Positions 1-64,000 of a DNA stretch of 64,000 bases are shown one piece after another. The position numbers were made by a program, and so were the translations under genes. Where the stretch lies: IMG/VR virus record IMGVR_UViG_3300027782_000025, positions 186,001 through 250,000 of that record, one strand, 5' to 3'. The notes beneath the pieces were generated by a model that was not told where the DNA came from, searched no databases, and saw only the letters and a program-made list of their open reading frames with translations. How positions within the stretch are numbered: the first letter of the stretch is position 1; every line of letters begins with the position of its first letter.

Positions 1-1
1 T

Positions 2-853
2 GGCAACCACGACATGTATCTCAGGCACAGCTGGAAATGTAATAGTTTAGATCCGATAAATGATAAATTAGTGGTTATTAACGATATAAAAGATCTTGTA
101 ATAGAAGGAAGACATTTCCATATCTTGCCGTATATGACCAAAGAAAGCACATATCGCAAAGTCTTAGAATTACTTTCACAAAAAGCTGATGCCGAAACTA
201 TACTTCTAACGCACATTGGTGTAAATGGCGCCACCTATAACACCTGCTTTACCCAAGCTTCGAATTCTTCTATAACATTTAACGACACACCATATAGGAA
301 GATCTTCACTGGGCATTATCACAATAGGCAATCGATAGGGGATAGGGTATATTATCCAGGGTCCCCAATACCTTTCAAACACGATGAAGGCGGTATTCCC
401 CATGGATTCTTGGTATTAGATACTGACACTTTAGAACAGAAGTTCGTTAACATCCAGAAAGCTGGTCAGAAGTTCTTCCCGACTGAAGCTCCACCACCGA
501 ATTTTTATACCATCATTCACACAGATGTTAATTCGACATCTGAAGAAGTAATTAAGAATAACCACATTCGTGTCGTGTTGGGTGAAACCATCGCGGAGAA
601 TGAGAAAGAATCGATTAGACTACTACTAGAAAACTACAATCCTAAAAGCATAAAGTTCATCACCCCGGTCGAAAAGATAACTGCTGGCAGAAAAGAAATA
701 AAAACTTACGGCATCAGCGATTACTTCGACAGATGGATTAAAAAAGATAAAAATTTTAAAGAGCTTGATGATAAACTGATATTAAAACTAAATCAGGAAA
801 TCATACAACTCGGCGATGAACAATACCTATCAGAATCCCAAGAAATAGAATAA
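2..853 (+). CDS. sbcD: Mre11/SbcD (T4 gp47-like) metallophosphoesterase nuclease, 5'-truncated by window
   Basis: In-frame codons upstream of ATG14 read G-N-H-D (phosphoesterase GNHD motif); also FTGHYH and YYPGSP motifs. The frame is open to the window start. Confidence 0.85.
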   Translation, partial: GNHDMYLRHSWKCNSLDPINDKLVVINDIKDLVIEGRHFHILPYMTKESTYRKVLELLSQKADAETILLTHIGVNGATYNTCFTQASNSSITFNDTPYRKIFTGHYHNRQSIGDRVYYPGSPIPFKHDEGGIPHGFLVLDTDTLEQKFVNIQKAGQKFFPTEAPPPNFYTIIHTDVNSTSEEVIKNNHIRVVLGETIAENEKESIRLLLENYNPKSIKFITPVEKITAGRKEIKTYGISDYFDRWIKKDKNFKELDDKLILKLNQEIIQLGDEQYLSESQEIE

Positions 854-869
854 GTGTATTATCACACAG

Positions 870-1310
870 TCAACAGTCTAGTGTTGACAACATAGCGACC
901 ACGTTTGTCGTAGGTTTTTTAAGCAGTTGGGAAACCAGATTCGGTCTTTTCAGGCAAGTTATCTCCATTGATCTGGTTTGTATAAATAAATGCCTGTAAC
1001 TCCCCAACCCGGCGATGAGCTATATCACTAGAGAAGGCGTGGCTTAACAGAGGACGGCATGTCTGCGAGCCATCAGTTGCCCCATATATAGTTCCTAACT
1101 CAAAGATCTGAGACACCAAACCTGATAGAGTGTACGGGTGACTGAACCTCACCGACGGCGGCAGATCCCATTATTATTGTTGACTATCGGCTAGCTCTAA
1201 ACCCCGCAAACCATAAGCGACTTGGTGAGCTGGACTGGTAGTGTTAAATAGTAAAACCGAGGCATTAGTAACATTTTGCACCTCTGGCCATTCTTTTGGT
1301 CTTTTTTTTT
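870..1310 (+). ncRNA. Candidate structured non-coding RNA (unassigned family)
   Basis: No credible ORF. Helices: 926-931/1003-1008, perfect 9-bp 932-940/971-979, crossing 951-956/991-996, 1061-1066/1161-1166, 1137-1141/1149-1153, plus a CTAGCTC/GAGCTGG stem. Ends at a hairpin plus T9. Confidence 0.4.
1286..1310 (+). terminator. Rho-independent terminator (putative)
   Basis: GGCCA-TTCTTT-TGGTC hairpin (one G-U pair) followed by 9 T. Confidence 0.55.
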
Positions 1311-1407
1311 AAAGACTTTTAGGGCGGGCGGGGAGGAGCTTGGTATATAATAAATGTGCCATTTAAAATAAAAATTAAAAGATAAAGGTCCACCGACAGG
1401 AAAACAA

Positions 1408-4400
1408 ATGGCAAAATTTACACCTCGTTTCCCTAGAAACGCTACTGACGGTCAAGAAGTTGCAGATAAGTATGGAAATGTTTGGAGATATTATTCTTCC
1501 ACTGACACCTGGGTATCAATCGGTTATCTTCAGCCTCCAATTATTGTCGATGAAAAGAATGATGGCTTTGTCTCCCCCGAAATTTATAAAAGAATACAAT
1601 ATTATAAAAACTTTAAAGAAGCTCTTAATCAAGCGCCCTTAAAGATATTGCCAGGTAGGGGAGCATACTATTATTACTTTAGATCTAATAATCGACTGAT
1701 TAAATTTAAGGCTGAATCTAAAAGCCAACTGCGTATAGAAGTCAATATGCAGCGGCTTTATCGTTTATTATATAATGAGAGATGCAAAGGCCCGACCGGT
1801 CAACGTGGACTAATTGGTGCGGCTGGAGTCGATGGTCTAGCAGCCCCCGCTGAACTCTCATTTAATCCAACATTTGACAATAATATAATGTCTTTTGCGG
1901 TCTACACCCCTCAGCCTTTAGAGGCTGGTGGAAAGATTTTTCTTCCGAATGGCCACGTACCAGATATAAGTGTTAGATTGGATGAGCTTGACCCCTCCTT
2001 CACTCCCTCTCTCCTCCCATCCTATGTCGAATTACCAATTTATCTGTTTACAATAAGCAATGAATACAAAGAATACATGAGGCTTCAAGCCGATATAAGA
2101 AATAAATGTGCGGCTGGTAACGGATTGTTCTATTTCTGTTTAAATGACGTTATTAAAAATCTTGACTTAGATTCGATAAATGCCCAAAGTGTGTTAGAAA
2201 TCAAGATTGACCCGACCGGCGCTGTTCCAGTTCGTTTTACAGGCGAGCTTTCTGCACTAATCGATGAGGGAGCATCAGCAGCGCTTATCGGTTATGATAA
2301 GGATTATCATATAGCCTATGGAAAAATAATCCTTAAGGTAGGTTCTTGGAACACTAATTATGCTGTAAAATCTAGACAATGTGGTCCAGACGGGGCTAGG
2401 GGTGACATTGGTTCTTCTAAATTAAGTATAAGCGAAGTGGTTATCGAGCCTGGTAGTACGGTCTTAGCTAAGAGGCCACTTATTGGTCTAAGATATGATA
2501 AAAGCTCATCTACTTTATTATCGTCATTTGGTGATCTTAGTATAGAGACGAATGTTGATAATATTTCTTTGGTTCCAGGATCTACAAATTTAGCTTTTGA
2601 AAGCCCAATTGATAGTGTTCTAGCGAGCGTTGAAACTACTGCTAATAGATATAAATCTCTAAGAATTCATGAGACCAGTATCGTTGGTTCTGAGACTCCT
2701 AAGACTAATTTTTTTGTCTGGCAGCCTCTACCAAACTGTGTTAGTAAGCATAATTATGAGAAGAATGTCTTTGATTGGGTGCCTTTAACTAGCAAGGAAC
2801 CTTGTGAAATTGGTGGTGTTACTTGGTATGGTGCTGATGGCCCTAAGAATGCTCAGTATCCATGGCAGATTTTAATACCTGCTTCTCCTGAGGTTGAAAA
2901 TTGCTGCCAGGAGCCTTTCTTCTATTGCCCTAATGTGCAGATGGGTGCTTGCAGCGATGTGGGTGGCGGTTCTGGGACTCCGGCCCCATCTACGCCCACT
3001 GCTTCACCAACACCAACAGCTTCACCGACGCCTACAGCTTCGCCCACTCCAACACCTACCCCAACACCAACACCTACCCCAACACCTACCCCAACACCTA
3101 CCCCAGCTGGGTCAGGTAGAGCCTTGTTTGGTTTTGGTATTACTACAGGAAATGTTTATGTCAGTTTAACCAACCATGTTTCGAATACCGGTGTTGTCGC
3201 ATCTGATACTACTGGTGTCGGTACCGCTAGAATGGGTCTGGCTGCTGCGGGTTATGGTGGTGATAAAGCTTTATTCGGATTTGGGATTTATAATGACCCT
3301 CTTGATGTTGTGGTCAGTACGACAAATCTTGTGTCGAATACTGGCGTGGTTGCGACCGACACAAATGGCGTTGGTACTCCAAGAATAGATCCGGCCGCTG
3401 CTGGTTATGGTACAGATAAGGCCATATTTGCATTCGGGAATACTGGAATTACTTTTACTTTTACCAGTTTAACTAATCTTGTATCTAATACTGGTGTTGT
3501 TGCGACCGATACGGCTAATGCTTCTAGTACTCCAAGAACTTCTGGCGCGGCAGCTGGTTATGGTGGTGATAAAGCTATTTTCGGATATGGGCTTTCGAAC
3601 ACAAATCCCTATGCATATATTAGTTTTACAAATCTTGTTTCTAACACCGGTGTTATGGCGTCTAATACCGCTGGCGTTGGTACTGCTAGGGCATATTTGG
3701 CGGCAGCAGGCTTCGGTGGTGATAAGGCCATATTTGGATATGGATCCACAAATAGCTCCACTTATGCTGAGACGAATATTGTTAATAATCTTGGTATAGT
3801 TTCAACTAATACTGTAATTGCTGGTTCTGTAAAGACGGAATCTTCCGCTACCATCTATGGTGGCAATAAAGCCGTATTTGGATATGGGTCCGGAAATGCT
3901 AGTAAGACTTATCTAAATCTCGCAAATTATGTTTCAAGCTTTGGCGTTGTTTCGGCGGATACAGCTATTGTTGGTACTGCTAGAAATAATTTAGCAGCGA
4001 CTAATTATGGTGGTAACCCAGCACCGACACCGACACCATGCTTAGACCTATTAGAAAAAGTCGGGCAATCACCATCAAACGTCGTATACCCACAAGACAA
4101 TGTCGTCTCACCAGACGGACGGACATTATATGTTTTAGGTGGTGGCCTTGGTAATACCCCCACCAAAGTGGCTATATTTTCAATAGACAAAAGCACTGGA
4201 CTTATAACCTTTGTAGAAGAAACAGCCGCTGGATACTCGCCTTATGGAATATGTGTTTCACCTGATTCAAAATATGTTTATATTTCTTCTATAACTGGTC
4301 CGCTCACAGATCCTACTTCAGTCTATGTGATCACAATGTATTCAAGAAATGCAGCCACAGGCAGTATAACATCGATAGGAACTGTTGGTCCAGTGGTTAC

Positions 4401-7400
4401 TAACGGTCAAATGGGTAAATTAATATTTTCTCCAAATGGGCTATTTGTCTATACTGCGACCTACAATACTATAATTTCTATTTATACTAGGAACGCTTCA
4501 ACAGGTGTTCTTGCCCCGCTTGGTTATGTCGTCGTAACCATACCTACATCTAACACTTTTTATATTCGTGGATTGTATATCTCGCCGGATGGCTTAAACT
4601 TATATGTTTCTCAAGATGAGACTTTTAATGCTGGCCGGCAGGTCATAGGTACTTCAATATCTAATTTTAGCATAAGCCAATCGACTGGACTGCTAACCTA
4701 TGTCGATAGAATAATAGGCAATGAAGTATTTTATAACGAAGGTATTGTTTCGCCGGACGGAAAAACCGTTTACACTTTAGGCACCAAAAATCCTTCCAAT
4801 ACCCTTGGAGCTGATGCTGTTACTATTTTTTCGAGATCTACTTCTACAGGTAGTCTTACACTCAGCGGTTCTATTGCTACAGCCGCAGTACCTACCGATA
4901 TTATAATATCTCCGGATGGTTCAAACGTCTATGTTAGCAGCGCAATTATAGTAGCTATAGGCTCCCTAGGCGCCCTTACGACATATCGTAGAAACATATC
5001 CACCGGAAGCTTGACATATTTAGGAGAAATACCTACTGGCGTCACGCCACGAGGTTTATCGATTTCGCCAGATGGTTCATATATCTATCAGGGAAATGCC
5101 TTAGATCCTTCTGTTTTTATATTTTTTAGGTGCGTCTCACTATCGCCGACACCGACTCCTACTCCGACACCCTCATATGTTACCGCTGGTCGAGCCGTAT
5201 TTGGATTTGGCGTTAGTGGCAGCCTTGCAACTTCGAGCGTTACTAATCTAGTTTCAAATACTGGTGTTGTCGCGACCGATTCTGCCGGTATTGGAACGGC
5301 CAGACATTATTTGGCTGCAGCTGGCTACGGCACAGATAAAGCTATATTTGGTTATGGGATTACATTTGGCGGCAGCATAAATACAAATTTAACGAATCTT
5401 GTTAGTAATATTGGAGTTATCGCGTCTGATACATCTGGCTTGGGAACCGCTAGAATGGGCTTAGCAGCAGCCGGCTATGGCACTGATAAAGCCATATTTG
5501 GCTATGGCTATACTACAGGTTATGTCGCTATTACTAACCTTGTTAATAACACTGGTCTCGTAGCGTCTGACACTGCCGGGGTCGGCTCGGTTAGGAATTT
5601 TTTAGCTGCTGCCGGTTATGGTGGTGATAAAGCAATTTTTGGCTTTGGGCAAAACAATACCTCAATATATTCGATGACTAACCTTGTTAGTAACACTGGA
5701 GTAGTCGCGTCAGACACAAATGGTGTTGGTAGCGGACGATCAGGCTCTTCAGCAGCCGGATATGGTAAAGATAAGGCGATTTTTGGCTTTGGTTTCTTTC
5801 AGAATGTTTATATCTCCTCGACTAATCTTATCAGTAGTATCGGTGTTGTTGCATCAGATACTTCCGGCATTGGTACCGCCAGAATGCTTAATGCAGCTGC
5901 CGGATATGGTGGTGATAAAGCGATTTTTGGATATGGAAGAACTAGTTCTACTGCAGCAGTAAGCATAACGAATCTTGTTAGTAGCACCGGCGTTGTCGCC
6001 ACTGATACAACTGGCATCGGCACTGAAAGATACGGGCTTGCCGCTGCTAGTGTTGGTGGTAATTCGTTGACACCTACACCTACACCTACACCAACACCAA
6101 CACCAACACCAACACCAACACCAACACCAATCAATCCATGCATAGTAACGAACTGGTCCGCTGTGCCGACGAAAGTCACGGGCGGCAGCTCTTACTATAT
6201 AACTTACGGTCAAGGTCGTTTCATAAATCTAATCACCACCGAATCAATTGAGATAGCAGATGGTGGAACTGTTTCTGTCCCCAGCTACTTGCAGACATCA
6301 ATCGATGGTACTAATTGGACAGATACTAAATTACCAAAAAATTATGTTTTTAATGGCTTTAATGCTTATCCTTACTTTTATTCTAAAATAGCAGTTAGCG
6401 ACAAAAGAATAATCTTTTGGGCAAACAATGATGTTTATACTCCTAACTACGATATTATTTATACAGATGATTTTGGCAGCACGTTTAATTCATATAAATT
6501 CGACGGAAAATATGGTTTCGAGTTTCCTCTGAGTATAGCTTACGGAAACAATAAATTCCTTCTAGTAACACAAGACATATACACCGCGATTGGAAGGAGT
6601 GTTAACTTTTATTTTTCTGATGATGGCTTAACTTTTGGCTCTGCCACTTATAGATTTTCTTTGCCCGGCCCTGATTGGAATGTAACGTTTACTAACGGCT
6701 TATTTTTTACATTTCCAGCAGGAACTATGACCGGCAGCCAAGTTTCGACAAAGGGGTATATGTCCGATGGCGGTCCCAATGCTTTTATCCCTTTTGATTT
6801 ACCTGTCGGAGCAGGCAATATTCGTAATCTAGTTTATGGTGCCGGAAGATATGTCTTGACTTCTGAAAAAGGCGTCTACTCTAGCCAAGGACCAAATCTT
6901 GGTCCTTGGGTTAAAGCTACATTGCCAACTACTATTACAACTGGTTATAGCGATAGCGCTTTCATTACTTTTGGATCTGGTACTTTCGTAATTATGCCTT
7001 TTAGAAAAAGCGTTCCTGATACACTTCAATATGCGCTTACTTCTCAAGATGGTATTAATTGGATCGTTACCGGTAGTCTTTTTACGTATCCTACTTCTCC
7101 TAACGCTCAACCAAGGGCCAACAATATAGCGTTTGGTTATACCTCACAAGATAAATCATCTTCTAAATTCATTATTAGTGCTATAACGACTACTCAAGGC
7201 ACGCTCGGCGCGCCATTAAATTATGGTAATGTTCTTGTCGCTCAATGTGTTACTACTCCAACACCTACACCAACTCCGACTGCTACGGCTTGTTCCTTTT
7301 TAACTTGGCCGCCATTTTTTGCTAATAGTAGTGCTGCTATGACTATTACTAGTATAAATACTGGTGCGGTTATGCAAGCTACCTTAGGAAATACTATAGT

Positions 7401-10400
7401 TGTAAAAGGTAATTTAAGTTATACACCACCACAAAACGACTACAGGGAATTTTACCAATACACTAGTAGTAGTGGCGCAATTATAATTGCTTCTCCATTT
7501 TCTGCCGGAGATAAAGTATTAATTAACGAAAATTCTGCATCACAAGGTACTAATGGTTACTATTTTATCTCTAAGATTATTAACGGTATCCACACGATCG
7601 TTTGTTCTCTTACACCAACACCTACTCCAACACCGACTCCGACACCAACTCCGACCACAGTTACTACTGCTTCAAACATTTGCGGATATCTCTGGGAAAG
7701 ATCAGATATCCCATCTGACAGGATAATTGTCGATGCTGCGACCTTCGGCCTTAATTATTACGCCATCACACACAATGATATCCTTGGTAATAGTTTACCA
7801 CTAGATGTAGGTTATAAGAGTAATTCCGGAAAGACATGGACTACGTTTACATTACCCTCGTTGTCAACAGGATACTGGAATAAGATAGCTTTTTTAGCTG
7901 GCGCAAGTACACCAGTGTTTGTGATCTACAGCACACCAGGCGTCGTCCGGCTATCGACCGACGATGGTAAAACTTGGGCCAAACCGTTTGACGCGGCTCA
8001 GGTAGGTATTGATCTGATTATCGTTTCTATTAGTTATAATACTTCTGCCAGCGTGCTAGTTGCTATTCATTCAGACGGCAAAGTGTATAAACATGGGATT
8101 CACTCTACAGATCCAACCCTGCTCACATTTACACTAATAAATCTACCTACGATCCCGAATAATGTCTGGCTAACAGTTAGTTTTAGTGATAAATTTTATC
8201 TGATTGGCAAGAACGCAGACGGCTCTTCATATGATACTTATTTAACATCAATAGATGGTGTTACTTGGGTCGTAGAGAAATTCCCACGTTCTGATAAATG
8301 GACAGGCATTGAGGGTCATAGCAATACGATTGTCGCTATTACGCTGGCCAATGGCGCGGCGGTTAAGACTGGTACACCATCGGCATGGCAGAATATTGTT
8401 TTACCAAATAATGTTTCTTCCTTTAGCTTTATTAGAAGTTCATCAACCGCCTCGTCTTTTTATCTTGGCGCTGCGTTTCTAGCAGCGGTAAAAGTCCCGA
8501 GTGGTGTAAACAATTCTGATATAGCCCATTCTACAGATGGTATAAATTGGTCGACCTCGACATTAACTTTTAATACTGCAGCCCCAGGCCTTAGCTTTAT
8601 AAATTTCTTTAAAGAAAACAACACCTTTTTAGTTATTTATAACGGCGGCGCCGATGGCGCTAAGGCTGCCGTATCATACTGTAACGAAATATCTTGTTTA
8701 ACATCTTGGACAGCGAGCAGAGCGCCAGACTTTACCAGCCCGCTTGGCGGTTTGCCGAATTACTCCGACTTGCTCTTTACATATGGTTCTAATTTTATGT
8801 TGCTTAATGCAACCACTTCTGACCTTAAGATATCTGATGATGGTATAACTTGGGCGTCTTTTAATGTCTATGGTGCTTCGACACCTGGGACCTCAGTTTG
8901 GAAAGATATTGCTGTTGGCCCGAATACGACATACTTGATACTTTCAGAGGAAAAAACAGTCGCTAAGTCTGTAGATGGTGGAAGAATTTGGCAAATATAC
9001 TCGACTTTACCGACACTCCCTAGTTCAGCAAGCAAAAACTGGCTTCAAGCATGCTACGGCGCTGGAAAATATGTGGCGTTAAGTTATTCTAACATAGGTG
9101 CATATTCTGTCGACAATGGTGCAACTTGGTCACAGATGACGTTGCCTGTATTCGCTGCATGGTCTGAATTGATTTACGCTAATGGCCAATTTGTGGCTAT
9201 AGCATCAAAAGAATTATCTAGTGGTGCTTTGGTAAATGCTGGATACGCGATGGTCTCTACTGATGGTATTAACTGGAGCATATTTAATCTGCCAGTTAAG
9301 ACAGATCCTTGGGTGGATATTGTTTATGGAAGCGATGTCTTTGTGGCTATACCTAGCGCACTAGATGCGAACTACGTCGCGGTTTCTTCTGATGCCAAAA
9401 AATGGACAAAGATATCGCTTCCAACACCAAGAATAACGCCATCCGTAAAATGGGTGCGGATATCATATGGGGCTGGCATCTTTCTTTTAACTTCTTCAGA
9501 TACTATACAGGCAGTATCTGCTGATGGGTTTAGCTGGTTTATTCGCAGTGCTGGTACTCTGTCCCCAATTAGTGATGCCATCGTAGCCTTTGGTAATAAT
9601 CGTTTTGTGGCGTTTTCATCGATACCTGAACGTGGTAATCCTGCTAACATTGCTATATCAATTTGCGATGCTACACCGCCCCCTTTCAGTAACCCTGACA
9701 TTAGCTGTTTTAAACAATGGCCAAGCAATGCTACTTCCGGCGATGCCTCTTATGTCAATACAGTGGTAACTGGCATGACATCTGGCGCAACGCAAATTAA
9801 TACGATTGTTAGCGAGCCATGCGTTTTAGGATTATATTTCCTTGATCCTAATAAAACCCAACAAAAACCCGTTTGGTATTATGGTCGATTTGCCTTTTTT
9901 AATAATGGAAGTATAACAGGTGTTAGCTCTAAATTTACGACTGCTAATACCCTTGGCAATCAGATGACATATGTTTATATAGATGAATCGACTTTCTTGT
10001 TTCGCACTGGTCTGCCTGATCCTAAACTAAATGATTATTTTAATAACGAAGACTTAACCGTTTACAATTTTAATGGTACTAATTCTATTTACCCAGGTGC
10101 TAAAATCGGCATCTCGGATGGGACATATAAGTATGTTGGATTAAGAGACTTAGGCGGCTTTACCTATTATGAAGCGACCTGTAAACCAAAGAATGTAATT
10201 GTCTATACTGTTTACTTAACTTATAAACATTCATTCTATGGTGGCCTATCCAATGGCCGTAACTTTATATTAAATGAAACTGTTAATATTGTAGGTGGTG
10301 TATCGAATTCCGCTGATTATGTAGTAACAGCCATAACACCTAGAAAAGGCTCGCCTGTCAATCCGCTCTGGGAAGGTGTAGAAGTGACTCTGGCGTGTCC

Positions 10401-13400
10401 TTTGATTACACCAACACCGACTCCGACTCCTACGCCGACTCCAACTCCGACCACATTTATAACTCCATCAATTTGCGGTAAATTACTTGCATGGGGATAT
10501 AATGGTCTAGAGTATCAGTTGGGGACGGGTTCAAAGGAATTGTTCGTTAGTGATCCTGATTTGGTGTTGATAGCAAATCCGATAACTTTTGATGGCACTA
10601 GTTATTTAACCACACCGATACCGGTTCCTGGTTCACCAGTAAGTTGTCTTTGCGCTCTAGATTATACGCAAGTCACTGAACCTAACGTACAGCTAGGAGA
10701 CAGAAAGACTGGGCCTTGCTCGCCAGGCTGTGATGGCTTATGCGAGTATATTGCTTGGGAAAACAGGGGGGTCTTATTTTGGAGGGCCTTGTCTTCTAGT
10801 TGTCAGATTACTCCAGTAAGTTCGCCGAATACACCGCCAGTGGCGACGCCGACACCACCGCCCGTTGCGACGCCGACACCGCCGCCAGTGGCGACACCAA
10901 CCCCAACACCGCCACCTTTAAATTGTACTCACGGTTGCAATGCTGGTCTTGGTTATCTCGCAATCACGGCGTTGGGTCCTAACAATACTAAGACAGTCAC
11001 TTTAACTGGCTCTAATGGCAAGAGTTTTAGTGCCGGTGAAACAATAATAATACAAGGTGTTGCGCCTGCTCCGGCGATTTGCTGGGATAATGTGAATGGC
11101 ACATATAAAATATTATCTGTCAATAATCGCCAAATTATTTTAGAATGTGTTTCTTTAGGATGCTTTAACGGATGGGCAAGTGGTAGTTTTAATGTTCCTG
11201 TATATGCTGGGATTACGGTGATCTCGTCTGGCGGCGCAGAAATAAGAGGTATAAAAACATCTGGAAGTACAGACTATTGGCTTGCTTTCGCTTGCAGTAC
11301 TATGTATTCCCCAATAACAGCGCCAATACTTACACCAAGCGATTCAAATGTTTATGTTGTAAATGATGTAATCCCACAAAACGTCGAATGTTTTGATAGA
11401 AATTCTACTAATGGTTCTTTACTTTCTAAAGGCATCATTGCTATCGGTCCCGCTACTGGAAATACTTCAAAGGGTATTTGCATCTCTGAAGATGGCACTA
11501 GTGTTTATGTCGGTACTAATTCATTAATAAAGATATACTCAAGAGATAAAACGACAGGCACACTAACAGATAATGGCACTATCTTATCGAATATAGCTGA
11601 CCAAATGTATTCGATCTGCATTTCTAAGGATGGCACCAGCGTTTATGCTGCTAGCCGATTAGGTAAACTTCACATGTTGAGTAGAAATACTACATCTGGA
11701 GCGCTTGCTGTATTGGGTGAAATTAGAACTTGGGGATTACAGGAGGGACTTTGCGTTTCAGAAGATGATAAGAGCGTTTATGTTATTAATTTGAATTCGC
11801 CAGCATTAGTTTCTATATATTCAAGAAATATTTCGACTGGCGTATTAACGGCGAATGGTCAAATAGGAGATTATAAACAGGGTGATAATTTTAATCCTCA
11901 TGGAATCTGTATTTCTAAAGATGGTAAAAATGTGTATGTGACGGCTTTTTATAAAGATTATGTTCTTTGGTATGATAGAGATGCTACCACTGGAGCTTTA
12001 GTGTTAAGGGGCACCGTTCCAACCCCCGCAAGCCAGCCTTGGGGGATATGTATATCTGCAGACGGTATAAGTGTTTATGTATCAAGTAATAGTGGCGCTG
12101 GTGTTTCGATATATAGCAGGAATGTTTCAACTGGTGCATTAGTACAAAATGGAAAGATTAACACACCACAAAGTTTAGCCTCATACGACATGTGCGTTTC
12201 AGCAGACGGGACTAGCGTATATGTGGTTTTTAACACTGGCTATGTAGGAGAGTACAGGAGAAATACTTCTACTGGCTTATTAACTTATGCTGGAGCTAAT
12301 AAAACAAATAGTACTAATCCACAGTCAGTCTGCATCTATCCTAAAACTTTTGGTCCAGCAACGACGCCGACTCCAACACCGACTCCAACACCAACACCAA
12401 CACCAACACCGACTCCAACACCAACACCAACACCAACACCAACACCAACACCAACACCAACACCAACACCAACACCAACACCAACACCAACACCAACACC
12501 AACACCAACACCAACACCCAAAAATGCTTGTACATTCATGACGATTTATTTTAATGAGTCTGGAAGTACAACCCAAGGCGGTCTAGCGCCACCCACTTGC
12601 GGAAGCACGATAACATATACCGTTGCTAACCCGACTGTCAATAATAATAATAAACTCGTTACAGCTTCAGTAAAGTTTTCGGATGTTCTTGAACCACACA
12701 CTCAAGGCGGCAGCGGTGAAAGATGCAAGCCACTCACTGCTATTATATATAATAATGGGCAATATTTTGGCACGATGTCATTCAATGACATTACTCTTGT
12801 ACCTGGGCATGCAGGTGCTAACGGTGCTTCTGTGTTTCAAGGCATATTAGGGATTTATTCGCTTTTCTTAGTTTGGACGTTTGAGTGTGCTCCCGCTGCT
12901 GCTCCAATAATAGTACCTCCTACACCTACTCCAACGCCGACACCAGCCCAAAGGGTTTTATGCAATATCTTGTATGGCGATACTTTTTCATATTTTGGTA
13001 TTAGTCATTTAGTGTCTGGTTCAAGCGGCATGCTGCTAATTAACCCTCCTAGTAGAGGTGGAGTTAGTTTCGACGGTTATTTATATGGTTCTGGTTATTG
13101 GGCTGGAAGGCCAAATACTTCGACACAGCTGAAAAGAATAGATGGAAAAGTAAATCCTGTAGTAGCTGCGCCTGGTCAGTGGAGATATGTTAATACATTC
13201 GGAAGCATGGCTTATGCAATCGATGCAAATAGCGATCTTTACACATGGGGTATCGATACATTTGGTGAATCGTGCTTGGATAGAAAGGGTGAGACAATAG
13301 CTGAGCCAACCAGAGTAACCGATGAATTTATGCCAAAACTTACAAAAATGAGTTATAATCAGATTGCCCCTGGTAACGGTTTTACAGCATTTTTAACTAA

Positions 13401-14664
13401 GCAAGGTGAGATTTACTATGTCGGCAAAAACAGTATGGAAGCCTACTTGGGCGTTAGTCTAAAATGGACATCTGACACTGCTTTCGAAAGAATAGATAAT
13501 AATGGCGTTGCCTATTTATATAAGCCAACATTAATAGCCAGTAGTCCAACATATAAACAGATTTATGCGTGTGATTCTGCACTGATCATTGTTGATGTTT
13601 CCGGCGGATTACATGTTATCGGTGAGAACAAATGTGGAGTGCTGGGGATAAACCAAAAGGAAGGTTATACCACTAACAAAGTAATCCCAATGTTAAATCC
13701 TATCCCAGTACAAACTTTAGGGTCAGGTGCTGGGCCTGGTGTGGAGGGAATAGGCTTAGGCGTTGGTGTCGGGTTTGGCGTCCGCACGTCAAGAACAAAT
13801 GCTATGGCTATCACACGCGACGGCGATTTATTGTTTTGGGGCGGTTTTGTCGGACAAAGCGGATTGCCTACAAACATATACAAGCCTACTAAATTGACTT
13901 TGCCAGAATCTGGCGTGATTGATTATCAGCCAAATACTTCTGGATGCCTAGTAGTATTTAAGAGCGGCAATGTGTACGCTTATGGTTATAGTATTATCGA
14001 TAATAACAATGCTCCTGATACATTCTCTTCAGATTTTGTCCAAGTTGGATTTGGGTCGATTAATGGTGCTTTGGTCCTAGCCCATGGCTCCCCAGAACGA
14101 AACGGATATGTCTTAGTAAAGGATTTTGTAAAACCGCAATTGCCGGTTGGCTTGGGCCTGTGTATGACTATATTCGATAAAATCGCAAATGCCGATACAA
14201 TAACTGACGCTAATGGTATTCAATTCTATATTGGCGACACTATAGAAGTAAAACTAGACGTCACAACTAACCCCTACAATGGCAAGTATACGATCACCAA
14301 CATTGAAAAATTTACGGTTGGTACTAAGATAACCAAACAGATGAGATTAACTTGCTTATCTGGTAATTGTTTGGCTGGCGGGTTCCCTGGGGTGCTAACG
14401 GTTCCGGCTGTGCTTCCAGATCTAAGAAGCCTAACATCTACCAGCGGCGCTTCAATTATTCCAGCTCCGGCCGGAACATCGCCTGTATACACTATTACTT
14501 TCAATCCTAGCTGCGGAACTAGCCCGACACCAACACCGACAACACCAACGCCGACACCGGCTACACCAACGCCGACACCGGCTACACCAACGCCGACACC
14601 GGCTACACCAACGCCAACGCCGACTACGTCTAAATTAAAAGTACTATACACAGCGTGGAAATAA
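1408..14664 (+). CDS. Giant modular virion fibre/adhesin protein (4418 aa)
   Basis: N-terminal FPRNATDGQ...W.Y...W motif and short Gly-X-Y stretches. Two clusters of six [10 protein letters not shown](F/Y)G Kelch-like repeats, two lactonase-like propellers (SPDG/SEDG repeats), Asp-box (S.DG..W) domains and RCC1-like segments, separated by Pro-Thr linkers. Confidence 0.75.
2977..3105 (+). repeat. Pro/Thr linker tandem repeat
   Basis: Degenerate ACNCCN hexamer array encoding [10 protein letters not shown]...(PT)n. Confidence 0.9.
6070..6129 (+). repeat. Pro/Thr linker tandem repeat
   Basis: ACACCT/ACACCA hexamer array encoding (TP)10. Confidence 0.9.
12364..12519 (+). repeat. (CCAACA)n microsatellite encoding a (TP)n linker
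   Basis: 17 perfect CCAACA copies at 12415-12516 within a longer degenerate array. Confidence 0.95.
14521..14625 (+). repeat. 21-bp tandem repeat encoding (TPTPTPA)n
   Basis: ACACCAACGCCGACACCGGCT repeated three times near the 3' end of the 4418-aa gene. Confidence 0.85.
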
Positions 14665-14676
14665 AAAAGGAAAACC

Positions 14677-17600
14677 ATGAGGCTTACTGATAATATAAAA
14701 GCTAAAATAGAGGAACTCTATAATCTTACACCAGAAGATATTCACGGTGTTAGCCTAGGATATAAGCATAAAAGCGGCGCTAACACTGGCGAGATAGGCA
14801 TAGTATTTAGCGTTCTTAAAAAACTAAGTAGAAGTGAGTTAAAACCATCAGATATCTTGCCATCTACTATTACTGTAGACGGCGTTGATATTATTACTGA
14901 TGTTATAGAGGCTAAGCCAATTAAGTTAGTCTCTTGCTATCCTAACATGAGCTCTACTCCGCTGACTTCTTATATTGGCACCGATACAAATATCACACGA
15001 TTGCAAGGGCATGATACAGCCCTTCTAACACCGATGAAAGGTGGTCAAGAATTAGTACAATTTCCTACTAATTGGACAGCTGTTAATAACAACGGCCAAA
15101 CGAGCTATAATTTCGATGTGGGCACATTATGCATGTTTTGTATCGATAGTTTAGATTTTAGGGTGGTTGGTCTTACGAATAGTCACGTTGCAATTGACAG
15201 AAGAAATATAGCCACAGACAGAGATATAGTATTAGAAACGCAAGATCCTTATAACATTTACGAAGACATGACGTGGGTTTATGATGGAAAGAAGCATCCG
15301 CCCAGTATGGCTGCCTTTAATACTTTTAATAACCTTAATCTGGTCGGTAGATTAAAGAGGTACATCCCTGTGACTTCAGGCATAAATTATGTAGACGCAG
15401 CTCTCTACATTCCTAACGATTCTTATATTGATGTGGCTTCATCTTATAACACCTGGCACCCTATTGGCAGCGATAATTACGCATTTAAACCAATACCTCC
15501 TTTCGCTTCAACCAGCGAGATTGACAGTCTATTGGCAAATGCTAGCACCACACCAATATACAGCACCGGCCGTACAACCGGGCCAAAAGGGTTTAGTCAG
15601 ACTGCATCATGTAAGCTCATAATTACGGGCATTGGTGCTACGGTTACGGTCAACAATAATGCAAATTCAGCTAATAGCTGGGGTGACCTCATAGTATTTA
15701 AAAATGCTGATTCATCTTATTGGCCTATAGCTGGTGGAGATTCTGGATCTCCAATGATAGCTGTTATCGGCGGTGTCGAAAAAATAATAGGAATAGCTTT
15801 TGCTGGTAGTCCAGACACGGCATACGCTTGCAGAATCGATAGAGTTGCGCAAGAGCTGAAGATCGAATCGTATAAAAGCTTTCACACGACTACCGTTGCA
15901 GTACCTGATACTTTTACTATAGACTACACCGATCCGAGAGCCAAGCAAGCGACCATAACAGTGAATGGTGCGGTATATTATCAAGCTGGCTTTACTTTGG
16001 TTCAAGTTGCTACACCAACACCGACAGCTACTCCGACAGCTACTCCGACAGCTACTCCGACAGCTACTCCGACAGCTACTCCGACAGCTACTCCGACAGC
16101 TACACCCACAGCTACACCCACAGCAACACCGACAGCTACACCGACAGCTACACCCACAGCTACACCCACAGCAACACCGACACCCACAAATTGTTTTTTA
16201 TCTTGGCCTCAAGCTACCTCTTATTCATTTGATTATATGACTATTACTAGTATTAATTCTGGTATGGTTTTAAAACCAATCTTTGGAACTTCTAATATAG
16301 TAATAAACAGCAATAGAGAATTTTATCAAAAGGACTTTACTAGCGGTAAGCCGGTGACTTGCACCCCATTTTCTGTCGGAGATAAAGTTCTAATAGCTCA
16401 GAACTCTACACCGATGCGGGGCTATGATGGCTATTATTATATTTCTAAGATCACAAGCGGTATCCACTCTCTTGTATGCACTCTTGCAGAAGTGTCAACA
16501 CTGTGCGTAGGCGAATTGACAGGCCCCTGTGAAACGGAAAGAAACGGCACTGTTTATTACTTAGCTGTATCTCCCGATGGCTTAAATGTATATGCAACAA
16601 TATTTCAAAATCCAACGATATTAGTTTATAACAGGTCTAAGACTACAGGCGCATTAACATTAAACAGTACCATAACTATGGTTGCTGCGCTCCCAGCAGA
16701 TATAATCGTATCTCCAGATGGTTTATATGTATATGTCACTAACGGTAGTAACGGCCTTACAAAAAGCGGACCATATATATCAATTTATAGGAGAGACAAA
16801 GCTACGGGTGCACTGACAAGCGCTGGTACCCAATACACAGGCATAGATTGGGATTTTACTCTTGGCATTGCCATTTCTCCAGATAATTTAAATGCATATA
16901 CTACAAATTATGGGTCTGGTACAGTATCGATTTATAATAGAAACATAATCACAGGAGCGTTGACAAGTGCCGGCACCATAGATGCAGCAGTTAAGCTCGC
17001 TGTTGGTATATCAGGCAGTCAACCACACGATGTGATCGTTTCTCCTGATAATTTGAATGTATATGTGACTAATACCATGCCGCCAACAAATGGTTGTGTA
17101 TTATCGATCTATAAAAGAAACACAACTACTGGCGCACTAACAAGTGCTGGCACTGTACCAACTGGTAGTAACGCTAAGCGCATGTGTATTTCTCCCGACG
17201 GTAAAAACGTATATGTGCTTCATGACGGCAGTCCCGGCAAATTAACTATTTTTAATAGAAACACGACCACGGGGGCGTTAACAAATGCCGGCGACATAGA
17301 TACAGGAAATTGGCCTTGGGGTGTTAATATCTCTCCAGACGGCTTAAATGTGTATGTGACAAAAAACGGTCCGAACGAAATGTTCATCTATAGTAGAAAT
17401 AAGGTCACAGGCACCTTGATTAAAACAGGCACCAGCCTTATAAGTCTGTTTAATGCGCCTACTGATGTGGTGGTTTCACCAGATGGCTTAAATGTATACT
17501 CAGGGCTATTCAGTGGGTCTTTTTCTAGCGCGATTCCCGGGGGCTATGGCGGATCAGTTTCAGTCTTTAATAGATGTTTACCAACGCCTACACCAACGCC

Positions 17601-20511
17601 TACACCTACACCTACATCCACGCCGACGCCAAGCATTATTCAATCATTCCCTTCTGATGGTGGTGAATATAAAGTTAAATATGCAGAAGAGAATTATGGC
17701 AAAGCACTAGCCGTCAGTGGTGATGGTAAGATCCTATTGGTTAGTGCTCCGATCGCCTCAACAGTATTTCAGAATACGACCATGACTAAGTGCGGAGCGG
17801 TTTATATTTATGAACGAAATGCTAACAATGTGTGGGTAGGTTTACAAAAAATATTCTCACCCAATCCAACAGCAAATGCAAGTTTTGGTGAAGGTTTAGC
17901 ATTATCACATAATGGCCAAAGAATATTCGTCGGCCAACCAAACGCTAACTCTGGCGCCATTATGGTTTACAATAGAGTCGGCAATGAATACATCTACGAT
18001 AGTGATTTGCCGATCACATCAGACATGCTATTACATTCGACATTTAATGCCGAGGTGGTTAATTGGGGATATCGTTTGAGCTGCACTCCTGACGGTCTAA
18101 CCGTAGCTGCTATTTCTCCAAACACAATAGCTCCTGGCGAATACACTAAGCAATTAGATAATTGGCCAACCGGATTTTACAATGGCTCGAATCCTACGGT
18201 ATTCACTGTCAGTATCTATCAGCCATCCAGTGGTGCTGAATGGCGCTCGACAAAGAATGATTATGGGATATCTTATATCAGAAGAAGCGGCGGCGGCATT
18301 GAGGTGACAGCAAATCAAAGCAAAGTATCGATAAAAGGGTATTTCAGACAAAATGAACCTGTCTATATTCAGGACATATCTGATATTCACCCTGAATATA
18401 CTGGGTTCTACACTACGACCCAGCCAGCGGTTACTAGCGGCATCTATTATACCATGAACATTTACCCATTAGGAAGCAACGGAATAAGAACAACTACAGA
18501 TCCTATGAGCTCATACGCTGGCAATGTTGCTGTGTTTAATTATCAGAATGCAGGGTCTAGTATGTCTTGGGTAAGACAAGGTTACATGTTGGCAGATTTT
18601 GCCGGATATTCTGAGGCCTCGTTATCATTTAGCGACGACGGTTTAAGATTATTAGCAAGTGTTAAGCGCTATGGAATGCTGATTTCATATGTATTCAAAA
18701 GCCCTTCACTATTATCGAGCTATGCGTTAACCAACATTTTGGCTCTAATCGACCCTTATCCTATCGATAACGCCGGTATCTTTGGTATCAGTGGTGATGG
18801 TAAAATGGCAATGCTAGACTATGCTTTATATTATCTTGACTCGTTGCCTATCCCAGATTATATTACAGCGACACCAAGTGCGGTACTAAAAAACATCACT
18901 TATAATGGCGTCGAGGATTTTGCTAGAAACGCGAACTATTTAGCCAAAGGCGCACCGCAGAAGTACCAGATCATATCAGATCAAAGCAGCAACGGTGCTA
19001 AGAAAAATACTACATTCAGTTATGCATTAGGTTATGGTGGTGAACCTGTTCCAGATGAATCATACATATCGCCAAGCTCAGCGCTCGACTATTCTGCAAT
19101 GTTTATCGGTGATGATAAAGCTGTTAGTAAGAATGGTGATGTGCTGGTAAGATCTTATAAAGATGGTGGCGTGAGATCTATATTATTCCATCAAAGCGAT
19201 AAACAAATTATTACAGCGCCGGCAGGCATGGTGTGGTTTGGTAACCAAGTCGAAATGAATCCAGATGGTACCTTCTTTACTTGTGTTTACGGAAAGCGTT
19301 CTGACACCGATAAGAGTATTAGCTATGGTAAATGTACCTATGTCAGAATGGGCCAACGTTTCTATAATCAGCTCGAAAATAGAATCATATATAATAACTT
19401 CCCAGCCGCAGTTTATCCTTTAACAAATCTCGCATTGCCGACCACATATGTTACGGACTCTAAGTGCATCCAGCAGATAACCAATGTTTATGGAACTGAC
19501 GCTAATTTATTAGGCATTTTTAGAGATTTAGACGAAGGTGTGTCGAAACGAACAACGACATCATGGAATAAGAATTGGCTTACAAATAATGCAGACAGGA
19601 GTCTTTTGTTTACTTCTAATACCACAGGAACGAACGGGCCAGTCACTGGAAAGAATAGTGTCGCTATTAGCGAAGATGGCGTTTCTTTTGTGGTTGGTTC
19701 GTTGTTTTCTAATAACGGCACTGGAGCCATTGAGCTTTATACTAGAGATGTGGCGCAAGATGGTACTTTTTACTCTGCTTGGTCAGCTGGTACATCGGTC
19801 TTTAAGGGTGCTGACTTCTTGTCTGTAACAGTTGATAAGGCTAATTTAAAATACCCATTATTTGGTTATTCTGTAACTATCCTAGGAACTGTTGGAAACA
19901 GATGGATCGCTGTTGGGGCTCCTAAAGCTTATGATGGCAAGGGCGTGGTGTGGATATGGAGAGTCGATGAGCGAGACCAAACGACACCCGACACTTATAT
20001 TTTAATGGGTGAGAATGCCAATGAAGGCTTCGGGACTGCTGTCAAGATTTACATAAACCCTGACACGACATATATGACTCTAGCTGTAGGTACTGATACT
20101 GGATTGGTAAAAATGTATGCTAAGACTGGGCCTAGCACTACTCCATTCGAACCAACCGGCATTATAGTGGCTCCAGACGGCAAAGATTCTGGCTTTGGTA
20201 AAGATATTAAAACGACCAGAGACGGACTCCAAAACATCATCATCACTGCGCCTTTAGCATCATATCAAGGCACTAAGCTTCAAGCTGGTGTAATATATGT
20301 TTATTCATCAGACGGAACGACATTGTTAAAAACATATAGGTCAGAATCACCACAAGCCAACGACCAAACAGGCTTTAGAGCTAGCGACCGATTTTATACT
20401 AACACTGGGGCAGTAGGATATGGTTTCAGGACTATCACTGCTATAGGTTCACCTGGTCGTAATAATGGCAATGGGCAAATCGAAATTACTTTTGAGAACC
20501 CTTATCCTTAA
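14677..20511 (+). CDS. Modular fibre protein with N-terminal trypsin-like (NAL1-type) serine protease, lactonase-like propeller and FG-GAP repeats (1944 aa)
   Basis: GVSLGYK...TDVIE prodomain-like N-terminus. Catalytic triad motifs TNSH(170)V, VD(240)AAL, GGDS(356)GSP. (TPTA)n linker, SPDG repeats, and FG.AL.VS...VSAP...GAVY.Y repeats. Confidence 0.75.
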   Translation: MRLTDNIKAKIEELYNLTPEDIHGVSLGYKHKSGANTGEIGIVFSVLKKLSRSELKPSDILPSTITVDGVDIITDVIEAKPIKLVSCYPNMSSTPLTSYIGTDTNITRLQGHDTALLTPMKGGQELVQFPTNWTAVNNNGQTSYNFDVGTLCMFCIDSLDFRVVGLTNSHVAIDRRNIATDRDIVLETQDPYNIYEDMTWVYDGKKHPPSMAAFNTFNNLNLVGRLKRYIPVTSGINYVDAALYIPNDSYIDVASSYNTWHPIGSDNYAFKPIPPFASTSEIDSLLANASTTPIYSTGRTTGPKGFSQTASCKLIITGIGATVTVNNNANSANSWGDLIVFKNADSSYWPIAGGDSGSPMIAVIGGVEKIIGIAFAGSPDTAYACRIDRVAQELKIESYKSFHTTTVAVPDTFTIDYTDPRAKQATITVNGAVYYQAGFTLVQVATPTPTATPTATPTATPTATPTATPTATPTATPTATPTATPTATPTATPTATPTATPTPTNCFLSWPQATSYSFDYMTITSINSGMVLKPIFGTSNIVINSNREFYQKDFTSGKPVTCTPFSVGDKVLIAQNSTPMRGYDGYYYISKITSGIHSLVCTLAEVSTLCVGELTGPCETERNGTVYYLAVSPDGLNVYATIFQNPTILVYNRSKTTGALTLNSTITMVAALPADIIVSPDGLYVYVTNGSNGLTKSGPYISIYRRDKATGALTSAGTQYTGIDWDFTLGIAISPDNLNAYTTNYGSGTVSIYNRNIITGALTSAGTIDAAVKLAVGISGSQPHDVIVSPDNLNVYVTNTMPPTNGCVLSIYKRNTTTGALTSAGTVPTGSNAKRMCISPDGKNVYVLHDGSPGKLTIFNRNTTTGALTNAGDIDTGNWPWGVNISPDGLNVYVTKNGPNEMFIYSRNKVTGTLIKTGTSLISLFNAPTDVVVSPDGLNVYSGLFSGSFSSAIPGGYGGSVSVFNRCLPTPTPTPTPTPTSTPTPSIIQSFPSDGGEYKVKYAEENYGKALAVSGDGKILLVSAPIASTVFQNTTMTKCGAVYIYERNANNVWVGLQKIFSPNPTANASFGEGLALSHNGQRIFVGQPNANSGAIMVYNRVGNEYIYDSDLPITSDMLLHSTFNAEVVNWGYRLSCTPDGLTVAAISPNTIAPGEYTKQLDNWPTGFYNGSNPTVFTVSIYQPSSGAEWRSTKNDYGISYIRRSGGGIEVTANQSKVSIKGYFRQNEPVYIQDISDIHPEYTGFYTTTQPAVTSGIYYTMNIYPLGSNGIRTTTDPMSSYAGNVAVFNYQNAGSSMSWVRQGYMLADFAGYSEASLSFSDDGLRLLASVKRYGMLISYVFKSPSLLSSYALTNILALIDPYPIDNAGIFGISGDGKMAMLDYALYYLDSLPIPDYITATPSAVLKNITYNGVEDFARNANYLAKGAPQKYQIISDQSSNGAKKNTTFSYALGYGGEPVPDESYISPSSALDYSAMFIGDDKAVSKNGDVLVRSYKDGGVRSILFHQSDKQIITAPAGMVWFGNQVEMNPDGTFFTCVYGKRSDTDKSISYGKCTYVRMGQRFYNQLENRIIYNNFPAAVYPLTNLALPTTYVTDSKCIQQITNVYGTDANLLGIFRDLDEGVSKRTTTSWNKNWLTNNADRSLLFTSNTTGTNGPVTGKNSVAISEDGVSFVVGSLFSNNGTGAIELYTRDVAQDGTFYSAWSAGTSVFKGADFLSVTVDKANLKYPLFGYSVTILGTVGNRWIAVGAPKAYDGKGVVWIWRVDERDQTTPDTYILMGENANEGFGTAVKIYINPDTTYMTLAVGTDTGLVKMYAKTGPSTTPFEPTGIIVAPDGKDSGFGKDIKTTRDGLQNIIITAPLASYQGTKLQAGVIYVYSSDGTTLLKTYRSESPQANDQTGFRASDRFYTNTGAVGYGFRTITAIGSPGRNNGNGQIEITFENPYP
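16009..16188 (+). repeat. 12-bp tandem repeat encoding (TPTA)n
   Basis: Perfect GCTACTCCGACA copies followed by GCTACACCCACA variants. Confidence 0.9.
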
Positions 20512-20523
20512 TAGAGTTTAACT

Positions 20524-22452
20524 ATGAAATATGGCCCATACAAATATTATGCATCGATACTTGGATATAGAACTTCATTTTATACTGGGAATAATTATCC
20601 AATCATAACAGCCACAGCCGGTTTATTTGACTTTACGAATTATTCCGCTGGTTTTTCTATTCCTTTTTTTAAGATGTCGGTCAAATTATTTTCTAGAAGC
20701 AATGGCCCTTTGCTCGGAAATACTGCAAATGGTCGCTGGCAAGAATTAAATTTATCATTTATGGCTGGTAAAGTCACGGCCGTGTCGCAAGTAGCTGATT
20801 TTATAAATTCAAAGCTAGTATTTGTGAAAGCATCTGTAGATTCTGATTCAAGGCTCGTACTTACTGCTGATAGATGTACATCTAATCCAGATGAAGAAGC
20901 AACTGTAGATTTTCTAGTGGTGGGCGGGGATACAAGACAATTTGATGCCCAAAGATCGAACTTATCAACTAATGCTATCATGTCCGCATCAGTTTTTCCC
21001 CTTTCTAAAATTGGTAACACAGACGTCGGTAACCAGAATATATGTAATTCTGGGTTTGGTTTTTCTACATCAGTGTTGGGTAATGTGGTGTGCCCAAGCA
21101 TTTTTCCGAGCAGTACATCTCAATCGCAAACAACTAACACTTTGGGCTATATTACATGTTGCGATGGTTATACGCCTAATACAATCCATCAAAGGGGCGT
21201 TTGGGATTTAGGGGGTCAGATAAACCCAATCATCTTTATAAAGATGCATAATAATAACACCATTACCTATAATAAAGACGCTCCAAATGGTTTAGTGATA
21301 CCGATTTACTCTGGCATTCTGGCAGTAAAGTTTACGGATAAAAAATATACTTCACAAGAAATAGTAGACACAATAAATCTTGCTCTAAGCGAAATATCTC
21401 CTTGCGACGGCGTGTTAAACTTTACGCAAGCATGTTCGACAGCCAATGGCACGATCCCTTTCAAGGCCACCGTTAGCCCAGATGGAAGAATATTAATCTG
21501 TCAATCATTTTATGAATTGGCGATAAGTGGTTCAAATAGTTATCTAGATTATATATTTTCATTTGATAAAATCGAAGAAGGTCAGACATGTAAAGCGAAA
21601 GTCGGTTATATGTTATCAGACATTCCAAAAGGCTGCGCGATGTATAATATAAGTGAAGCTAAGACAGAAGCAGAAATAAAATCGATTGTAGACACAAAAA
21701 TCGCTAGAATAGCTAATTTTCAGTATGATGTTTACGATTATACTCCTAAAGCTATTGTTGAAAAAATATCCGACTACACCGGCCGCGGTATAAGCTATGC
21801 CTTGGCGCCGACACTTACTGGGCCGCTATCCGATACTGCATTTGCGCTGGCCAATGAAGCAACATCTTTGTCTTCAGCGCTATGGACTACAAACCAATAC
21901 AATAACAAATCGAATTACGCTGAATTTTGGACTACTGTCAGTTTAAACGAAGAAGGCATAAAAGCCGCCATCGGCCATAATAAAACTATCATTAAAGTCT
22001 TATCTGTCTCAGCATCTATTAAAGCTTCTTGGAACTACTTTGGCCATATAGCTGGGGCCTATATAACGTATCCATTTTATAACTGGGCTCTTGTTTTAAA
22101 CACGAGCACATACTGTAAAGTCCAGCCTTTAAAAAATTCTGACACGATTCATTTTTCACAAAATGGAATACAATGTAGAGATTACGGAGCAGACTCGTCG
22201 AACAATGTCTTGCCATCTTGGGATGGAAATACAGAGTGTTTGGATTACATTAGATCTAGAAATAAATCTTGTAACACCGATCTGGCTCAGATTAGCACAG
22301 TAGAAATACCAAGAATATATGGTGAATATCGCGTCGGTGTTGTGTTTGATTATAAATTATGGTCAAGATATAATCCAAATGGGGTAAATAGTCTAGATTT
22401 CGCCGGCGCTTTTGCCATACCGACTATTACTTTTAAAGTAGCTTACTACTAG
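20524..22452 (+). CDS. Putative virion structural protein, Cys-rich (642 aa)
   Basis: Directly downstream of the fibre genes. Two internal segments of type T..E(I/V)...IN..L...A.V..D.R(L/I), a pattern seen in tail proteins. Confidence 0.45.
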   Translation: MKYGPYKYYASILGYRTSFYTGNNYPIITATAGLFDFTNYSAGFSIPFFKMSVKLFSRSNGPLLGNTANGRWQELNLSFMAGKVTAVSQVADFINSKLVFVKASVDSDSRLVLTADRCTSNPDEEATVDFLVVGGDTRQFDAQRSNLSTNAIMSASVFPLSKIGNTDVGNQNICNSGFGFSTSVLGNVVCPSIFPSSTSQSQTTNTLGYITCCDGYTPNTIHQRGVWDLGGQINPIIFIKMHNNNTITYNKDAPNGLVIPIYSGILAVKFTDKKYTSQEIVDTINLALSEISPCDGVLNFTQACSTANGTIPFKATVSPDGRILICQSFYELAISGSNSYLDYIFSFDKIEEGQTCKAKVGYMLSDIPKGCAMYNISEAKTEAEIKSIVDTKIARIANFQYDVYDYTPKAIVEKISDYTGRGISYALAPTLTGPLSDTAFALANEATSLSSALWTTNQYNNKSNYAEFWTTVSLNEEGIKAAIGHNKTIIKVLSVSASIKASWNYFGHIAGAYITYPFYNWALVLNTSTYCKVQPLKNSDTIHFSQNGIQCRDYGADSSNNVLPSWDGNTECLDYIRSRNKSCNTDLAQISTVEIPRIYGEYRVGVVFDYKLWSRYNPNGVNSLDFAGAFAIPTITFKVAYY

Positions 22453-22460
22453 GTTTAACT

Positions 22461-23843
22461 GTGCTAACCATAATACAATATTTCGATGGTAAAATAGATT
22501 ATACAAGCATATTTAACATATTATCTGTGTTTGGTCAAGAAGAACGTCAAGAAATAATTATCGTCCATAAAACTGATCATAAACCGAAGATAGTTCTAAA
22601 AGGCATACAGTTCATAGAAATAAAGGACCATGACGCCACAAATTCTGCATCGTTAAACCACATTATTAATAGCCGAGCTGCTAATTTTATTCTTTTTATA
22701 AATGGTTCAGCATATTTTTTGCCCGGTTTTTACGAAAACATATTAAATTTCATAGCTACTAATAAATCAGATATTGTCTCTATCGACTCCACGATCATTG
22801 ATATCGCCTTTAATTGCGACACTGAAGGCACGAGAACTGGTAGGCTTACTTTTGATCCTGATTTCAAGATAGTTAGGGAAAAAAATAAAGATTCTAATCA
22901 TACCATTATTAACCCTTCGGCTTTTATATTTGATATTAGTGTTTTTAGAGAAGCAGAAGGCTTCGATGTACCTTTAGAGCTAGGAGCAGAGACCGCAATA
23001 GCACTATCGATTGACATTGTTAGGAGAGGATACGAGATTACATTTTACGATGCTTTGCCTATTAAAACGGACTCAAAACCATTCTTTAAGAATGAAGAAA
23101 ACGTAAAATATTTAAAATCACAATATGGCTTTGACATGGCTGGCGAGATATTATCACATCCTATGGCCGAGAGAAAACGCAGCGCTGATTACAGCATGCA
23201 CTTGGATGATTATTATATAAGGCATTTCCCGAATTTTATTATTGATAGAGATTTAAAGCGAAAATTTCGTAATAAAAATATCGTGATTCTATACCCAGGC
23301 GTCTCCTTGGAAGATATAGCGCCGATTAATATTTATCATTATGATTATGTCATAGGAATCGATTTCGCCGGCAGGATTTTTAAATGTGATTTTGTTTTTA
23401 CCCAAGAACTACATATACTCTCTGACCTTCTCAGCACATATAGCAAGCAATCTTTAATAGCGCCTGATTACATATATGACAAGATGCAAAATAAATTCGT
23501 ATTGCTTAAAGATGTGACTAATAAAGTCGCTGCTATTGACACTACCACTGACAAAAATAGTATCATGACTACTGGGCTGTATTTTCTTGATAGTAATCCA
23601 CTTATTTGCCTAACCCATATGTTAATATCAGCCAAGCCAAAGAAGATACAAATATTGGGGGCTGACTTCAAGTGGTCTAAAGGTAAAAGTCATATCGCCA
23701 GCAGTTACTATAATAATGGGTATGCTCTTGCTGAAAATGAATACCATCGCGAAGACTATGCTAATTCTTTAAAATTATTAGAGAGTCTCGGCAATTTGGC
23801 TGAGAACCTTGGCGTAGCTTTGATGAGGAATCATTATGTCTGA
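22461..23843 (+). CDS. Glycosyltransferase: degenerate GT2-like N-domain plus DUF115/Maf (MptE-like) C-domain
   Basis: GTG start. N-terminal GT-A-like pattern (EIIIV...N...FILFIN...FREAEGFD). C-terminal KNIVILYPGVSL...VIGID...KKIQILGADF resembles the DUF115/MAF_flag10 signature. Confidence 0.5.
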   Translation: MLTIIQYFDGKIDYTSIFNILSVFGQEERQEIIIVHKTDHKPKIVLKGIQFIEIKDHDATNSASLNHIINSRAANFILFINGSAYFLPGFYENILNFIATNKSDIVSIDSTIIDIAFNCDTEGTRTGRLTFDPDFKIVREKNKDSNHTIINPSAFIFDISVFREAEGFDVPLELGAETAIALSIDIVRRGYEITFYDALPIKTDSKPFFKNEENVKYLKSQYGFDMAGEILSHPMAERKRSADYSMHLDDYYIRHFPNFIIDRDLKRKFRNKNIVILYPGVSLEDIAPINIYHYDYVIGIDFAGRIFKCDFVFTQELHILSDLLSTYSKQSLIAPDYIYDKMQNKFVLLKDVTNKVAAIDTTTDKNSIMTTGLYFLDSNPLICLTHMLISAKPKKIQILGADFKWSKGKSHIASSYYNNGYALAENEYHREDYANSLKLLESLGNLAENLGVALMRNHYV

Positions 23844-24144
23844 TCCAACTATCATGATTATTATATCGATGCTGATGATTATGATGTCACTGATTATGAT
23901 ATTACTAGTACAATCGACCATATTACTTAATAAGATTATTAATGCTGAGGAAAAGCAGCCGAAGCTTGTTGATAAACAACAAATTATAGGCTATCAACAA
24001 TCATCGCTTGAAAAAGAACCTGTAAAAAAATTCGATACTTTAAAAGTGCCAGATTTGGATCCATTTTCTATAGCGCCTAATTTAAAAAAACCACCAAAAT
24101 CAGCTGGTGGTTTTGGAAATAAAACAGATCAAAATGATCCATGA
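23836..24144 (+). CDS. Hypothetical single-pass membrane protein
   Basis: Strongly hydrophobic N-terminal ~28 aa followed by a Lys/Pro-rich tail; overlaps both neighbours. Confidence 0.6.
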   Translation: MSDPTIMIIISMLMIMMSLIMILLVQSTILLNKIINAEEKQPKLVDKQQIIGYQQSSLEKEPVKKFDTLKVPDLDPFSIAPNLKKPPKSAGGFGNKTDQNDP

Positions 24145-25657
24145 TTTTTCGATAAAAAAACAGGTAAATGATTCTAAGCTGATTACTCAAAAACCGAAAG
24201 TTCCAGAGTTAATTATTAAGGCACCTGTTCATATCATACCTGTCATTGCGCCGATCAAAATCGAAGCCAAGCCCACAATATTGAATGAAAAAACCATTCA
24301 AAAACCGATTCCTATTGTGCCCATCGATAAACCAGCCGAAAAGCCGGAAAAAACAAAGCACTTGCTATCAGGCGACATAATCCCCGATGAAAAATATGCC
24401 GAATATCATAAAAACATTTATGACAAGAAATATTATGAAGCAGTTAAGACAAAAGATGACTTAGTGTTAGGCACATTTGAGACCCCTCCTAAGATCAAAT
24501 CTTTAACTAAAGATGGTGTAGTATATAGAATGGGCGATTTAATTTCTCTCGAAAGGAAACCTATCATGCCGCATCTTGGCCTTGACATTGGCACTAAAAC
24601 GATCGTAGCTTCATTTAAGAACAAGAACGGTGATATAAATTATATATCTGAAATTAATGGGTTTTGGCCTTTCGAAAGAGCCACAGCATTTATTGAAAAC
24701 ATGCTTAAAGATCCAACTAAAGTTAGATCCGACGGCACCAGTAGGCCAGCACATTATTTTAAGCATGAAGAATCAAATCAACTAATCGTGCTTGGACGAG
24801 ATGCTGAAGAATTAGCCTATTCAAAGAATGATACGATGAAAAGACCAATGGCTGAAGGCGGAATTACACCAGATGAAATGTCTATGACGGTGCTGAGCAG
24901 CATCATCCATGGGATCTTAGAGACCGCAGAACGCGATGTTGGTAAGTTTGATAATAATTTGACATTGTGTTATTGCACGACAGCACCGGCTTTAAATAAA
25001 ACAAATAATATTGAATATCACGAAAGAGTTATCGATATCATCCTTAAGAGTTATAACTCACAGAGTGCTATAAAACTTCAAAAGATAAAAGAAAGTCATG
25101 CGATAGTTCTAAACCAAAGCCCAGACGGCTCTGGGATCGGCATCAGCTGGGGAGCAGGCACGGTAACGGTGACATATGTTAAGTATGGCTTAGAAGTTTA
25201 TAGTTTCTGCTGGGTTGGCGCTGGTGACTGGATAGACGAGAATGTAGCGATTAGACATGGCTATGATGCACATGCTATGAAAAGCATGAAAAAGAACAGT
25301 AAGGAAACTCCAACCACAGTATCAAAAGTCAAAATGGACATAGATCTTACCCCCGGCATACAGTATGCCGACAGGCTTCAGTTAGATATATCGCTGCACT
25401 ATGACGTGCTTATTAATCAAGTAGTGTCAGGTATCGTGGCCGGTTTTAAGGAAAATGAGGCGCAGGCAAGAATCGAAAATGGCATTAATGTTTATATGGC
25501 TGGCGGCACTAGCAGTCCGAAGGGCTTTGCTGAGCGTGTGGCTTTAATATTCAATAATAATGAATTACCTTTTGTTTTAAATAAAGTATCTGTGGCAGAA
25601 AAGCCACTATTTACCGTTGCGGCAGGGTGCTTGACAGCAGCAGAGATGTTCGAATAA
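24107..25657 (+). CDS. Actin-fold ATPase (MreB/MamK/ParM-like) with Lys/Pro-rich N-terminal extension
   Basis: Phosphate-1 LGLDIGTKTI, connect-1 ESHAIV, phosphate-2 GIGISWGAGTVTV, adenosine VYMAGGTS, connect-2 VAAGCL. Alternative start at ATG 24134. Confidence 0.75.
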   Translation: MVLEIKQIKMIHDFSIKKQVNDSKLITQKPKVPELIIKAPVHIIPVIAPIKIEAKPTILNEKTIQKPIPIVPIDKPAEKPEKTKHLLSGDIIPDEKYAEYHKNIYDKKYYEAVKTKDDLVLGTFETPPKIKSLTKDGVVYRMGDLISLERKPIMPHLGLDIGTKTIVASFKNKNGDINYISEINGFWPFERATAFIENMLKDPTKVRSDGTSRPAHYFKHEESNQLIVLGRDAEELAYSKNDTMKRPMAEGGITPDEMSMTVLSSIIHGILETAERDVGKFDNNLTLCYCTTAPALNKTNNIEYHERVIDIILKSYNSQSAIKLQKIKESHAIVLNQSPDGSGIGISWGAGTVTVTYVKYGLEVYSFCWVGAGDWIDENVAIRHGYDAHAMKSMKKNSKETPTTVSKVKMDIDLTPGIQYADRLQLDISLHYDVLINQVVSGIVAGFKENEAQARIENGINVYMAGGTSSPKGFAERVALIFNNNELPFVLNKVSVAEKPLFTVAAGCLTAAEMFE

Positions 25658-26337
25658 TGAATATAATTCATGTCGATGGTAGTTTGGTAGCTATTTTAAT
25701 AAAAGAAACTATATATATCATCGACATGGATAATTTTACGGTCCATGACCAGATTGGTGCACGGCTAGCTATCCAAAACATTGATGACTGGTTATTTAAA
25801 AACACCTTATGGGCTCATGGCATTTTTAATTTAAAGCTTTTTGTTAATTTCTTCTTACAAGGACGTGAATCTATAGTAATTAAAGACTTAGGCGTTTTAC
25901 TGTCAGAATTTATCGCTCACCTTTTTAAAAATGATCAGATCGGCCAATTGTTGAAAATGTATGATGTTGAATTACTAAATTTAGAAACAATTGACAGAGT
26001 AGTCTTACCTAATCTTAGAGATAATTTTGAAGCACACCGTCTAAAAAATGGTGAATTAGGTCTCGAATTGTTCCTTAGAAGACTAAGAGACCGAATCGCT
26101 ATATTAAATCCAAACGAAACCAGAGTCATTGATAGCTTTCTAAGTAGGTTAAAAGAGCAGCATGTCGATATAAAGATGGCTATACCCGATGGCCTTTTAG
26201 AACTAGCGAATAATTTTTTATGCACGCAAGATGTTTATACTTCTAACATAAGATACCCCAATATCATCGAATCTTTTGAGAAAATTAAAGCTCCAAAAGG
26301 TAAGAGAAATGGATTAGAAACCGTATTATCTTCATAG
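25627..26337 (+). CDS. Hypothetical protein
   Basis: 236-aa ORF (ATG at 25657 likely) filling the gap before dnaE-N. Confidence 0.6.
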   Translation: MLDSSRDVRIMNIIHVDGSLVAILIKETIYIIDMDNFTVHDQIGARLAIQNIDDWLFKNTLWAHGIFNLKLFVNFFLQGRESIVIKDLGVLLSEFIAHLFKNDQIGQLLKMYDVELLNLETIDRVVLPNLRDNFEAHRLKNGELGLELFLRRLRDRIAILNPNETRVIDSFLSRLKEQHVDIKMAIPDGLLELANNFLCTQDVYTSNIRYPNIIESFEKIKAPKGKRNGLETVLSS

Positions 26338-26350
26338 TATAGGAGATAAT

Positions 26351-27751
26351 ATGGAATATCAAGGTTCATCAGATTTTGTTCATCTTCACTCTCACACACT
26401 TTATAGCATGCTTGATGGTGTGGCCTCTCCGGCCCAATATGCCGAAGCTTGTTATAAAAGGAAGTACCAAGCGATGGCTATCACCGAACACGGCCATATG
26501 GCCAGTGTTCCTGAAGCTTACGCTGCTTTTAAACAATATGGTATCAAATACATCCCTGGGTGCGAAATATACTATAATGATTTTGAACTAAAAAGGCAAG
26601 AGCTTTTGGCAAGCGGAATAAATGTCAGATCGCTAGAATGGAGAAAAGAGAATCCAGAGCTAGCAGGAAGAATTATCAGAAATAGACATCTCACAGTAAT
26701 TTGCAAAAACAAGACCGGATTTGAAAATCTCTTAAAGTTAACAACTCAAGCATATGAGACAGGCCTGTTCGGCGTATCTATTAAACAGTATAATCGCATA
26801 TGGTTTGAAAAGTTATGTGAATATCGCGAAGGACTTATTATATTATCAGGATGTCTAAATGGACCTATAAGTCATGAATTGCGTACTAAATCGATAGTAA
26901 ATAAAGCAGGCGATGTCATCAGAGAAATAAGCCGAAAAGAAAGGCTTGAAAACGCTATCGCCAATATAAAAAAATTTAAAGAAGCGTTTGGAGAAGACTA
27001 CTACATAGAACTACAGATGCCTGGTGTTGAAGGCGACATGTTTGTGTTTCAGACATCTATTATGCTGGCAGACCATTTCAAGATTAAGACCGTGCTGGCT
27101 AATGATTCTCATTACATGGAAAGAAAAGATTTTCAAATCCAAAAGATCATGATGGCGATAGCTCAAGACGTAACTGTTGACTCTCCTGATTTATTTCATA
27201 CAAACAGCGACGAGCAATACTTCAAACAGCGTAGTGAATTATGGAGTAGATATAATGAGACTGAATATTCCAAAGGGTATACGGCTAGAGAATTCGAACT
27301 AATGTGTGATCATACTTTAGAAATAGCCGACAAATGCGAAAATATCGAATTTGATACGGATCCAAAAATACCGACCATCGTAGACGCTGATAATGAATTA
27401 CGGCGCTTGGTCGCATCAAAGCTTATATCGTTAGGACTTCATAAAAATGAACAAAAACACTTGATCGATGGTAGAGAAGTTACCTATCTAGACCAAGCTA
27501 AAATCGAATTAAATCGTTTTATAGAAAAAGGTTTCGCCAGCTATTTTCTCATTACTAAGAATATTATAGAGTACGGTAAAGAACAAGGTTGGCCGTTCAC
27601 TGCTAGAGGTAGCGCTGGAGGCTCCTTAATTTGCTACTTATTAAATATTACATCAGTCGACCCTCTTTCGTGGGGTCTTTCTTTTGATAGATTTCTTGCA
27701 CCGAGCCGCGGTGGCTATATGCTTAATGTCAAGATGACTAAAGGAGATTAG
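26351..27751 (+). CDS. dnaE: DNA polymerase III alpha, N-terminal half (PHP domain + thumb/RGS segment)
   Basis: FVHLHSHTLYSMLDG, ITEHG, PGCE, ANDSHY, RGSAGGSLICYLLNITSVDPL, FDRFLAPSR. Stops just before the catalytic PDIDID. AGGAG RBS upstream. Confidence 0.9.
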   Translation: MEYQGSSDFVHLHSHTLYSMLDGVASPAQYAEACYKRKYQAMAITEHGHMASVPEAYAAFKQYGIKYIPGCEIYYNDFELKRQELLASGINVRSLEWRKENPELAGRIIRNRHLTVICKNKTGFENLLKLTTQAYETGLFGVSIKQYNRIWFEKLCEYREGLIILSGCLNGPISHELRTKSIVNKAGDVIREISRKERLENAIANIKKFKEAFGEDYYIELQMPGVEGDMFVFQTSIMLADHFKIKTVLANDSHYMERKDFQIQKIMMAIAQDVTVDSPDLFHTNSDEQYFKQRSELWSRYNETEYSKGYTAREFELMCDHTLEIADKCENIEFDTDPKIPTIVDADNELRRLVASKLISLGLHKNEQKHLIDGREVTYLDQAKIELNRFIEKGFASYFLITKNIIEYGKEQGWPFTARGSAGGSLICYLLNITSVDPLSWGLSFDRFLAPSRGGYMLNVKMTKGD

Positions 27752-27752
27752 C

Positions 27753-28184
27753 TTGCAGAAGTATTTATTACACGCTTTGAACACACATTTAAAAGTCATG
27801 CAAAAGCCTACTGAAACATTATGTGTATTCTCGCTTAAATTCATCGATGTTCTTATAGATGACGATAAAGTCAGAGCTGAGAAAGAATCACTAGATTTGT
27901 TAATAAATATTCAAAATAATATAATTTCTAGCATTGTCGAAACTATTGACCGCCTAGAGAAAGAAGCTACCGATTCTACTAAAGTACTGGGATCGGCGAT
28001 GCTTAATACAAGAAAATCTATTTATTCTCATACAATAAATTTAAAATTAGTAGATGTAAGTAATCTAGAAGATAGATATAACAAAGCTATAGTTGAAATC
28101 GCTAAAGCGATGAGGTTATTTAATCTTTGTGGTCTTTCTGAAGCAATTAAAATAAATGATGTAAATGGGAACCAGATATGTTAG
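27753..28184 (+). CDS. Hypothetical protein (between the dnaE halves)
   Basis: 143-aa helical ORF, tightly packed; start codon uncertain. Confidence 0.5.
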   Translation: MQKYLLHALNTHLKVMQKPTETLCVFSLKFIDVLIDDDKVRAEKESLDLLINIQNNIISSIVETIDRLEKEATDSTKVLGSAMLNTRKSIYSHTINLKLVDVSNLEDRYNKAIVEIAKAMRLFNLCGLSEAIKINDVNGNQIC

Positions 28185-28624
28185 AGATGCAAATAAATAG
28201 ATTAGATAATTCCAAGATTAATTCTAAAATCGTCGTTACTTTAATAAAAAATAATGGCAAAAAAATGAAGACCCAACGGCGTGATATCGCTTTTAAATTG
28301 AAAATGACTGATGATACCATATATAAGTATCAAGCTATCCTAGTTGGTCTATCTGCGATAAAAGATGTTAATCAATCGATAAGAATCAGCATGTTGGGGT
28401 TTGAATCGAATGATTTATATGGTACATCAAACGATAAACAGCTATATTTCGACGAATTAAAAAGACGTATTATCAAAATATGCCAACGTCATAATAATGT
28501 ATTTTTTGATGCTAATATGATAGCTTTAGATAATGATTATGTCAATATAATTAAAAAGTATTTAGTATCACAATCAGAGTACCATGATACCGGTACAGTC
28601 TTAATCGATAAATCTAAGGTTTAA
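28178..28624 (+). CDS. Hypothetical protein (between the dnaE halves)
   Basis: 148-aa ORF overlapping the previous stop codon. Confidence 0.55.
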   Translation: MLEMQINRLDNSKINSKIVVTLIKNNGKKMKTQRRDIAFKLKMTDDTIYKYQAILVGLSAIKDVNQSIRISMLGFESNDLYGTSNDKQLYFDELKRRIIKICQRHNNVFFDANMIALDNDYVNIIKKYLVSQSEYHDTGTVLIDKSKV

Positions 28625-28686
28625 TACTATGGCTGTTTGGCACAACACAAGCTTAGATCTTTTTATGTATATTGAGATATAAAATT

Positions 28687-29031
28687 ATGGATCATAAAGG
28701 TGAATATGATAAATATGCTTTCATTATAATGGAAGCGCAAACCGATAATATTGTCAACATAGTACGATTAAAGTCGAACGAAGAAAGACTGAAAACCATT
28801 AAAAGCATACGTTCTAAAGGGCAATATTTATTTTACGCTATGACGCACCAAGACGAAAAAACCAAGAGGGTCACTATAAAAAGGCCCTTTGTCGTCGATT
28901 TTGATTCAGTTCCTTCAGCTGAGGAATCAAAATGTATTGAAAATGATATAAAGAAGCTTAGCTGCAAAAAATGTGGCAAAAGTTTTACTTCTACTTCTGG
29001 GCTAACGAACCATCTAAATGCAAAACATTAA
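28687..29031 (+). CDS. Protein with C-terminal classical C2H2 zinc finger
   Basis: CKKCGKSFTSTSGLTNHLNAKH matches C-x2-C-x3-F-x5-L-x2-H-x4-H; overlaps the dnaE-C start. Confidence 0.7.
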   Translation: MDHKGEYDKYAFIIMEAQTDNIVNIVRLKSNEERLKTIKSIRSKGQYLFYAMTHQDEKTKRVTIKRPFVVDFDSVPSAEESKCIENDIKKLSCKKCGKSFTSTSGLTNHLNAKH

Positions 29032-31741
29032 ATCTTGGGAAGAAATTGTCGAAAAGGCTGGAGAGTTGGTTACCGATAAACCGAAGATTTATAAAGACAG
29101 ACTAAAATTCGAAATATATGAAATCGAAAAGCAAGGGGCAGAACGCTACTGGTTAGAATTAGTGACTGATGGAACGACTTTCGATGCAAACCCGAATCGT
29201 CTATTACTACCATACCTTTTAAATCTAGTTTCTGTCGACCCAATCTCCACAGACCATAGCGGCATCATGACAAGCATATCTGCCAATGATGTTTTAAAAT
29301 ACAAAGACCATAACAATGGTAAAATGCCAACAGGAATCTACAGAGATTCTGACATGCCGGACATCGATATAGATTGCTTGCCTGGGGCCAGAGATCATTT
29401 AAAAGAATACGTAATTTCTAAATATGGCCAGAATTCAGAAGATAGTTATGGATCTGTATGTAGCGTTGGCACATGGCAAACTTATAAATTCAAATCTGCA
29501 ATAATCGATGTCTCTGTGGCTCTTGGAATAATGTCTAGATTTGATGCCGAAAGAACGACCACACAATTACCAGAGCACGCAGATGATTTGCCGGAAAATG
29601 GTATATCAGTCTGCAGAGGTAAATATTTAAAGGAAGGTGTCGAGATAGAATGTGGCACTATTCACGGTGATGCTACTTGCCCATCTTGTAAGCAATCCAT
29701 CACGGATGCTCCGACTATTGGTCAGCTTATTGAAGAACTACCAGTTCTCAAAGAATTCGCGATAAAAAACCCTGAGATCATAGCATCAGCGATCAAACTA
29801 GTAGGCAGAATTAGAAACATGGGCATGCACGCCGGTGCTTTACTAATAACAGACAGAGCGTTGTTTGGCAATATACCTATGGCCAAGAGCAGTAATAAGG
29901 GCTATTGGGTAAGCATGTGGACAGAAGGTAGAAGCACCCAGCTCTCAAAATTTGGGTATGTGAAATGGGACTGGCTTGGTCTTAAAACCTTAGAATATAT
30001 ATTTAGGTGTTGCGAGATGGTTAAACTTAACCGCGACATCAATTTTGGCGAAAATTTGTCTGGCTGGGAAGACATCGATCCTAAGCAACGTAAAGCCGGC
30101 TTTTTTATCGATGCTTCTGGTGTTAAACACATTATCAGCCTCGACGACGAAGGGGCTCTAAAGCTAGCAAATAAGCAGAAATGCGATGGTATTTTTCAGT
30201 TCGACACTGAATTAGCCATGTCTTTGCTGGCTCATGGCGTTAGGAATTTCGAAGACTTAATGTTAATCAATGCGATGGGCCACCCAGGGCCAATTGCCGC
30301 TCTACCAGAGACAATGGCAAATCGTGACGATCCCACGATGGCATGGAAAAAACGCATGCATCCAGAAGTCTATAATATTCTTAAAGAAACTTATGGACAA
30401 CTGGTTTATCAAGAGCAATTAACGCAGCTTTGGCAGAGATTAGCTGGATTTACTGCGCCTGAAGCTCAAGAAACGAGGAAGGCCGTTGCTAAGAAATGGA
30501 CACACAAATTAAGAAGCGTAGAACAGAAATGGGTCGCTGGTGCTTCTAAAACCATCGGCGAAGACGAAGCTCGCACTATTTGGTCCAAAATGGTATCATT
30601 CGGTCGTTATGCATTTAATAAATCACATTCTGTAGCTTATTGTTTGGTAACCCTACGATGCTTGTTCCTAAAAGCGCATTTTGCGCCTGAGTTTTGGGCA
30701 TCTGTCATGAATGATTGCCATCCAGATAAGCTGGTACGTTATATGGGTGTTGCAAGATCAGAAGAATGGAAACCGACAGCAATCACTAAACTCGGTTCGA
30801 GCAGATCAGATGATCCATTGCGCTTTGAAGCTATCGACATTAACAATTTATCATTAAAGTTTATAGTAAAAGATAACACGATATTTGTTGGTGTCAGTAG
30901 CATAAAAGGCTTTGGCGAAAAAATAGCTGAGTGCTTAATCACTGCACACAAATATATAAACATGGATGATTTTATTTTAAAGACCGGGATAAAATCTAAA
31001 ACAGTGTTAGAACGGTTAATTAAACTTGGGGCCTTTAGAAATCTTGAAAGACACAATAATAGCAAGGCTTTGTGGGTTTATTATCAAACGAAGTATGGCA
31101 ATGGGCCAGATGCAAAAGAGACTAAAAGCTTCATCTCCAACCTCATTATTTCTAAACAAGGATGGAATGATGGCTCTATTGCGGCTGAGAGGGAAAGACT
31201 CGCCAGTGAATACAGATTGATCTATCCAAAGAAAAAAGTTATACCTAAAAAATTACTTAATTGGAACCCTGAACCGATCATCGATTTTGATGCCGTTCTT
31301 GGCGCTATCGGAGATGATTTTAGTTTTGAAGAAAGACTACAATTTCAGAACGATTACTTAGGATATTACATCGACTCGCCTCTAGGATTATTTAGTTGCA
31401 GGGGTGATCTAACGATTGCTGCAGCAAAGACAAATGCTAAGTCCGGCCAAGACATCATAGCTATCGAAGGAATAATTGTAAATATAGAATATGCTACATC
31501 AAAGAATAATAAACCGTACGCTAAAATATCGACATCAGATGGTATGTTAAAAACCAGTATTATGGTGTGGTCCAAAGAATTGTCGGGGTTAGATAAAACC
31601 AAATTGATGATTGGCGCCGGAATTAGAGTGATCGTGGATTATGATGGCGAGCGAAATAGTTTTTCATTACGACGCAATACTTCGATAAACATACTGAAGA
31701 GAAAGCCAACTAATGCAACTGCCGACGAAAGACGGGATTAA
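29018..31741 (+). CDS. dnaE: DNA polymerase III alpha, C-terminal half (palm/fingers/HhH/OB)
   Basis: MPDIDIDC, GMHAGALLI, VKWDWLGLKTL, DGIFQF, LVYQEQL, YAFNKSHS, IKGFGEK, and a C-terminal OB fold. Confidence 0.9.
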   Translation: MQNIKSWEEIVEKAGELVTDKPKIYKDRLKFEIYEIEKQGAERYWLELVTDGTTFDANPNRLLLPYLLNLVSVDPISTDHSGIMTSISANDVLKYKDHNNGKMPTGIYRDSDMPDIDIDCLPGARDHLKEYVISKYGQNSEDSYGSVCSVGTWQTYKFKSAIIDVSVALGIMSRFDAERTTTQLPEHADDLPENGISVCRGKYLKEGVEIECGTIHGDATCPSCKQSITDAPTIGQLIEELPVLKEFAIKNPEIIASAIKLVGRIRNMGMHAGALLITDRALFGNIPMAKSSNKGYWVSMWTEGRSTQLSKFGYVKWDWLGLKTLEYIFRCCEMVKLNRDINFGENLSGWEDIDPKQRKAGFFIDASGVKHIISLDDEGALKLANKQKCDGIFQFDTELAMSLLAHGVRNFEDLMLINAMGHPGPIAALPETMANRDDPTMAWKKRMHPEVYNILKETYGQLVYQEQLTQLWQRLAGFTAPEAQETRKAVAKKWTHKLRSVEQKWVAGASKTIGEDEARTIWSKMVSFGRYAFNKSHSVAYCLVTLRCLFLKAHFAPEFWASVMNDCHPDKLVRYMGVARSEEWKPTAITKLGSSRSDDPLRFEAIDINNLSLKFIVKDNTIFVGVSSIKGFGEKIAECLITAHKYINMDDFILKTGIKSKTVLERLIKLGAFRNLERHNNSKALWVYYQTKYGNGPDAKETKSFISNLIISKQGWNDGSIAAERERLASEYRLIYPKKKVIPKKLLNWNPEPIIDFDAVLGAIGDDFSFEERLQFQNDYLGYYIDSPLGLFSCRGDLTIAAAKTNAKSGQDIIAIEGIIVNIEYATSKNNKPYAKISTSDGMLKTSIMVWSKELSGLDKTKLMIGAGIRVIVDYDGERNSFSLRRNTSINILKRKPTNATADERRD

Positions 31742-32255
31742 ATGCGACGGCTGCGGGCTTCAGTTTCATGAAGATTTTACTTATTATTCGATAGATTTTA
31801 GAAGCGCTAAATCAAAATTTGGGCAACACTTATCATTGAGAGATCTAGACTCAGCACCAATGGTCGACACTTTTGATTATTGCAGTATGTGTTATGAGAA
31901 ACTCCAAGACAAGATAGTAGAAATAAACCAAAAAACATCTCAGAAAACTGGCTCAAGATATTGTGATCTTTCTGGACAAGATCTGATGCAGTTAAAAACA
32001 TATTACTATGCTACCATAACTGGAGCTACAGTCAAACAAACAGGTGTACCATTTACTTGTGAACAGTGCGGCCTTCAAGCGCACACCCCGACAACAGTAT
32101 GTAAGTGCGGGTCGGTTAAATATGTTAGGAAAGCCGACGTACATACTGATAAAAAATTAATAGAAATCTTCATAACACCAGATATATTTAATAGCTTTGC
32201 CGTTAGAAGAGAAAAGCATAAACAAGAAGGAAGTAATTGGAATGTTACCAGCTAA
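31713..32255 (+). CDS. Multi-CxxC zinc-binding hypothetical protein
   Basis: CDGC, CSMC, CDLSG, CEQC and CKCG motifs. Confidence 0.6.
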   Translation: MQLPTKDGIKCDGCGLQFHEDFTYYSIDFRSAKSKFGQHLSLRDLDSAPMVDTFDYCSMCYEKLQDKIVEINQKTSQKTGSRYCDLSGQDLMQLKTYYYATITGATVKQTGVPFTCEQCGLQAHTPTTVCKCGSVKYVRKADVHTDKKLIEIFITPDIFNSFAVRREKHKQEGSNWNVTS

Positions 32256-32757
32256 CCCATATGATTTGCATGAAATACTCTTAAATAACGTCTTAATGCA
32301 TGCGAGACCGATAGAGTGGAATTCTCACATGGTCGATCAGCATACTAACAAGAGTGCGCTTGGCGATCAAGTAAGAGCCACAAAGGCCGTCCTTACATGT
32401 CCTGATTGTGCATCTTTAGTCGAAATATTGGATATGTATGATCTTAATGGTTATTATTATTGCGAATGTTTTAAAGGTTATAAAAAGACTAGAGATCAGC
32501 TGCAGACAGACGAAATAAATTATGAAGACCCATTTCAGAATCCATTTTCAGAAGATCTGAATCTAGAATCCTTTCTATACCCACAGATAGCTAGTACACC
32601 GGTGAAAACTGGAACCATTAAAGCTGATAAAAAAGTAAAGCCCAAAAAATTATGTAAGGTAGATATCAAAGCTAAGAATAATGATGTCATCGCTAATGAA
32701 GATAACATCATGAAATTGGCGAGTGAACCATTCAATGACGAAGATCTATTAGAATAA
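32197..32757 (+). CDS. Hypothetical zinc-ribbon protein
   Basis: CPDC and CEC motifs; acidic C-terminus; start codon uncertain. Confidence 0.5.
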   Translation: MPLEEKSINKKEVIGMLPANPYDLHEILLNNVLMHARPIEWNSHMVDQHTNKSALGDQVRATKAVLTCPDCASLVEILDMYDLNGYYYCECFKGYKKTRDQLQTDEINYEDPFQNPFSEDLNLESFLYPQIASTPVKTGTIKADKKVKPKKLCKVDIKAKNNDVIANEDNIMKLASEPFNDEDLLE

Positions 32758-32761
32758 GCAT

Positions 32762-33691
32762 ATGAACTACATTTTAGGGTCAGGCATAGTTGGTCTAACT
32801 GCTCGACACATCCTAGGAGCTGATTGGCAAGTAGTTCCATTTTATAAAAGCAGATTTTTTTCGAGCAATCCACCATTAGATGATAACTTCTTGTGTAGAC
32901 ATGAGCGGTTGGACTATATTATTGATAAATTATTGCCAGGTAAAATAGTTAATTCTATATTTTATAAAAGATCTTGGTCGATGAATGGCATATTATCAAC
33001 GAACGGCGATAAGATAGTTATTAATGATTGGCTCGACAAAGTTTATGGCAATGATGTGCCAGGACAAAGTTTACCTTACTATTTGCAAAAAGACATATTT
33101 CAGATTTATAATAATGTCAGGATCAGCGAAATTTACAAGGCACTGTTAGACTTATACTTACCGGTCCTAAAACAGAACGCTACTGCCGGCTTGCCGACTT
33201 CAATCAGAGATGGATACATATATTTTGGCGAAGAAAGAAAGCCATATGATAATATAATTAGCACAATCCCAGCCGATGTTTTATATAACCTTACTGGACG
33301 TACAAGTTTATTAAAATCTAAGGATATGCATTATGTGCATTTGTTTACCGAGGAATTAGATTTTGAAGGCGCTAATCAAATGATGGTCGCTGATAGAGAT
33401 ATCGAATTTTTTAAAGTATCGAACATAGCTCCAAGTCGATATTTGTTTTATTTTTTAAAAGACATGTTACACCCTGGCATATATATGCAAAATTTTCTTA
33501 AGAAATTCGAAATTATAGACGGTACTATGGTTAAACAGGCTTTAACACTAGGAAATACGATAGATATAAGCGTATTCAAGAAAGAGAATATACATCCGAT
33601 AGGTAGCTATGCTATATGGGACCCTTGCTTGGATGTTGCGAGCTGTTTTTTAAGATTATTAAATACCCTTGACACCGGATTTAAAAAATGA
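32762..33691 (+). CDS. FAD/NAD(P)-binding oxidoreductase (UDP-galactopyranose mutase/protoporphyrinogen oxidase-like fold)
   Basis: N-terminal ILGSGIVG dinucleotide-binding motif, YDNIISTIP, and C-terminal IGSYAIW. Confidence 0.55.
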   Translation: MNYILGSGIVGLTARHILGADWQVVPFYKSRFFSSNPPLDDNFLCRHERLDYIIDKLLPGKIVNSIFYKRSWSMNGILSTNGDKIVINDWLDKVYGNDVPGQSLPYYLQKDIFQIYNNVRISEIYKALLDLYLPVLKQNATAGLPTSIRDGYIYFGEERKPYDNIISTIPADVLYNLTGRTSLLKSKDMHYVHLFTEELDFEGANQMMVADRDIEFFKVSNIAPSRYLFYFLKDMLHPGIYMQNFLKKFEIIDGTMVKQALTLGNTIDISVFKKENIHPIGSYAIWDPCLDVASCFLRLLNTLDTGFKK

Positions 33692-34404
33692 TTAAATCGA
33701 ATGCTATAATAATTCCAGCAAGATTAAAATCGACTAGGCTCAAGAAAAAATTACTTATCGAAGTTAAAGGCAAACCAATTATCCAATACACTATTGAGAA
33801 TGCTCTAGCGAGTAAGAAGAAAAATCGTATTATTGTAGCGACAGAGGATTTAGATATTAAAAGATTCGTCGATAGTCTCGGATATGATGTCGACTGTGTT
33901 CGGACACCCCAATTTAATAACGGCACGGAACGAGTGCGACACATATCAAAAGAATTACTTAATGGTTATGCTAGAGTGGTAAATCTTCAAGCTGATGAGC
34001 CATTGTTTAACGCAGATAGTATCGACGCCGTGTTTGGTGAAATAAGCAATGACATTGTCTTGACTAGCGCATACTCCTTTATTAAGAGTGAAGCTGAATA
34101 TAATGATCCGAATACCGTAAAAGTGGTATTAAACGTATTCGACATGGCGCTATATTTTAGTAGATCATCAATACCACACGGTGGTTTTACTTCAGCATGC
34201 AAACATATCGGCATATATGGTTACAAGAGAGACGTACTTGCTGATTTACCAACCAGTAGCAATTATCAAAAATCAGAAAATCTTGAACAATTGTCTTGGT
34301 TAGAGAACGGCTACGCTATAAAAATGGTTAGAATCAATTATGAGACAATAGGTATTGACACGCCAGAAAATATCGAAGCTTTTAAGGCTACTCTTGAGAA
34401 GTAA
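33688..34404 (+). CDS. kdsB: 3-deoxy-manno-octulosonate cytidylyltransferase (CMP-Kdo synthetase family)
   Basis: IIPARLKSTRL..K.L..V.GKPII, NGTERV, VNLQADEP, VKVV, LYFSRSSIP, KHIGIYGY, LEQL, GIDTPE. Confidence 0.88.
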   Translation: MIKSNAIIIPARLKSTRLKKKLLIEVKGKPIIQYTIENALASKKKNRIIVATEDLDIKRFVDSLGYDVDCVRTPQFNNGTERVRHISKELLNGYARVVNLQADEPLFNADSIDAVFGEISNDIVLTSAYSFIKSEAEYNDPNTVKVVLNVFDMALYFSRSSIPHGGFTSACKHIGIYGYKRDVLADLPTSSNYQKSENLEQLSWLENGYAIKMVRINYETIGIDTPENIEAFKATLEK

Positions 34405-34798
34405 GCGTATCGCTGTCCGACGGCATACTTTCAAGATAATAAGCAAATTCATCCTTATTTTCGACCTTGCGAAGATATTCAAACTCGCCCTTCCTTCTTA
34501 GATAATTTCCGAACCTCATAATCATCGTCGAAAATGTTTTGAATCTAGAAGGAATATATTGCGAAAGATCGGTTTTTGATAATCTGCAATTATTATCTTT
34601 AAATAATTTATAAATGAAATCATTATCGACATCTTTTTCTTTTTTCTTGTCTTCAACAGCGCCGGCTAAATCTTTAATGTCTTGAATTGTGTCCTTTAGG
34701 ATTTCGCCGGCTTTACCGGTTAGATGTAAAGCATTTTCTGTCGCTAATTCATCTATATTAATATTTAGATCAATGTCGATGATAGTGTACTTAGTCAT
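34388..34798 (-). CDS. Hypothetical protein
   Basis: 136-aa ORF with AAAGGA RBS; overlaps kdsB tail-to-tail. Confidence 0.65.
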   Translation of the reverse strand: MTKYTIIDIDLNINIDELATENALHLTGKAGEILKDTIQDIKDLAGAVEDKKKEKDVDNDFIYKLFKDNNCRLSKTDLSQYIPSRFKTFSTMIMRFGNYLRRKGEFEYLRKVENKDEFAYYLESMPSDSDTLTSQE

Positions 34799-34809
34799 GG
34801 AGGTCCTTT
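34799..34809. promoter_or_regulatory. 11-bp spacer holding ribosome-binding sites for two divergent genes
   Basis: GGAGGTCCTTT: GGAGG 6 nt before ATG34810 (+), and AAAGGA 5 nt before ATG34798 (-). Confidence 0.55.
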
Positions 34810-35610
34810 ATGAAATGTTTTTTATGTACCAGCGATGCTTTCGATAATTCTCAATTAACAATACAGATGGAAGACGGCAAGAAAGTCGATATCTATCTAT
34901 GCGAAGTACATTCTGAATCCTCTATTAAACAGCTTAAGGAAGCCTATGTCCAAAAGAAAGTAGATTTAGATAATTTAATAAAACAAGCCAAAGAGCTAGG
35001 ATATAGTATAGATCTGGACAGTCTCTTGAATCCATCTAGCAGATCTATCCTGACGGCCACGGAGATACACGTAGCACCAGAAGTTTTACAGATTCCTATT
35101 AAACCGGCTACCCAGCCTGCTAAAGTACAAATTAGGCAAGAAATAATAACGGAAGACGACGAAAACATGATTCCGACCGAAATTATAGACAAAAAGGTAA
35201 TGCGGTCAGTCGGTGGTAATACTGAAATGGGTAATGTGTCGGCGCATCAATCTTATGATTTTAATAGTCTCGGAGACAAGCTGCCAGAAAACGCTAGAAT
35301 TGGTAAAGTAAAAATGGCTATGGTCGAAGGGCGCGGTGGCCAGCCCATCGCCATACCACAGAAGCGGGTTGATGGGCTTGGCGAAACGCATATCATGATA
35401 AATAAAGCAGAAAACGATGATAAGTTACAAGCACGATTTAAAAAGATGGCTCAGGAGAGCAAATCAGATAAATTCGCTAACTTCTCCCAGAATGGATATG
35501 CAGACACGACTAGACCTTGTCCGATTTGCAGGGGCAGTGGGTTGGTTAGGAACGGTAAAAATGAATCAAGTTGTCCAAAATGCGCTGGCGGTGGTATGAT
35601 ATCTATCTAA
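34810..35610 (+). CDS. Zinc-binding protein with C-terminal DnaJ-type CxxCxGxG motifs
   Basis: N-terminal CFLC...CEVH; C-terminal CPICRGSG and CPKCAGGG. Confidence 0.6.
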   Translation: MKCFLCTSDAFDNSQLTIQMEDGKKVDIYLCEVHSESSIKQLKEAYVQKKVDLDNLIKQAKELGYSIDLDSLLNPSSRSILTATEIHVAPEVLQIPIKPATQPAKVQIRQEIITEDDENMIPTEIIDKKVMRSVGGNTEMGNVSAHQSYDFNSLGDKLPENARIGKVKMAMVEGRGGQPIAIPQKRVDGLGETHIMINKAENDDKLQARFKKMAQESKSDKFANFSQNGYADTTRPCPICRGSGLVRNGKNESSCPKCAGGGMISI

Positions 35611-35824
35611 TAGTATAAGGTCTATTACCCATACCAAAGAATTGGCGGTGTCTTTCACTTACTGGCACCCCTGTTGAATATGAAGTATCACCCTTCTGAC
35701 TATTTCCCATATCAAAACCAGACGAAGGATTAAACCCTGAAGGCTGTCGCCCAGAATTAAAATAATTCTCGCTGTTTAAGACTTCACGCATTTTTTGCCC
35801 TAGAAAGCCTTCATTCAAATTCAT
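35603..35824 (-). CDS. Hypothetical protein (possible capsid-internal protein)
   Basis: 73-aa ORF coupled to the upstream minus-strand gene; N-terminus MNLNE-G. Confidence 0.45.
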   Translation of the reverse strand: MNLNEGFLGQKMREVLNSENYFNSGRQPSGFNPSSGFDMGNSQKGDTSYSTGVPVSERHRQFFGMGNRPYTIR

Positions 35825-36329
35825 CGTGTATATCCTTTACATTTTTCTTGTTAAGGTCGGTCTTGATGATGTCGAATTCAGAAGCTTGTTCTGGCTGCGA
35901 TACCTCTTTAATACCATCCATATCAGAATTTAATCCTGAGTCCTGCTCTGCCCAAGCATCGCGACCATCTCTTAACTCTTCTAATAATTTGTCTGCTAGA
36001 TCTAGAGCTTTTGCGATTTCAGAGGAATCAATAGCTTGGGCTGTAAGCTCTTTTTCCATAGCGCTATTAAATGTAGTTGATCCAAAATTCTTATAACTAT
36101 GCGCCTTATTAAAAGCCTGCAATATGGGCCCTATATAAATTAATTTAGCGTTAAACAATTTGTCTCGATATTTGGAATAAATATCATTATGAATAAATTC
36201 TAAGCCATTTACACGCTCTAGATCATTAAGATCATCTTTATCATGACCTTTGAGGCCTAATTGGGCATCTTGATTCAGGTAAATATCAAGTGCTTCTAAA
36301 AAAGTCTTTTGTTTCTTATTAAGGCTCAT
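35811..36329 (-). CDS. Hypothetical acidic protein (possible capsid-internal protein)
   Basis: GAGG RBS before ATG36329; N-terminus MSLNKKQKTFLE-A. Confidence 0.6.
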   Translation of the reverse strand: MSLNKKQKTFLEALDIYLNQDAQLGLKGHDKDDLNDLERVNGLEFIHNDIYSKYRDKLFNAKLIYIGPILQAFNKAHSYKNFGSTTFNSAMEKELTAQAIDSSEIAKALDLADKLLEELRDGRDAWAEQDSGLNSDMDGIKEVSQPEQASEFDIIKTDLNKKNVKDIHDEFE

Positions 36330-36359
36330 ATTCATTCCTCACTTAAATTTTAAATTTGA

Positions 36360-36701
36360 TTGTCATATATTGGTATTTATCTGATGGAAAACGAAGAAAG
36401 AATTAGCAGATTCGATCAGGTTACTATTAATACTACCCGTAGAGTAAGTTATCTATCTGCACCTGAGGGTCAACAGCTTAATCCGAATGGTATGTGGATG
36501 GTAGCTGCAGCTATAGGAAATGAATTATTATTAACTAAAGAATCAATAGTAATACGGATACCTGCGGCAGATGTTAAGAAAGTATTAGATTATCATAGGA
36601 CATTTACAAACATCTTAGACTCTTTAGGAAAGTTTAACAATTATGAAAGCAGAAAAGAAAGACCCACCGAAGACCCTCCAAGACCTGATGAAGAGGATTG
36701 A
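36360..36701 (+). CDS. Hypothetical protein
   Basis: ORF overlapping the recA start (ATG at 36384 possible). Confidence 0.5.
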   Translation: MSYIGIYLMENEERISRFDQVTINTTRRVSYLSAPEGQQLNPNGMWMVAAAIGNELLLTKESIVIRIPAADVKKVLDYHRTFTNILDSLGKFNNYESRKERPTEDPPRPDEED

Positions 36702-37755
36702 TAAGGACTTCGGCCCAGGGACAATCATGCGTGGCAGAAGCAGCATAGTTAATGTTAGCATAGTCCCGACTGGAATCCCCTCTATCGACAAGGCATTAGG
36801 AGCTGGTGGTGTGCCTATCGGCCGTACTTTGGAAATATTCGGGCCAGAAAGTAGCGGAAAGACAACTACATGCCTACACATCGCCTCTGCATTCCAGAAG
36901 CATTATTTCAAGGGTAAGGAACGTGATGGTGTTGTAGCATATATCGATGCTGAACATGCCCTAGATATAGAATGGGCGAGAAGATTAGGAGTCAATACGG
37001 AAACACTTTGTATTTCTCAACCAGATAGTGGTGAAGATGCGTTTCGACTTATAGAAGTGTTGGTAGAGTCTGGCCAAGTTGATCTAGTCGTGGTTGATTC
37101 CGTGGCTGCACTTATACCTAAGGCTATATTAGAAGAGGATATCGGTAAAGCCACCATGGGTGCTCTAGCCCAACTCATGTCTAAAGCATTAAGCAAATTA
37201 AAGGGCAAATGCAATAATAGCGGCACCACTTTAGTATTCGTTAATCAGCTTAGAGAGAAGGTCGGTATGGTTTTTGGAAACCCAGAAGTGACACCTGGCG
37301 GCCGTGCACTTAAATATTATGCTTCGGTGAGAGCAGAAATCAAACGCAGCACCGCTATAAAATCTTCTGATGACACTGTTATCGGACATCACACTACTAT
37401 GAAAATAGTTAAAAACAAAGTCGCAGCTCCTTTTAGAGTCGCTGAGTTCGACATATTCTATGGCACAAAATCATACCCGATTGCAGGTATTGATGCAGTT
37501 TCGTCCCTTTTAGATGTCGGCCTTGATGTCGGCGTTATATCTAAGAGCGGATCATTCTTTAATTATGATGGTAAAAGTTTGGGCAATGGTGCTCAAAACG
37601 CTTCTAAAGCCTTAAGGAATGATGACGTTCTGTTTAAAAAGATAAAAGATGAAATATACTTAAAGGCCTTCGGCCCTGATTTCGGCCAAGTAAAGGTCGA
37701 TGATGATTTAGAAGACAAATACCTTGATGATGAGGAAGACCCAAATGGCAAATAG
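36643..37755 (+). CDS. recA: Recombinase RecA
   Basis: IFGPESSGKTT Walker A, YIDAEHALD, SQPDSGE, VVVDSVAAL, FVNQLREK, TPGGRALKYYAS, KNKVAAPF. Confidence 0.97.
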   Translation: MKAEKKDPPKTLQDLMKRIDKDFGPGTIMRGRSSIVNVSIVPTGIPSIDKALGAGGVPIGRTLEIFGPESSGKTTTCLHIASAFQKHYFKGKERDGVVAYIDAEHALDIEWARRLGVNTETLCISQPDSGEDAFRLIEVLVESGQVDLVVVDSVAALIPKAILEEDIGKATMGALAQLMSKALSKLKGKCNNSGTTLVFVNQLREKVGMVFGNPEVTPGGRALKYYASVRAEIKRSTAIKSSDDTVIGHHTTMKIVKNKVAAPFRVAEFDIFYGTKSYPIAGIDAVSSLLDVGLDVGVISKSGSFFNYDGKSLGNGAQNASKALRNDDVLFKKIKDEIYLKAFGPDFGQVKVDDDLEDKYLDDEEDPNGK

Positions 37756-38077
37756 TCCAAAGTATGATGTAAATGACATAGTTTATTTTAAAGCCTCTGC
37801 TGCTAGAGGCTTTATAGAACCGGTAAAAATAGGTATCGTTGCAAAAATCGATACTACTTGGGTGTATGGTCTAAAATATAAGACCGCTGAGCCTAGCGCG
37901 CCTAGAGTTTTTGGCGACAGAATAAACTTCGGAAACCTTGGGGCCCAACAGGTATACTACACTGAGGACGAATTCCAAACGTATTGTGAAGCTTTAGGGG
38001 TCGCTGAAAAATACTTGACTGGCCAATTAACAGCGATTCAAACACTTATCGCCGCAAGTTGCGGAGTCACGGGCTGA
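37724..38077 (+). CDS. Hypothetical protein
   Basis: ORF between recA and the helicase (ATG at 37745 likely). Confidence 0.55.
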   Translation: MMMRKTQMANSPKYDVNDIVYFKASAARGFIEPVKIGIVAKIDTTWVYGLKYKTAEPSAPRVFGDRINFGNLGAQQVYYTEDEFQTYCEALGVAEKYLTGQLTAIQTLIAASCGVTG

Positions 38078-38080
38078 TAA

Positions 38081-39421
38081 ATGACACAAATCGTTTCTTA
38101 TGATGCTGGCAACATAAATGATAATGAAGATGAAAAACCATTTGGAAAATACCAAGAAGAAGCGATAATTTCATTAGCTCTTGATCACCCAGAATTCTTC
38201 TCCAACGTCGGAAGATACCTTAAGCCAGACATGTTTGGTCGAACCGAATGCAAGTATGTTATGGCTGTTCTTCTTAATTATTACGAAAAATTTAACATTA
38301 TCCCCACTAGGCCACTGCTTAGAGATATAGTCGAAAAACAATTAACGTCTGATCAGCCTTTTGAGATAGTGTTCAAATTACTTGATAGGAAATCAGACCC
38401 CAGAGAAGTTCCGATCATCAAAGACACTTTAATGAAGTGGGCCAAAAATCGAGCATATGGTTTAATTTATAGCGAAGAAGCTATACAAGCTTATGAATCA
38501 GGTCGTTTTGAAGAATTAGAGAAAATAGTCTCAGAGGCAAATAAGGTAACAGACATAGGTGAAGGTGGCTTTTGGCTGCTAGAACAGTTTGAAAAATTAT
38601 TCCAATCAGACGCCATAGATCATAGAACTACGGGATTTCCGAGACTTGATCGAATCCTTAATAATGGCGGACCATCACCAAAAGAAGTGTTATGTTGGTT
38701 AGCGCCGACAAACACCGGTAAATCGATATTGTTGGTTAATAATGCGATTTCATCTCTTAAAGGCGCTAATAATGATGGGACAAATGGTCAGGACGTACTC
38801 CTTGTTACCTTTGAGCTAGACACTATTAAAACCGCTCTAAGATGCCTTTCGGCTACGACAGGTATACCTCAAGATCAAGTAGCTAATAATCAAGATTACA
38901 TTAGAAGAGTCATTAACACTATCAAAGACACCTATAATAAAAAGCTATTAATATATGAATTTCCCCCTGACGAATGTAGCGTGGATCATATATATGCTTT
39001 AATAGATAATCTTAAACGAAAAGAAGGATGGCGACCAGACGTTGTTGTGGTTGATTATCTTGATTTAATGGTCAGTCGTAATGCAGCATATAACAAGGAT
39101 GATTATACCAGACAGAAGCATATCGCTACTGAGCTACGTGGTTTAGCTAAAAACGAAAACGTATTAGTCTTTACTGCTACCCAAACCAATCGTAGCGGTG
39201 GGGAAGGGTCGGAACCAATCGATCTATCAAAAACCGCCGAAAGCTATGGTAAGCAATTTGCACTTGACTATGTAATTAGTTTAAACCAATCTATCGAGGA
39301 TAAGTTGGAAAAACCGCCTAGGATTAGGTTTTATGTCGCTAAAAATAGAAATGGTCCTAAAAATGAATTAATCACCTGTGAGATTAATTATGACACTATG
39401 GTAGTTAAGGAGATGGCCTGA
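38081..39421 (+). CDS. dnaB: Replicative DNA helicase, DnaB/T4 gp41 family
   Basis: LAPTNTGKS Walker A, VTFEL, VVVDYLDLM Walker B, TATQTNR, KNRNG. Confidence 0.9.
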   Translation: MTQIVSYDAGNINDNEDEKPFGKYQEEAIISLALDHPEFFSNVGRYLKPDMFGRTECKYVMAVLLNYYEKFNIIPTRPLLRDIVEKQLTSDQPFEIVFKLLDRKSDPREVPIIKDTLMKWAKNRAYGLIYSEEAIQAYESGRFEELEKIVSEANKVTDIGEGGFWLLEQFEKLFQSDAIDHRTTGFPRLDRILNNGGPSPKEVLCWLAPTNTGKSILLVNNAISSLKGANNDGTNGQDVLLVTFELDTIKTALRCLSATTGIPQDQVANNQDYIRRVINTIKDTYNKKLLIYEFPPDECSVDHIYALIDNLKRKEGWRPDVVVVDYLDLMVSRNAAYNKDDYTRQKHIATELRGLAKNENVLVFTATQTNRSGGEGSEPIDLSKTAESYGKQFALDYVISLNQSIEDKLEKPPRIRFYVAKNRNGPKNELITCEINYDTMVVKEMA

Positions 39422-39630
39422 TGAAGATGCGCATCATAATTGATGTCAATGTTTCGAAAACATTGGCGCAAACGATGGAAAGGAATGGCTTTAATGTTAT
39501 TCCAGAGGGAACTGGGTTAGGGATAAGAATTCCAAATAGTCCTGCGATCACCAAGAGCAAAAGCAAAATAACGTTTACAGAGATTTTTACAGAGATTACA
39601 GATGAACCAAGTACAAAGGAGATAAGATGA
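39421..39630 (+). CDS. Hypothetical protein
   Basis: 69-aa ORF coupled to both neighbours; ends in an AGGAG RBS for groES. Confidence 0.55.
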   Translation: MKMRIIIDVNVSKTLAQTMERNGFNVIPEGTGLGIRIPNSPAITKSKSKITFTEIFTEITDEPSTKEIR

Positions 39631-40064
39631 TACCGAAGACTGCTAAGCTAATAAAAGAAGAAACCGCATCAAACACCAAGGCCAACGTCGATGAGCCTAA
39701 AGTATGCTCAAAAGCCAAGAAATGCTGCGATAGCGAGCCAGAAAATTACCAAGAAATAGAAATACGTGAAATCAAATGCCTTAATGATTTCGTTGCTATA
39801 TTGAGATTCGAAGAAGAATCGGTAATCGAAATACCCGATCATCAACGTCTTAAAAATGAAGGTATGGTTATTGGCGTTGGGCCTGGTGTCCCTCCAACTA
39901 TAAATGCACAAGTTATAATAGGCGATGTTGTAGCTTTTATGCCGCGTAATATAATCACCGAGATTAAAGGTACAAAATACCCCTACGAAGGCAAGACTAT
40001 TACCATCGTTTCAGAACGCAATATTATTATGACATTAGATCCAATCATCCACAGGTTCGTATAA
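39627..40064 (+). CDS. groES: Co-chaperonin GroES (Cpn10)
   Basis: IKCLNDFVAI...EGMVIGVGPG...IGDVVAF...Y.G....IVSERNII pattern, with an N-terminal extension. Confidence 0.75.
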   Translation: MIPKTAKLIKEETASNTKANVDEPKVCSKAKKCCDSEPENYQEIEIREIKCLNDFVAILRFEEESVIEIPDHQRLKNEGMVIGVGPGVPPTINAQVIIGDVVAFMPRNIITEIKGTKYPYEGKTITIVSERNIIMTLDPIIHRFV

Positions 40065-40471
40065 TGCCAGAATACATTTATAGATGCGTTCCATGTGAAG
40101 AAAAGCTAGCTGAAGATAATTCTAGTGTCGATGCTGATACGTATGATGCTCAAGTTCTTTTTGAGACAAGTCATAGCATGTCAGCTGCTGGTAAAGAATT
40201 ATCTGAAGCCCTAAAATGTCCACGCTGCGGCGCATCAAGGGCAGAAAGGTTCTATGGTTATGATAATATCATATCATATGTCAGAGGCAATGGTTATTTA
40301 GATCGCGCTGGCGCTAGAAGAGACATGCATAAGCATACATTAGTTAATAATGACCCATACGGTCATATGCGCCAGCCAGGAGAAGTCGAAGATTTAAAGA
40401 TCAAGCTAGACCAAGCAGGAAAACACGACCCGAAACCTAGGCATTTCGTAATGGGCGCAAAAACGACATAA
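40064..40471 (+). CDS. FmdB-family zinc-ribbon protein
   Basis: MPEYIYRCVPC...HSM...CPRCG. Confidence 0.75.
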   Translation: MPEYIYRCVPCEEKLAEDNSSVDADTYDAQVLFETSHSMSAAGKELSEALKCPRCGASRAERFYGYDNIISYVRGNGYLDRAGARRDMHKHTLVNNDPYGHMRQPGEVEDLKIKLDQAGKHDPKPRHFVMGAKTT

Positions 40472-40485
40472 TGTATTGATTCATT

Positions 40486-41685
40486 ATGAAGCCAATTCTA
40501 TTCGCTATCAAAAGAGGAAGACAAGTCGCATATCCAGCCATCATAGGTATTAAACGCGACCAAAAGATTTACAAGCAAATCCTTTTTGATAATAGCAACG
40601 CAAAATCTATAAGCGATATAAGGATTGACCAGTCCAAGATAAAAGCATTATTCGACCATGCGGTTAGCACCAGATGCGCGATAGTCACCAACGATCGCGC
40701 ATCACTGATCGCCGCTATGGGTTATAACAATAGAGCTATCGCCGACAACATCTTCGATCATAACGAAATAATTCATGAAACAAGTGCCCTCGATGAATTT
40801 TTAGCATCAACAGATGCTTCCGTTCAAGAACCATATAAAAAGCTATTGTTTGACGCTGGGTGCGTTTATGATAAACTCTCTGACTTGCCAATTTATGTAA
40901 ATTACACTCCTCTTAAGTCATCTTGGTCACATGACACATTTACTGGCAGGAGCAAGTGCACAGGTTTTAATATTCAAGGCTATAACATGCCTGATTTTAT
41001 CACAAGGGACGGGATCTTCGAAGATAAAGTATTACTGCATTTCGACTGGATCTGCGCTGATCTAAGAATAGCATCAGTTGTATCAGGAGATGATGAATTA
41101 GAATCAGCTTTTAGGCATGGTGATCCATACGAGTATCTTTTTGATCGCGCAGGGGACATGTTTACTGATCGCAAGGATAGCAAAATAGCTCTACTTAAGG
41201 CAATAAATTCTCTGAATTTTGATAGTAGCATATTTGATATATGCTATGGAGATCTTAGAACTTGGCTTATAGAGTGCGCCCATAAGCTTACTGAGAGTGA
41301 ACCCTTGGAGACATTGCTGGGCCGTAAATTTATTATCCCAAAGGAAAAGACCATATTATCAGGTATTAATGGTGTTCTGCAAGGATCTATAGCCCATGCT
41401 ATGCAGAACACCATTACGAAAGTTAATGCTTTATTTCCAAGACATATTATATGTGACATCCATGATTCTCTAGTAATGTCTTGTGAAAACGACCGAAGTA
41501 GCATACAATATATGATAAATAGTGTAAAATCGATAATGTCGAAACCGCTTGAAGGGCTGATAGATAGGGATATATATTTTCCGTTAAGATACGGCATTGG
41601 CAAGAAATGGCGAGAATATAAATATAGTAATATACAGAGGGAACATGAACAACAAGAAACTGCAGAAGATACGTCAGAGGGCTAA
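40486..41685 (+). CDS. Minimal family-A DNA polymerase-like protein
   Basis: TGRS, motif A FDWICADLRIA, ETLLGR, NGVLQGSIAH, motif C DIHDSLV, GIGKKW. Motif B is degenerate and no exonuclease domain is evident. Confidence 0.7.
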   Translation: MKPILFAIKRGRQVAYPAIIGIKRDQKIYKQILFDNSNAKSISDIRIDQSKIKALFDHAVSTRCAIVTNDRASLIAAMGYNNRAIADNIFDHNEIIHETSALDEFLASTDASVQEPYKKLLFDAGCVYDKLSDLPIYVNYTPLKSSWSHDTFTGRSKCTGFNIQGYNMPDFITRDGIFEDKVLLHFDWICADLRIASVVSGDDELESAFRHGDPYEYLFDRAGDMFTDRKDSKIALLKAINSLNFDSSIFDICYGDLRTWLIECAHKLTESEPLETLLGRKFIIPKEKTILSGINGVLQGSIAHAMQNTITKVNALFPRHIICDIHDSLVMSCENDRSSIQYMINSVKSIMSKPLEGLIDRDIYFPLRYGIGKKWREYKYSNIQREHEQQETAEDTSEG

Positions 41686-41926
41686 AGAAAAGTCTCTTTT
41701 ACGAGCAAAACGCAAGATCGAAGCGGAGCGTCGATTTCAAGAAGGGCGCAAAGAACATATAAGAAAAACGATCAGGAATAGTATCGTCAATGAGATCACC
41801 AATAAATCATTTAGTAAAAGTAATTGGTCTGGAGATAAATCATCTAATAATGATGATGTATTATCAAAGCATAGGACGGTAGGTTTTAACAAGGAATTAT
41901 TCAACGATGGAAAACGAGAACCGTGA
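41645..41926 (+). CDS. Small basic hypothetical protein
   Basis: Lys/Arg-rich ORF; ATG41645 preceded by AGAGGG. Confidence 0.5.
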   Translation: MNNKKLQKIRQRAKEKSLLRAKRKIEAERRFQEGRKEHIRKTIRNSIVNEITNKSFSKSNWSGDKSSNNDDVLSKHRTVGFNKELFNDGKREP

Positions 41927-42425
41927 TTGGGTACTGGCAAATGTACCCCGCGAGCTTATTAATTCATCATTGTTTAAATTCAATGTGAAGCTACAAGTCA
42001 TAGAAAGGCTAGATGACAGCAACAAGCCAGTCTATAAAGTGATCACTGTCGACATGTTGGCAAATGTCGACATCGATTATGAGACTCTCGAAGAGAATAT
42101 CTGTGATATTCCAGCCCAATTCGCTTTCTGGTCTGCTGTGTATTCAGAAGTTAGATTGGGTGTGGCGATTGCTGAACGTAAACTCAAAGTAAGGAGGGCA
42201 GAAGCGACAAAAGCGGTTCTGGAAGAAGCCAGGACAAATAATGTAAAATTGACTGTTGATCAGATTAAAAGTATCGTTGAAGCCGATACATTATTAACCA
42301 AAGCTGAGATCTCGTATAGTGAAATACAGATGAAAGCCGGTAAGCTGTATAACATGGTCGAAGCTATAAAAATGAAAGCCGAATTGGCAAGAACACTGGC
42401 TGGTTTTAAAAAATTAGAAAGATAA
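41907..42425 (+). CDS. uvsY: UvsY-like recombination mediator
   Basis: Helical protein with T.D.IKS.VEAD... and EAIKMK segments, immediately upstream of the gp32-like SSB. Confidence 0.55.
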   Translation: MENENRDWVLANVPRELINSSLFKFNVKLQVIERLDDSNKPVYKVITVDMLANVDIDYETLEENICDIPAQFAFWSAVYSEVRLGVAIAERKLKVRRAEATKAVLEEARTNNVKLTVDQIKSIVEADTLLTKAEISYSEIQMKAGKLYNMVEAIKMKAELARTLAGFKKLER

Positions 42426-42433
42426 GGTGCAAT

Positions 42434-43387
42434 ATGGCATATGATATTGATGCAATGCGCAAAAAGTTAAATCAGATGACTGGTAAGCAAATGGATGCGG
42501 ATGAATTCCGCCCCAAAAAGAACGAAAGCACGACAGAACCTATTAAGTATAGATTCTATGTCTTGCCACCACTTCTTGAGGGTGATGCGCTTAAGAGCGG
42601 TGTGGTGAAAAAACCAATGGATTTGTTTTATATTAAACACGGTTCCCATTGGATCAACAACCGACCTCACCCATGTCCAAGAGCAGCAGGATCGGCTGAA
42701 AAATGCCCAGTCTGCCAGTTCGGGTTTGATCAAATGCGTGATGAAAAAGACGAGGACAAGCGACGAAAAATCCGATCTGATTGGATGCCTTCTGAGAATT
42801 ATCTTGTCAACGTTTACTTCACCAACTGGAAAGGTAATCCAGAAGAACTAAGAGGCAAAGTAAAATTCTTCAATGCCACTTCTACCTGTTTTAAGCTATG
42901 GTCACAGGCATTAGAACGTGAAGATTGTGGCGATCCTGACGAACCAGAAGCATTTGGTGCTTTCTTCGACGAAAACAATGGTAGTCTATTCGAATTATCT
43001 GTCCTTAAACAAGGCAAGAATAATAGTTATGCTACTAGCGCTTTCAGAAAAGAAAAATCTGGGCCGATGGTTGTCGATGCCGATGGTAAGCCAAATCCAA
43101 AGGGGTTAGCAGCTCTTCTAAAGCTGAGAGTCAATCTTTGGGAAAAAGTCCAGATGCCTGACGCTGATGCTCTAAAATCACTCCTCAATAGTGTTATCAA
43201 TGGTGATGAATATACCCCTCCTAGCAACAACAAAGCAGATACCAGTTTTGATGTTGATGAGTTGGAAGGTAAGGCACCAGCGAAGCCAACACTAGCGAAG
43301 GGTGCAGGGGAAAAAATAAGTAAACCCAGCAGTGCGACTTCCGATACGGAAATCGATAATCTGCTTGGGCAGCTTAATGACGATTAA
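42434..43387 (+). CDS. Single-stranded DNA-binding protein, T4 gp32-like
   Basis: YRFYVLPP, H...CP......CPVC zinc site, GKVKFF, and acidic tail DTEIDNLLGQLNDD. Confidence 0.8.
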   Translation: MAYDIDAMRKKLNQMTGKQMDADEFRPKKNESTTEPIKYRFYVLPPLLEGDALKSGVVKKPMDLFYIKHGSHWINNRPHPCPRAAGSAEKCPVCQFGFDQMRDEKDEDKRRKIRSDWMPSENYLVNVYFTNWKGNPEELRGKVKFFNATSTCFKLWSQALEREDCGDPDEPEAFGAFFDENNGSLFELSVLKQGKNNSYATSAFRKEKSGPMVVDADGKPNPKGLAALLKLRVNLWEKVQMPDADALKSLLNSVINGDEYTPPSNNKADTSFDVDELEGKAPAKPTLAKGAGEKISKPSSATSDTEIDNLLGQLNDD

Positions 43388-43398
43388 GAGGTCCGACA

Positions 43399-43674
43399 AT
43401 GGCTATCGGTGTACATTTTGTACGTTTGGGTTTATTCACAGTTGATATCAACGGCGCTAGGATCGACAAAAGCGGTCTTGGCGCCTCTATCAATACCATG
43501 AAATCTACTAGTATGGAATTTCTGGTTATCCCTGACGCAGCTGTTCCTAATTCGTCTGGTTATCCTACGATGAAGGAATTTATAAAGCTAGAAGCAGACG
43601 ATAACTTCGTAGTAAGTCACATCGACCAATCAATTATAATCACATATAATCAGTCACAAGTTAATTCCGCTTGA
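43399..43674 (+). CDS. Hypothetical protein
   Basis: 91-aa ORF with GAGG RBS. Confidence 0.65.
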   Translation: MAIGVHFVRLGLFTVDINGARIDKSGLGASINTMKSTSMEFLVIPDAAVPNSSGYPTMKEFIKLEADDNFVVSHIDQSIIITYNQSQVNSA

Positions 43675-43691
43675 TGTAAGTAATTAAGAAT

Positions 43692-43733
43692 TAATTCCGT
43701 ATTATTTCATTGGTGACACCGATGGCGGAATTA
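43692..43733. terminator. Intergenic stem-loop (possible terminator or processing site)
   Basis: TAATTCCG/CGGAATTA outer stem with an inner CATTGGT/ACCGATG stem, in an AT-rich gap. Confidence 0.35.
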
Positions 43734-43781
43734 TTATATCATTTATTTAATCACGGACATCACCGAAAAGGCTAGTGCTAA

Positions 43782-44450
43782 ATGTCAGAAGAAGTGACCA
43801 AAAAACCAGATAGGTCGAGAATAGGTAAATCTAATGTTAGAAAGGGTAAGACATTAGAAAGAAGAGTAGCTCACCTTTTAACTGACTGGACAGGGGTCGA
43901 GTTCAGAAGGCGAAGAGTCGAAGGTCGAGACGCCACAGTGGTTGAGCGTGAATCGACTGCTGATGTTATACCTGTAAAAGGGATGGTACATTGCTCCATC
44001 GAGGCCAAATCTGGTCATGGCTTTAGTCTTGATGCACTGTTAAGTAGCCATGAAACTACAATTTTTACGAGTTGGTGGCACCAAGCAACATATGATTGCA
44101 CGATTTTAGAAACAGTATTTAAACGCTTATTTTTTCCGATGCTTTTCTTTAAGCCGCACGCGAATTTTGATTGGGTCGCTGTTGACCAGCGATTATTCCT
44201 ATATAACATCTTAAAGCCAAGTGTCACCGCAGCTGCAAATTATGCAAAAGCAATCGAAGTCAATCAACCGATATGGTTTCCGAGTATTTCATATGGGTAT
44301 TACCATATAGCGCCTAAAATATCCTTAAACGTTAGTCATTCTAAGAACAATAAAGTATTCGAATCTCTGCAGCTGCCATCTTTGTTTTTTTGCAGATGGA
44401 AAGACTTTGCTGCAAACATAGACCCCACTTCATTTTTCGTGGAAACATAA
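43782..44450 (+). CDS. Holliday junction resolvase, PD-(D/E)XK family
   Basis: KGKTLERRVA...ADVIP...SIEAK...PMLFFK. Confidence 0.7.
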   Translation: MSEEVTKKPDRSRIGKSNVRKGKTLERRVAHLLTDWTGVEFRRRRVEGRDATVVERESTADVIPVKGMVHCSIEAKSGHGFSLDALLSSHETTIFTSWWHQATYDCTILETVFKRLFFPMLFFKPHANFDWVAVDQRLFLYNILKPSVTAAANYAKAIEVNQPIWFPSISYGYYHIAPKISLNVSHSKNNKVFESLQLPSLFFCRWKDFAANIDPTSFFVET

Positions 44451-44465
44451 TGTAGGAGATGCACT

Positions 44466-44615
44466 ATGGGCTGCTGCGGAAATAAAACCAGAGTTATACC
44501 GATTAATAATATTGAGAGAGTGTCTGCAGCTAAACATAAACCAGTTATTGATCGTATAAATGTTAGACAAACACCACCGAAATACCCAACTAAAATCGAT
44601 AGGCATAGGGTGTAA
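44466..44615 (+). CDS. Small protein MGCCG... (49 aa; not in the ORF track)
   Basis: AGGAG RBS 7 nt before ATG44466; reads MGCCGNKTRVIP...IDRHRV*; fills the gap exactly. Confidence 0.6.
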   Translation: MGCCGNKTRVIPINNIERVSAAKHKPVIDRINVRQTPPKYPTKIDRHRV

Positions 44616-44617
44616 TT

Positions 44618-44884
44618 ATGGGATGTGGATGCGGATCTAGCGGTGTACAAAGGTCACAACCAGTGACTGAACAAGTTCGGCCACAAGCTGCCGAACAAGC
44701 CAGACCGCAGAAAGTCATACAAATCAGAAGTGCTTCTCGGCCAGAAATTGCGCCGATAGCATCAGCAGCAGCTCCAAACATTATAAAGTGCCCTAAATGC
44801 GATAGCCATACAATTCGTGTAAATATTTCTGGACGTCAAAGAATACAATGTTCTAACAGCAACTGCAGGAAAATCCTATCGTGA
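44618..44884 (+). CDS. Small Cys-rich protein MGCGCG... with C-terminal zinc ribbon
   Basis: MGCGCG start; CPKC...CSNSNC. Confidence 0.65.
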   Translation: MGCGCGSSGVQRSQPVTEQVRPQAAEQARPQKVIQIRSASRPEIAPIASAAAPNIIKCPKCDSHTIRVNISGRQRIQCSNSNCRKILS

Positions 44885-45267
44885 TAGCAGATATAATTAG
44901 CTTAGCACTTATAAGTGTGGCTGCCGAAAGAATAACCGAGATATTAGTAGCCAGTAAATTAGTCCAGCCTTTTAGGGACATATTAAGAGATAAAAACATA
45001 AACAGTATGTCTAATTATGGTTTATGGTGGTTTTTAGACAGTGTATTTCAGTGTGGTTATTGTATGTCAGTCTGGGTAAGCATTTCATTGTCTTGGCTGA
45101 CACCAGCTTTAATCAATGACAATTTTTATATAAATTATATATTAATGATATTTGTGGTTCATGGTTTTGCTAATTTTTATCATGTTTTTTTTGAATATGC
45201 TAGAAGAGGTCGAGCTAAATATTTTGAAGTTAATCTTGGGTACAAAAGGGTCAATGAAGATGGATGA
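44881..45267 (+). CDS. DUF1360-like membrane protein
   Basis: Hydrophobic helices with QCGYCMSVWV motif. Confidence 0.55.
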   Translation: MIADIISLALISVAAERITEILVASKLVQPFRDILRDKNINSMSNYGLWWFLDSVFQCGYCMSVWVSISLSWLTPALINDNFYINYILMIFVVHGFANFYHVFFEYARRGRAKYFEVNLGYKRVNEDG

Positions 45268-45760
45268 AATAGAACAATTAAAGAGTAGAGAAGAAAATCG
45301 GCTATCGCCCGAAGTCCTCAGGCCAACGGTGGTTAGAACTATCGATGATATTAAAATTATATTATCAGAAATAGACCCAACAAGAGCAACAGCTAGTAAA
45401 GAATTAGATATAGTAACGCTAATGGACGTACCAAATGGTATGCCTAACCAACGCTACCAAGTAACAGCTAAAACAAGATCTAAGACTAAACGCGAATATC
45501 TCATAGAAGGCATGGAGATAGTTAAAAAGACTATCGAATTTTCTAAAGAAGAACCGATATCAACAATGGTTAACGGTATCGAAGTAAAGCCTGCAAGGAT
45601 GCTTGATCGCACTACCATGAGAGCTTGGGTAGATAATTTGATCAGTCATTGGTTAGGGGCAGCAAGAGAAGGTCTTTTGATAACTTGGAAATTAGAAGAC
45701 GGTTATCAATACAACTATGAGATTTATGGCCACAAACTCACCAGAACCAAAATCGCGTGA
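45254..45760 (+). CDS. Hypothetical protein
   Basis: ORF whose likely ATG (45254 or 45260) overlaps the previous stop. Confidence 0.6.
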   Translation: MKMDEIEQLKSREENRLSPEVLRPTVVRTIDDIKIILSEIDPTRATASKELDIVTLMDVPNGMPNQRYQVTAKTRSKTKREYLIEGMEIVKKTIEFSKEEPISTMVNGIEVKPARMLDRTTMRAWVDNLISHWLGAAREGLLITWKLEDGYQYNYEIYGHKLTRTKIA

Positions 45761-46067
45761 AGTGGTTTTACCACCACTCATACAGTATCGTGATCTTGCT
45801 AATTATGTCCCAGCTTACGGTGACTTCTTAGTATGGTCGGGCTGGCTTTCAACTTGGTGCGGTGTGGTCACTAATTATAATAAAGAAACTAAAGACTTGT
45901 CGATTATTTTTAATAGCGTACCTTTTGTCCTTTTTACTCTATCTCCTTCTGAACAGGAGAAAGAAACCAAAGTCATTAAACTAGAGGCTATAAAAAATGC
46001 GCCGAAAGGGAAGTACGCCGTCCAACAAAGAGATTATTCCTCAAGTGCGGCCATCTGGTATATCTAA
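45717..46067 (+). CDS. Hypothetical protein
   Basis: 116-aa ORF in a tightly packed run. Confidence 0.55.
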   Translation: MRFMATNSPEPKSREVVLPPLIQYRDLANYVPAYGDFLVWSGWLSTWCGVVTNYNKETKDLSIIFNSVPFVLFTLSPSEQEKETKVIKLEAIKNAPKGKYAVQQRDYSSSAAIWYI

Positions 46068-46674
46068 CCAGCCTAACGCTACAGCACCGATGCCAAAACC
46101 GCCAGCGGTTCTAAGGTATCCGGAAATGCTTGGCGAAGACTACTTACCAGCCATTAAAGATACTTTGGCTTACGTTATAAAGCCATATGCTTTAGAAGGC
46201 TTATCGGTTATAATATCAAAAGACGAAAAATCTGACAATATTATGATATTATTTGCCGATTGGTTTGGAAATAAATTAGACTTATTAGAAAAAACGAATA
46301 AATTAGTGATAATGGCAGACGCATTCTTAGCTAACAATGTGCAAATTCTAATAAATTTCATGAAAATGATAAAAGTAAAACAAGCACAATACTTTTTCTC
46401 AGGTACAACTTATGAAGAAATGATACTGGTCGATATGCAGACCTCTATAAATAAAATGTGCGGACCAGGGATGATTAGAGATTTATTCAGCAAGATAATG
46501 AAGACGCAAGAAGTTTTAAAAGTAGAACCGATCGATGAGAGGGCTATAAGCGCTATAAACACCGGCAATGGTATCTATGAAGGAGATATCATTTTAAAAC
46601 CTTCTAGATTTAGACAATACCATAATCTAGAAAAGGGGCTTTATACTCCGTTATATGTGAAAATAACCAGATGA
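45997..46674 (+). CDS. Hypothetical protein
   Basis: 225-aa ORF coupled (ATGA) to the downstream glycosyltransferase; start uncertain. Confidence 0.55.
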   Translation: MRRKGSTPSNKEIIPQVRPSGISNQPNATAPMPKPPAVLRYPEMLGEDYLPAIKDTLAYVIKPYALEGLSVIISKDEKSDNIMILFADWFGNKLDLLEKTNKLVIMADAFLANNVQILINFMKMIKVKQAQYFFSGTTYEEMILVDMQTSINKMCGPGMIRDLFSKIMKTQEVLKVEPIDERAISAINTGNGIYEGDIILKPSRFRQYHNLEKGLYTPLYVKITR

Positions 46675-48635
46675 AACTATTTGTAAATAATCACCAAGAT
46701 ATCCAAAAATTAACAGATGCTCAGGGCAAAGTTGTTCAGGTACGACCAAATCAAAAAATCCTGTTGCCAGATTATTTTGATAAATACGTCACATCTGGGC
46801 ATTTAGTTCACGCTAGAGCGCCTACATCAGGAACTCGCAGCGCCGCTAGCCACACTAAAAACAGACAGTCAAACAGCCTATTAGAACGAAGAAACAAAAA
46901 AACCGAAACTAACATAATAAACCCCGAAAACAATCCATCGATACCAACGACTAAAAATAATCGCCAAAATATGCAAAGAGCCGAAATCCAAAGGCCGCAA
47001 GTACGCAGCCAAAGGCAGAATGCTGTCAGGCAAAAGAAAATACACACGTCGCCAAGGCAGGTCGATAGCCAAAATAAATTTAAAGGTAAATCTATACCCA
47101 ATCCAAGGGAGCAACATATTTATGATCAATCAGACAATCTGTCTGGAATTATAAACATCAGTAATGATATCGGAGTCGGAATACTATCATATAATAGACA
47201 GCAAAGCTTAAAAAGACTAGTTGATTCTATTATAAAAAACACTAATTTATCGAAGACCACTATCTTCATAAGCGATGATGGTAGCACAGAACCGGAAACA
47301 ATAAGTTATCTAAGCAAATTAGCAGCGACGAACCGATTTTGTATCATCATGAATGATAAGAATTTAGGAATAGCCGGCAATAGCAATCGACTTTTGCAAT
47401 GTCTCCAAAGATTTAAATACGGCATTATTTTAAATGATGATGTTGAAATCACCAGTTCTGGCTGGGAATATTTCTATCCTGACGCCATGCAAATTACTCA
47501 ATTTAAGCATTTCATATATAGAGAAAAAAACATATACGGCGCCACCATAGGCGACCCATATAATGTCAAAGGCATAAATCTTTTAAAAAGCGACAATCAA
47601 CCACAGGGTGCTGTTCTTGCATATGAGACATCTGCAGTAGAGAAGATCGGATTCTTCAACGAGGCTTATGGGCAGTATGGCATGGAGCATGTTGATTGGT
47701 CGACTAAGTTTAATGATTTTAGTCTACACGATGTTAATGGATTTTTTGATGTCTATGGTTCGAGTCGTTATTTCTTATTACATAATGAAAAATCATCTGT
47801 ACCAGAAAGAAGCGAAAAATTGCAATTCGCTAGAAATCTTTTCAGAAATCGAGAAATAAAGAAGTATAATCACTCTGAAGATTCTAAAACCGATTCTATT
47901 AGCGTTGTAATACCTTATAGGTCACAAGACCGATCAGCATCAGTTATTACCGTTATAGATAGTATAAAAGGACAATTATTCCCAACGATCAATATAATAT
48001 TATCAGAGCACGATCATAAAGCCACCATTGATACGACTGCTATTTTACCATCGATATGTCTCCATATTCACGCAGAATCTGAAGAACCATTTAATAAATC
48101 AAAAGCTTTCAATGGTGGTGTCGACATAGCAAAAGATGATTATCTTATATTGCATGACGCTGACATGCTAGTACCAAATTATTATGTGTCAGAAGTCTAT
48201 AAGACTTTATTATTTAACAGTAGTTGCCATCTAGGGAAAGATGTGAGTTACTATGATAATAATGACACAGACATAATCAATCGTGAAAAGCGTGTGTTCA
48301 AGCCGCAGAATTTTGAGCGTTACGTATCATACTTTGAAGGTGGATCATTAGCATGTACCAAAAAATATTACAGCGAAATAGGTGGTTTTTATGAGGCCTA
48401 TTCAGGATATGGCTGCGAAGATTGCGACTTTTATGCTAGATTAATCGCTGGTGGAAATTTTAAAGATGATCGTCGCATATCGCTTTACCATTTAAACCAT
48501 CCAAGAAGCGATAAATGGCAAAAATTTCACGACCAAAATGTAAAGCTAGAGACTACGCTTAAAACATTATCAAATATTGCAAGAATCGCTGATGCTAAAA
48601 ATTTATTAATACGAAAAGGATATAAAACAATATGA
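46671..48635 (+). CDS. Two-domain GT2/GT7-like glycosyltransferase
   Basis: Domain 1: VGILSYNR, ISDDGS, ILNDDV. Domain 2: SVVIPYR, FNKSKAFNGG, LHDADM, GGF.E.Y.GYGCEDCDF. Basic low-complexity N-terminal region. Confidence 0.8.
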   Translation: MKLFVNNHQDIQKLTDAQGKVVQVRPNQKILLPDYFDKYVTSGHLVHARAPTSGTRSAASHTKNRQSNSLLERRNKKTETNIINPENNPSIPTTKNNRQNMQRAEIQRPQVRSQRQNAVRQKKIHTSPRQVDSQNKFKGKSIPNPREQHIYDQSDNLSGIINISNDIGVGILSYNRQQSLKRLVDSIIKNTNLSKTTIFISDDGSTEPETISYLSKLAATNRFCIIMNDKNLGIAGNSNRLLQCLQRFKYGIILNDDVEITSSGWEYFYPDAMQITQFKHFIYREKNIYGATIGDPYNVKGINLLKSDNQPQGAVLAYETSAVEKIGFFNEAYGQYGMEHVDWSTKFNDFSLHDVNGFFDVYGSSRYFLLHNEKSSVPERSEKLQFARNLFRNREIKKYNHSEDSKTDSISVVIPYRSQDRSASVITVIDSIKGQLFPTINIILSEHDHKATIDTTAILPSICLHIHAESEEPFNKSKAFNGGVDIAKDDYLILHDADMLVPNYYVSEVYKTLLFNSSCHLGKDVSYYDNNDTDIINREKRVFKPQNFERYVSYFEGGSLACTKKYYSEIGGFYEAYSGYGCEDCDFYARLIAGGNFKDDRRISLYHLNHPRSDKWQKFHDQNVKLETTLKTLSNIARIADAKNLLIRKGYKTI

Positions 48636-49585
48636 GAATTCTAATGGTACGCCGAGTTAGCGGGGCATTTGGGTATATCACAGATGGTATGGTCAATGCT
48701 TTGCGATCTAAGGGGCATGAAGTTAAGCGATTCGATGGCGAAATGAGCACTTGGAACGAGTTCGATCCTGATATCTATATTGGATGTTCAGGCCACAGAG
48801 AAAGTATTCCCATCGAAGGGCGAAGAGCTAAAGTTGCTATACATGTTAACCCTTATGGCCCTGTTTCGATACCTGGCGGAATTAATGAAAGCCAAGACAG
48901 CGTTGATTGGGTTAAAAAGCAAAAACCAGATGTGGTCTTTGGTTATGGTTTCGATGAAGATGCTATACTTTGGAGCTATTGGCATCAAAGGGCTAACACA
49001 CGTTGGATACCAATGCCCACCGCAGCAGATGCTACTATATTCTCAGATTTAGGCCAAGATAGAAGAAACCAAATCATTTACCTCGGTGGAAGATGGACAT
49101 ATAAAGCAAAGACTATCGATTCGTACCTTCTACCAGTGTTAAATTCTTTTAGGGGAAAGTGGAAGTTATATGGCTGGGGCGAATGGCCAGAAGGAATGTC
49201 ATCGGGTGAACTGCCGCAACATGAAGCAAATGAGTTTTATAACACCGGAAAAGTAGCTCCATGTATTTCAGAAATTCATACTCATACACATAATATAGAT
49301 ATACCAGAACGAGTTTTTAAAGCTTGCTTGGCTGGTTGCTTGCCGATCCACGACACCGTTCCGGTATTATCAAGAGTTATACCAGGCCTCCCAGTCGCAA
49401 AAGATCCAAATGACTTTCTTGCACTGCACGCGCATTATCTTGCTCCTATAACAGAAAAAGAACTTAAAGAAAAAAGCGCAAGATTAAGAGATTGTGTGGC
49501 TAAAAACCACACATACCACCAAAGAATGCACAGACTATTGCACGGATTGGGTTTTCCAGCAGAGGCAAATGATATAATAATATAA
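48632..49585 (+). CDS. CgeB/Glyco_trans_1_2-like glycosyltransferase
   Basis: IIYLGG, ERVFKA, HTYHQR motifs. Confidence 0.65.
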   Translation: MRILMVRRVSGAFGYITDGMVNALRSKGHEVKRFDGEMSTWNEFDPDIYIGCSGHRESIPIEGRRAKVAIHVNPYGPVSIPGGINESQDSVDWVKKQKPDVVFGYGFDEDAILWSYWHQRANTRWIPMPTAADATIFSDLGQDRRNQIIYLGGRWTYKAKTIDSYLLPVLNSFRGKWKLYGWGEWPEGMSSGELPQHEANEFYNTGKVAPCISEIHTHTHNIDIPERVFKACLAGCLPIHDTVPVLSRVIPGLPVAKDPNDFLALHAHYLAPITEKELKEKSARLRDCVAKNHTYHQRMHRLLHGLGFPAEANDIII

Positions 49586-49586
49586 T

Positions 49587-50231
49587 ATGGCGCTCTTAAC
49601 TGATAAATTTTTGTTTTTACACATACCAAAAACTGGTGGTTCATATATAAGAAAAGTCATCGATCTTATACATATAAAATGGGTTGAAAAAAGCCACCAC
49701 CATAGCTGTTTCCCTGGATTGTTAGATCATTTATCATCGAATGATCTCTTAGGAAAAACCGTTATCTGCTTTATCAGGCATCCATTAACTTGGTATCAAT
49801 CACGCTGGGCTTTTAGATTGTCGCACCAAAGTGGTTGGCAAGGTAATGGTCTTGACCTAGCATGTGGGTCTAATGATTTTAACATGTTCGTTAACAATTG
49901 TATAGATTATACCGGTAGCGATAAGGGTTGGGCATCGTATAAAATGACTAAATTTATCGATAATATACCAAGCGGATTAAAGACCTTTATCGGCAAGCAA
50001 GAGAATCTTCGTAATGATCTTATATCGGCTCTGATAGAATGCGGAGCGGTTATAGCTGAAACCGAACTGCCGCTATCGCCAAAATTTAACATGTCCTTGA
50101 ATGATGGTAAACAGTCCCACATTATAGCCAAATACGACATAAAGACATATGAGCGTGTAATGCAGTTTGATGGCGAATTTATGAATAAATACTATAAAGA
50201 TTATAACGTTGACCATAAAATCCTTTTTTGA
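49587..50231 (+). CDS. Sulfotransferase family 2-like protein
   Basis: FLHIPKTGGS (5'-PSB-like), FIRHPLTWYQS, FIGKQENL. Confidence 0.6.
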   Translation: MALLTDKFLFLHIPKTGGSYIRKVIDLIHIKWVEKSHHHSCFPGLLDHLSSNDLLGKTVICFIRHPLTWYQSRWAFRLSHQSGWQGNGLDLACGSNDFNMFVNNCIDYTGSDKGWASYKMTKFIDNIPSGLKTFIGKQENLRNDLISALIECGAVIAETELPLSPKFNMSLNDGKQSHIIAKYDIKTYERVMQFDGEFMNKYYKDYNVDHKILF

Positions 50232-51121
50232 GTCCGGTAGCACCTGAGCTCGGTCGATGGTATGTAACCATGGCTGGACGAATAGGAGCATCCGTGAATA
50301 AACCCATATACAGTATAATAACGTGTGTTTCTAATTTTGACATTTATAATGAATGCGTTGTAAATTCATTTTATAATAGCAAGATCAACAAAGAACACTA
50401 TGAACTAATACCAATAGACAATAGAATGTCGATATATACAGCACCACAAGCCCTTAATTATGGTCTAATTATTGCTAAATCTGACTTAATTATATGCTGC
50501 CATCAGGATATTTCATTCCTGCCAGGATTCTTCGATGAGGTAGAAAAATCGGTAAAAAAAGCTGGAGGCGATTGGGGAATAATTGGTAGTTCAGGCCGAT
50601 CAATAGAAATAGATGAAGTTAGTAAGAAACCAGATTGGGTAGGTGTGGTATACAATGGTCACCCAAATCAGCTTGGAGATGATTTTGACAATAAACTTAT
50701 TAAATGCTGGGATGGTAAAAAAGAAATGAAAGAAGTGCATTGTGTCGATGAATGCTTATTCATGATAAATAAGCGACACAATATCACATTTAATCCTGAG
50801 ATAAATGGTTTTCATTTTTACGGAGCTGATTTAGCGCTCTCTATGAGATCAGCTGGGCACAAAGTATATGCCACATATCTTCCAAGCATTCACCATGGTG
50901 CTTATTCAGGCAGCCTTAAAGCGAAGGATGATTATTGGCCTTTGTTTAGAAAACTACTTAACATGTGGTCTACAATTTTTCCAGAATGCTATGGCACTCA
51001 TTTCCACTGGACCACGTCCGAAGTAGGCATGGAAATAGCATCTTACATCTCAATAGAATCTGATACCGAGAGTTTTAGAGCTTCAACGACCAACATAAAA
51101 ATAAGAGAAAATAGAAAATGA
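50228..51121 (+). CDS. GT2-like glycosyltransferase (Glyco_tranf_2_5-like)
   Basis: YSIITCV, LNYGL, CCHQDI, VDECL, FHFYGADL. Start may be ATG50270. Confidence 0.7.
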   Translation: MSPVAPELGRWYVTMAGRIGASVNKPIYSIITCVSNFDIYNECVVNSFYNSKINKEHYELIPIDNRMSIYTAPQALNYGLIIAKSDLIICCHQDISFLPGFFDEVEKSVKKAGGDWGIIGSSGRSIEIDEVSKKPDWVGVVYNGHPNQLGDDFDNKLIKCWDGKKEMKEVHCVDECLFMINKRHNITFNPEINGFHFYGADLALSMRSAGHKVYATYLPSIHHGAYSGSLKAKDDYWPLFRKLLNMWSTIFPECYGTHFHWTTSEVGMEIASYISIESDTESFRASTTNIKIRENRK

Positions 51122-51930
51122 TCGATTTGTTTATTAACTGTCATACTGCAGGTTATGATTGTCTTGATGATAGCATATTTGAACATAAATCGATTAACGC
51201 CAAGAGAATCGCCTGTGGCATGACCAGGCCGCCAAAATATGATTTATCTGAAGTATCAGATTTTTTTCCAACCTATGCTTCCTTAAATTCATCGATTTTT
51301 GAAAGTTCTATAATATTGACAATCTGGGAACATATAGAAAATATTAGCGATAATGAATATATTGGTTTTTTACATACAGATATCGAACCTTACTTTACGA
51401 AAGATGAATTATGGGCTAAGATTATCGACTCTTTATCGCCAAATGATGTAGCTTTAGGTGTTTCATTTCCAGCAGAGTACAAAATCACTCAATGCGGTGA
51501 GTGGGACTTAAAAAATGATTTTGTCCTTAGACCATCATTAGACCCAATGGTGCGCAATAAATTCGACTTAGAGAGATCGATTTGGGATACTATTAAGAGA
51601 CTTGATCGTCCAATCTATGAGTTTGCAATGTCTAAAAATCCGCCAATGATTTACTCGCATATGTTTATAACCACTAGAGAGATTTTTAATAAACTTGGGA
51701 TGAGAATGCGTAATATGTTAGATAGATTATTAGCATCAGAAATGGGTCTTTGGACACCGCATTTATTCGAACGTCTTGTAGGACTTTACCTATCCGAAAT
51801 ATGCAGTGTAAAAAATGTCGCTGCATTTATACATCATGCGGGATCTAGTCCTACTAAACCGGGCGCTTTAAATCTTTATGGGACTGCAGGATATAAATAT
51901 TATAAAACTTCAAGAAAGATTTTTGTTTAA
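51118..51930 (+). CDS. Glycan-cluster protein, DUF4422-like
   Basis: IGFLH, HMFITTREIF, LFERLV patterns; last gene of the GT run. Confidence 0.4.
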   Translation: MIDLFINCHTAGYDCLDDSIFEHKSINAKRIACGMTRPPKYDLSEVSDFFPTYASLNSSIFESSIILTIWEHIENISDNEYIGFLHTDIEPYFTKDELWAKIIDSLSPNDVALGVSFPAEYKITQCGEWDLKNDFVLRPSLDPMVRNKFDLERSIWDTIKRLDRPIYEFAMSKNPPMIYSHMFITTREIFNKLGMRMRNMLDRLLASEMGLWTPHLFERLVGLYLSEICSVKNVAAFIHHAGSSPTKPGALNLYGTAGYKYYKTSRKIFV

Positions 51931-52215
51931 ATATTTATCAATTACAAGAGCGAAAGTCGCTTCAATATATTCAAACCATTCTGACGGTATATCGCTAAAA
52001 TTGCTCATGCTATCGTTAAGCCCTGCCTTCATTGTGATAAATATCGTATTTTCTTTTATGTTTAGAACTATAGGCGTTAAATTAAGATTTAAGTCATTGG
52101 TTTTACTTTTAAAATTAATATCTGTGGCTATATTACCGATATCGACAGCTCTAACAAGAATACTTGATAATTGGCTTGATATGCGATATTTTTTGGTGAT
52201 ATCTGTAGTCGGCAT
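51910..52215 (-). CDS. Hypothetical protein
   Basis: 101-aa ORF, 1 bp downstream of the preceding minus-strand gene. Confidence 0.5.
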   Translation of the reverse strand: MPTTDITKKYRISSQLSSILVRAVDIGNIATDINFKSKTNDLNLNLTPIVLNIKENTIFITMKAGLNDSMSNFSDIPSEWFEYIEATFALVIDKYLNKNLS

Positions 52216-52216
52216 T

Positions 52217-52786
52217 TTAGAATTTCTTCTTTAAAGTAGCTCCGGGGAAGTTTTTAGTAACATCTTGAGATATCTTTTTACCTTCGTCGCTTATCTTTTT
52301 TCTTACTTCTTTTAGCTGGCTTTTCGATACACCATCGGTGTTAGAAAGCATCGCCACCCAACCGCTAGGCTGTAATGCCAACATTGTTTTAGCTGTGTCT
52401 TGGGTGCTCTGCGCCAGAGATTTTAAATCAGTCTTTAATAGATATCTAGGCTCGATAGCATAAAGAGCTGATGTGATAATGCTTGGTGCATATGTTTTTA
52501 GCTCGGTCATGGATTTTTTTAAATCTTTGTACTTATTTGCGTTTTTCTTGTCGGAATCTAATATTTTTAAAAAGCCTGAGATAAAGTCATCACTAATTGT
52601 CGACCACGTATCAGAGCTAGGTTGCTTGAAATATGATCTCAATAGTTTAGCTGGCTCAGAGTCTTTATATCGGTCATCATTAAAAAGTATATCGATTAGC
52701 TGGCCAAATATCTGGCTGATATTTAAGACAGGAGTGCCGCCGCTAGAGATACTACCAGCAGCTTCATAAATATTTAATAATTTCAT
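52217..52786 (-). CDS. Hypothetical protein (possible capsid-internal protein)
   Basis: 189 aa; GAGG RBS; N-terminus MKLLNIYE-A. Confidence 0.6.
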   Translation of the reverse strand: MKLLNIYEAAGSISSGGTPVLNISQIFGQLIDILFNDDRYKDSEPAKLLRSYFKQPSSDTWSTISDDFISGFLKILDSDKKNANKYKDLKKSMTELKTYAPSIITSALYAIEPRYLLKTDLKSLAQSTQDTAKTMLALQPSGWVAMLSNTDGVSKSQLKEVRKKISDEGKKISQDVTKNFPGATLKKKF

Positions 52787-52787
52787 T

Positions 52788-53864
<1,077 letters not shown>

Positions 53865-53888
53865 TTACCGGTTTTAGAAAGGGATATC

Positions 53889-54149
53889 ATGAAGACTTTT
53901 GTTTTGGCCTGCGTATTGCTCGGGACTATTGGTGTGTTTGAAGCTGAGGCCGGTTGTGGTCAGCGTTCAAACGGGTCTTGTGGCAATAGCCGTGCTAAGT
54001 TATTCGAAGGGCGCACTCGCGGAGGCCTCTCCTGTGGTAAGACTCGCGTTTCTTCTTGTTTTGCGGCTCCAAAGGCTTCTGCCTGCACAGCTTGCGACAA
54101 GGCTAACGAGAAAGCCGCTCCTGCTGCGTCTAAGTCTGAAAATAAGTAA
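53889..54149 (+). CDS. Small secreted Cys/Gly-rich protein
   Basis: AAAGGG RBS; signal peptide MKTFVLACVLLGTIGVFEAEA followed by a mature part with six Cys. Confidence 0.6.
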   Translation: MKTFVLACVLLGTIGVFEAEAGCGQRSNGSCGNSRAKLFEGRTRGGLSCGKTRVSSCFAAPKASACTACDKANEKAAPAASKSENK

Positions 54150-54244
54150 TTGATTAATTAATCATCGCCAGATTGCGTAGACTATTACTTTCCCTTCAAA
54201 TATACATTAGAAATTTGGCTACTTATATTGAAAGGAGACAGAAA

Positions 54245-54649
54245 ATGTCTGCGCAACCTGCCAATTCTTCGATTTCGGTGTTTATGAACCTGAGGTCCTA
54301 TAGGCGGGATCTCAGACATGAGTCTCTGGCTGCTATTTGCAAGAGGCTTCGTCCTCTTGTGATGACCATCCCAGGAGAAGAAATTCTCGTGGGCGTTCTT
54401 AACAGAGATACCGGCGTCAAAGACATGAGTTCTTATATGGGCGAAGCACGTTTTAATGCTGGTCGTGGCTTCCCAATTGTAATCGGCACCTTCGGTCAAA
54501 CTAGCTTCGCTGAAGCTCAGACCAATCTTGCTGATATCAATTTTGCATTCCAAATCGGCTCTGATAAATTCTTGTCCAACACCGCAGCTGGCCTAACTGG
54601 CGATCTGTTTGGTGATGCACGAGGCCTAGCATCTGATATAACCACTTAA
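54245..54649 (+). CDS. Hypothetical protein (possibly an abundant virion protein)
   Basis: AAAGGAG RBS before ATG54245; followed by a perfect hairpin. Confidence 0.65.
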   Translation: MSAQPANSSISVFMNLRSYRRDLRHESLAAICKRLRPLVMTIPGEEILVGVLNRDTGVKDMSSYMGEARFNAGRGFPIVIGTFGQTSFAEAQTNLADINFAFQIGSDKFLSNTAAGLTGDLFGDARGLASDITT

Positions 54650-54678
54650 TAATCCTTAATCGGATTATCGAGAATTAA

Positions 54679-54717
54679 AAGAAGACGGGGAGATCGATAA
54701 AATCTCCCCGTCTTCTT
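54679..54717. terminator. Perfect 16-bp stem-loop
   Basis: AAGAAGACGGGGAGAT-cgataaa-ATCTCCCCGTCTTCTT. Confidence 0.75.
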
Positions 54718-54781
54718 ATATAAACCATATCCGAATATAAATTAAGCCACAAATATATTATATAACTCAAGGAGACAGACT

Positions 54782-55312
54782 ATGCGCTGGGTCCCATTTA
54801 CAGCCTTCATAAAAATTGTGCCATCATTAGCGAACGGAAAAAGATTCGAAATTATAAGAAATGCTCAAAAACTATCAGTAGCATTATTCGAAGAAATCCC
54901 TAATTATGATGGTGGGAAATTCCAGCTATCGTCGCCTAGTGGCGGACAACAAAACAGCCAAACAAATGGGGCTGCGTTGAGTTCCTTCGCCAACGGCACC
55001 GCATATAAACCACAATTTGGGCAATCGCCAGCCCAACTGACAATGTCTGGATTCTATAAATCAGAGGCTAAAAACGCATACACGCAGCCTGAAGTTATGC
55101 GATTCTCTGGCAATGAAAAATATTCAGGCATGGGCTCGCATTTAAATGAATTGATGCCAACAGGCACAGTATATTCAGAAGTATCAGACATTCTATCGAT
55201 TCTTCGAGACGCTTGCGATGCAGCGTTTCCAGCATCAGTTCCTTATAGCGTATTTCGTTTAGAATACAATGGCTTAGTATTTGGGGACAGGGGATTAACC
55301 TTCCCTGATTAA
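54782..55312 (+). CDS. Hypothetical protein
   Basis: AAGGAG RBS; 176 aa; directly upstream of the neck gene. Confidence 0.65.
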   Translation: MRWVPFTAFIKIVPSLANGKRFEIIRNAQKLSVALFEEIPNYDGGKFQLSSPSGGQQNSQTNGAALSSFANGTAYKPQFGQSPAQLTMSGFYKSEAKNAYTQPEVMRFSGNEKYSGMGSHLNELMPTGTVYSEVSDILSILRDACDAAFPASVPYSVFRLEYNGLVFGDRGLTFPD

Positions 55313-55314
55313 AT

Positions 55315-56097
55315 ATGGCTATTTTTGGACCAGCAGATCTACCCTCTATATTAAAACTACGTTCTGAACCAATGAAAAAGTATATCCTGACCAAATTAGG
55401 ATATCCAAATGTAGATGTAGAGATACAAGAAGATCAATTCGAAACGATTTGGAGAGTGGCTGGAGATTTTATAGCTAGCTATTTCCCCAGAGAGCAGAAA
55501 TTAGCTGTTTTTTGGACCAACCCATTGCAACCAACATACCCTCTTCCAGAAGACGCTTATTGGGTCCAAGAAGTGCATTGGGACCCAGCAACAACCAGAA
55601 TAAACGATGTATTTGGGGCTGAAAGCTTTTTATTTAATGTCGGGCAGGTGTCCGGCATACAAAATATGCTTTTAGATTACCACCTTCTTCAAGCATATAG
55701 AAAATTCTCCCAAAAAATACTTGGCACTGAAGGCCACTGGGAAGTGATTAACGAAAACAATAAATTTACACAAGGTGATTCATTAAGTTCTAAAGATCAA
55801 AAAATACGGTTATATCCGACACCAAAAGGCGCTTTCCCAGTGACTGTTCTTTACATCCCTGTCGTCAATAGTTTTAGAAGCCCGCAAGCTAGACAGCTAT
55901 GCTATGATATGATGCTTGCTGAAGCTAAAACCTCGCTGGGTGCTGCAAGAAGAAAAATCTCAGGATTACCAACACCAGATGGTGGTACAATATCTTATGA
56001 TGGTGATGCTCTCATGAACGAAGGCATCAAAATGAAAGAAGAGATAATTAAATCTGCTATTGATCTCGGTGAACCATATGGAGTATGGCTATGGTAA
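55315..56097 (+). CDS. Neck protein, T4 gp13-like
   Basis: MKKYILTKLGYPNVDVEIQEDQ closely parallels T4 gp13 [22 protein letters not shown]; C-terminal LP..DGGTI.YDG..L..EG pattern. Confidence 0.75.
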   Translation: MAIFGPADLPSILKLRSEPMKKYILTKLGYPNVDVEIQEDQFETIWRVAGDFIASYFPREQKLAVFWTNPLQPTYPLPEDAYWVQEVHWDPATTRINDVFGAESFLFNVGQVSGIQNMLLDYHLLQAYRKFSQKILGTEGHWEVINENNKFTQGDSLSSKDQKIRLYPTPKGAFPVTVLYIPVVNSFRSPQARQLCYDMMLAEAKTSLGAARRKISGLPTPDGGTISYDGDALMNEGIKMKEEIIKSAIDLGEPYGVWLW

Positions 56098-56681
56098 TAG
56101 AACCGATTGAAATTAGCTTCCAATTACAGGTACTACCTGACCATAGCGTCATTATACCTGGCTGTGAACCAACATCGGCAATATCAAGTGCGTCTCTGTC
56201 TTATTCTATGGCACTTAATGGATGTGAACAACCGAAAGTACCAATTAAATTAATATTAGATAAAATCCCAGGTAGCTATATAAAGTATGGGTGGAATTTT
56301 AACCTTGGCTATAACCAGACTTGGTTGGTGTTTCCTCCTTATTTGGCAGGCTGCCCATGCGATGATAGACCCGATTGGTATAACATGCTGAGATGTATAG
56401 CTAGTGAAATAACTGACCCGATTGTAGTTGAAAAAAACTGCGATGTTCTAGAACGCGAATTTTGTAACCCAGAAATAAAACCAGGGCCAAGCGGCGGCGG
56501 TGATGCTTATGTGAATCCTCCAGAAGGTCCATCTGCCTTAGGCTATGGTGGTATTTTACCACCGATTCCACCTTGGGCGCGGAAAAAAGTTAATTTCTGT
56601 AAATTAGCGGGCATGGACAAGGAAATGAAGATGATGGCTCCGCACGATACTAATATACTGGATTCTATTTTAGGAACTTAA
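56085..56681 (+). CDS. Hypothetical Cys/Pro-rich protein
   Basis: 198-aa ORF between the neck and fibre genes. Confidence 0.55.
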   Translation: MAMVIEPIEISFQLQVLPDHSVIIPGCEPTSAISSASLSYSMALNGCEQPKVPIKLILDKIPGSYIKYGWNFNLGYNQTWLVFPPYLAGCPCDDRPDWYNMLRCIASEITDPIVVEKNCDVLEREFCNPEIKPGPSGGGDAYVNPPEGPSALGYGGILPPIPPWARKKVNFCKLAGMDKEMKMMAPHDTNILDSILGT

Positions 56682-59600
56682 ATGGATATTGGAACTATAT
56701 TAAGGCTGCAAGGCCCAGTACCGACTAATTTAGCTCCAAATAAGTTTTATTCTGGAACCATCTTTTTTTTCGAAGATGACGCTTTCTTGTTTTATGCTGG
56801 CGGCAATAACGGCTACAATAGAGCCACATATATAAGCAAAATAAATATTGGCGCCGGAAGCGTAAATGGGTTTAACTTCGATACAAACACGTTAGCCTTG
56901 AGCGGCGGCCCAATAACTAGAACTGGCACGATAAAAATAGATCTTATCGAGAATCTGGCTGTGGTGGGGCAGTACGGTTCATCGACCACGATACCAATCA
57001 TAACCGCTAATTCGCTTGGATTCGTTACTAGAATGAGCGAAGTGCAAAACGATACGGCTGGCGGTACTGTCACGCTCATGGAAATGGATTCAGATGATTT
57101 AGAAATATATGGATTACCAACACAATTACCGACATGTCCTCCACCAGCCGTGCCGCCGCCGGTCCAATGTGATGAGTTAACTGAATTAGGATTTTTAGCA
57201 ACCGACACTAAGCCAGCTGACATCTGCATAAGCCCAGACGATGGTTTTTTATATGTCGCTAATAATGGTAGTATTTCAATCTATAAGCGTATAACAGGAA
57301 CCGGCTTGCTGCAAGCATTAAGCCCTGTGATTATTTCTGGGATTGGTAATGCTATTATTATAAGCTCCGATGGTAAAAACATATACGTTATTAACGACAC
57401 AAATAGTATCGACATGTTTTGGCGAAATACCACTAACGGCTTATTGACATCAATCGGATCCATTGCTACTGGCAACACGCCGGTTGATATGTGCATATCT
57501 GCTGATGGTAAGAATGTTTATGCTGTAAACCTTCTGGATGACACTATTTCAGTATTTGGGCGTGATGACACGACAGGCTTGCTAACATCATTAGGCGACA
57601 TCGCTGCTGGCACCGAACCGAATTACATTGCAGTAAGCCCTGATGGCAAGAATGTTTATGTTATCCACCGTGGCTCAGCGTCGCGCACGATATCTATTTA
57701 TGCACGCAATACTACATCTGGTTTGTTAACTATAACAACGTCTATCGCTACTGGCGTTGCGCGTGGTATCGCGATTAGTCCAAATGGTAAAAATGTATAC
57801 GTTTCTGATCTCGATAATGTCATAGTTAACTATGGTAGAAACACCACGACAGGTCTTCTGACTAAAAAAGAAACCTTTGCATCTAATGCGCCTTGGGGTA
57901 TTGTGATTAGCGCTGATGGCACAAGCGCTTATATTAGCAGTATGAATAATAGCATAAGCATTTTTAGACGTAATGTCACCACTGGCTCATTCTCCGCAGT
58001 TGGGCAAATAGCAGCTAGGGGTGGTTATAACCTTTGCATTAGCTATGATGGTTTAAATGTTTATGTGCCAAATGTGAATTTAGATTCGATAACAATGTTC
58101 TCAAGGAAGAATTGCACGCCACCTAGCACTCCGACACCGACACAGGTAGATCTTAGACGCTATCTTGTTAGAGCGACTCGCGGAGGTACTGCTGAGCAAG
58201 CATCAGATGTGGAATATTGGTCGTCTGGTGATGGCTATGGAGGCACCACATGCATGATAGATCTGGTCGCCAATAATATTTATACAACTGGAGCTAATCC
58301 AGAATTCGCAGGTCTGCCGCCGTTGCCAGCTTTTAATTCGATTATAAATGCCAAAAAGGTAACGAAATATTCAGCCAAACCATATGATACATATGCTTGG
58401 AAAAAACTCGCGACTGGTCACGGCATGGTGGCTGTAGTTAAGACCGATGGCTCTTTATGGGTCGGCGATGAAAGTATATCTAAAGGCACTGGACTTAGGA
58501 AGATTACCAGTTTTAAACGTTTAAATAATGGGGTTGTAGTTAATGTCATTCCAGCGCCATCTAATTTTATAGATGTTAGGACCACAAAATGGCCAGATCA
58601 AAGCACAACTGATTTTGTCAAGTTAAGAGCTTTCACTTCTGATGGTGCTACATATTCTAGTTCATATGGCTGGAATACTAGCACTGCGCCAGACACTATG
58701 ACTTTGGAATCCGGACCAGGCGGACTACCAATCACGGAAGTGCCGAATTATTCCTATAATGGCTATACTCATTATTTCGAAACTTATTTAATGACACTAA
58801 CATCAAGGAGGTGGGTGGCCTACGGCAATAACACTAACGGCCAATGTGGTACAAGCACTATAGTATCACCGATAAGAAATTTCTACATTAAAGATCTTGA
58901 TAATGCACTGGTAGTATCAGCTGGTCAGTTGCATACAATGGCTATATTACCAGGCGGAATATTAGTTGGCTGCGGAGATAGCATTCAAGGTCAGTTGGGT
59001 AATAACTCTAAATTTACAGCTAATTCTAAATTTACCCAAATAGGCACTGATAGAGATTGGAAGTCAGTTTATGCAGGTGATAGTTTTAGCATAGCCATAA
59101 AAAATGACGGCACAGCGTATGCGACTGGCTTTAACCCGCCAGGCTTGCCAGTATACAGCAATAAGACATTATTTAATTTCACTCAAATACCAAATATTAC
59201 TGGTGCAGTGGAAGCGTTTGGCTTTAACGATCCATTTATATTCTGCAGCACTGCACCCCGACGAACTGATTGCTTTGCCGGTTGGAGCCCAAGCCTCAGC
59301 ACTCTGACAATTCCATTATATAGTGGCGACACTGTTTTATCAAATAATGGAGCGGGCTTTTTCGGCTATGCATCGAGCGGCACGTCGCTATATTCGATCG
59401 TTTTAAACAATCTTGGTTCTGGTATTTTCTCTATTGCATTCTTGAACAATGGTCAGTTGACACTTAACAGTAATATATCTGCTACTAATACAAAATTGTT
59501 TGCTAATGGCGACATTATTACGATTAACATCCCATCATTAAAAGGTGACACAACAAGTTGGGATACTGTTAATGGCAGATACCTTGTAACTGACACTAGC

Positions 59601-61988
59601 GATTTGAGATACGTTAAACTATTATGTGCGCCGGCCCCAACGCCTGTGCCTACACCAACACCGACACCACCGACGCCAACTCCAACTTGCTTTGATCGGT
59701 GGGGTGGAGAACCGAAAGGCTTTTTCGGTCCGTTTACTTATTCGGAATATAATCCGTTTTATATCTTAGCCCCTAGGAGGCCACCATACATTCCTAGCGA
59801 TCCAATACCAATGCTGCAGGCACCTTTAGCTGAAAGTACGGTAAATCCAATTAGGCCATATAATGGCGAATTAGTTATTACTAGCAGGCTTTATAATTTA
59901 TACGCACGTGGGTTAATTTACGATGATGGTCTCAGATTTTTTTGGCTAAACGACAAGAATGGTAAAGTAGAAACTACCCCATTTATTGTGGGAGACCTAG
60001 TTACTTTCCGTAATGACGCTAACAATAATGAACGAAACCCGCCAACTAACTGGATAAACACAGAATACCTTATCACTAACATAGAGCTGGGCGTGCATAC
60101 TATAATTTGCCGCCCCACGCCGACGCCAACACCGGCTCCAACGCTTGAATGCGGTAAATTAACACTAAGGCAGACTGCATCTTTTGGCGGTAATCATCAA
60201 GCTATGATAGTTTCTGAGAAATATGAGGTTAAGATTTTATGCACAGCTGATGCTGTTACTAATGCAGTATCTGTTTTTGTTATAAATTCAGATGGATCAT
60301 TAACCTTTTATAATTCATATTTAGCCGGCCTAAACCCACGTGATATAGTGATGTCATCAAATAATCAATATATCTATGTGATCACACAGAGTGGTTTAGT
60401 TACCTTTCTTAGACCAGCAGGAACCTCGCCAGTTATAAATTTAATCGATACTGATACTAGATTTACTTCATTTAATGGAGCAAGGCTTTACATTTCGCCT
60501 GATAATTCATTCTTATATATTTCTATCTTAAATGCTATAAAAATAGTTAAACTTAACGGCATACCTGATAAGACTAGCGTAGTATTAACAACACCTATCG
60601 CAGGCGAAGTATGTTATATGCTTGGGTCTAGTGATGGAAAGTATCTCTACCATGTTTCTTCAGATGCAAATAAGATATCGGCTTTCATAAGAAATTCTAG
60701 CAATGGATCGCTGATCTTAATTAGAGAATTAAATATTGAAGGCACACAACCACGACATGCGACTTTAGCTTTCTCCGAAAAGTTCATATTTATTTCTAGC
60801 ATTGGTACTAGTCTAATATCAGCTTTCATGAGAGACCCAACTAGCGGAGACATTAATTATGCCTCAACACCAAGCACAAGTATCGGCTTGGCAGGCACGC
60901 GAACTAATGGGATACTTGCCACAGCCGATAACTCTTTATATATCGCCGATTTCCAATTCAGCACTTTATATGAATACAAAATAGATCCCGGCACAGGCAA
61001 TATCACCTCATCGGGACAAACGTTGCCAAATGTGGTTTATGGAAATGACATAAAAATTAATGCTGCTAATAAAACGCTTTACGTCTTAAGCGGCGCTGGT
61101 GCTATTGGTGATATAATAGTTTACGACAGAGTATATTGTCCACCGACCCCTACGCCAACACCATTAACACCTTCCCAAACACCAACGCCATTGACATTTC
61201 CTTCTTTAGGTGGCAAAAGGTTAGTGGTAAGTTATTCTGCTACTCAAGCGACTACATCTAAACTGTTTACGATCAATGAAATGAATGGTGATAAAATAGC
61301 AGAGTCAGTTATTAATCTACCATATAACGCTTTGCGTCGTATCTCAGCATACGACGGTACATTATATGCTTCTGCTGTTCCTTCAAATAGTGCTATTGTT
61401 TTAAATAAAGAACAAATTGGTATAATTGATACAAATGGTGTTTTTAGTTCTCTGAATGATACTTCAAGCGCATATGTTTTGTCAGGAAAGTTTTGCATGG
61501 TTGGCTACCATTCTTATATAGCTATAATATATAACACTATCTTCCAGGCATCATATTTTGCTTCTAAAACGCAATTCTACGGTGGAGCTACAAAACTAGG
61601 CGCCAACTTTAATAATAACCAAGTAATAAACGATTTCACCGTTAGCCCGAGTGGTGAAATATTCTTTGTAAGCCCTAGTTGGGGCAATGATCCAAAGTCG
61701 CCAACAGGTCAATTATACGTTTATTATACGAATACATCCATCAATCCAGTCCAGATCGGACTTACCCAATATGGCGGTCTATCATTTATGTGTTGGGCTG
61801 GGAGTAGTCTTTCTTTTGATGGCAGGATGAATGACGCTATTTATTATTTAATCGGCCCACAACTACACTACCTAGAAATATTTAGAGATAATAATGGAAC
61901 TCCAATTTCTGTTAAAGATTACTTTATAGATAGAATGACAGGTTTTGACATCACAGGTGTTGGTATCACAGGTATCACAGTTATATAG
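56682..61988 (+). CDS. Modular tail fibre/adhesin (1768 aa)
   Basis: N-terminal tail-fibre motif GQYGSSTTIPIIT.N..G.VT; two lactonase-like propellers (SPDG/SADG repeats); RCC1 repeats (GNNTNGQCG, GDSIQGQLG); PT linkers. Confidence 0.75.
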   Translation: MDIGTILRLQGPVPTNLAPNKFYSGTIFFFEDDAFLFYAGGNNGYNRATYISKINIGAGSVNGFNFDTNTLALSGGPITRTGTIKIDLIENLAVVGQYGSSTTIPIITANSLGFVTRMSEVQNDTAGGTVTLMEMDSDDLEIYGLPTQLPTCPPPAVPPPVQCDELTELGFLATDTKPADICISPDDGFLYVANNGSISIYKRITGTGLLQALSPVIISGIGNAIIISSDGKNIYVINDTNSIDMFWRNTTNGLLTSIGSIATGNTPVDMCISADGKNVYAVNLLDDTISVFGRDDTTGLLTSLGDIAAGTEPNYIAVSPDGKNVYVIHRGSASRTISIYARNTTSGLLTITTSIATGVARGIAISPNGKNVYVSDLDNVIVNYGRNTTTGLLTKKETFASNAPWGIVISADGTSAYISSMNNSISIFRRNVTTGSFSAVGQIAARGGYNLCISYDGLNVYVPNVNLDSITMFSRKNCTPPSTPTPTQVDLRRYLVRATRGGTAEQASDVEYWSSGDGYGGTTCMIDLVANNIYTTGANPEFAGLPPLPAFNSIINAKKVTKYSAKPYDTYAWKKLATGHGMVAVVKTDGSLWVGDESISKGTGLRKITSFKRLNNGVVVNVIPAPSNFIDVRTTKWPDQSTTDFVKLRAFTSDGATYSSSYGWNTSTAPDTMTLESGPGGLPITEVPNYSYNGYTHYFETYLMTLTSRRWVAYGNNTNGQCGTSTIVSPIRNFYIKDLDNALVVSAGQLHTMAILPGGILVGCGDSIQGQLGNNSKFTANSKFTQIGTDRDWKSVYAGDSFSIAIKNDGTAYATGFNPPGLPVYSNKTLFNFTQIPNITGAVEAFGFNDPFIFCSTAPRRTDCFAGWSPSLSTLTIPLYSGDTVLSNNGAGFFGYASSGTSLYSIVLNNLGSGIFSIAFLNNGQLTLNSNISATNTKLFANGDIITINIPSLKGDTTSWDTVNGRYLVTDTSDLRYVKLLCAPAPTPVPTPTPTPPTPTPTCFDRWGGEPKGFFGPFTYSEYNPFYILAPRRPPYIPSDPIPMLQAPLAESTVNPIRPYNGELVITSRLYNLYARGLIYDDGLRFFWLNDKNGKVETTPFIVGDLVTFRNDANNNERNPPTNWINTEYLITNIELGVHTIICRPTPTPTPAPTLECGKLTLRQTASFGGNHQAMIVSEKYEVKILCTADAVTNAVSVFVINSDGSLTFYNSYLAGLNPRDIVMSSNNQYIYVITQSGLVTFLRPAGTSPVINLIDTDTRFTSFNGARLYISPDNSFLYISILNAIKIVKLNGIPDKTSVVLTTPIAGEVCYMLGSSDGKYLYHVSSDANKISAFIRNSSNGSLILIRELNIEGTQPRHATLAFSEKFIFISSIGTSLISAFMRDPTSGDINYASTPSTSIGLAGTRTNGILATADNSLYIADFQFSTLYEYKIDPGTGNITSSGQTLPNVVYGNDIKINAANKTLYVLSGAGAIGDIIVYDRVYCPPTPTPTPLTPSQTPTPLTFPSLGGKRLVVSYSATQATTSKLFTINEMNGDKIAESVINLPYNALRRISAYDGTLYASAVPSNSAIVLNKEQIGIIDTNGVFSSLNDTSSAYVLSGKFCMVGYHSYIAIIYNTIFQASYFASKTQFYGGATKLGANFNNNQVINDFTVSPSGEIFFVSPSWGNDPKSPTGQLYVYYTNTSINPVQIGLTQYGGLSFMCWAGSSLSFDGRMNDAIYYLIGPQLHYLEIFRDNNGTPISVKDYFIDRMTGFDITGVGITGITVI

Positions 61989-61996
61989 AGCAATAT

Positions 61997-64000
61997 ATGA
62001 TCATCAATACCGTATTTAATCTGAAAACAGTTAATTTTGTGTCGCCGCCACAAAAGGATCCAAACAATCCATATTACCAGTTAGATCTTAAATGCTCTGG
62101 CGTAAATTCTGGGACATTTGGATCAATCGGTACTGTGCCGATGATAAGAATAAACACAAAAGGATTAGTGACTCTTGCCGGGGCTACAACTGGGATCGTC
62201 ATACCTCCATTTATAACAGATTTTACGATAAAAGGACAAAACAGCTCATCGAATCCATTATACACAAACCTTGAAAATTATAATCCAAATCAAGATGAAG
62301 TCGAAAACATATCCGGATTTATTGGAAATTACGGTAAATCTTTATATTCTTCCAATAACCTTATGTATGACAAAGCATCAGGATCTATCAGTATCGGCGT
62401 TAAAAGCAACAGTACAAATGCGGTAAATGAAAATAATGTCGCTATTGGCCAAAGAGCTATGGAAGATGCTTATTCTGCAAAAACCGTAGCTATAGGAAGC
62501 TATACAGCATCTAATACTTTATTAAACAATAATACTATATGTGTTGGTTATGGTGCTCCAGTCGTCGGTGGCAATACGCCGATTAATTCTGACAATATAG
62601 TTATAGGTAGCGGCCTATTTAATAGCTCTGGCACCAAATCGATATTTATAAATAATAATAAAGTTTTGCAAATCACAGGTAACGCGACAAGCAATTCTAT
62701 AAGCATAGGTGGTTTCCCACACTTTGGGTCAGTACCAGATTATTCTGGCATCTTAATCGGTCAGACATACGGCTTTGAAGGATTAAGCATTACGCTGCAG
62801 CAATCTATATTGATTGGAAACCCGTTTACCGCTGTTAATCAAACAAGGACAAGTTTAACCTATAAAACATCTGTCGCTATCATCCAATCTGGCACGCAAT
62901 CTTATAACGCCCTCCGAACCATAGGGCTAGAATCATCGGTTTTAATAAGTAACGAGGCGCCGCCGTCAAAATACTACAGAGATCAAATCGACGGTGCTGG
63001 TCATGTTATATTAGGAAACGGCGCAGGAATAGTGAAACCAAGCATAGTTAGTACAGATAATCCAACAGATTGTATAGCAATTGGCGTGTATTCTACTGGA
63101 TCTTCAAAGGGCATTTCAATAGGTTATAAATCTGGGTCTTTTCTACCGCCTCAGAATAACTCTTTACCTGGTGTTGGGACACTTGGAGGCGCATTTACTG
63201 GTGGTCCTGGGGCTTCCTTATATGGTGCCGGACCGCCTGACGGGAAGAGTAATCCGTATGGTATTATGGGTAAGATAGTACCCGATAATGAATATGTAAC
63301 AGGCGATAATATAACTATCTTAGCAGGTGGTCAATCGCACAGCGCAGCCCTTGTAAACCAAGGAAGAATGTATGTATGTGGCCTTAATGATGCTGGACAA
63401 TTGGGGCTTGGTGACAACACACCAAGATATACGTATACTTTGGTGCCTTGGTCTAACAGCTTTACCTTCGGGATTAAAATAACGCAAATCTGCGCTTATT
63501 ATAATGGCACATTTGTCATCCTAAACGATGGAAGACTATATGGCAGCGGACAAATAAATCCGACTTCTACCACTTCGAGTTTTACTTTAATAGATTCTGG
63601 GCCTTGGACAGTGATATCGGCGGCACGCGATTACGTTACAGGAAAGACAACGTGGGCTGGTATCAAAGGTGGTAAGCTCTATACGATGGGTGATAACACA
63701 TATGGCCAATTGGGCAATGGTACTACCGGCGGTTCTACTAGCACTTTTGCTATGGTAGGATCTTCTACTTATACTAAGGTAGAATGCGGTAAATCTTTTG
63801 TACTAGCAGTGAGAAGCGATAATCGTTTAATAGTGTGGGGAAGAAATAATGTAGGCCAACTCGGCATGGGAAATACTAGCGATTTTAATACTCCACAAAT
63901 AGTGCCGCTGTTCGTTCGTGCTATCCTTGGCGGTTCTCCGGAGTATGATACTTCTAATATAGTATCAATATCAGCTGGTCATGAATGCATAGTAGTGGTA
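61997..64000 (+). CDS. Tail fibre-like protein with RCC1 repeats, 3'-truncated (not in the ORF track)
   Basis: ATG61997 reads MIINTVFNLK...GVNSGTFGSIGTVPMIRINTKGLVT (tail-fibre motif), then N.AIG-type repeats, then RCC1 repeats GLNDAGQLGLG, GDNTYGQLGNG, GRNNVGQLGMG. No stop in the portions I translated by eye. Confidence 0.75.
   Translation, partial: MIINTVFNLKTVNFVSPPQKDPNNPYYQLDLKCSGVNSGTFGSIGTVPMIRINTKGLVTLAGATTGIVIPPFITDFTIKGQNSSSNPLYTNLENYNPNQDEVENISGFIGNYGKSLYSSNNLMYDKASGSISIGVKSNSTNAVNENNVAIGQRAMEDAYSAKTVAIGSYTASNTLLNNNTICVGYGAPVVGGNTPINSDNIVIGSGLFNSSGTKSIFINNNKVLQITGNATSNSISIGGFPHFGSVPDYSGILIGQTYGFEGLSITLQQSILIGNPFTAVNQTRTSLTYKTSVAIIQSGTQSYNALRTIGLESSVLISNEAPPSKYYRDQIDGAGHVILGNGAGIVKPSIVSTDNPTDCIAIGVYSTGSSKGISIGYKSGSFLPPQNNSLPGVGTLGGAFTGGPGASLYGAGPPDGKSNPYGIMGKIVPDNEYVTGDNITILAGGQSHSAALVNQGRMYVCGLNDAGQLGLGDNTPRYTYTLVPWSNSFTFGIKITQICAYYNGTFVILNDGRLYGSGQINPTSTTSSFTLIDSGPWTVISAARDYVTGKTTWAGIKGGKLYTMGDNTYGQLGNGTTGGSTSTFAMVGSSTYTKVECGKSFVLAVRSDNRLIVWGRNNVGQLGMGNTSDFNTPQIVPLFVRAILGGSPEYDTSNIVSISAGHECIVVV

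What the first reader, a model, noticed from the sequence alone, without database searches (positions are those of the whole stretch)
870..1310. Candidate ~400-nt structured ncRNA with a pseudoknot upstream of the giant fibre operon
Seen: the largest non-coding gap in a very dense window, visibly GC-richer than its flanks. It has an enclosing helix GTTGGG(926-931)/CCCAAC(1003-1008), a perfect 9-bp helix AAACCAGAT(932-940)/ATCTGGTTT(971-979), and a crossing helix CAGGCA(951-956)/TGCCTG(991-996), i.e. an H-type pseudoknot. Further stems lie at 1061-1071/1157-1166 and 1137-1153, plus CTAGCTC/GAGCTGG. It opens with a GTCAACA/TGTTGAC hairpin and ends in a terminator. I could not match it to tRNA, tmRNA, RNase P or group I/II intron cores. 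Inference: an unassigned phage structured RNA or a replication-origin element.
Basis: partly seen in the sequence, partly recalled or inferred. Interest (0 to 1): 0.65.

Follow-up and report, generated by a model that had tools for sequence, protein, structure and literature searches.

The report
New structured RNA in huge phage
The 554-base gap between a repair-nuclease gene and a 4,418-residue giant gene of a huge lake phage holds a conserved, transcribed, many-helix RNA of about 390-450 bases that matches no known RNA family and may gate transcription into the giant structural operon.

Summary
Window 854-1407 is the largest gene-free gap of the window and is GC-richer than its flanks.

Seven distinct homologues, from two clades of the same huge-phage lineage, keep the fold while the helices change sequence:
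- 70 consensus pairs, 99% of cells paired, 12 pairs with compensatory changes.
- Controls with the 3' partner slid by 1-3 columns gave 0-1 compensatory pairs and about 40% pairing.
- Loops and junctions are nearly invariant.
- No ORF in the gap is conserved.

Rfam 15 and ARAGORN find nothing in either clade. Contigs from four metatranscriptome runs lie only on 644-1378 of the first 3 kb.

The pseudoknot (951-956/991-996) is geometrically plausible and invariant, so covariation cannot test it.

A long-range helix (1034-1044/1286-1296) closes the central and 3' domains and overlaps the terminator hairpin (1286-1301 plus U9). My best reading is a cis-acting attenuator between the replication module and the giant structural operon (about 0.4). 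The rivals are a stand-alone stable RNA (about 0.3) and an origin primer RNA (about 0.1).

This is a new, narrowly distributed RNA family of unproven function.

The parts
2..853 (+). 3' part of the SbcD-type nuclease gene (full gene 362 aa in L001:412-1500). It is the upstream neighbour in every homologue.
   Evidence: ORF. Relatives carry Pfam Metallophos and the JGI name 'SbcCD nuclease subunit'. RNA-library contigs run from 644, 770 and 835 into the RNA.
869..888 (+). Hairpin H1: GTCAACA, 6-nt loop, TGTTGAC.
   Evidence: Read from the sequence. In the L013/L078 clade a different hairpin (CTGGTT/AACCAG) sits at the same place.
895..911 (+). Hairpin H2: GCGAC, 7-nt loop, GTCGT. The T-run after it is present only in the window's clade.
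   Evidence: The stem and the GTTT part of the loop are conserved. The T-run is absent in the L013 clade, so it is not a conserved terminator.
923..1013 (+). 5' domain. P1 is 923-924/1012-1013 plus 926-931/1003-1008. P2 is 934-941/970-977 plus 943-944/965-966. P2 carries a nearly invariant 28-nt loop.
   Evidence: P2 has 4 compensatory pairs (934/977, 935/976, 937/974, 940/971). P1 has U-A to U-G at 928/1006. Pair 925/1010 reads A.C, then A-U, then G.U across the sequences. Column-shuffle z = -3.1.
951..996 (+). Candidate H-type pseudoknot: CAGGCA 951-956 (in the P2 loop) with UGCCUG 991-996. Loops are 6, 8 and 13 nt; the 13-nt loop is A-rich.
   Evidence: The pairing is complementary and invariant in all 7 sequences. 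The geometry is feasible (inference). There is no covariation, so it is untested.
1014..1033 (+). Variable linker.
   Evidence: 35% identity between the clades.
1034..1044 (+). 5' strand of the long-range helix P3. It pairs with 1286-1296.
   Evidence: Pairs 1034/1296 and 1035/1295 are compensatory. Pair 1036/1294 alternates G.U and G-C. Pairs 1037/1293 and 1040-1042/1288-1290 are invariant.
1052..1173 (+). Central domain. Closing stems are 1056-1057/1168-1169, 1061-1066/1161-1166, 1069-1071/1157-1159 and 1073-1074/1154-1155. Hairpins are P6 1099-1112, P7 1113-1133 and P8 1137-1153.
   Evidence: Model R2 has 29 pairs and 100% of cells paired. Three pairs are compensatory (1056/1169, 1139/1151, 1140/1150). 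Slid controls gave 28-39% pairing. Between-clade identity is 77-78% over 1034-1172, above the nuclease CDS at 73%.
1171..1254 (+). 3' domain: a long irregular hairpin. P10 is 1171-1178/1247-1254 and P9 is 1183-1197/1227-1242. The apical-loop block CUCUAAACCCCGCAA is invariant.
   Evidence: The same architecture appears in all clades at about 52% identity. Compensatory pairs are 1191/1233, 1193/1231 (this one also inside the window's clade), 1194/1230 and 1172/1253. The within-clade changes at 1174/1251, 1187/1238, 1188/1237 and 1193/1231, and L003's change at 1189, keep pairing; L012's changes at 1189 and 1236 give A.C. Column-shuffle z = -5.4 on + against -2.1 on -.
1257..1287 (+). Hairpin P11: CCGAGG paired with CCUC(U)GG. 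Its 3' arm overlaps terminator T1.
   Evidence: Per-clade folds. The other clade has GUAUC/GAUAC (L013) or GGUACCAC/GUGUGGUAC (L078) at the same place.
1286..1310 (+). T1, an intrinsic-terminator-like hairpin GGCCA/UGGUC followed by U9. Its 5' arm and loop form the 3' strand of P3.
   Evidence: L067 has G1287A, which turns the G.U of T1 into A-U. T1 is clear only in the window's clade.
1299..1320 (+). T2, an A/U-rich palindromic hairpin GUCUUU/AAAGAC followed by UUUU. It overlaps T1.
   Evidence: Kept in all clades, with its outer pairs changed: GUC/GAC, CCA/UGG, CA/UG.
1322..1345 (+). G-box GGGCGGGCGGGG. Its 3' half can form a hairpin, CGGG/CUUG here and CGGG/CCCG in the other clade.
   Evidence: Invariant across clades and unique in the 274.6-kb genome. 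Hairpin seen.
1365..1380 (+). Invariant AT block AAAATAAAAATTAAAA, in the leader of the giant gene.
1408..14664 (+). The 4,418-aa giant gene. It is the downstream neighbour in every homologue.
   Evidence: Genes of 4,003-4,007 aa sit at the same place in L014 and L015.

Best explanation
**What is shown**
The gap encodes a real, lineage-specific RNA with several structured domains. Hairpins H1 and H2 start at 869 and the core runs 923-1312. The whole gap may serve as a leader.

Its parts are:
- a 5' domain (P1, P2 and a possible pseudoknot);
- a central three-hairpin domain closed by a long stem;
- a long 3' hairpin domain;
- a long-range helix, P3, that ties 1034-1044 to 1286-1296.

The + strand is the more likely strand, but this is not settled.

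**What is inferred**
The RNA is made as the tail of the nuclease transcript. It acts in cis as a transcription attenuator between the replication/recombination module and the giant structural operon. When the RNA is folded, P3 and P11 hold the 5' arm of terminator T1, so the polymerase reads on through the G-box leader into the giant gene. When P3 is not formed, T1 and its U9 tract stop transcription.

The signal that sets the fold (a protein, a small molecule or folding kinetics) is unknown.
For: **Structure**
- 12 compensatory pairs and 3 one-sided changes among 70 pairs, with 99% of cells paired. Slid controls gave 0-1 compensatory pairs.
- The tool's own count on the central domain gave 100% paired, against 28-39% when slid.
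- Column-shuffle z-scores were -2.5 to -5.4.
- Loops are more conserved than helices, and the core is more conserved than the neighbouring CDS.

**Non-coding:** no ORF is shared by the clades.

**Strand**
- G.U pairs 941/970 and 1061/1166 are conserved in all sequences.
- The T-runs follow the hairpins on the + strand.
- The flanking genes are on the same strand.

**Transcription:** contigs from 4 RNA runs in 3 studies lie only on 644-1378 of window 1-3000. Some bridge the nuclease 3' end into the RNA, and one bridges T1/T2 into the leader.

**Cis role**
- P3 has two compensatory pairs, and it shares 1286-1296 with T1.
- H2 is not a conserved terminator.
- The G-box and AT block downstream are invariant yet unique in the genome, so they are not a general promoter motif.
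- The G-box hairpin keeps pairing through U-to-C changes on the + strand.
Against: **Thin sampling**
- There are only 7 distinct sequences in effectively two clades, so the independent events are few.
- The structure was derived from the same alignment it is scored on.

**Weak points in the switch model**
- T1 is clear only in the window's clade. In L013 and L078 the local fold prefers other pairings.
- A folded element of about 370 nt is larger than any known riboswitch (my own knowledge).
- No ligand or protein partner is known.
- A promoter for the giant gene between 1320 and 1407 cannot be excluded; a -10-like TATAAT lies at 1345.

**Limits of the RNA data:** Logan contigs show no ends, strand or expression levels, and the runs were chosen because they hold this stretch.

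**Strand:** the 3' hairpin folds better on the - strand in the L013/L078 clade.
Confidence: 0.4

Rival explanations
1. A stand-alone, trans-acting stable non-coding RNA. It would be an 'ornate' phage RNA in the manner of GOLLD or ROOL, ended by T1/T2. Its function would be unrelated to the neighbouring genes, for example a scaffold, a decoy or an RNA-only assembly.
For: - The size, the number of helices and the nearly invariant loops resemble large stand-alone RNAs.
- RNA-library contigs cover the element but not the flanking genes, as expected of a stable, abundant RNA.
- A terminator-like end is present.
Against: - No promoter conserved in both clades is seen between 854 and 922.
- Contigs bridge from the nuclease gene and across T1/T2.
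- The conserved helices overlap the terminator.
- The invariant, locus-specific blocks continue up to the ATG.
Confidence: 0.3
2. A replication-origin element. A structured transcript (or a folded single DNA strand) would end in a G-rich box next to an AT-rich stretch and prime DNA synthesis through an R-loop. Known parallels are ColE1 RNA II, the phage T4 origins and mitochondrial CSB II.
For: - Gene orientation flips from - to + at 185.75 kb, 1.1 kb upstream, where the intergenic spacer is only about 24 nt.
- The cumulative GC skew is lowest at 186-204 kb.
- Replication genes flank the site: a helicase, the nuclease, and DNA polymerase III alpha in relatives.
- A unique G-box and an AT block follow the folded part.
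Against: - The skew minimum is broad and can be explained by gene orientation alone.
- There are no iterons or other repeats; every motif is single-copy.
- Relatives at 33-50% nuclease identity have no such element next to the nuclease gene.
Confidence: 0.1
3. A structured 3' untranslated region of the nuclease mRNA. It would serve only as a stabiliser and transcriptional insulator, ending early transcription before the late genes, with no switch.
For: - RNA contigs are continuous from the nuclease 3' end.
- H1, H2, T1 and T2 are hairpins of the protective or terminating type.
Against: A stabiliser or insulator does not need about 11 helices with invariant loops conserved above the level of the adjacent CDS.
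Confidence: 0.1
4. Not a functional RNA: either chance complementarity in a decaying or protein-coding stretch, or a double-stranded protein-binding region.
For: - The single-sequence folding energy is not significant.
- The 3' hairpin shows no consistent strand preference.
Against: - Compensatory changes occur in at least 7 helices, and controls give 0-1.
- No ORF is conserved.
- Pfam finds nothing in the 77-aa ORF.
- The gap length is kept at 540-557 nt in four lineages.
Confidence: 0.04

Closest known systems
GOLLD, ROOL and OLE: large 'ornate' bacterial and phage RNAs of unknown function (PMC5737381; bioRxiv 10.1101/2024.12.08.627333)
   Same: - A large, many-helix non-coding RNA carried by a phage.
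- Found in lake metagenomes.
- Conserved loops and covarying stems.
- No known function.
   Different: - It does not match their Rfam models.
- It is shorter, about 390-450 nt.
- It is not next to tRNA genes: the only tRNA is 176 kb away.
- It is restricted to one phage lineage.
- Its 3' helices overlap a terminator just upstream of a gene.
Transcription-attenuating leaders: riboswitches and T-box leaders with competing terminator and antiterminator
   Same: - A conserved folded domain on the same strand as the next gene and directly upstream of it.
- Its closing helix shares bases with a hairpin plus U-tract terminator.
   Different: - It is two to ten times larger than known aptamers (my own knowledge).
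- It matches no Rfam riboswitch or T-box family.
- It sits between two genes rather than just after a promoter.
- No ligand is known.
- The terminator is poorly conserved in the second clade.
Processive antitermination RNAs: put of phage HK022 and EAR of Bacillus (my own knowledge)
   Same: A cis-acting RNA at the head of a very long operon would let the polymerase traverse it. The setting is also a phage early-to-late boundary.
   Different: - put has two short stem-loops (about 70 nt) and EAR is about 120 nt.
- Rfam, which as far as I recall holds EAR, gave no match.
- No evidence here bears on processivity.
Origin primer transcripts: ColE1 RNA II, phage T4 R-loop origins and mitochondrial LSP/CSB II (my own knowledge)
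   Same: - A structured transcript of several hundred nt.
- It is followed by a G-rich block and an AT-rich stretch.
- It lies beside replication genes and near a strand switch and skew minimum.
   Different: - There is no sequence similarity.
- No RNase H site, iteron or R-loop evidence is available.
- The skew signal is confounded by gene orientation.

Membership tests
Any Rfam 15 family (including tmRNA, RNase P RNA, 6S, SRP, group I and II introns, riboswitches, T-box, GOLLD, ROOL, OLE, HEARO) | A match to the family's covariance model at or near its gathering score. | tested here: not met
   There were no hits at gathering score over the 64-kb window. At E up to 10 on 700-1500 and on L013:4050-4700 the only hits were implausible ones at 11-19 bits, against gathering scores of 39-55.
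tmRNA / tRNA-like RNA | A tRNA-like acceptor and T arm, plus a tag reading frame. | tested here: not met
   ARAGORN found nothing in the window or in L003, L013 and L078.
GOLLD/ROOL-type ornate phage RNA | Adjacency to tRNA genes in a phage or prophage, and length above 500 nt. | tested here: not met
   The only tRNA of the 274.6-kb record is at 10.5 kb, about 176 kb away. The folded core is about 390 nt.
GOLLD/ROOL-type ornate phage RNA | Forms RNA-only multimeric assemblies. | not testable with these tools
   This needs cryo-EM or native gels.
Terminator/antiterminator leader (riboswitch-like attenuator) | A conserved folded domain upstream of the regulated gene and on the same strand. | tested here: met
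Terminator/antiterminator leader (riboswitch-like attenuator) | An intrinsic terminator directly downstream of the domain. | tested here: inconclusive
   T1 (1286-1301 plus U9) is clear in the window's clade. In the L013/L078 clade only the weak T2 and a doubtful T1 equivalent are present.
Terminator/antiterminator leader (riboswitch-like attenuator) | Mutually exclusive pairing between a helix of the domain and the terminator. | tested here: met
   The P3 3' strand (1286-1296) and the P11 3' arm (1281-1287) share bases with the T1 5' arm and loop. P3 has 2 compensatory pairs. This is shown by sequence analysis only.
Terminator/antiterminator leader (riboswitch-like attenuator) | Read-through that depends on a signal. 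| not testable with these tools
   This needs transcription assays or Term-seq.
Origin primer RNA (ColE1 RNA II / R-loop origin type) | A location at the replication start: a skew switch, and an AT-rich unwinding element after a G-rich block. | tested here: inconclusive
   The orientation switch is at 185.75 kb and the skew minimum at 186-204 kb. The G-box and AT block are present and unique. All of this can be explained without an origin.
Diversity-generating retroelement template RNA | A near-identical second copy (the variable repeat) in a target gene, and a reverse transcriptase nearby. | tested here: not met
   The gap profile and model R2 each find one copy in the genome. All motifs are single-copy.

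The most novel reading that the evidence does not exclude
The element is a giant RNA switch. An aptamer-like fold of about 370 nt, with a pseudoknot and a long-range closing helix, would decide whether transcription coming from the replication module passes a terminator into the giant structural operon of a huge phage. That operon runs for more than 20 kb (1408 to at least 23843, and possibly much further). The RNA would therefore set the early-to-late transition in response to a still unknown signal. It would be the largest known cis-acting attenuator and a new way of timing phage late genes.
Probability: 0.25. Interest if true: 0.85.

Novelty: new variant of a known kind. Interest (0 to 1): 0.62.

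Why it matters
- **A tractable new RNA.** Large structured RNAs without a known job are rare and are mostly found by chance. This one comes with a defined fold, covariation support, evidence of transcription in lakes and a fixed genomic setting, so it can be studied experimentally.
- **A possible timing mechanism.** If it gates read-through into the giant operon, it would show an RNA-based control of the early-to-late switch in huge phages, whose gene regulation is almost unknown.
- **Other possible roles.** If it is a stand-alone RNA, it adds a new family to the small set of ornate phage RNAs. If it is an origin, it would be the first origin mapped in this phage group.

Tried and rejected
1. 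**Second copy in a small phage (L037).** An IMG/VR contig ends with 47 nt identical to window 1133-1180. Five other contigs of that phage carry ordinary coding sequence at that place. The end is therefore chimeric and is neither a second copy nor an attachment site.
2. **Host origin.** A scan of one genome per prokaryote species with a 19-base core gave 8 chance hits and no homologue.
3. **More distant homologues.** Nothing was found with the nhmmer profile or with model R2. The places searched were:
   - the sequence after the nuclease gene in phages at 33-50% nuclease identity;
   - the 762-bp gap of L084;
   - the 919-bp gap of L050.
4. **Further scans.** Four more core patterns in IMG/VR found only the three known contigs.
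5. **Protein searches with the giant protein's N-terminus.**
   - The region search gave nothing.
   - The 400-aa search gave 4 hits, and none added a new clade.
6. **Contigs without DNA.** The lineages at 77-79% nuclease identity (P0004-P0006) are listed without DNA.
7. **The 77-aa minus-strand ORF.** It is not conserved and has no Pfam match.
8. **Pairing of the G-box with the RNA's C-rich loops.** It is no better than with shuffled sequence.
9. **A recurring promoter motif shared with 1340-1350.** None was found.
10. **Model R1.** It was built on an unsuitable automatic structure and was not used.
11. **Lost calls.** Searches gave no result (no answer and a time-out) and were repeated in smaller form.
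12. **Breaks of the RNA contigs at 1164-1188.** Strain differences at 1186-1193 and low depth can explain them, so I do not read them as a processing site.

Full report
**Setting.** The window is bases 186001-250000 of a 274.6-kb IMG/VR phage record that is rated about 70% complete. Bases 2-853 are the end of a 362-aa SbcD-type nuclease gene. Bases 1408-14664 encode a 4,418-aa protein, and long + strand genes follow it. The 554 bases between them (854-1407) are the largest gene-free stretch of the window. From about 1000 to 1250 they are GC-richer (0.45-0.52) than the flanks (0.28-0.39).

**The observation.** On its own, the stretch does not fold better than shuffled sequence: z = -1.19 on + and +0.32 on -. 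The sequence alone therefore proves nothing. Rfam 15 finds nothing at gathering score in the whole window. At E up to 10 it gives only implausible hits at 11-19 bits, both here and in the second clade. ARAGORN finds no tRNA or tmRNA.

**Homologues.** I collected 7 distinct versions of the gap using searches with the nuclease protein, conserved DNA cores and look-ups of encoding contigs.
- The window type also occurs on a 275-kb JGI contig.
- L003, L012 and L067 are 92-96% identical to the window over the gap.
- L013, L016 and L078 come from phages whose nuclease is about 80% identical in protein.

Phages at 33-50% nuclease identity have other genes after the nuclease and no detectable copy. 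The genome holds a single copy. A scan of one genome per prokaryote species found none.

**The fold.** The alignments show the classic pattern of a functional RNA: stems change and loops do not.
- P2 (934-941/970-977) has four pairs changed on both sides.
- P8 (1137-1141/1149-1153) has two.
- P9 (1191-1197/1227-1233) has three, one of them (A-U to G-C at 1193/1231) inside the window's own clade.
- The closing stem of the central domain has one, P10 has one, and the long-range helix P3 (1034-1037/1293-1296) has two.

Hairpin H1 is replaced by an unrelated hairpin at the same spot.

Over the consensus structure:
- 70 pairs are 99% paired in 7 sequences;
- 12 are compensatory, 3 changed on one side, and 4 have a broken cell;
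- sliding the 3' partners by 1-3 columns gives 0-1 compensatory pairs and about 40% pairing.

The tool's own count on the central domain gives 100% pairing, against 28-39% when slid. Consensus folding energies beat column-shuffled alignments in each domain, with z = -3.1, -2.5 and -5.4 on the + strand.

Between the clades, the 5' domain is 74% identical and the central domain 77-78%. That is at or above the nuclease coding sequence (73%) and well above the start of the giant gene (60%). The 3' hairpin keeps its shape at about 52% identity.

The limits must be stated. The sequences fall into effectively two clades. The structure was inferred from the alignment it is scored on. A formal covariation test needs many more sequences.

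**Not coding.** The 77-aa minus-strand ORF (93 aa in L003 and L012) is broken in the L013/L078 clade. No other ORF is shared, and Pfam finds nothing.

**Pseudoknot.** CAGGCA 951-956 in the P2 loop and UGCCUG 991-996 are complementary and invariant in all sequences. The loop lengths (6, 8 and 13 nt, the last A-rich) suit an H-type pseudoknot; that is an inference. Because nothing varies, it stays untested. I estimate a chance match at about 1 in 10.

**Strand and transcription.** Several points favour the + strand:
- G.U pairs 941/970 and 1061/1166 are conserved in every sequence;
- T-runs follow the hairpins on the + strand;
- the flanking genes lie on the + strand.

One point goes the other way. 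The 3' hairpin folds better on the - strand in the L013/L078 clade. I therefore rate the + strand as likely, not certain.

Contigs from four metatranscriptome runs in three studies lie on 644-1188, 770-1038, 835-1048, 936-1166, 1015-1164 and 1184-1378. They lie nowhere else in window 1-3000. This fits an RNA far more abundant than the neighbouring mRNAs. It fits co-transcription with the end of the nuclease gene. It also shows that some molecules cross the terminators. However, contigs show no ends, strand or expression levels, and the runs were selected because they hold this stretch.

**How it may work.** P3 closes the central and 3' domains, and its 3' strand (1286-1296) is also the 5' arm and loop of terminator T1 (1286-1301 plus U9). 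P11 overlaps T1 as well. H2 is not a conserved terminator, and no promoter conserved in both clades lies upstream of P1. Downstream of T1 and T2, the G-box (1322-1333) and an AT block (1365-1380) are invariant yet unique in the genome, so they are not a general promoter motif. The G-box hairpin keeps its pairs through U-to-C changes.

I therefore favour, at about 0.4, a cis-acting attenuator. The folded RNA prevents T1 and lets the polymerase coming from the nuclease gene enter the giant operon. The unfolded RNA lets T1 stop it.

Three weaknesses remain. T1 is clear only in the window's clade. The element is far larger than known switches. A private promoter for the giant gene cannot be excluded.

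**Rivals.**
- A stand-alone stable RNA (about 0.3) fits the size, the invariant loops and the contig pattern.
- An origin primer RNA (about 0.1) is kept alive by three things: the gene-orientation switch 1.1 kb upstream, a broad GC-skew minimum at 186-204 kb, and the G-box and AT block.
- A plain stabilising 3' UTR (about 0.1) explains too little of the conservation.
- A non-functional reading (about 0.04) is contradicted by the covariation.

**Dead ends.** A small-phage contig that seemed to carry part of the RNA (L037) has a chimeric end. Pairing of the G-box with the RNA's C-rich loops is no better than with shuffled sequence.

**Novelty.** The element belongs to no described family. It resembles the orphan large phage RNAs in kind and attenuating leaders in layout, but it meets the membership tests of neither. 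It is narrowly distributed, and its function is unproven.

Noticed in passing
L037:9735-9781 (IMGVR_UViG_3300042339_000019): A 9.8-kb contig of an unrelated small tailed phage ends with 47 nt identical to window 1133-1180. Five other contigs of that phage (L091-L095) have coding sequence there instead, so the contig end is chimeric.
   Followed up: yes
G000 185.7-204 kb (window about -250 to 18000): Long ORFs lie mostly on the - strand from 83 to 185.7 kb and mostly on the + strand afterwards. The switch falls in a spacer of about 24 nt between the helicase and nuclease genes. The cumulative GC skew has a broad minimum at 186-204 kb.
   Followed up: partly
L088:176-1267 and L089:215-1306: In close relatives (92% aa identity) the first 363 residues of the giant protein are a separate ORF. 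The next ORF starts 20 nt later. The giant gene is therefore split, or broken, in some variants.
   Followed up: no
L084:1863-2624 and L050:5971-6889: More distant relatives have their own long non-coding gaps. L084 has a 762-nt gap ending in a strong terminator, before a 34%-identical homologue of the giant protein's N-terminus. L050 has a 919-nt gap before a 1,907-aa gene. Neither is similar to this RNA by nhmmer or model R2; they may be analogous elements.
   Followed up: partly
window 1322-1333 and 1365-1380: The G-box GGGCGGGCGGGG and the AT block AAAATAAAAATTAAAA are invariant across clades and occur once in the 274.6-kb genome.
   Followed up: partly
window 1357-1363 with 1405-1411: In the window's clade, GCCAUUU can pair with AAAUGGC, which holds the giant gene's start codon. 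In the other clade the 5' arm of hairpin T2 (CCAUUUU or CAUUUU) is complementary to the same start region. This could be start-codon masking or chance in AU-rich sequence.
   Followed up: no
window 1164-1188: Three RNA-library contigs end at 1164, 1166 and 1188, and one begins at 1184. Strain differences at 1186-1193 and low depth can explain this, but a processing site is not excluded.
   Followed up: partly
G000 1-20000: The first 20 kb of the record are GC-richer (0.45-0.51, against 0.40 overall). They have many gaps of 200-750 nt and hold the only tRNA (Met, 10528-10599, - strand).
   Followed up: no
window 1408-14664: The giant protein is built of repeated blocks joined by long Pro-Thr linkers, as seen in the translation. 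Pfam finds nothing in its first 500 residues.
   Followed up: no

What the first reader, a model, noticed from the sequence alone, without database searches (positions are those of the whole stretch)
1408..20511. Cys-bracketed cassette grammar in giant PT-linked fibre proteins
Seen: most domains between Pro/Thr linkers start and end with a Cys at the linker boundary. 4418-aa examples: PTPTP-C(4039)LDLL...FFR-C(5131)VSLSPTP; NP-C(6139)IVTNW...AQ-C(7246)VTTPTP; TA-C(7291)SFLTW...TIV-C(7603)SLTPTP; KNA-C...[10 protein letters not shown]. The same occurs in the 1944-aa protein (TN-C...LV-C; TL-C...FNR-C-LPTP) and the 1768-aa protein (VQ-C...RKN-C-TPP; PT-C...II-C-RPTP; LE-C...VY-C-PPTP). The two Kelch-like clusters are exceptions with no Cys. 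Inference: each cassette is a disulfide-closed unit whose termini meet, so propellers can be added or swapped like beads on a mucin-like stalk. I know of no description of this grammar in phage fibres.
Basis: partly seen in the sequence, partly recalled or inferred. Interest (0 to 1): 0.8.

Follow-up and report, generated by a model that had tools for sequence, protein, structure and literature searches.

The report
Cysteine-bracketed cassettes in giant phage fibre-like proteins
An uncultured freshwater jumbo phage encodes giant bead-on-a-string proteins in which nearly every globular domain between proline/threonine linkers starts and ends with a conserved cysteine, and related phages carry different sets and orders of these domains, which suggests disulfide-closed, swappable adhesion modules.

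Summary
In the three giant ORFs (4418, 1944 and 1768 aa), 20 of 36 Pro/Thr-linker boundaries have a Cys within 6 residues, against 2.8 expected. About 20 cassettes of at least 8 different sequence types begin and end with a Cys.

The bracket Cys are conserved 36/37 across orthologous cassettes at 65% mean identity. They are invariant in three propeller paralogues at 17-28% identity. They are absent from 119 of 120 database homologues of the lactonase-type propeller, so they are a lineage-specific addition.

In the lactonase cassettes the chain starts at strand D and stops after strand C of the closing blade. The two Cys sit where the C-D turn would be, so a ring-closing disulfide is geometrically expected. 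I could not show it, because no coordinates were available.

Two relatives keep the N- and C-terminal modules (80-92% identity) but differ in which inner cassettes they carry and in what order.

"Fibre" is supported by context for the 1768-aa protein, whose N-module is homologous to a neighbouring tail-spike-like protein next to Mtd_N tail fibres. For the other two proteins it is only plausible.

Analogous terminal-disulfide modules are known outside phages (hemopexin, CBM2, vWF A domains). I rate this a new variant of a known kind.

The parts
1408..14664 (+). Protein A, 4418 aa. Order: N-domain, R1, Lac1, R2, P1, s, P2, P3, X1, X2, X3, Lac2, Y, RCC, s2, tail, then a PT linker and the end peptide [10 protein letters not shown].
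1408..2970 (+). A N-terminal domain (aa 1-521). It has two short collagen-like G-X-Y runs (aa 128-146 and 326-337) and a Cys-rich end (C499, 500, 507, 515). It is 92% identical in relatives and is not bracketed.
   Evidence: weak atlas lead to collagen-type phage tail fibres
3115..4014 (+). R1: six ~47-aa repeats with no Cys. A phage-typical PLL/Kelch-like beta-propeller.
   Evidence: atlas score 0.97 to viral propeller clusters
4039..5133 (+). Lac1: lactonase-type 7-blade propeller, C878...C1242, flanked on both sides by Cys-free R propellers.
   Evidence: Pfam PF10282; blade register
5185..6060 (+). R2: second Cys-free repeat propeller.
6139..7248 (+). P1: BNR/sortilin-like beta-propeller with exactly two Cys, the first and last residues (C1578, C1947).
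   Evidence: alignment A2; AF2 pLDDT 72.7, pTM 0.78; PDB hits to sortilin, Kelch and PLL propellers
7291..7605 (+). s domain: ~105-aa beta-barrel, C1962...C2066, motif C-F-x-S-W ... G-V-H-T-I-V-C. Orphan family.
   Evidence: alignment A1; one true hit in 1.84 billion representatives; AF2 pLDDT 88.5; no confident fold match
7681..8682 (+). P2: sortilin/BNR-like propeller, C2092...C2425.
8695..9666 (+). P3: BNR-like propeller, C2430...C2753, joined to P2 by only four residues (C-NEIS-C).
9706..10398 (+). X1: 231-aa cassette, C2767...C2997, with conserved ends and a hypervariable core.
10474..10803 (+). X2: 110-aa Cys-rich cassette, C3023...C3132 (7 Cys).
10924..11295 (+). X3: 124-aa cassette, C3173...C3296.
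11389..12351 (+). Lac2: lactonase-type propeller with one Cys per blade (GICIS motif) and a different end phase. It is not a simple bracket.
12529..12888 (+). Y: 120-aa cassette, C3708...C3827, lying between a 58-aa and a 10-aa PT linker.
12961..14523 (+). RCC1-like propeller (from C3852), then the s2 domain and tail. This is the conserved C-terminal module, 80-87% identical in relatives.
14524..14661 (+). Last PT linker followed by [10 protein letters not shown], which is identical in all three relatives.
14677..20511 (+). Protein B, 1944 aa. Order: protease-like N-domain (GDSGSP motif), (PTAT)n linker, s (C506...C601), Lac (C610...C967), PT linker, FG-GAP-type C-terminal half with no bracket.
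56682..61988 (+). Protein E, 1768 aa. Order: fibre-type N-module, Lac1 (C163...C478), RCC1-like (...C855), s1 (C864...C982), s2 (C1003...C1143), Lac2 (C1157...C1486), C-terminal domain.
56682..57137 (+). E N-module (aa 1-152). It is 39% identical (E=6e-28) to the N-terminus of the neighbouring 546-aa tail-spike-like protein.
61997..64000 (+). Protein F, which runs off the window (873 aa in full). RCC1-like propeller with no PT linkers. It is the first of the downstream fibre cluster.
46671..51121 (+). Glycosyltransferase genes (GT2+GT2, GT1-like, GT2), which could glycosylate the PT linkers. This role is an inference.
52788..53813 (-). GDP-mannose 4,6-dehydratase.

Best explanation
The three giant ORFs are modular, probably virion-displayed adhesin or fibre proteins of an uncultured freshwater jumbo phage. 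Each has a conserved N-terminal module and a conserved C-terminal module. Between them lies a variable string of globular binding cassettes: lactonase-, BNR/sortilin- and RCC1-type beta-propellers, an orphan ~105-aa beta-barrel, and several small beta domains. The cassettes are joined by Pro/Thr linkers.

Most cassettes carry one Cys at the very first and one at the very last residue. The most likely role is an intradomain disulfide that ties the two chain ends together. It would form once the protein is in oxic lake water, or through an oxidase not seen in this window. In the lactonase propellers the disulfide would replace the missing C-D hairpin turn of the closing blade and so make the ring covalently circular.

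Three consequences follow by inference:
- Each cassette hangs as a closed pendant with entry and exit at one point, so it can be inserted, deleted or swapped at linkers without disturbing its neighbours.
- Tension along the stalk passes through the S-S bond rather than through the fold.
- The exposed ends are protected from fraying and proteolysis.

The linkers may be O-glycosylated by the phage's own glycosyltransferases.

Shown: the pattern, its conservation, its lineage-specific origin, the cassette differences among relatives, and the fibre-gene context of protein E. Inferred: the disulfide itself, location on the virion, glycosylation, and ligand binding.
For: - Cys enrichment at linker boundaries: 20 of 36 observed against 2.8 expected.
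- Exact end-to-end brackets occur in about 20 cassettes and in every orthologous cassette of the relatives.
- Bracket Cys are conserved 36/37 at 64.7% overall identity, including cassettes at 29-44% identity.
- The first and last Cys are among only 24 invariant columns in the P1/P2/P3 alignment at 17-28% identity.
- TGT and TGC are used equally and there is no DNA motif around them, so selection acts on the protein.
- 120 database homologues of the lactonase propeller end at the same blade phase (...F/Y-x-R-N), but only 1 has Cys at both ends.
- Blade register: the cassettes start at strand D and stop after strand C. The joined closing blade aligns colinearly with the internal-blade profile, and the two Cys fall on the turn positions.
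- Lac1 and P1 are flanked by Cys-free propellers. Their end Cys can therefore only pair within the cassette.
- Relatives share the N module (92%) and the C module (80-87%) but differ in inner cassettes. The A homologues are 4418, 3575 and 4361 aa; the B homologue has another cassette in place of Lac; fragment P0001 has the order Lac-PT-s-C2.
- Colinear DNA blocks begin and end at linkers.
- Fibre context: E_N is homologous to the neighbouring tail-spike-like protein. Mtd_N tail fibres lie directly downstream, and one of them carries FG-GAP_2 repeats like protein B.
- Glycosylation genes lie in the window.
- None of the three proteins has an N-terminal signal peptide by eye. This fits release by lysis rather than secretion.
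Against: - No coordinates were available, so no SG-SG distance was measured.
- The P1 model is below pLDDT 50 at residues 1-12 and 349-370.
- Phage proteins fold in a reducing cytoplasm, and no thiol oxidase, DsbA or thioredoxin was found among the window ORFs scanned.
- The R propellers close without any Cys, so a bracket is not needed for a propeller in this context.
- Some cassettes have odd Cys counts (Lac1 has 3, P3 has 3, X2 has 7).
- C4252 would have to serve both RCC and s2.
- Proteins A and B sit among replication genes and have no detectable similarity to known virion proteins.
- No virion proteomics exists for this uncultured phage.
Confidence: 0.55

Rival explanations
1. The boundary Cys form disulfides, but not within cassettes. 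They would link neighbouring cassettes by looping out the linker, or cross-link chains of a multimeric fibre, as in mucin-type polymerisation.
For: At linkerless junctions the two Cys are only 4-13 residues apart (C2425-x4-C2430, C855-x8-C864, C601-x8-C610). A_N has collagen-like triplets, which suggest a trimer.
Against: Lac1 (C878, C1242) and P1 (C1578) border Cys-free R propellers, so they have no partner across the linker. The blade register places the two ends of one cassette next to each other. Cassettes with exactly two Cys (P1, s, P2) are the simplest fit to intradomain pairing.
Confidence: 0.12
2. There are no disulfides. The end Cys are conserved free thiols or metal ligands, or serve a transient folding or assembly role, like the transient Cys chemistry of the P22 tailspike.
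For: The proteins are made in the cytoplasm without a signal peptide. No oxidase was found in the window. The P22 tailspike precedent appears in the literature list (PMC3357383; title and abstract only).
Against: Exactly one Cys sits at each extreme end in eight unrelated folds, which is hard to explain by metal sites. The Cys are absent from cellular homologues that fold well without them. The particles live in oxic lake water.
Confidence: 0.12
3. The proteins are not virion fibres. They would be lysis-released or cell-associated multi-domain enzymes or lectins, such as lactonases and a protease acting on host envelope or signals. The brackets would simply stabilise extracellular domains.
For: A and B lie between SbcD and polymerase genes. 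B starts with a trypsin-like GDSG domain. There are no PHROG structural hits for A or B.
Against: E shares its N-module with a tail-spike-like neighbour and heads a tail-fibre cluster. A, B and E share cassette families. The conserved-ends, variable-middle mosaic is typical of receptor-binding proteins.
Confidence: 0.2
4. The differences in cassette order among relatives are metagenome assembly artefacts at the repetitive linker DNA.
For: Logan contigs of four runs break exactly at linkers. Depth spikes there, and the joints found have short sides inside linker repeats.
Against: Linkers are codon-scrambled. The longest exact match between two linkers of this genome is 43 nt, and all others are 18 nt or less. 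All three assemblies keep one open frame over 10.7-13.3 kb. L002 and L003 come from different samples and share blocks. The Cys pattern does not depend on cassette order.
Confidence: 0.1

Closest known systems
Hemopexin-like domain of matrix metalloproteinases (four-bladed propeller)
   Same: A beta-propeller whose ring is tethered by a single disulfide between the first and last blades (PMC3045013), attached to the rest of the protein by a flexible linker.
   Different: It has four blades and is of animal origin. There is no sequence relation. Here the propellers are 6-7-bladed lactonase, BNR or RCC1 types, the Cys are the literal first and last residues, and many cassettes are strung in one chain.
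CBM2 modules and Pro/Thr linkers of Cellulomonas fimi-type cellulases (own knowledge; not verified in a paper here)
   Same: Secreted modular proteins with (PT)n linkers, often glycosylated, and a binding module with one Cys near each end forming a disulfide.
   Different: These are bacterial secreted enzymes with one or two modules. There was no Pfam CBM_2 hit here. Here the rule is applied to at least 8 unrelated folds in a phage protein.
von Willebrand factor A1 and A3 domains (own knowledge)
   Same: A long-range disulfide joins the N- and C-termini of a domain within a giant, mucin-like, force-bearing multidomain protein. It shields the fold from tensile unfolding.
   Different: Different fold (Rossmann-like vWA) and eukaryotic secretory-pathway oxidation.
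Mosaic phage tail fibres and receptor-binding proteins, including bead-on-string 'tentaclins' (PMC10743442)
   Same: A conserved anchoring module plus exchangeable distal binding domains. Flexible multi-domain strings are proposed as adhesins. The mosaicism between close relatives is similar.
   Different: Tentaclins are 313-830 aa and consist of a C-type lectin plus Ig-like domains. No PT linkers or Cys brackets are described for them. None of those domains was detected here.
Lactonase / YncE-type 7-bladed beta-propellers (PF10282)
   Same: Five cassettes are clear members (E values 2e-24 to 2.5e-45) with the same closing phase of three C-terminal strands plus one N-terminal strand.
   Different: 119 of 120 homologues lack the terminal Cys pair.

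Membership tests
Lactonase-type 7-bladed beta-propeller (Pfam PF10282) | Score above the Pfam gathering cut-off (21.7 bits) | tested here: met
   116.4, 86.7 and 155.6 bits for proteins A, B and E
Lactonase-type 7-bladed beta-propeller (Pfam PF10282) | Repeated blade motif, with the chain ending after strand C of the last blade | tested here: met
   Blade register. Homologues end at the same ...F/Y-x-R-N phase.
RCC1-like propeller (PF00415 / PF13540) | Repeat score above the gathering cut-off | tested here: met
   E: RCC1_2 at 31.5 bits against a cut-off of 22, and RCC1 at 25.0 against 21.7. A: below cut-off (19.1) for the repeat models, but E=1.7e-21 to WD40_RLD, itself below that model's 150-bit cut-off.
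BNR / sortilin-Vps10 type propeller | Pfam score above cut-off | tested here: not met
   27.9 bits against a cut-off of 33 for P2; E values of 0.03-0.08 for P1 and P3
BNR / sortilin-Vps10 type propeller | Beta-propeller fold resembling sortilin or sialidase | tested here: met
   P1 model pTM 0.78. Top PDB hits are sortilin Vps10p, Kelch, PLL lectin and sialidases, at probability 1.00 but TM 0.4-0.6.
Disulfide-closed propeller (hemopexin-type closure) | A Cys in the first and in the last blade, positioned to bridge the ring closure | tested here: met
   Sequence register only: the Cys fall on the C-D turn positions of the closing blade.
Disulfide-closed propeller (hemopexin-type closure) | The disulfide bond is actually formed | not testable with these tools
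   The tools return no coordinates, and no biochemistry is possible.
Hemopexin family (sequence membership) | Four hemopexin repeats detectable by Pfam | tested here: not met
   No hemopexin hit
CBM2 | Pfam CBM_2 match | tested here: not met
   No hit in any cassette
Phage tail fibre / receptor-binding protein | N-terminal module shared with recognised tail fibre or spike proteins | tested here: inconclusive
   E_N is 39% identical (E=6e-28) to a neighbour whose only label is phrog_4636 'tail spike' at E=1e-7. A_N and B_N have no such match.
Phage tail fibre / receptor-binding protein | Location in a tail or fibre gene cluster | tested here: met
   Met for E and F: they are followed by a tail-spike-like gene and three Mtd_N-type fibre genes. 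Not met for A and B, which lie between SbcD and polymerase genes.
Phage tail fibre / receptor-binding protein | Presence in the virion | not testable with these tools
   The phage is uncultured and known only from metagenomes.
Mucin-like O-glycosylated PTS linkers | Long Pro/Thr/Ser-rich unstructured segments | tested here: met
   18 linkers of 7-58 residues
Mucin-like O-glycosylated PTS linkers | Glycans attached to Thr/Ser | not testable with these tools
   Context only: four glycosyltransferase domains or genes, a cytidylyltransferase and GDP-mannose dehydratase lie in the window.
Tentaclins | N-terminal C-type lectin domain plus Ig-like domains with a C-terminal anchor Ig | tested here: not met
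   No C-lec or Ig Pfam hits. Family definition taken from PMC10743442.

The most novel reading that the evidence does not exclude
This phage lineage has evolved a general 'plug' convention: add one Cys to each end of any globular fold. At least 8 unrelated domain types would thereby become covalently circularised pendants on a glycosylated Pro/Thr stalk. That would allow rapid gain, loss and reordering of receptor-binding cassettes, and would give a force- and protease-resistant multi-lectin tentacle up to 4418 residues long. If so, it would be the first systematic use of structural disulfides in a tailed-phage virion protein. It would imply either post-lysis oxidative maturation or a phage-directed oxidation step.
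Probability: 0.3. Interest if true: 0.8.

Novelty: new variant of a known kind. Interest (0 to 1): 0.62.

Why it matters
If the brackets are disulfides, this is a natural and repeatedly used design rule for making any domain insertion-competent and mechanically shielded, in a virus whose proteins are made in a reducing cytoplasm. It would explain how very long phage adhesins diversify by whole-cassette exchange. It would point to post-release oxidative maturation of phage particles in lakes. It would also offer a simple template for engineering modular binders. The orphan s barrel and several unassigned cassettes are new domain families tied to host recognition in uncultured freshwater jumbo phages.

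Tried and rejected
- Megablast and tblastn against isolated phages found nothing for the window, Lac1, E_N+Lac1 or R2. RecA and DnaE have only distant hits, below 50% and below 30% identity.
- The word-indexed protein search with region 1578-2430 of protein A found nothing.
- The exhaustive profile search with the s domain gave one true relative, P0001, and four chance or repeat hits. P0001 lies on a 2.9-kb contig without useful context.
- PDB and BFVD fold searches of the s model gave only TM ~0.5 barrel resemblances, to PilZ and to a tail-sheath insertion.
- PDB sequence searches of A_N, B_N and F_N gave nothing useful, except a weak lipoyl-domain-like stretch in A_N.
- I looked for a recombination signal in the DNA around the Cys codons and found none.
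- I considered the linkers as long homologous-recombination substrates and rejected that. They are codon-scrambled, sharing 18 nt or less except for one 43-nt pair.
- Laying metagenome contigs on 2900-8800 to find population variants was inconclusive. All joints sit in linker repeats with short sides.
- I looked for a thiol oxidase, thioredoxin or DsbA among the window ORFs that contain CxxC motifs and found none.
- Literature searches found no description of Cys-bracketed, PT-linked cassettes in phage proteins.
Full report
**What the window is.** The window matches positions of about 186,001-250,000 of IMG/VR contig UViG_3300027782_000025, which is 274,625 bp long. Public runs that hold the sequence are freshwater and lake-water metagenomes.

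The window encodes:
- an SbcD-like nuclease;
- a DnaE-type polymerase split into two ORFs;
- RecA/UvsX, a DnaB-type helicase, and gp32- and UvsY-like proteins;
- a Volactin-family actin-like protein;
- several glycosyltransferases, a cytidylyltransferase and GDP-mannose 4,6-dehydratase.

No isolated phage is close. Megablast found nothing, and RecA and DnaE are below 50% and below 30% identical to database phages. This is an uncultured freshwater jumbo phage.

**The observation.** There are three giant ORFs: A (1408-14664, 4418 aa), B (14677-20511, 1944 aa) and E (56682-61988, 1768 aa).

I defined Pro/Thr linkers by a regular expression, which gave 18 linkers of 7-58 residues. I then asked how many of the 36 linker boundaries have a Cys nearby. 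Within 3, 6 and 10 residues the counts are 12, 20 and 24. Random placement of the same number of Cys gives 1.4, 2.8 and 4.5. None of 20,000 permutations came near the observed values.

Segmenting the proteins at linkers shows that the first Cys is typically 0-6 residues from a segment's start and the last Cys 0-5 residues from its end. Where two cassettes abut without a PT linker, the rule still holds:
- C2425-NEIS-C2430
- C2753-x13-C2767
- B C601-x8-C610
- E C855-x8-C864

So the Cys belong to the domain ends, not to the linkers.

The two ~47-aa-repeat clusters (aa 570-869 and 1260-1551) are indeed Cys-free. Other exceptions are the N-terminal domains, B's C-terminal 956 aa, E's C-terminal domain, and A's second lactonase propeller, which has one Cys per blade.

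**What the cassettes are.**
- Pfam identifies five lactonase-type 7-bladed propellers (PF10282; 87-156 bits against a cut-off of 21.7), RCC1-like propellers in A and E, and weak sortilin/BNR signals.
- P1 (aa 1578-1947) folds as a beta-propeller: pLDDT 72.7, pTM 0.78, with top PDB hits to sortilin Vps10p, Kelch, PLL lectin and sialidases.
- The Cys-free R clusters match, at feature score 0.97, viral clusters whose models are PLL/Kelch-like propellers.
- A recurrent ~105-aa domain, which I call s (C-F-x-S-W ... P-F-x-v-G-D ... Y-Y-I-s-x-I-x-x-G-V-H-T-I-V-C), occurs in A, B, E and the relatives.
  - Its model is confident: pLDDT 88.5, all-beta.
  - It has no convincing structural relative; the best matches are a PilZ barrel and a tail-sheath insertion at TM ~0.5.
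  - A profile search of 1.84 billion representative proteins found one true relative. It is an orphan family.
- Cassettes X1, X2, X3, Y and Z have no family assignment.

**Are the bracket Cys under selection?** Four lines of evidence say yes.
1. Across 18 orthologous cassette pairs (window against two relatives), bracket Cys are conserved 36/37 at 64.7% overall identity. This includes cassettes at 29-44% identity.
2. In an alignment of the P1, P2 and P3 paralogues (17-28% identity to P1), the first and last residues are invariant Cys. Only 24 columns in that alignment are invariant.
3. TGT and TGC are used equally (17 and 16 times), and no nucleotide motif surrounds the codons. The constraint is therefore on the protein.
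4. The word-indexed database search with E's first lactonase cassette returned more than 1,100 homologues. Of the best 120, most end at the same structural phase (...F/Y-x-R-N/S). Only one has a Cys in both end windows.

The bracket is therefore not inherited with the fold. It was added in this lineage to cassettes of unrelated folds.

**Do the ends meet?** I could not measure distances, because the prediction tool returns no coordinates. The P1 model is also unreliable at residues 1-12 and 349-370.

For the lactonase cassettes the sequence register gives a strong indirect argument. Internal blades read: strand A (I-x-I-S-x-D-G), strand B (N-V-Y-V), strand C (I-S-I-F-x-R), a turn (N-x-T-T-G), and strand D (L-T-x-x-G-x-I). 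The cassettes begin exactly at strand D ([27 protein letters not shown]). They stop exactly after strand C (ITMFSRKN-C, VFIFFR-C, IIVYDRVY-C).

I scored the C-terminal piece followed by the N-terminal piece against a profile of internal blades. For E_Lac1 and E_Lac2 the alignment is colinear, and the two Cys fall on the turn positions. This is the classical closure in which the N-terminal strand completes the last blade (established knowledge of propeller 'velcro' closure). The chain ends sit where a hairpin turn would be, so a disulfide there would make the ring covalently circular.

The pairing must be intradomain, at least for Lac1 and the N side of P1. Their neighbours across the linkers are Cys-free R propellers.

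A Trp 3-6 residues after the N-terminal Cys recurs in P1-P3, s, X1 and X2. It may pack on the disulfide; this is an inference.

**Cassette order in relatives.** Two related contigs come from other samples.
- UViG_3300027733_000040 encodes an A homologue of 3575 aa (loci L002, L006, L012).
- UViG_3300042520_003271 encodes an A homologue of 4361 aa (loci L003, L011).

Both keep the N-domain at 92% identity, and the RCC, s2 and tail module at 80-87% identity. Both end in the identical peptide [10 protein letters not shown].

The inner orders differ. '|' marks a PT linker and '.' marks a direct junction:
- Window: N | R1 | Lac1 | R2 | P1 | s | P2.P3.X1 | X2 | X3.Lac2 | Y | RCC.s2
- L002: N | R | P2.P3.X1 | X2 | Y'.s | s | Z | R | RCC.s2
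- L003: N | R | P1.s' | P2.P3.X1 | X2 | Z.R | R | s | X3 | s | RCC.s2

Every additional cassette in the relatives is also Cys-bracketed.

In protein B, the relative has a different 375-aa bracketed cassette in place of Lac. The fragment P0001 has the order Lac-PT-s-C2.

Colinear DNA blocks start and stop at linkers, at aa 1247, 1574, 2069 and 3838. The single R of the relatives aligns to the start of R1 and to R2. This suggests unequal exchange between paralogous cassettes.

The linkers themselves are codon-scrambled. The longest exact match between two different linkers is 43 nt, and all others are 18 nt or less. They are therefore at best microhomology sites. The same scrambling makes gross misassembly within one genome unlikely.

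One caveat remains. Short-k contigs of four runs break at the linkers, and the read-laying experiment gave only unreliable joints inside linker repeats. Long reads are needed to confirm the orders.

**Are they fibres?**
- *Protein E.* Yes, by context.
  - Its first 146 residues are 39% identical (E=6e-28) to the N-terminus of a 546-aa neighbour that matches a tail-spike PHROG.
  - E and the RCC1-bearing protein F are followed directly by that gene.
  - Next come three proteins with the Mtd_N-type tail-fibre N-terminus.
  - One of those fibres carries FG-GAP_2 repeats, the family also found in B's C-terminal half.
- *Protein A.* The only hints are two short collagen-like G-X-Y runs and weak feature-space leads to collagen-type phage fibres.
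- *Protein B.* It begins with a trypsin-like domain (GDSGSP; weak 'protease' PHROG and NAL1_N hits).

A and B lie among replication genes. None of the three proteins has an obvious signal peptide.

**Mechanism proposed.** Conserved end modules anchor a variable string of lectin-like or binding cassettes. Each cassette would be closed by a first-to-last disulfide that forms once the protein is outside the reducing cytoplasm. This gives pendant modules whose entry and exit coincide, so whole cassettes can be gained, lost or moved at linkers. It also diverts tensile load from the fold and protects the chain ends.

The phage's glycosyltransferase set may glycosylate the Thr-rich linkers. That step is inference only.

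**Comparison with known systems.**
- Terminal disulfides next to Pro/Thr linkers are known in CBM2 modules of actinobacterial cellulases (my own knowledge).
- N-to-C disulfides shield the vWF A1 and A3 domains from force (my own knowledge).
- Bead-on-string phage adhesins have been described as tentaclins (PMC10743442), but without PT linkers or Cys brackets.

I found no report of this rule in phage proteins.

**Verdict.**
- The cassette-swapping prediction is met.
- Disulfide closure is the best-supported reading but remains unproven.
- The finding is a new variant of a known structural principle, in an unusual setting.

Noticed in passing
window 24107-25657 (+): A 516-aa ORF matches the Volactin family (PF25216, E=7e-38, 131 bits against a cut-off of 35). 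This is an actin-like protein encoded by a jumbo phage, just upstream of the polymerase.
   Followed up: no
window 26351-27751 and 29018-31741 (+), with ORFs at 27753-28184, 28178-28624 and 28672-29031 between them: The DnaE-type polymerase is split into two ORFs that match consecutive parts of phrog_405. Three small ORFs lie between them, and one has a C2H2/BED-type zinc finger. This may be a mobile insertion.
   Followed up: partly
window 33688-34404, 46671-51121 (+) and 52788-53813 (-): A sugar-modification gene set: cytidylyltransferase (CTP_transf_3), a double GT2 protein, a GT1-like protein, a GT2 protein and GDP-mannose 4,6-dehydratase. They lie between the giant Thr-rich genes and are candidates for linker glycosylation.
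   Followed up: partly
window 14632-14661; L002 and L011 homologues: The last ten residues of protein A ([10 protein letters not shown]), after a 36-aa PT linker, are identical in all three relatives, although the linkers differ. This may be a docking or anchoring peptide.
   Followed up: no
window 9706-10398 (A aa 2767-2997): Cassette X1 has conserved ends, but its core (about aa 2795-2930) cannot be aligned at the DNA level between relatives. It is 42% identical at the protein level, against 70-75% in neighbouring cassettes. It is a candidate hypervariable binding surface. I did not look for a diversity-generating retroelement.
   Followed up: partly
window 14677-16008 (B aa 1-444): The N-terminal domain of protein B has a GDSGSP serine-protease-like motif and weak hits to a 'protease' PHROG and to NAL1_N. 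A protease fused to adhesin-type cassettes would be unusual.
   Followed up: partly
L008 10792-18556 (contig downstream of the window end): Directly after E come protein F (873 aa, RCC1-like), a 546-aa tail-spike-like protein, a 152-aa paralogue of the same N-module, and three Mtd_N-type tail fibres (191, 589 and 211 aa). This is a multi-fibre locus with shared N-terminal modules.
   Followed up: partly
window 20524-22452 (+): A 642-aa ORF directly after protein B has 14 Cys, no PT linker and no family hit. A 460-aa ORF at 22461-23843 follows it, also without hits.
   Followed up: no
window 2395-2601 (A aa 330-398): A stretch of A's N-domain resembles the lipoyl domain of dihydrolipoyl acetyltransferase (PDB 7b9k, E=1.2e-5), suggesting a barrel-sandwich hybrid fold.
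   Followed up: no
window 2971-3114, 6073-6132, 12352-12525, 16009-16191: Metagenome contigs from unrelated lake samples pile up on the linker-coding DNA at depths of hundreds. PT-linker-coding repeats are therefore very common in these lake communities.
   Followed up: no

What the first reader, a model, noticed from the sequence alone, without database searches (positions are those of the whole stretch)
14677..15870. Intact trypsin-like (NAL1-type) protease fused to a fibre protein
Seen: a prodomain-like start (GVSLGYK...GIVFSV.KK...ILPSTI...TDVIE) and full triad motifs H170 (TNSHV), D240 (VDAAL), S356 (GGDSGSP), followed by a (TPTA)n stalk, a propeller and FG-GAP repeats. Established: phage fibres usually carry glycan depolymerases, and their proteases are typically C-terminal S74 chaperones. 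Inference: a virion-displayed protease that cuts a proteinaceous host surface (S-layer or similar) or matures the giant fibres.
Basis: partly seen in the sequence, partly recalled or inferred. Interest (0 to 1): 0.7.

Follow-up and report, generated by a model that had tools for sequence, protein, structure and literature searches.

The report
Phage NAL1-like protease docked to giant protein
A jumbo phage carries an intact plant-NAL1-type serine protease at the front of a 1944-residue propeller protein. This protease belongs to a widespread, undescribed phage gene pair in which the neighbouring protein ends in a short tail predicted to plug into the protease.

Summary
ORF 14677-20511 (1944 aa) starts with a 444-aa module holding H170, D240 and S356, which are invariant in 86 homologues. 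Its AlphaFold model (pLDDT 92.5) matches rice NAL1 (ATP-binding domain plus protease) at Z 28.

The "prodomain-like" start is the NAL1 ATP-binding-like domain. It is not shown to be a prodomain.

The module is followed by a (TPTA)n linker, a 7-bladed propeller and an FG-GAP-like region.

- **Family.** It is large (551 clusters at 50% identity) and was found only on phage contigs. About half to three quarters of members are stand-alone genes of about 440 aa. Fusions always carry the module at the N-terminus.
- **Partner tail.** In 43 of 49 loci the gene immediately upstream (median gap 3 nt) ends with a P/T-rich linker plus a short aromatic tail. Here that gene is the 4418-aa ORF, ending ...KVLYTAWK. 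The same motif occurs in 5 of about 547 other neighbouring genes.
- **Docking model.** A complex model places the tail as a β-strand between residues 411-416 and 434-440, a hairpin lying beyond the part of the model that matches NAL1. Score 0.92; best control 0.05. No catalytic residue is among the confident contacts.

Best reading: an active protease that forms a docking junction of a composite fibre or adhesin. Virion display, substrate and cleavage are untested.

The parts
14677..20511 (+). ORF of 1944 aa: NAL1-like protease module, then linker, small domain, 7-bladed propeller, linker and FG-GAP-like region
14677..14934 (+). aa 1-86: NAL1 ATP-binding-domain-like (NAL1_N) domain. K30, K49, D75 and V76 align to the NAL1 ATP ligands R120, K139, D166 and V167.
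   Evidence: Pfam NAL1_N E 0.023, below the curated cut-off; PHROG 20754 'protease' E 2.5e-10 on aa 14-85; profile against PDB; NAL1 paper PMC12012508; conserved columns
15028..15879 (+). aa 118-401: double beta-barrel serine protease domain (PA clan)
   Evidence: VIA-align Z 17-18 to streptogrisin and alpha-lytic proteases over model 118/120-399/401; Z 28 to NAL1 over model 1-408; Foldseek
15184..15186 (+). Codon of H170 (TNSHV), the catalytic His. It aligns to NAL1 H234.
15394..15396 (+). Codon of D240 (VDAAL), the presumed catalytic Asp
   Evidence: invariant in 86 sequences; motif position; equivalence to NAL1 D291 is inferred and not aligned residue by residue
15742..15744 (+). Codon of S356 (GGDSGSP), the catalytic Ser. 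It aligns to the NAL1 GDSGS motif.
15901..16008 (+). aa 409-444: C-terminal hairpin element (..TFTIDYT..YYQAGFT), beyond the part of the model that matches NAL1. It is the predicted docking site for the partner's tail.
   Evidence: outside the NAL1 match, which covers model 1-408; bacterial NAL1-like clusters align only to about 1-386 of a 428-aa viral cluster representative (rank-1 Atlas hit, not shown to be a relative); Y434, Q436 and G438 conserved; contacts 411-416 and 434-440 with the tail
16009..16188 (+). aa 445-504: (TPTA)n linker, encoded by a 12-nt tandem repeat of 13.8 copies
16192..16485 (+). aa 506-603: small domain, 46% identical to aa 1964-2068 of the upstream 4418-aa protein
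16546..17556 (+). aa ~624-960: 7-bladed lactonase-like beta-propeller. It is paralogous (32-37% identity) to propellers in the 4418-aa and 1768-aa ORFs.
   Evidence: Pfam PF10282 E 2e-24
17581..17631 (+). aa 969-985: second PT linker
17632..20508 (+). aa 986-1944: FG-GAP-like repeat region. Its fold was not modelled here.
   Evidence: Pfam FG-GAP_2, marginal; 61% identical over aa 1070-1944 to the C-terminal part of the L007 homologue
1408..14664 (+). Upstream partner ORF of 4418 aa: short collagen-like run (aa 128-145), seven PT linkers, propellers and RCC1-like repeats. It stops 12 nt before the protease ATG.
14518..14628 (+). aa 4371-4407 of the partner: terminal PT linker
14629..14661 (+). 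aa 4408-4418 of the partner: C-terminal tail [11 protein letters not shown], the conserved tag predicted to dock on the protease hairpin
   Evidence: motif at 43 of 49 upstream genes against 5 of ~547 others; it is the only linker-plus-tail in the 274.6-kb record; complex model scores 0.92 against 0.05

Best explanation
The first 444 residues are a catalytically competent NAL1-type serine protease module. It has three parts: an ATP-binding-like domain (aa 1-86), a chymotrypsin-fold domain with H170, D240 and S356 (aa 118-401), and a C-terminal hairpin (aa 409-444) that lies beyond the NAL1 match. The module is half of a conserved two-gene phage cassette. The gene immediately upstream encodes a highly variable protein, here the 4418-aa giant. 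That protein ends with a flexible P/T-rich linker and a short aromatic beta-strand tail, here KVLYTAW. The tail inserts as the middle strand between residues 411-416 and 434-440 of the protease module. This tethers the protease to the C-terminal end of the partner; in this phage it also tethers the protease's own 1500-aa propeller and FG-GAP-like array. The active site stays free. The result is a composite fibre or adhesin with an active protease at its junction. The protease most likely cuts proteins on the host surface during adsorption. Shown: module identity, fold, invariant triad, the cassette and the tail motif. Predicted by model: the docking mode. Inferred: persistence in the virion and the substrate.
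For: Identity and fold:
- AF2 model pLDDT 92.5.
- NAL1 fills the top 34 Foldseek hits at E 2e-15.
- VIA-align gives Z 28, with model 1-408 aligned to NAL1 92-458.
- The 86-sequence profile hits NAL1 in the PDB at E 9.5e-9.
- The triad is invariant.

Cassette:
- 141 tblastn-confirmed phage loci were found, of which 80 were kept and 56 analysed for neighbours.
- The upstream gene carries the tail motif in 43 of 49 dereplicated loci, against 5 of ~547 other neighbouring genes.
- The median intergenic gap is 3 nt. Partner lengths run from 94 to over 4400 aa.
- Only one such tail exists in the whole 274.6-kb record.
- A relative's contig carries two proteases (L007, L008), and each has its own tail-bearing upstream gene.

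Docking:
- ipSAE is 0.92 (runs 0.94, 0.85, 0.92) against a best control of 0.05. In the tool's calibration this mark was reached by 58 of 80 solved complexes and 2 of 110 mismatched pairs.
- Partner pLDDT is 65 and the runs share at least 89% of contacts.
- The tail lies antiparallel to 411-416 and to 434-440. H170, D240 and S356 are not among the confident contacts.

Structural and host-interaction role:
- In 40-kb relatives the stand-alone gene sits between large linker-rich proteins and a tail protein or fibre (phrog_8763, phrog_8469), downstream of a major head protein and virion structural proteins.
- In close relatives the flanking genes are 84-92% identical, but the fusion protein is only 54-61% identical and differs in length, as expected of a receptor-binding protein.
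- 57 of 153 family proteins (cluster representatives and first-search hits) exceed 600 aa and mostly carry extra binding-type domains (RCC1, FG-GAP, LamG, FN3) C-terminal to the module. This only makes sense if the module stays attached to something.
Against: - There is no cultured relative and no proteomics. GenBank phages gave no hit, so presence in the virion is not shown.
- In this jumbo phage the cassette lies among replication and glycosyltransferase genes, not in a recognisable tail module.
- PHROGs gives no structural annotation for the giant partner.
- The docking rests on one model run with one pair. The controls were unrelated peptides, not shuffled or other beta-strand tails. The calibration did not include small molecules riding along.
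- An invariant triad next to a conserved partner tag is equally what a dedicated processing enzyme would look like.
- Oligomeric state could not be modelled because of the size cap.
- ATP binding was not scored.
Confidence: 0.45

Rival explanations
1. A trans-acting assembly or maturation protease. The protease docks on the C-terminal tag of the freshly made partner, helps it fold or bundle, and then trims the tag or linker. It need not remain in the virion. This would be a two-protein version of the C-terminal S74 intramolecular chaperone, occupying the gene position of a tail-fibre assembly protein.
For: - The protease gene always lies directly downstream of the tagged gene, with a median gap of 3 nt. 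From general knowledge, that is the classical position of tail-fibre assembly genes.
- The triad is invariant.
- The tag sits at the extreme C-terminus after a flexible linker, and 1-7 variable residues follow the second aromatic residue. This is compatible with a scissile site.
- NAL1 forms trimers and hexamers (PMC12012508), which could bring three chains together.
Against: - The model places the tail outside the catalytic cleft.
- Over a third of family proteins examined exceed 600 aa, and those annotated carry large binding-domain arrays on the protease. These arrays would be lost if the enzyme were released.
- Some partners are only 94-121 aa, which hardly need a folding helper.
Confidence: 0.27
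2. An intracellular protease that is not part of the virion. It would cut host or phage proteins during infection, with the propeller arrays and the tagged partner acting as substrate adaptors, much as NAL1 degrades chosen regulators inside a cage.
For: - There is no signal peptide at the N-terminus.
- The residues that bind ATP in NAL1 are conserved. A nucleotide ligand is easier to picture inside a cell.
- The jumbo-phage neighbours are replication genes.
Against: - In small phages the gene sits inside the head-tail-fibre block.
- The extensions are PT- or T-linked bead-like arrays of surface-binding domain types, and they evolve mosaically.
- Phage structural proteins also lack signal peptides.
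Confidence: 0.1
3. The N-terminal ~117 residues are a prodomain that is cut off to activate a fibre-tip protease.
For: - The linker at aa 88-100 is the only low-confidence stretch of the model.
- The structurally nearest classical proteases, alpha-lytic protease and streptogrisins, are made with N-terminal pro-regions (general knowledge).
Against: - The region is the counterpart of NAL1's retained ATP-binding domain. It packs on the protease in a single confident model with pTM 0.93.
- Its ligand-binding residues are conserved.
- In NAL1 this domain forms the trimer interface.
Confidence: 0.06
4. A purely structural connector whose protease chemistry is vestigial.
For: The predicted docking does not involve the active site.
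Against: H170, D240, S356 and the GDSG motif are invariant across 86 sequences that share as little as 29% identity with the window's module.
Confidence: 0.04

Closest known systems
Rice NARROW LEAF 1 (NAL1) serine protease (PDB 8PMI, 8PMG, 7Y77, 8HAS)
   Same: - The two-domain core matches: an ATP-binding-type N domain followed by a chymotrypsin-fold domain with His-Asp-Ser (Z 28, model 1-408 to NAL1 92-458; profile E 9.5e-9).
- The ATP-ligand positions are conserved.
   Different: - Sequence identity is only 15-18%.
- Pfam NAL1_N scores below its cut-off, and Nal1_C gives no hit down to E 1.
- The module lacks NAL1's first ~90 residues, which supply the strand exchanged in the hexamer.
- It adds a 36-residue C-terminal hairpin.
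- It is encoded by phages, paired with a tail-tagged partner gene, and often fused to large repeat arrays.
Peptidase family S1E (streptogrisins, alpha-lytic protease)
   Same: These are the best classical match for the catalytic domain (Z 17-18 over model 118-401). They share the GRTTG and GDSGS motif style.
   Different: S1E enzymes are secreted with a removable pro-region. They have no ATP-binding-type domain, hairpin or partner tag.
HtrA/DegS proteases (PA-clan trimers that bind C-terminal aromatic tails of client proteins via a PDZ domain)
   Same: Both have a PA-clan fold (Z 12-13) with a peptide-binding element C-terminal to the protease. That element is predicted to take up a partner's aromatic C-terminal strand by beta-addition. 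That HtrA and DegS bind YxF tails is general knowledge.
   Different: No PDZ domain is detected. The binding element is a 36-residue hairpin. Activation by the tail is not tested.
S74 C-terminal intramolecular chaperone-protease of phage fibres and spikes
   Same: Both are proteases associated with phage fibre-like proteins.
   Different: S74 sits at the C-terminus, uses a Ser-Lys dyad and cleaves itself off (general knowledge). Here the module is N-terminal, has a His-Asp-Ser triad on a chymotrypsin fold, and gives no S74 hit.
Branched receptor-binding complexes and tail-fibre assembly proteins of cultured phages (G7C, CBA120, Mu and T4 types; recalled from general knowledge, not tested)
   Same: Both attach one fibre protein to another through a dedicated docking element, and the helper gene lies directly downstream of the fibre gene.
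   Different: Known adaptors are N-terminal non-enzymatic domains or small chaperones. None is a NAL1-type protease that takes up a C-terminal tail.

Membership tests
NAL1-type serine protease (PA clan; Pfam NAL1_N PF25608 plus Nal1_C PF25819) | An ATP-binding-type (NAL1_N) domain directly precedes the protease domain, with the same fold and order. | tested here: met
   VIA-align Z 28, rmsd 3.4 over 326 residues, model 1-408 to NAL1 92-458. Foldseek E 2e-15. The profile alignment covers both domains.
NAL1-type serine protease (PA clan; Pfam NAL1_N PF25608 plus Nal1_C PF25819) | The sequence scores above Pfam's curated cut-offs. | tested here: not met
   NAL1_N scores 14.9 bits against a cut-off of 27, and Nal1_C gives no hit. 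Only 16 of 86 family members reach E 0.01 for NAL1_N, and 2 of 86 for Nal1_C. This is therefore a distant relative outside the current models.
NAL1-type serine protease (PA clan; Pfam NAL1_N PF25608 plus Nal1_C PF25819) | A His-Asp-Ser triad in that order between two beta-barrels. | tested here: met
   H170, D240 and S356 are invariant in 86 sequences. H170 aligns to NAL1 H234 and S356 aligns to the GDSGS motif. D240 is placed by motif and order only. Triad geometry could not be measured because no coordinates are available.
NAL1-type serine protease (PA clan; Pfam NAL1_N PF25608 plus Nal1_C PF25819) | An ATP-Mg site formed by R120, K139, D166 and V167. | tested here: inconclusive
   The aligned positions K30, K49, D75 and V76 are invariant or at least 90% conserved. 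ATP was included in the complex run but was not scored.
NAL1-type serine protease (PA clan; Pfam NAL1_N PF25608 plus Nal1_C PF25819) | A trimer-of-dimers cage assembled by exchange of an N-terminal strand. | not testable with these tools
The module has no counterpart of NAL1 residues 1-91.
Peptidase S74 intramolecular chaperone of phage fibres | A C-terminal self-cleaving domain with a Ser-Lys dyad. | tested here: not met
   The module is N-terminal, has a His-Asp-Ser chymotrypsin fold, and gives no Pfam S74 hit.
HtrA/DegS family | A PDZ domain, C-terminal to the protease, that binds client tails. | tested here: not met
   No PDZ hit was found. The C-terminal element is a 36-aa hairpin. Only the principle of tail binding is similar.
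Phage tail fibre / receptor-binding protein | Homology to known fibre families, or location in a tail module. | tested here: inconclusive
   PHROGs gives no fibre hit for the fusion, its partner or the downstream ORFs. In 40-kb relatives the stand-alone protease lies next to a tail protein or fibre and downstream of head genes. The C-terminal part evolves mosaically.

The most novel reading that the evidence does not exclude
Phages have a general, previously unrecognised plug-and-socket system. A short C-terminal aromatic tail after a P/T linker is the plug. A phage-specific hairpin on a NAL1-like protease is the socket. The system couples or bundles otherwise unrelated surface proteins of 94 to over 4400 aa onto a catalytically active hub. 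The hub may oligomerise as NAL1 does. The partner's tail may replace the exchanged strand that NAL1 takes from its own N-terminus. The enzyme may even resolve a cleavage of the tag into a covalent link, as sorting transpeptidases do.
Probability: 0.3. Interest if true: 0.85.

Novelty: new variant of a known kind. Interest (0 to 1): 0.74.

Why it matters
NAL1 is known as a plant yield gene whose protease forms a cage. A large, unannotated phage clade of the same architecture shows that the fold is far older and more widespread.

Virion-borne enzymes known on phage fibres are almost all glycan- or peptidoglycan-directed. A fibre-mounted protease would point to proteinaceous host barriers as targets in uncultured aquatic phages.

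The tail-and-hairpin pair would be a new way of assembling composite fibres. It would also be a simple sequence rule (linker plus aromatic tail immediately upstream of the protease gene) for finding the partners in metagenomes. If the docking is confirmed, the pair could serve as a small peptide-tag and binder tool.

Tried and rejected
- **Single-sequence Pfam.** No Trypsin, Nal1_C or S74 hit; only NAL1_N, below its cut-off.
- **NCBIfam.** Nothing meaningful.
- **Single-sequence search of the PDB.** Only a chance antibody hit. The NAL1 link needed profiles and a model.
- **tblastn against 50,697 GenBank phage records.** No match, either with the window module or with a distant stand-alone homologue. 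blastn of the polymerase region also gave no match.
- **Two pattern scans of 185,579 prokaryote genomes.** No relative found. Sensitivity is limited to the patterns used, so absence from cells is not proven.
- **The search for related loci with the 86-sequence alignment.** It failed because no block was conserved enough. The 8-sequence alignment worked.
- **Literature searches** for NAL1 with phages, and for fibre-borne trypsin-like or S-layer proteases, found nothing relevant.
- **PHROGs on the partner.** Nothing for the giant partner's first 520 residues or for the 1768-aa ORF's first 180; only a weak unknown-function hit (phrog_19989, E 0.0023) on partner aa 521-1553.
- **Tail as an active-site substrate.** Considered and set aside. 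The confident contacts do not include the catalytic residues. By analogy with chymotrypsin topology (my inference), they lie at the far end of barrel 1.
- **A second copy of the module in this genome.** None at E 0.01.
- **The fusion's own C-terminus (..IEITFENPYP) as a tail.** It does not fit the motif, and 0 of 48 protease genes do.
- **ATP.** It was added to the complex run but is not scored by the tool.
- **Statistical co-variation between tail and hairpin.** Not attempted, because the clades are too confounded by descent. The paired sequences are listed.
Full report
**Setting**

The window is bases 186001-250000 of a 274.6-kb IMG/VR virus record, with CheckV completeness of about 70%. It is a jumbo phage. 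Its genes include a DnaE-type polymerase split into two ORFs, a UvsX-like recombinase, a DnaB-like helicase, an SSB, glycosyltransferases and several giant ORFs. No GenBank phage resembles it at the DNA level, and none matches the protease at the protein level.

**Checking the observation**

- ORF 14677-20511 is open for 1944 codons and is preceded by AGGA.
The (TPTA)n run spans aa 445-504 and a second PT linker spans aa 969-985.
- Pfam finds a 7-bladed lactonase-type propeller (E 2e-24) and a marginal FG-GAP_2 match downstream.

**What the N-terminal module is**

- Single-sequence searches are nearly blind to it. Pfam gives only NAL1_N at E 0.023, below its cut-off. The PDB sequence search gives nothing real. 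PHROG 20754 ('protease') matches only aa 14-85.
- A word-seeded search found ten homologues of the first 445 residues. All are long proteins with different C-termini.
- An exhaustive search of 1.84 billion cluster representatives found 551 clusters at E 0.001 or better, and 130 at 1e-30 or better.
- In an 86-sequence alignment with 29-62% identity to the query, H170, D240, S356 and the GDSG motif are invariant.
- A profile of that alignment hits rice NAL1 in the PDB at E 9.5e-9. The match is colinear through the N domain, TNxHV and GDSGS (E 2e-5 with eight sequences).
- The AlphaFold2 model built on the alignment is confident (pLDDT 92.5, pTM 0.93).
  - Foldseek's top 34 PDB hits are all NAL1 chains (E 2e-15), followed by streptogrisins and alpha-lytic protease.
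  - VIA-align gives Z 28 for model 1-408 against NAL1 92-458. That range is exactly NAL1's ATP-binding domain plus serine-protease domain as defined in PMC12012508.
  - It gives Z 17-18 for model 118-401 against S1E proteases.

The 'prodomain-like start' is the NAL1 ATP-binding-type domain. The NAL1 residues reported to hold ATP-Mg are R120, K139, D166 and V167. In the profile alignment they fall on K30, K49, D75 and V76, which are invariant or at least 90% conserved in the phage family. ATP binding itself was not tested.

Residues 409-444 lie outside the NAL1 match. Bacterial NAL1-like clusters of 300-370 aa align only to about residues 1-386 of the 428-aa viral cluster representative ranked first by the Atlas. 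This last element ends in the conserved YWQAGF strand. It is therefore an apparently phage-specific addition.

**The family and its gene neighbourhood**

- A scan of IMG/VR confirmed 141 loci, of which 80 were fetched. About three quarters of these encode stand-alone proteins of 404-475 aa.
- The rest are fusions of 666-1974 aa. The module always starts within a few residues of the N-terminus.
- Among the 153 family proteins in hand (cluster representatives and first-search hits), 75 are 380-500 aa and 57 exceed 600 aa.
- No relative was found in 185,579 prokaryote genomes by pattern scans. The nearest ESM Atlas clusters are 94-100% viral. BFVD holds one close, uncharacterised entry.
- In a conserved group of ~40-kb contigs (L060, L073, L066, L032, L058) the stand-alone gene lies in a structural block. 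The order is:
  - major head protein (phrog_11589);
  - virion structural proteins;
  - two large T-linker-rich proteins;
  - the protease;
  - a tail protein or tail fibre (phrog_8763, phrog_8469);
  - further members of the same linker-rich family.
- In the closest relatives of the window (L006, L007) the order is the same as here: giant ORF, protease fusion, then ORFs of 642, 460, 102 and 516 aa. The flanking genes are 84-92% identical. The protease fusion is only 54-61% identical and differs in length (1974 and 1603 aa), although its N-terminal module is 80-83% identical.
- The fusion's small domain (aa 506-603) and its propeller are paralogues of domains in the 4418-aa and 1768-aa ORFs. 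These proteins are built from one domain kit.

**The unexpected finding: a tagged partner**

Listing the C-termini of the genes immediately upstream of the protease showed a common ending, whatever their length. The ending is a P/T/S-rich linker followed by a short strand with two aromatic positions, plus 1-7 further residues. Examples are ..[13 protein letters not shown] here..SLDVLYTAWD..SMSVIYIAWE..GPSTIWIKFDPITPA and ..GFNTIYTHFEAI.

- A loose pattern, [TVIL][ILVM][YFW]xx[FWYLI] within the last 16 residues, matches 43 of 49 dereplicated upstream genes. It matches 5 of about 547 genes at the other positions from -8 to +8. One of those five is the true partner of a tandem protease pair.
- The gap between the partner's stop codon and the protease start has a median of 3 nt, ranging from -41 to +18.
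- Partners range from 94 to over 4400 aa.
- In the whole 274.6-kb record only the 4418-aa ORF has a linker plus tail, and there is only one protease.
- A related contig has two proteases, each with its own tagged upstream gene (L007 and L008).

This is a conserved two-gene cassette.

**How tail and protease may meet**

I ran one complex prediction: the module with its alignment, ATP, Mg and the last 30 residues of the 4418-aa ORF.

- It scored ipSAE 0.92 (runs 0.94, 0.85, 0.92) against 0.05 for the best of three controls. In the tool's calibration this mark was reached by 58 of 80 solved complexes and 2 of 110 mismatched pairs.
- Partner pLDDT is 65, and the runs share at least 89% of contacts.
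- Tail residues 23-28 (KVLYTA) pair antiparallel with module residues 434-440 on one side and 411-416 on the other. The tail is thus the middle strand of a small sheet completed by the phage-specific hairpin.
- The other confident contacts are 157-162, 179-195, 227-228 and 245.
- H170, D240 and S356 are not among the confident contacts. By analogy with chymotrypsin topology the contact patch is at the far end of the first barrel. That is my inference, because no coordinates are available.

The model supports docking at an exosite; it does not prove it. The controls were unrelated peptides, and only one pair could be run.

**Interpretation**

- Shown: an intact NAL1-type protease module; a phage-restricted family, as far as these searches reach; a cassette with a tagged upstream partner.
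- Predicted: strand-insertion docking on the hairpin.
- Inferred: what the chemistry is for.

I favour a persistent junction. More than a third of the family proteins examined carry long extensions beyond the module, and those annotated are binding-domain arrays. These arrays would be useless if the module were discarded. The tail is placed away from the cleft. The variable parts evolve like receptor-binding proteins. The protease would then sit at the distal end of the partner and act on host surface proteins.

The main rival is a dedicated maturation enzyme that recognises and trims the tag. Both its gene position and the invariant triad fit that equally well. An intracellular role, a cleaved prodomain and a dead structural connector are less likely, for the reasons given in the rival explanations.

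**Comparison and novelty**

The module is a distant relative of NAL1 by structure and by profile. It does not pass Pfam's cut-offs, and it lacks NAL1's N-terminal strand-exchange region. It works on the chymotrypsin plan of family S1E. Its predicted tail capture recalls PDZ-bearing HtrA and DegS proteases in principle, but not in fold. It is unlike the C-terminal S74 chaperone-protease.

I found no paper linking NAL1-like proteases to phages, and none describing fibre-borne trypsin-fold proteases. The library is incomplete, so this is absence of evidence only. I rate the finding as a new variant of a known kind. The tail-hairpin cassette is the part that may prove to be new in kind.

Noticed in passing
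window 24107-25657 (+): This 516-aa ORF matches Pfam Volactin (PF25216), an actin-fold family, at E 7e-38 over aa 157-512. It has a K/P-rich N-terminal extension. It is 91-92% identical in the two close relatives, making it the best conserved gene of the block.
   Followed up: partly
window 26351-27751 and 29018-31741 (+): The DnaE-type polymerase III alpha (phrog_405) is split into two ORFs covering profile positions 42-439 and 440-1043. Three small ORFs lie between them, one with a C2H2/BED-type zinc finger (28672-29031).
   Followed up: no
L060:12455-14792 and the neighbouring genes of L060, L073, L066 and L032: In the ~40-kb phages, many genes around the protease share a ~75-aa N-terminal domain (..GPFDLYSD.D.FTTPF..). 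This includes both large upstream proteins. The domain occurs alone (74-111 aa ORFs) or ahead of poly-T linkers and variable domains. It is possibly the shared virion-attachment end of these proteins.
   Followed up: partly
protein P0007 (1319 aa, JGI metagenome): This homologue has an insertion of roughly 400 residues inside the protease domain, between the segment following the His motif and the GRTTG/GDSGS half. Its source names the protein an uncharacterized delta-60 repeat protein, and PF17164 is among its Pfam hits.
   Followed up: no
L038 and L039 (positions -1 and 0): Two protease genes lie in tandem behind a single tail-tagged gene.
   Followed up: no
window 2992-3105, 6070-6130, 12373-12518, 14524-14627, 16018-16182, 17580-17632: The PT linkers of both giant ORFs are encoded by near-perfect 6-, 12-, 18- or 21-nt tandem repeats. 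They are likely to vary in copy number. Glycosyltransferase genes (46671-48635) and a nucleotide-sugar epimerase gene (52788-53813, minus strand) lie in the same window, which raises the question of linker glycosylation.
   Followed up: no
window 1789-1842 (aa 128-145 of the 4418-aa ORF): A short collagen-like run of six G-X-Y triplets lies near the N-terminus of the giant partner. It hints that the partner may trimerise.
   Followed up: no
genome G000:C1:255774-271508 (outside the window): Two more very large ORFs (3921 and 1309 aa) follow the 1768-aa ORF on the same strand. Neither ends in the tail motif.
   Followed up: no

What the first reader, a model, noticed from the sequence alone, without database searches (positions are those of the whole stretch)
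24107..25657. Phage actin-like ATPase next to a membrane-anchored partner
Seen: all five actin-superfamily motifs are recognisable, with phosphate-2 Asp replaced by Ser (ISWGAGT). The protein has a ~150-aa Lys/Pro-rich N-terminal extension and overlaps a small N-terminally hydrophobic gene (23836-24144). Established: phage cytoskeletal proteins are mostly tubulins (PhuZ/TubZ), and actin-like cases such as AlpC are few. Inference: a membrane-tethered filament system positioning phage DNA or capsids.
Basis: partly seen in the sequence, partly recalled or inferred. Interest (0 to 1): 0.65.

Follow-up and report, generated by a model that had tools for sequence, protein, structure and literature searches.

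The report
Huge-phage volactin-like actin with membrane partner
A freshwater huge phage encodes a divergent member of the volactin family of actin-like ATPases, always paired with a small membrane-anchored protein, which points to an unstudied, probably membrane-tethered, phage cytoskeleton whose filament formation and role are still untested.

Summary
The ORF at 24107/24134-25657 encodes an actin-fold ATPase. It matches Pfam Volactin PF25216 at 131 bits (cut-off 35). The core models confidently and is closest to BeeR, MreB and crenactin, with the Hsp70 nucleotide-binding domain close behind.

Ser replaces the phosphate-2 Asp. This is a hallmark of a large, partly viral subfamily (101 of 102 representatives), not a local oddity. 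Haloferax volactin itself keeps Asp.

The ~144-aa K/I/P-rich N-terminal extension is disordered but translated. An invariant Met preceded by a conserved AGGAGA sits at the start of the core, which suggests a second, core-only isoform.

The overlapping 102-aa gene encodes a single-pass membrane protein. Its conserved C-terminal motif is LPPExIAPxLKKPPxxGGFG. It lies upstream of the actin gene in 30 of 30 distinct relatives (54-99% identical). More distant clades have a TM or an N-terminal amphipathic partner in the same position.

The module lies between a glycosyltransferase gene and a split DnaE replication module.

Polymerisation, partner binding and cargo are all untested. The complex prediction gave no verdict. 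I read this as a new variant of a known kind, of moderate interest.

The parts
22461..23843 (+). 460-aa glycosyltransferase-like gene, the conserved upstream neighbour. Its end overlaps the start of the membrane-protein gene by 8 nt.
   Evidence: The window copy has no Pfam hit. Its orthologues in relatives hit Glycos_transf_2 (up to 73 bits) plus a weak C-terminal MptE-like domain. The nearest ESM Atlas cluster is a viral GT2 cluster. It is syntenic in most relatives at 54% identity or more.
23836..24144 (+). 102-aa single-pass membrane protein, the partner gene. It has a short N-terminus, one TM helix, a variable linker and a conserved C-terminal motif.
   Evidence: It is present upstream of the actin gene in 30 of 30 distinct loci at 54% identity or more. 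It has no convincing Pfam, PHROG or NCBIfam match.
23851..23928 (+). Predicted transmembrane helix (residues ~6-31). Basic residues follow it, so the C-terminus is inferred to be cytoplasmic.
   Evidence: Kyte-Doolittle 19-residue maximum is 2.97 at residue 6. Relatives score 2.05-3.36. The topology is inferred from the positive-inside rule and was not tested.
24049..24117 (+). Conserved C-terminal motif PDLDPFSIAPNLKKPPKSAGGFG of the membrane protein, the candidate docking peptide.
   Evidence: A80, G92, F93 and G94 are invariant, and P76, P81, P86 and P87 are at least 90% conserved in 22 sequences that are otherwise about 25% identical.
24134..25657 (+). Volactin-family actin-like ATPase gene. 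It is 507 aa from ATG 24134.
   Evidence: Pfam PF25216 at 131 bits, E = 7e-38, covering profile positions 3-321 of 321. The AF2 core has pLDDT about 90.
24134..24565 (+). N-terminal extension of 144 aa, rich in K, I and P and predicted to be disordered. The N-terminal ~33 aa and the pre-core block ending VYRMGD are conserved, with a variable linker between them.
   Evidence: pLDDT is below 50 for residues 1-134. Substitutions against two relatives fall 12/19/55 and 17/23/50 by codon position, so the region is coding in this frame. Its length varies from about 60 to 230 aa among relatives.
24552..24568 (+). Shine-Dalgarno-like AAAGGAAA followed by the invariant ATG of Met154, a candidate internal start for a core-only isoform.
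   Evidence: Met154 is invariant in 30 sequences. Relatives carry AGGAGA 6-7 nt before the ATG. The Arg-Arg pair there is always AGG AGA, although AGG is only 13% of Arg codons. Several gene callers start the protein at this Met, giving 360-366 aa calls.
24566..25654 (+). Actin-fold core, residues 154-516.
   Evidence: Phosphate-1 lies at 24575-24601, connect-1 Glu329 at 25091-25093, phosphate-2 at 25139-25162 (Ser347 codon 25145-25147), adenosine at 25496-25519 and connect-2 at 25604-25633.
25657..26337 (+). 226-aa protein of unknown fold. Its ATG overlaps the actin stop codon by 1 nt. It belongs with the DnaE gene rather than with the actin gene.
   Evidence: In relatives it sits directly upstream of the PHP/DnaE gene even when that gene is 5-7 kb from the actin gene, and it is absent from some loci. 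The AF2 model has pLDDT 77 and no PDB fold match.
26351..31741 (+). Split DNA polymerase III alpha gene (26351-27751 and 29018-31741) with three small ORFs between the halves. It is the start of the replication module.
   Evidence: Pfam PHP, DNA_pol3_alpha, finger and HHH_6, and phrog_405. It lies 1-7 kb downstream of the actin gene in most relatives.

Best explanation
**What it is.** A two-gene module of a freshwater huge phage.
- Gene 1 (23836-24144) encodes a small single-pass membrane protein. Its cytoplasmic tail ends in a conserved motif, LPPExIAPxLKKPPxxGGFG.
- Gene 2 (24134-25657), overlapping gene 1 and probably translationally coupled to it, encodes a divergent Volactin-family actin-like ATPase. 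It consists of a disordered Lys/Ile/Pro-rich N-terminal arm followed by an actin core.

**Proposed mechanism (inferred).**
- The core binds ATP and assembles into filaments, as volactin, MreB, MamK and BeeR do.
- The membrane protein recruits or nucleates these filaments at the inner face of the host membrane through its conserved tail.
- The N-terminal arm serves as a flexible tether, spacer or adaptor.
- An internal start at the invariant Met154 may add a core-only subunit, so that tethered and free subunits co-assemble.
- Because the module sits at the head of the replication module (split DnaE, RecA, DnaB, gp32), the most likely job is to organise or position the phage replication or assembly site in the infected cell.

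**Shown versus inferred.**
- Shown: family membership, fold, conserved active-site pattern, conserved gene pair and motif, a coding extension and a conserved SD-like site.
- Inferred: filament formation, binding to the partner, the second isoform and the cargo.
For: **Family and fold**
- Pfam Volactin scores 131 bits against a cut-off of 35, over the full profile.
- The AF2 core has pLDDT about 90.
- ESM Atlas neighbours are viral 'Volactin domain' clusters at TM 0.89.

**Active site**
- Phosphate-1 Asp, connect-1 Glu and the adenosine Gly-Gly are conserved in 100-102 of 102 family representatives.
- The adenosine motif GGTSSP is shared with Haloferax volactin, which forms dynamic filaments in vivo.

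**Partner gene**
- It is present in 30 of 30 distinct loci whose actin core is 54-99% identical. It overlaps the actin start and has an invariant A..GFG motif in an otherwise ~25%-identical protein.
- Clades at 33-39% identity have an upstream partner with an amphipathic N-terminus (MFKWLKRLLG) and a related C-terminal motif, P.FFA...FG.EV. Clades at 27% identity have a TM partner.

**N-terminal arm**
- The extension is coding.
- Other family members carry Zn-ribbon, HU-like or ParB-like domains at the same N-terminal position.

**Internal start:**

**Context**
- The four genes g460, TM, actin and g236 overlap by 8, 11 and 1 nt. DnaE follows after 13 nt.
- Replication genes lie downstream.
- Short contigs identical to the window (no differing letters) occur in a lake metatranscriptome (weak, because DNA carry-over is not excluded).
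Against: - There is no direct evidence of polymerisation or of actin-partner binding.
- The complex prediction gave no verdict.
- The phosphate-2 Asp, which binds the metal and nucleotide in other actins, is Ser here. The activity of such a site is unknown.
- No centromere-like repeats lie nearby and no DNA-binding adaptor was recognised. Nearness to replication genes is the only link to DNA.
- The equally conserved neighbour on the other side is a glycosyltransferase.
- In one relative (L057) the ATG at the usual long-form start is replaced, so the long form may not be universal.
- The N-terminal MIH(D/N)F conservation may come partly from dual coding with the partner gene's stop region.
Confidence: 0.45

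Rival explanations
1. Envelope or glycan-synthesis organiser. The actin and its membrane anchor would scaffold or guide membrane-associated glycosyltransferases, as MreB guides wall synthesis. The target would be either the host envelope or glycosylation of the phage's giant PT-repeat fibre proteins, not DNA.
For: - A GT2/MptE-like gene is the conserved, overlapping upstream neighbour in most relatives.
- A distant relative has a GT9-like gene directly upstream.
- Others have GT2, WavE and NTP-transferase genes, or a sulfotransferase gene, nearby.
- A bacterial family member is fused to a Wzz-GNVR-tyrosine-kinase (Wzc-like) module inside a polysaccharide gene cluster.
- Volactin itself acts in cell shape.
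- Giant proteins with PT repeats lie just upstream.
Against: - Glycan genes are abundant throughout this window, so adjacency is less telling.
- In some relatives (L004, L006, L028) the glycosyltransferase is not adjacent, while the TM-actin pair persists.
- No interaction has been tested.
Confidence: 0.2
2. Non-polymerising actin-fold ATPase. It would act either as a membrane-assembly scaffold like PilM or FtsA, which bind a short cytoplasmic peptide of a small bitopic partner (PilN, FtsN), or as an Hsp70-like chaperone module.
For: - The pairing of an actin-fold ATPase with a small bitopic protein that carries a conserved cytoplasmic peptide mirrors PilM-PilN (2ych is listed).
- The phosphate-2 Asp is lost.
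Against: - There is no Pfam match to the HSP70, FtsA or PilM families, only to Volactin.
- There is no Hsp70 substrate-binding domain.
- The top structural matches are filament formers.
- The family's founding member forms filaments.
- FtsA and PilM-like proteins can themselves oligomerise, so this rival overlaps the main reading.
Confidence: 0.2
3. The small membrane protein is functionally unrelated to the actin (for example a lysis, exclusion or other membrane factor). Its linkage would be inherited gene order only.
For: - Binding is not shown (one search gave no verdict).
- All close relatives belong to one phage lineage with broadly conserved synteny.
Against: - The pair persists where the flanks differ (L004, L006, L028).
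- Partners with a membrane-targeting N-terminus recur in the same position in clades only 27-39% identical.
- The start/stop overlap is conserved.
- Only the tail motif is conserved in the small protein, which is typical of a docking peptide.
Confidence: 0.1

Closest known systems
Volactin (VolA, HVO_2015) of Haloferax volcanii; Pfam PF25216
   Same: - It matches the family profile end to end, at 131 bits against a cut-off of 35.
- It shares the phosphate-2 pattern xFGAGT/xWGAGT and the adenosine motif GGTSSP.
- Volactin filaments touch the membrane by their tips, which fits a membrane-anchored system.
   Different: - Volactin has Asp in phosphate-2 (GVDFGAGT). This protein and its whole subfamily have Ser.
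- The host is viral rather than archaeal.
- It has a 144-aa disordered N-terminal arm.
- It has a dedicated small membrane partner gene.
- Distant family members score higher against the Pfam model (157-277 bits) than this clade does, so it is a divergent branch.
- A role in cell shape has not been shown here.
BeeR (Verrucomicrobiota three-stranded actin, PDB 8r2n)
   Same: - Both have a disordered N-terminal extension ahead of the actin core. In BeeR the extension prevents bundling.
   Different: - Sequence identity is only 16%, and there is no sequence-level hit in PDB searches.
- BeeR keeps the canonical ATP-site residues.
- The BeeR extension is 30-50 aa, against 144 aa here.
- No membrane partner has been described for BeeR.
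MreB with RodZ; MamK
   Same: - MreB works at the membrane with a bitopic partner, RodZ (2wus is listed).
   Different: - There is no Pfam MreB_Mbl hit for this protein.
- NCBIfam MamK scores 24 bits against a cut-off of 400.
- The partner here is far smaller than RodZ and is unrelated to it.
AlpC/AlpA of Corynebacterium prophage CGP3; ParMRC
   Same: It is a phage-borne actin-like ATPase with a co-transcribed small partner, placed near or before replication functions. AlpAC is needed for efficient phage DNA replication.
   Different: - AlpA and ParR are DNA-binding adaptors that recognise repeats near the operon. Here the partner is a membrane protein.
- No repeats were found.
PilM-PilN and FtsA-FtsN
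   Same: Each pairs an actin-fold ATPase with a small bitopic membrane protein through a short conserved cytoplasmic peptide. The architecture is analogous.
   Different: - In PilN and FtsN the peptide is N-terminal. Here it is C-terminal.
- There is no family-level sequence match.

Membership tests
Volactin family (Pfam PF25216) | Score above the curated gathering threshold over the whole domain | tested here: met
   131.2 bits against a cut-off of 35, E = 7.4e-38, residues 157-512 matching profile positions 3-321 of 321. The same result came from the genome search.
Volactin family (Pfam PF25216) | Actin-fold nucleotide motifs as published for Hv-volactin: phosphate-1 D.G, phosphate-2 DxGxGT, adenosine GGTSSP | tested here: inconclusive
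   Phosphate-1 (LGLDIGTKT) and adenosine (AGGTSSP) agree. Phosphate-2 has Ser (GISWGAGT) where volactin has Asp (GVDFGAGT). Ser is fixed in 101 of 102 family representatives, so the Pfam family as built includes this Ser type.
Volactin family (Pfam PF25216) | Forms dynamic filaments in vivo | not testable with these tools
   This needs purified protein or imaging. It is known only for HVO_2015.
MreB/Mbl (Pfam PF06723) | Sequence match to the MreB_Mbl model | tested here: not met
   [not shown]
MamK (NCBIfam NF040964) | Score above the curated cut-off | tested here: not met
   24 bits against a cut-off of 400.
ParMRC / AlpAC-type DNA segregation or positioning module | Adjacent DNA-binding adaptor and centromere-like repeats | tested here: not met
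   No repeat arrays lie between 20000 and 34000 apart from two trivial short ones. The upstream partner is a membrane protein. The downstream 226-aa protein has no known fold and travels with DnaE.
ParMRC / AlpAC-type DNA segregation or positioning module | Sequence kinship with ParM, StbA or AlpC | not tested
   [not shown]
Hsp70/DnaK | HSP70 family sequence match and a substrate-binding domain after the nucleotide-binding domain | tested here: not met
   [not shown]
Sugar kinase / ROK-type actin-fold enzymes | Closest structural or sequence neighbours are sugar kinases | tested here: not met
   [not shown]

The most novel reading that the evidence does not exclude
Huge phages carry their own membrane-anchored actin cytoskeleton, built from three parts encoded in about 1.8 kb:
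- a bitopic anchor whose LKKPP..GGFG tail docks on the filament;
- a long isoform of the actin with a flexible tether arm;
- a core-only isoform made from a conserved internal ribosome-binding site.

The family-wide Ser in place of the phosphate-2 Asp would tune hydrolysis to give long-lived filaments. The system would position the replication or assembly compartment, as an actin-based counterpart of the PhuZ tubulin spindle.
Probability: 0.2. Interest if true: 0.8.

Novelty: new variant of a known kind. Interest (0 to 1): 0.58.

Why it matters
- **A different phage cytoskeleton.** Phage cytoskeletons studied so far are mainly tubulins (PhuZ/TubZ), plus a few ParM- or AlpC-type actins. Here a different actin lineage, Volactin, is widespread in uncultured phages. 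The family search found 656 representative clusters with E up to 0.001. Viral contigs are scattered across a tree of 115 family sequences (102 full-length representatives and 13 locus-derived proteins). The lineage is essentially absent from deposited phage genomes: only 2 of 50,697 records matched.
- **A testable hypothesis.** The huge-phage clade adds a conserved membrane partner and a tether arm, which gives a concrete two-protein hypothesis to test.
- **An unexplored active site.** The fixed Ser at a position where Asp is otherwise near-universal in actins, Hsp70 and sugar kinases defines a natural active-site variant. Its kinetics could show how hydrolysis controls filament dynamics.
- **Tractable experiments.** No cultured host is needed for the first tests, because the proteins can be expressed in a laboratory strain.

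Tried and rejected
1. **Complex prediction.** I ran the actin core (135-516) with the partner tail (45-102), each with its own alignment. The score was 0.30 against a mark of 0.32, so there is no verdict. This is evidence neither for nor against binding.
2. **Hairpin at 24087-24114.** The terminator scan flagged an 11-bp inverted repeat inside the motif-coding region. I tested whether RNA structure, rather than the peptide, is under selection. Across 25 distinct relatives the folding energy is no lower than that of synonymous-codon shuffles (mean z +0.18). The hairpin is therefore a by-product of the Lys-Pro-Pro / Gly-Gly-Phe codons, and I rejected it.
3. **Sequence searches against solved structures.** Neither the single sequence nor the profile found anything. 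PHROGs has no family for either protein.
4. **Cellular genomes.** A pattern scan of 185,579 species genomes found no close relative. A second attempt with a broad alignment could not be run because no stretch was conserved enough.
5. **Haloferax volactin sequence.** I could not obtain it as a sequence. The comparison rests on the motif table in the paper's supplement.
6. **Other negative checks.**
   - No centromere-like repeats.
   - Promoter- and terminator-like sites are not above chance.
   - No tubulin gene in the 274-kb record.
   - No second copy of the partner gene.
7. **Downstream 226-aa protein.** It folded with pLDDT 77 but matched no PDB fold. Synteny ties it to DnaE, not to the actin.
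8. **Cluster names.** Nearest distant relatives carry no informative names.
9. **'LKK' and WH2 motifs.** The resemblance of 'LKK' in the partner tail to eukaryotic WH2 motifs is recalled from memory only and is not claimed.
10. **Tree method.** A maximum-likelihood tree did not finish in time. I used a FastTree tree instead.
Full report
**1. What is there**

The window is bases 186001-250000 of a 274,625-bp IMG/VR virus record that CheckV estimates to be about 70% complete. It recurs in freshwater and lake metagenomes.

Its most likely start is ATG 24134 (MIHDF...), not GTG 24107. A 99%-identical relative is called from that ATG, and the ATG overlaps the stop codon of the upstream gene in the string ATGATCCATGA.

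The genes are tightly packed:
- g460 (22461-23843) and the 102-aa gene (23836-24144) overlap by 8 nt.
- The 102-aa gene and the actin gene overlap by 11 nt.
- The actin gene and the next gene overlap by 1 nt.
- A split DnaE gene follows 13 nt later.

The block therefore looks like one transcription and translation unit. Consensus promoter and terminator scans found nothing above chance.

**2. The actin-like protein**

*Family.* Pfam gives one clear answer, Volactin (PF25216), at 131 bits against a cut-off of 35 over the whole profile. PHROGs has no family for it. Sequence and profile searches of the PDB found nothing. NCBIfam gives only a sub-threshold MamK hit, 24 bits against 400.

*Fold.* An AlphaFold2 model built from 30 homologues has a confident core (residues ~135-516, pLDDT about 90) and a disordered N-terminal 134 residues.
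- Foldseek against the PDB lists MamK, MreB, Mbl, actin, FtsA, BeeR and ParM. No sugar kinase or Hsp70 appears in the top 50.

Still, the fold alone does not separate filament formers from Hsp70-type domains. The case for a cytoskeletal protein rests mainly on family membership.

*Founding member.* Volactin (HVO_2015) forms dynamic filaments in vivo that touch the membrane by their tips, and it acts in the rod-to-disk transition.

*Other libraries.* The predicted-viral-structure library has no close match. In the ESM Atlas the nearest clusters (TM 0.89) are 'Volactin domain-containing' proteins that are 92-96% viral.

**3. The Ser in phosphate-2**

All five motifs are present. The paper's supplement shows that Hv-volactin has GVDFGAGT and TGGTSSP. 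This protein has GISWGAGT and AGGTSSP. That supports kinship and shows that the Asp-to-Ser change is a departure from volactin itself.

The change is not local. In 102 full-length representatives (50%-identity clusters) found by an exhaustive profile search, the position is Ser in 101, Asn in 1 and Asp in none. In the same set the phosphate-1 Asp (102/102), the connect-1 Glu (100/102) and the adenosine Gly-Gly (102/102) are kept. It is a subfamily hallmark under strong selection, and it suggests an altered but functional nucleotide site.

From general knowledge, not tested here: replacing this Asp in ParM or MreB impairs hydrolysis and stabilises filaments. Slow-turnover filaments are therefore a reasonable guess.

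**4. The N-terminal extension and a possible second isoform**

The extension is 144 aa long, with K 16.7%, I 14.6% and P 10.4%.
- *It is translated.* Against two relatives, substitutions fall 12/19/55 and 17/23/50 by codon position. The core gives 5/1/135, so the extension evolves much faster but is still coding.
- *Its length varies* from about 60 to 230 aa across the clade. The N-terminal end and a pre-core block, VYRLGD..GRRxxM, are conserved.
- *Met154 is invariant* and lies immediately before the core.
- *An SD-like site precedes it.* Relatives carry AGGAGA 6-7 nt upstream. The two Arg codons there are AGG AGA in 17 of 26 distinct sequences, although AGG is 13% and AGA 28% of Arg codons in these genes. 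The window has AAAGGAAA at the same spacing, similar to ribosome-binding sites used elsewhere in the window.
- *Gene callers often start at this Met* (360-366 aa calls).

I infer a possible internal start that yields a core-only protein alongside the long form. This is untested. The related sequences are not independent, so the codon argument is only suggestive.

Other family members carry folded domains at the same N-terminal position:
- Zn-ribbon and a weak ParB-HTH;
- an HU-type DNA-binding domain in 96% of an Acidobacteriota cluster.

These fit the idea that the N-terminus is an adaptor arm.

**5. The membrane partner**

The 102-aa protein has five residues, then a strongly hydrophobic helix, then basic residues, a variable linker and the tail PDLDPFSIAPNLKKPPKSAGGFG.

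*In close relatives.* Across 30 distinct loci whose actin core is 54-99% identical, every one has such a gene just upstream of, and usually overlapping, the actin gene. In an alignment of 22 of these proteins, about 25% identical overall, only the start Met and the tail are conserved. A80, G92, F93 and G94 are invariant, and four Pro positions are at least 90% conserved. The pair persists where the flanking genes differ.

*In more distant clades.*
- Clades at 33-39% identity have an upstream protein without a TM helix. It has an amphipathic-looking N-terminus (MFKWLKRLLG) and a related tail, P.FFA...FG.EV. A similar 75-aa protein precedes another relative.
- Clades at 27% identity again have a TM protein of about 105 aa, but with a different tail.

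A small membrane-targeted protein with a conserved tail is thus a recurrent companion, which argues for a functional pair.

*Limits.* The cytoplasmic orientation of the tail follows from the positive-inside rule and is an inference. Direct binding is not shown, and the single complex prediction gave no verdict. The inverted repeat in the motif-coding DNA is a by-product of the peptide's codons.

**6. Context and function**

*Upstream:*
- giant ORFs of 4418 and 1944 aa, the latter with PT repeats, and a 642-aa ORF;
- the glycosyltransferase-like g460, whose orthologues hit GT2 and, weakly, MptE-like.

*Downstream:*
- a 226-aa protein of unknown fold that travels with DnaE;
- a split DnaE;
- a cytidylyltransferase, RecA, DnaB, a family-A polymerase fragment and a gp32-like protein;
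- further on, several glycosyltransferases and a GDP-mannose dehydratase.

In most relatives the DnaE gene lies 1-7 kb downstream. No tubulin gene is present in the record, and no repeat arrays lie nearby.

Two functional readings fit this context.
- *Organising or positioning phage replication or assembly at the membrane (preferred).* It rests on the operon-like link to the replication module, on DNA-binding fusions elsewhere in the family, and on the AlpAC precedent for a phage actin needed for replication.
- *Scaffolding membrane-associated glycan synthesis.* It rests on the conserved glycosyltransferase neighbour, on glycan genes near distant relatives, and on a Volactin-Wzz-tyrosine-kinase fusion in a bacterial polysaccharide cluster.

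Neither reading can be decided here.

A lake metatranscriptome holds short contigs identical to the window (no differing letters) over g460, the partner gene, the actin gene and the next gene. This is weak evidence of expression, because DNA carry-over cannot be excluded.

**7. Distribution and novelty**

The profile search found 656 representative clusters with E up to 0.001 and 382 with E up to 1e-10. The window's own clade collapses to two full-length representatives.

In a FastTree of 115 sequences:
- the huge-phage clade is monophyletic (support 98);
- it is nested in a well-separated group of 20 rows (support 100) that contains other viral-contig proteins, and most members I checked (L051, L053, L055) lie in virus-like gene contexts;
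- viral-contig members also appear in several other parts of the tree.

Among 50,697 deposited phage genomes, only two uncultured huge phages (485 and 595 kb) have a relative, at 24-30% identity. A pattern scan of 185,579 species genomes found no close relative. Distant family members do occur in bacteria.

Five full-text literature searches found no paper on phage volactin-like proteins. The library lacks most subscription journals, so this absence is not proof.

I class the finding as a new variant of a known kind. The family and the idea of phage actins are known. The following appear undescribed:
- the huge-phage module of anchor, tail motif, tether arm and possible dual start;
- the family-wide Ser.

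Noticed in passing
window 26351-27751 and 29018-31741, with ORFs at 27753-28184, 28178-28624 and 28672-29031 between them: The DNA polymerase III alpha gene is split into a PHP/N-terminal gene and a C-terminal gene. Three small ORFs lie between the halves, one of them a C2H2/BED-like zinc finger. The same split with intervening ORFs is seen in relatives (L002, L006, L014 and others), so it is a conserved arrangement and not an assembly artefact.
   Followed up: partly
window 1408-14664, 14677-20511 and 56682-61988: Giant ORFs of 4418, 1944 and 1768 aa. The 1944-aa protein has long (A)TPT repeat linkers and repeated 'SPDGLNVYVT'-type units, and may be a glycosylated fibre or surface protein. 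I did not analyse them.
   Followed up: no
window 33688-34404, 46671-51121 and 52788-53813 (minus strand): The window holds a rich sugar-metabolism set: a CMP-sugar cytidylyltransferase, a GT2 (two domains), a GT1-like gene, a GT2_5 and a GDP-mannose 4,6-dehydratase. This phage invests heavily in glycan synthesis.
   Followed up: partly
proteins P0129, P0132 and P0141 (about 700 aa), found by the profile search: Viral Volactin homologues are interrupted by an intein (Hint splicing domain plus a LAGLIDADG endonuclease). The ESM Atlas has a whole viral cluster of this type.
   Followed up: partly
L054:7001-10483 (NCBI MAG GCA_016209705.1) and an ESM Atlas cluster of Acidobacteriota: Bacterial Volactin fusions. 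One is joined to a Wzz-GNVR-ParA-like (Wzc-type tyrosine kinase) module inside a polysaccharide gene cluster. Another family has an N-terminal HU/IHF-type DNA-binding domain. Zn-ribbon fusions also occur (P0181, P0198). These suggest a modular adaptor-plus-filament design across the family.
   Followed up: partly
window 24087-24114: An 11-bp-stem inverted repeat lies inside the coding sequence for KKPPKSAGGF. It arises because the Lys-Pro-Pro and Gly-Gly-Phe codons are reverse complements. Synonymous-shuffle controls across relatives show no extra selection for structure.
   Followed up: yes
window 25657-26337: A 226-aa protein with a small N-terminal beta-sheet domain and long helices has no PDB fold match. 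In relatives it always sits just upstream of the DnaE PHP gene, so it may be a polymerase accessory factor.
   Followed up: partly
L051:6583-6894: A ribosomal protein S21 gene lies three genes downstream of a distant Volactin homologue, on a virus-like contig.
   Followed up: no
window 36643-37755, 38081-39421, 40486-41685 and 42434-43387: RecA, a DnaB-like helicase, a short family-A DNA polymerase fragment (only the C-terminal part of the domain matches) and a gp32-like ssDNA-binding protein. Together they form the replication and recombination module downstream of the actin gene.
   Followed up: partly
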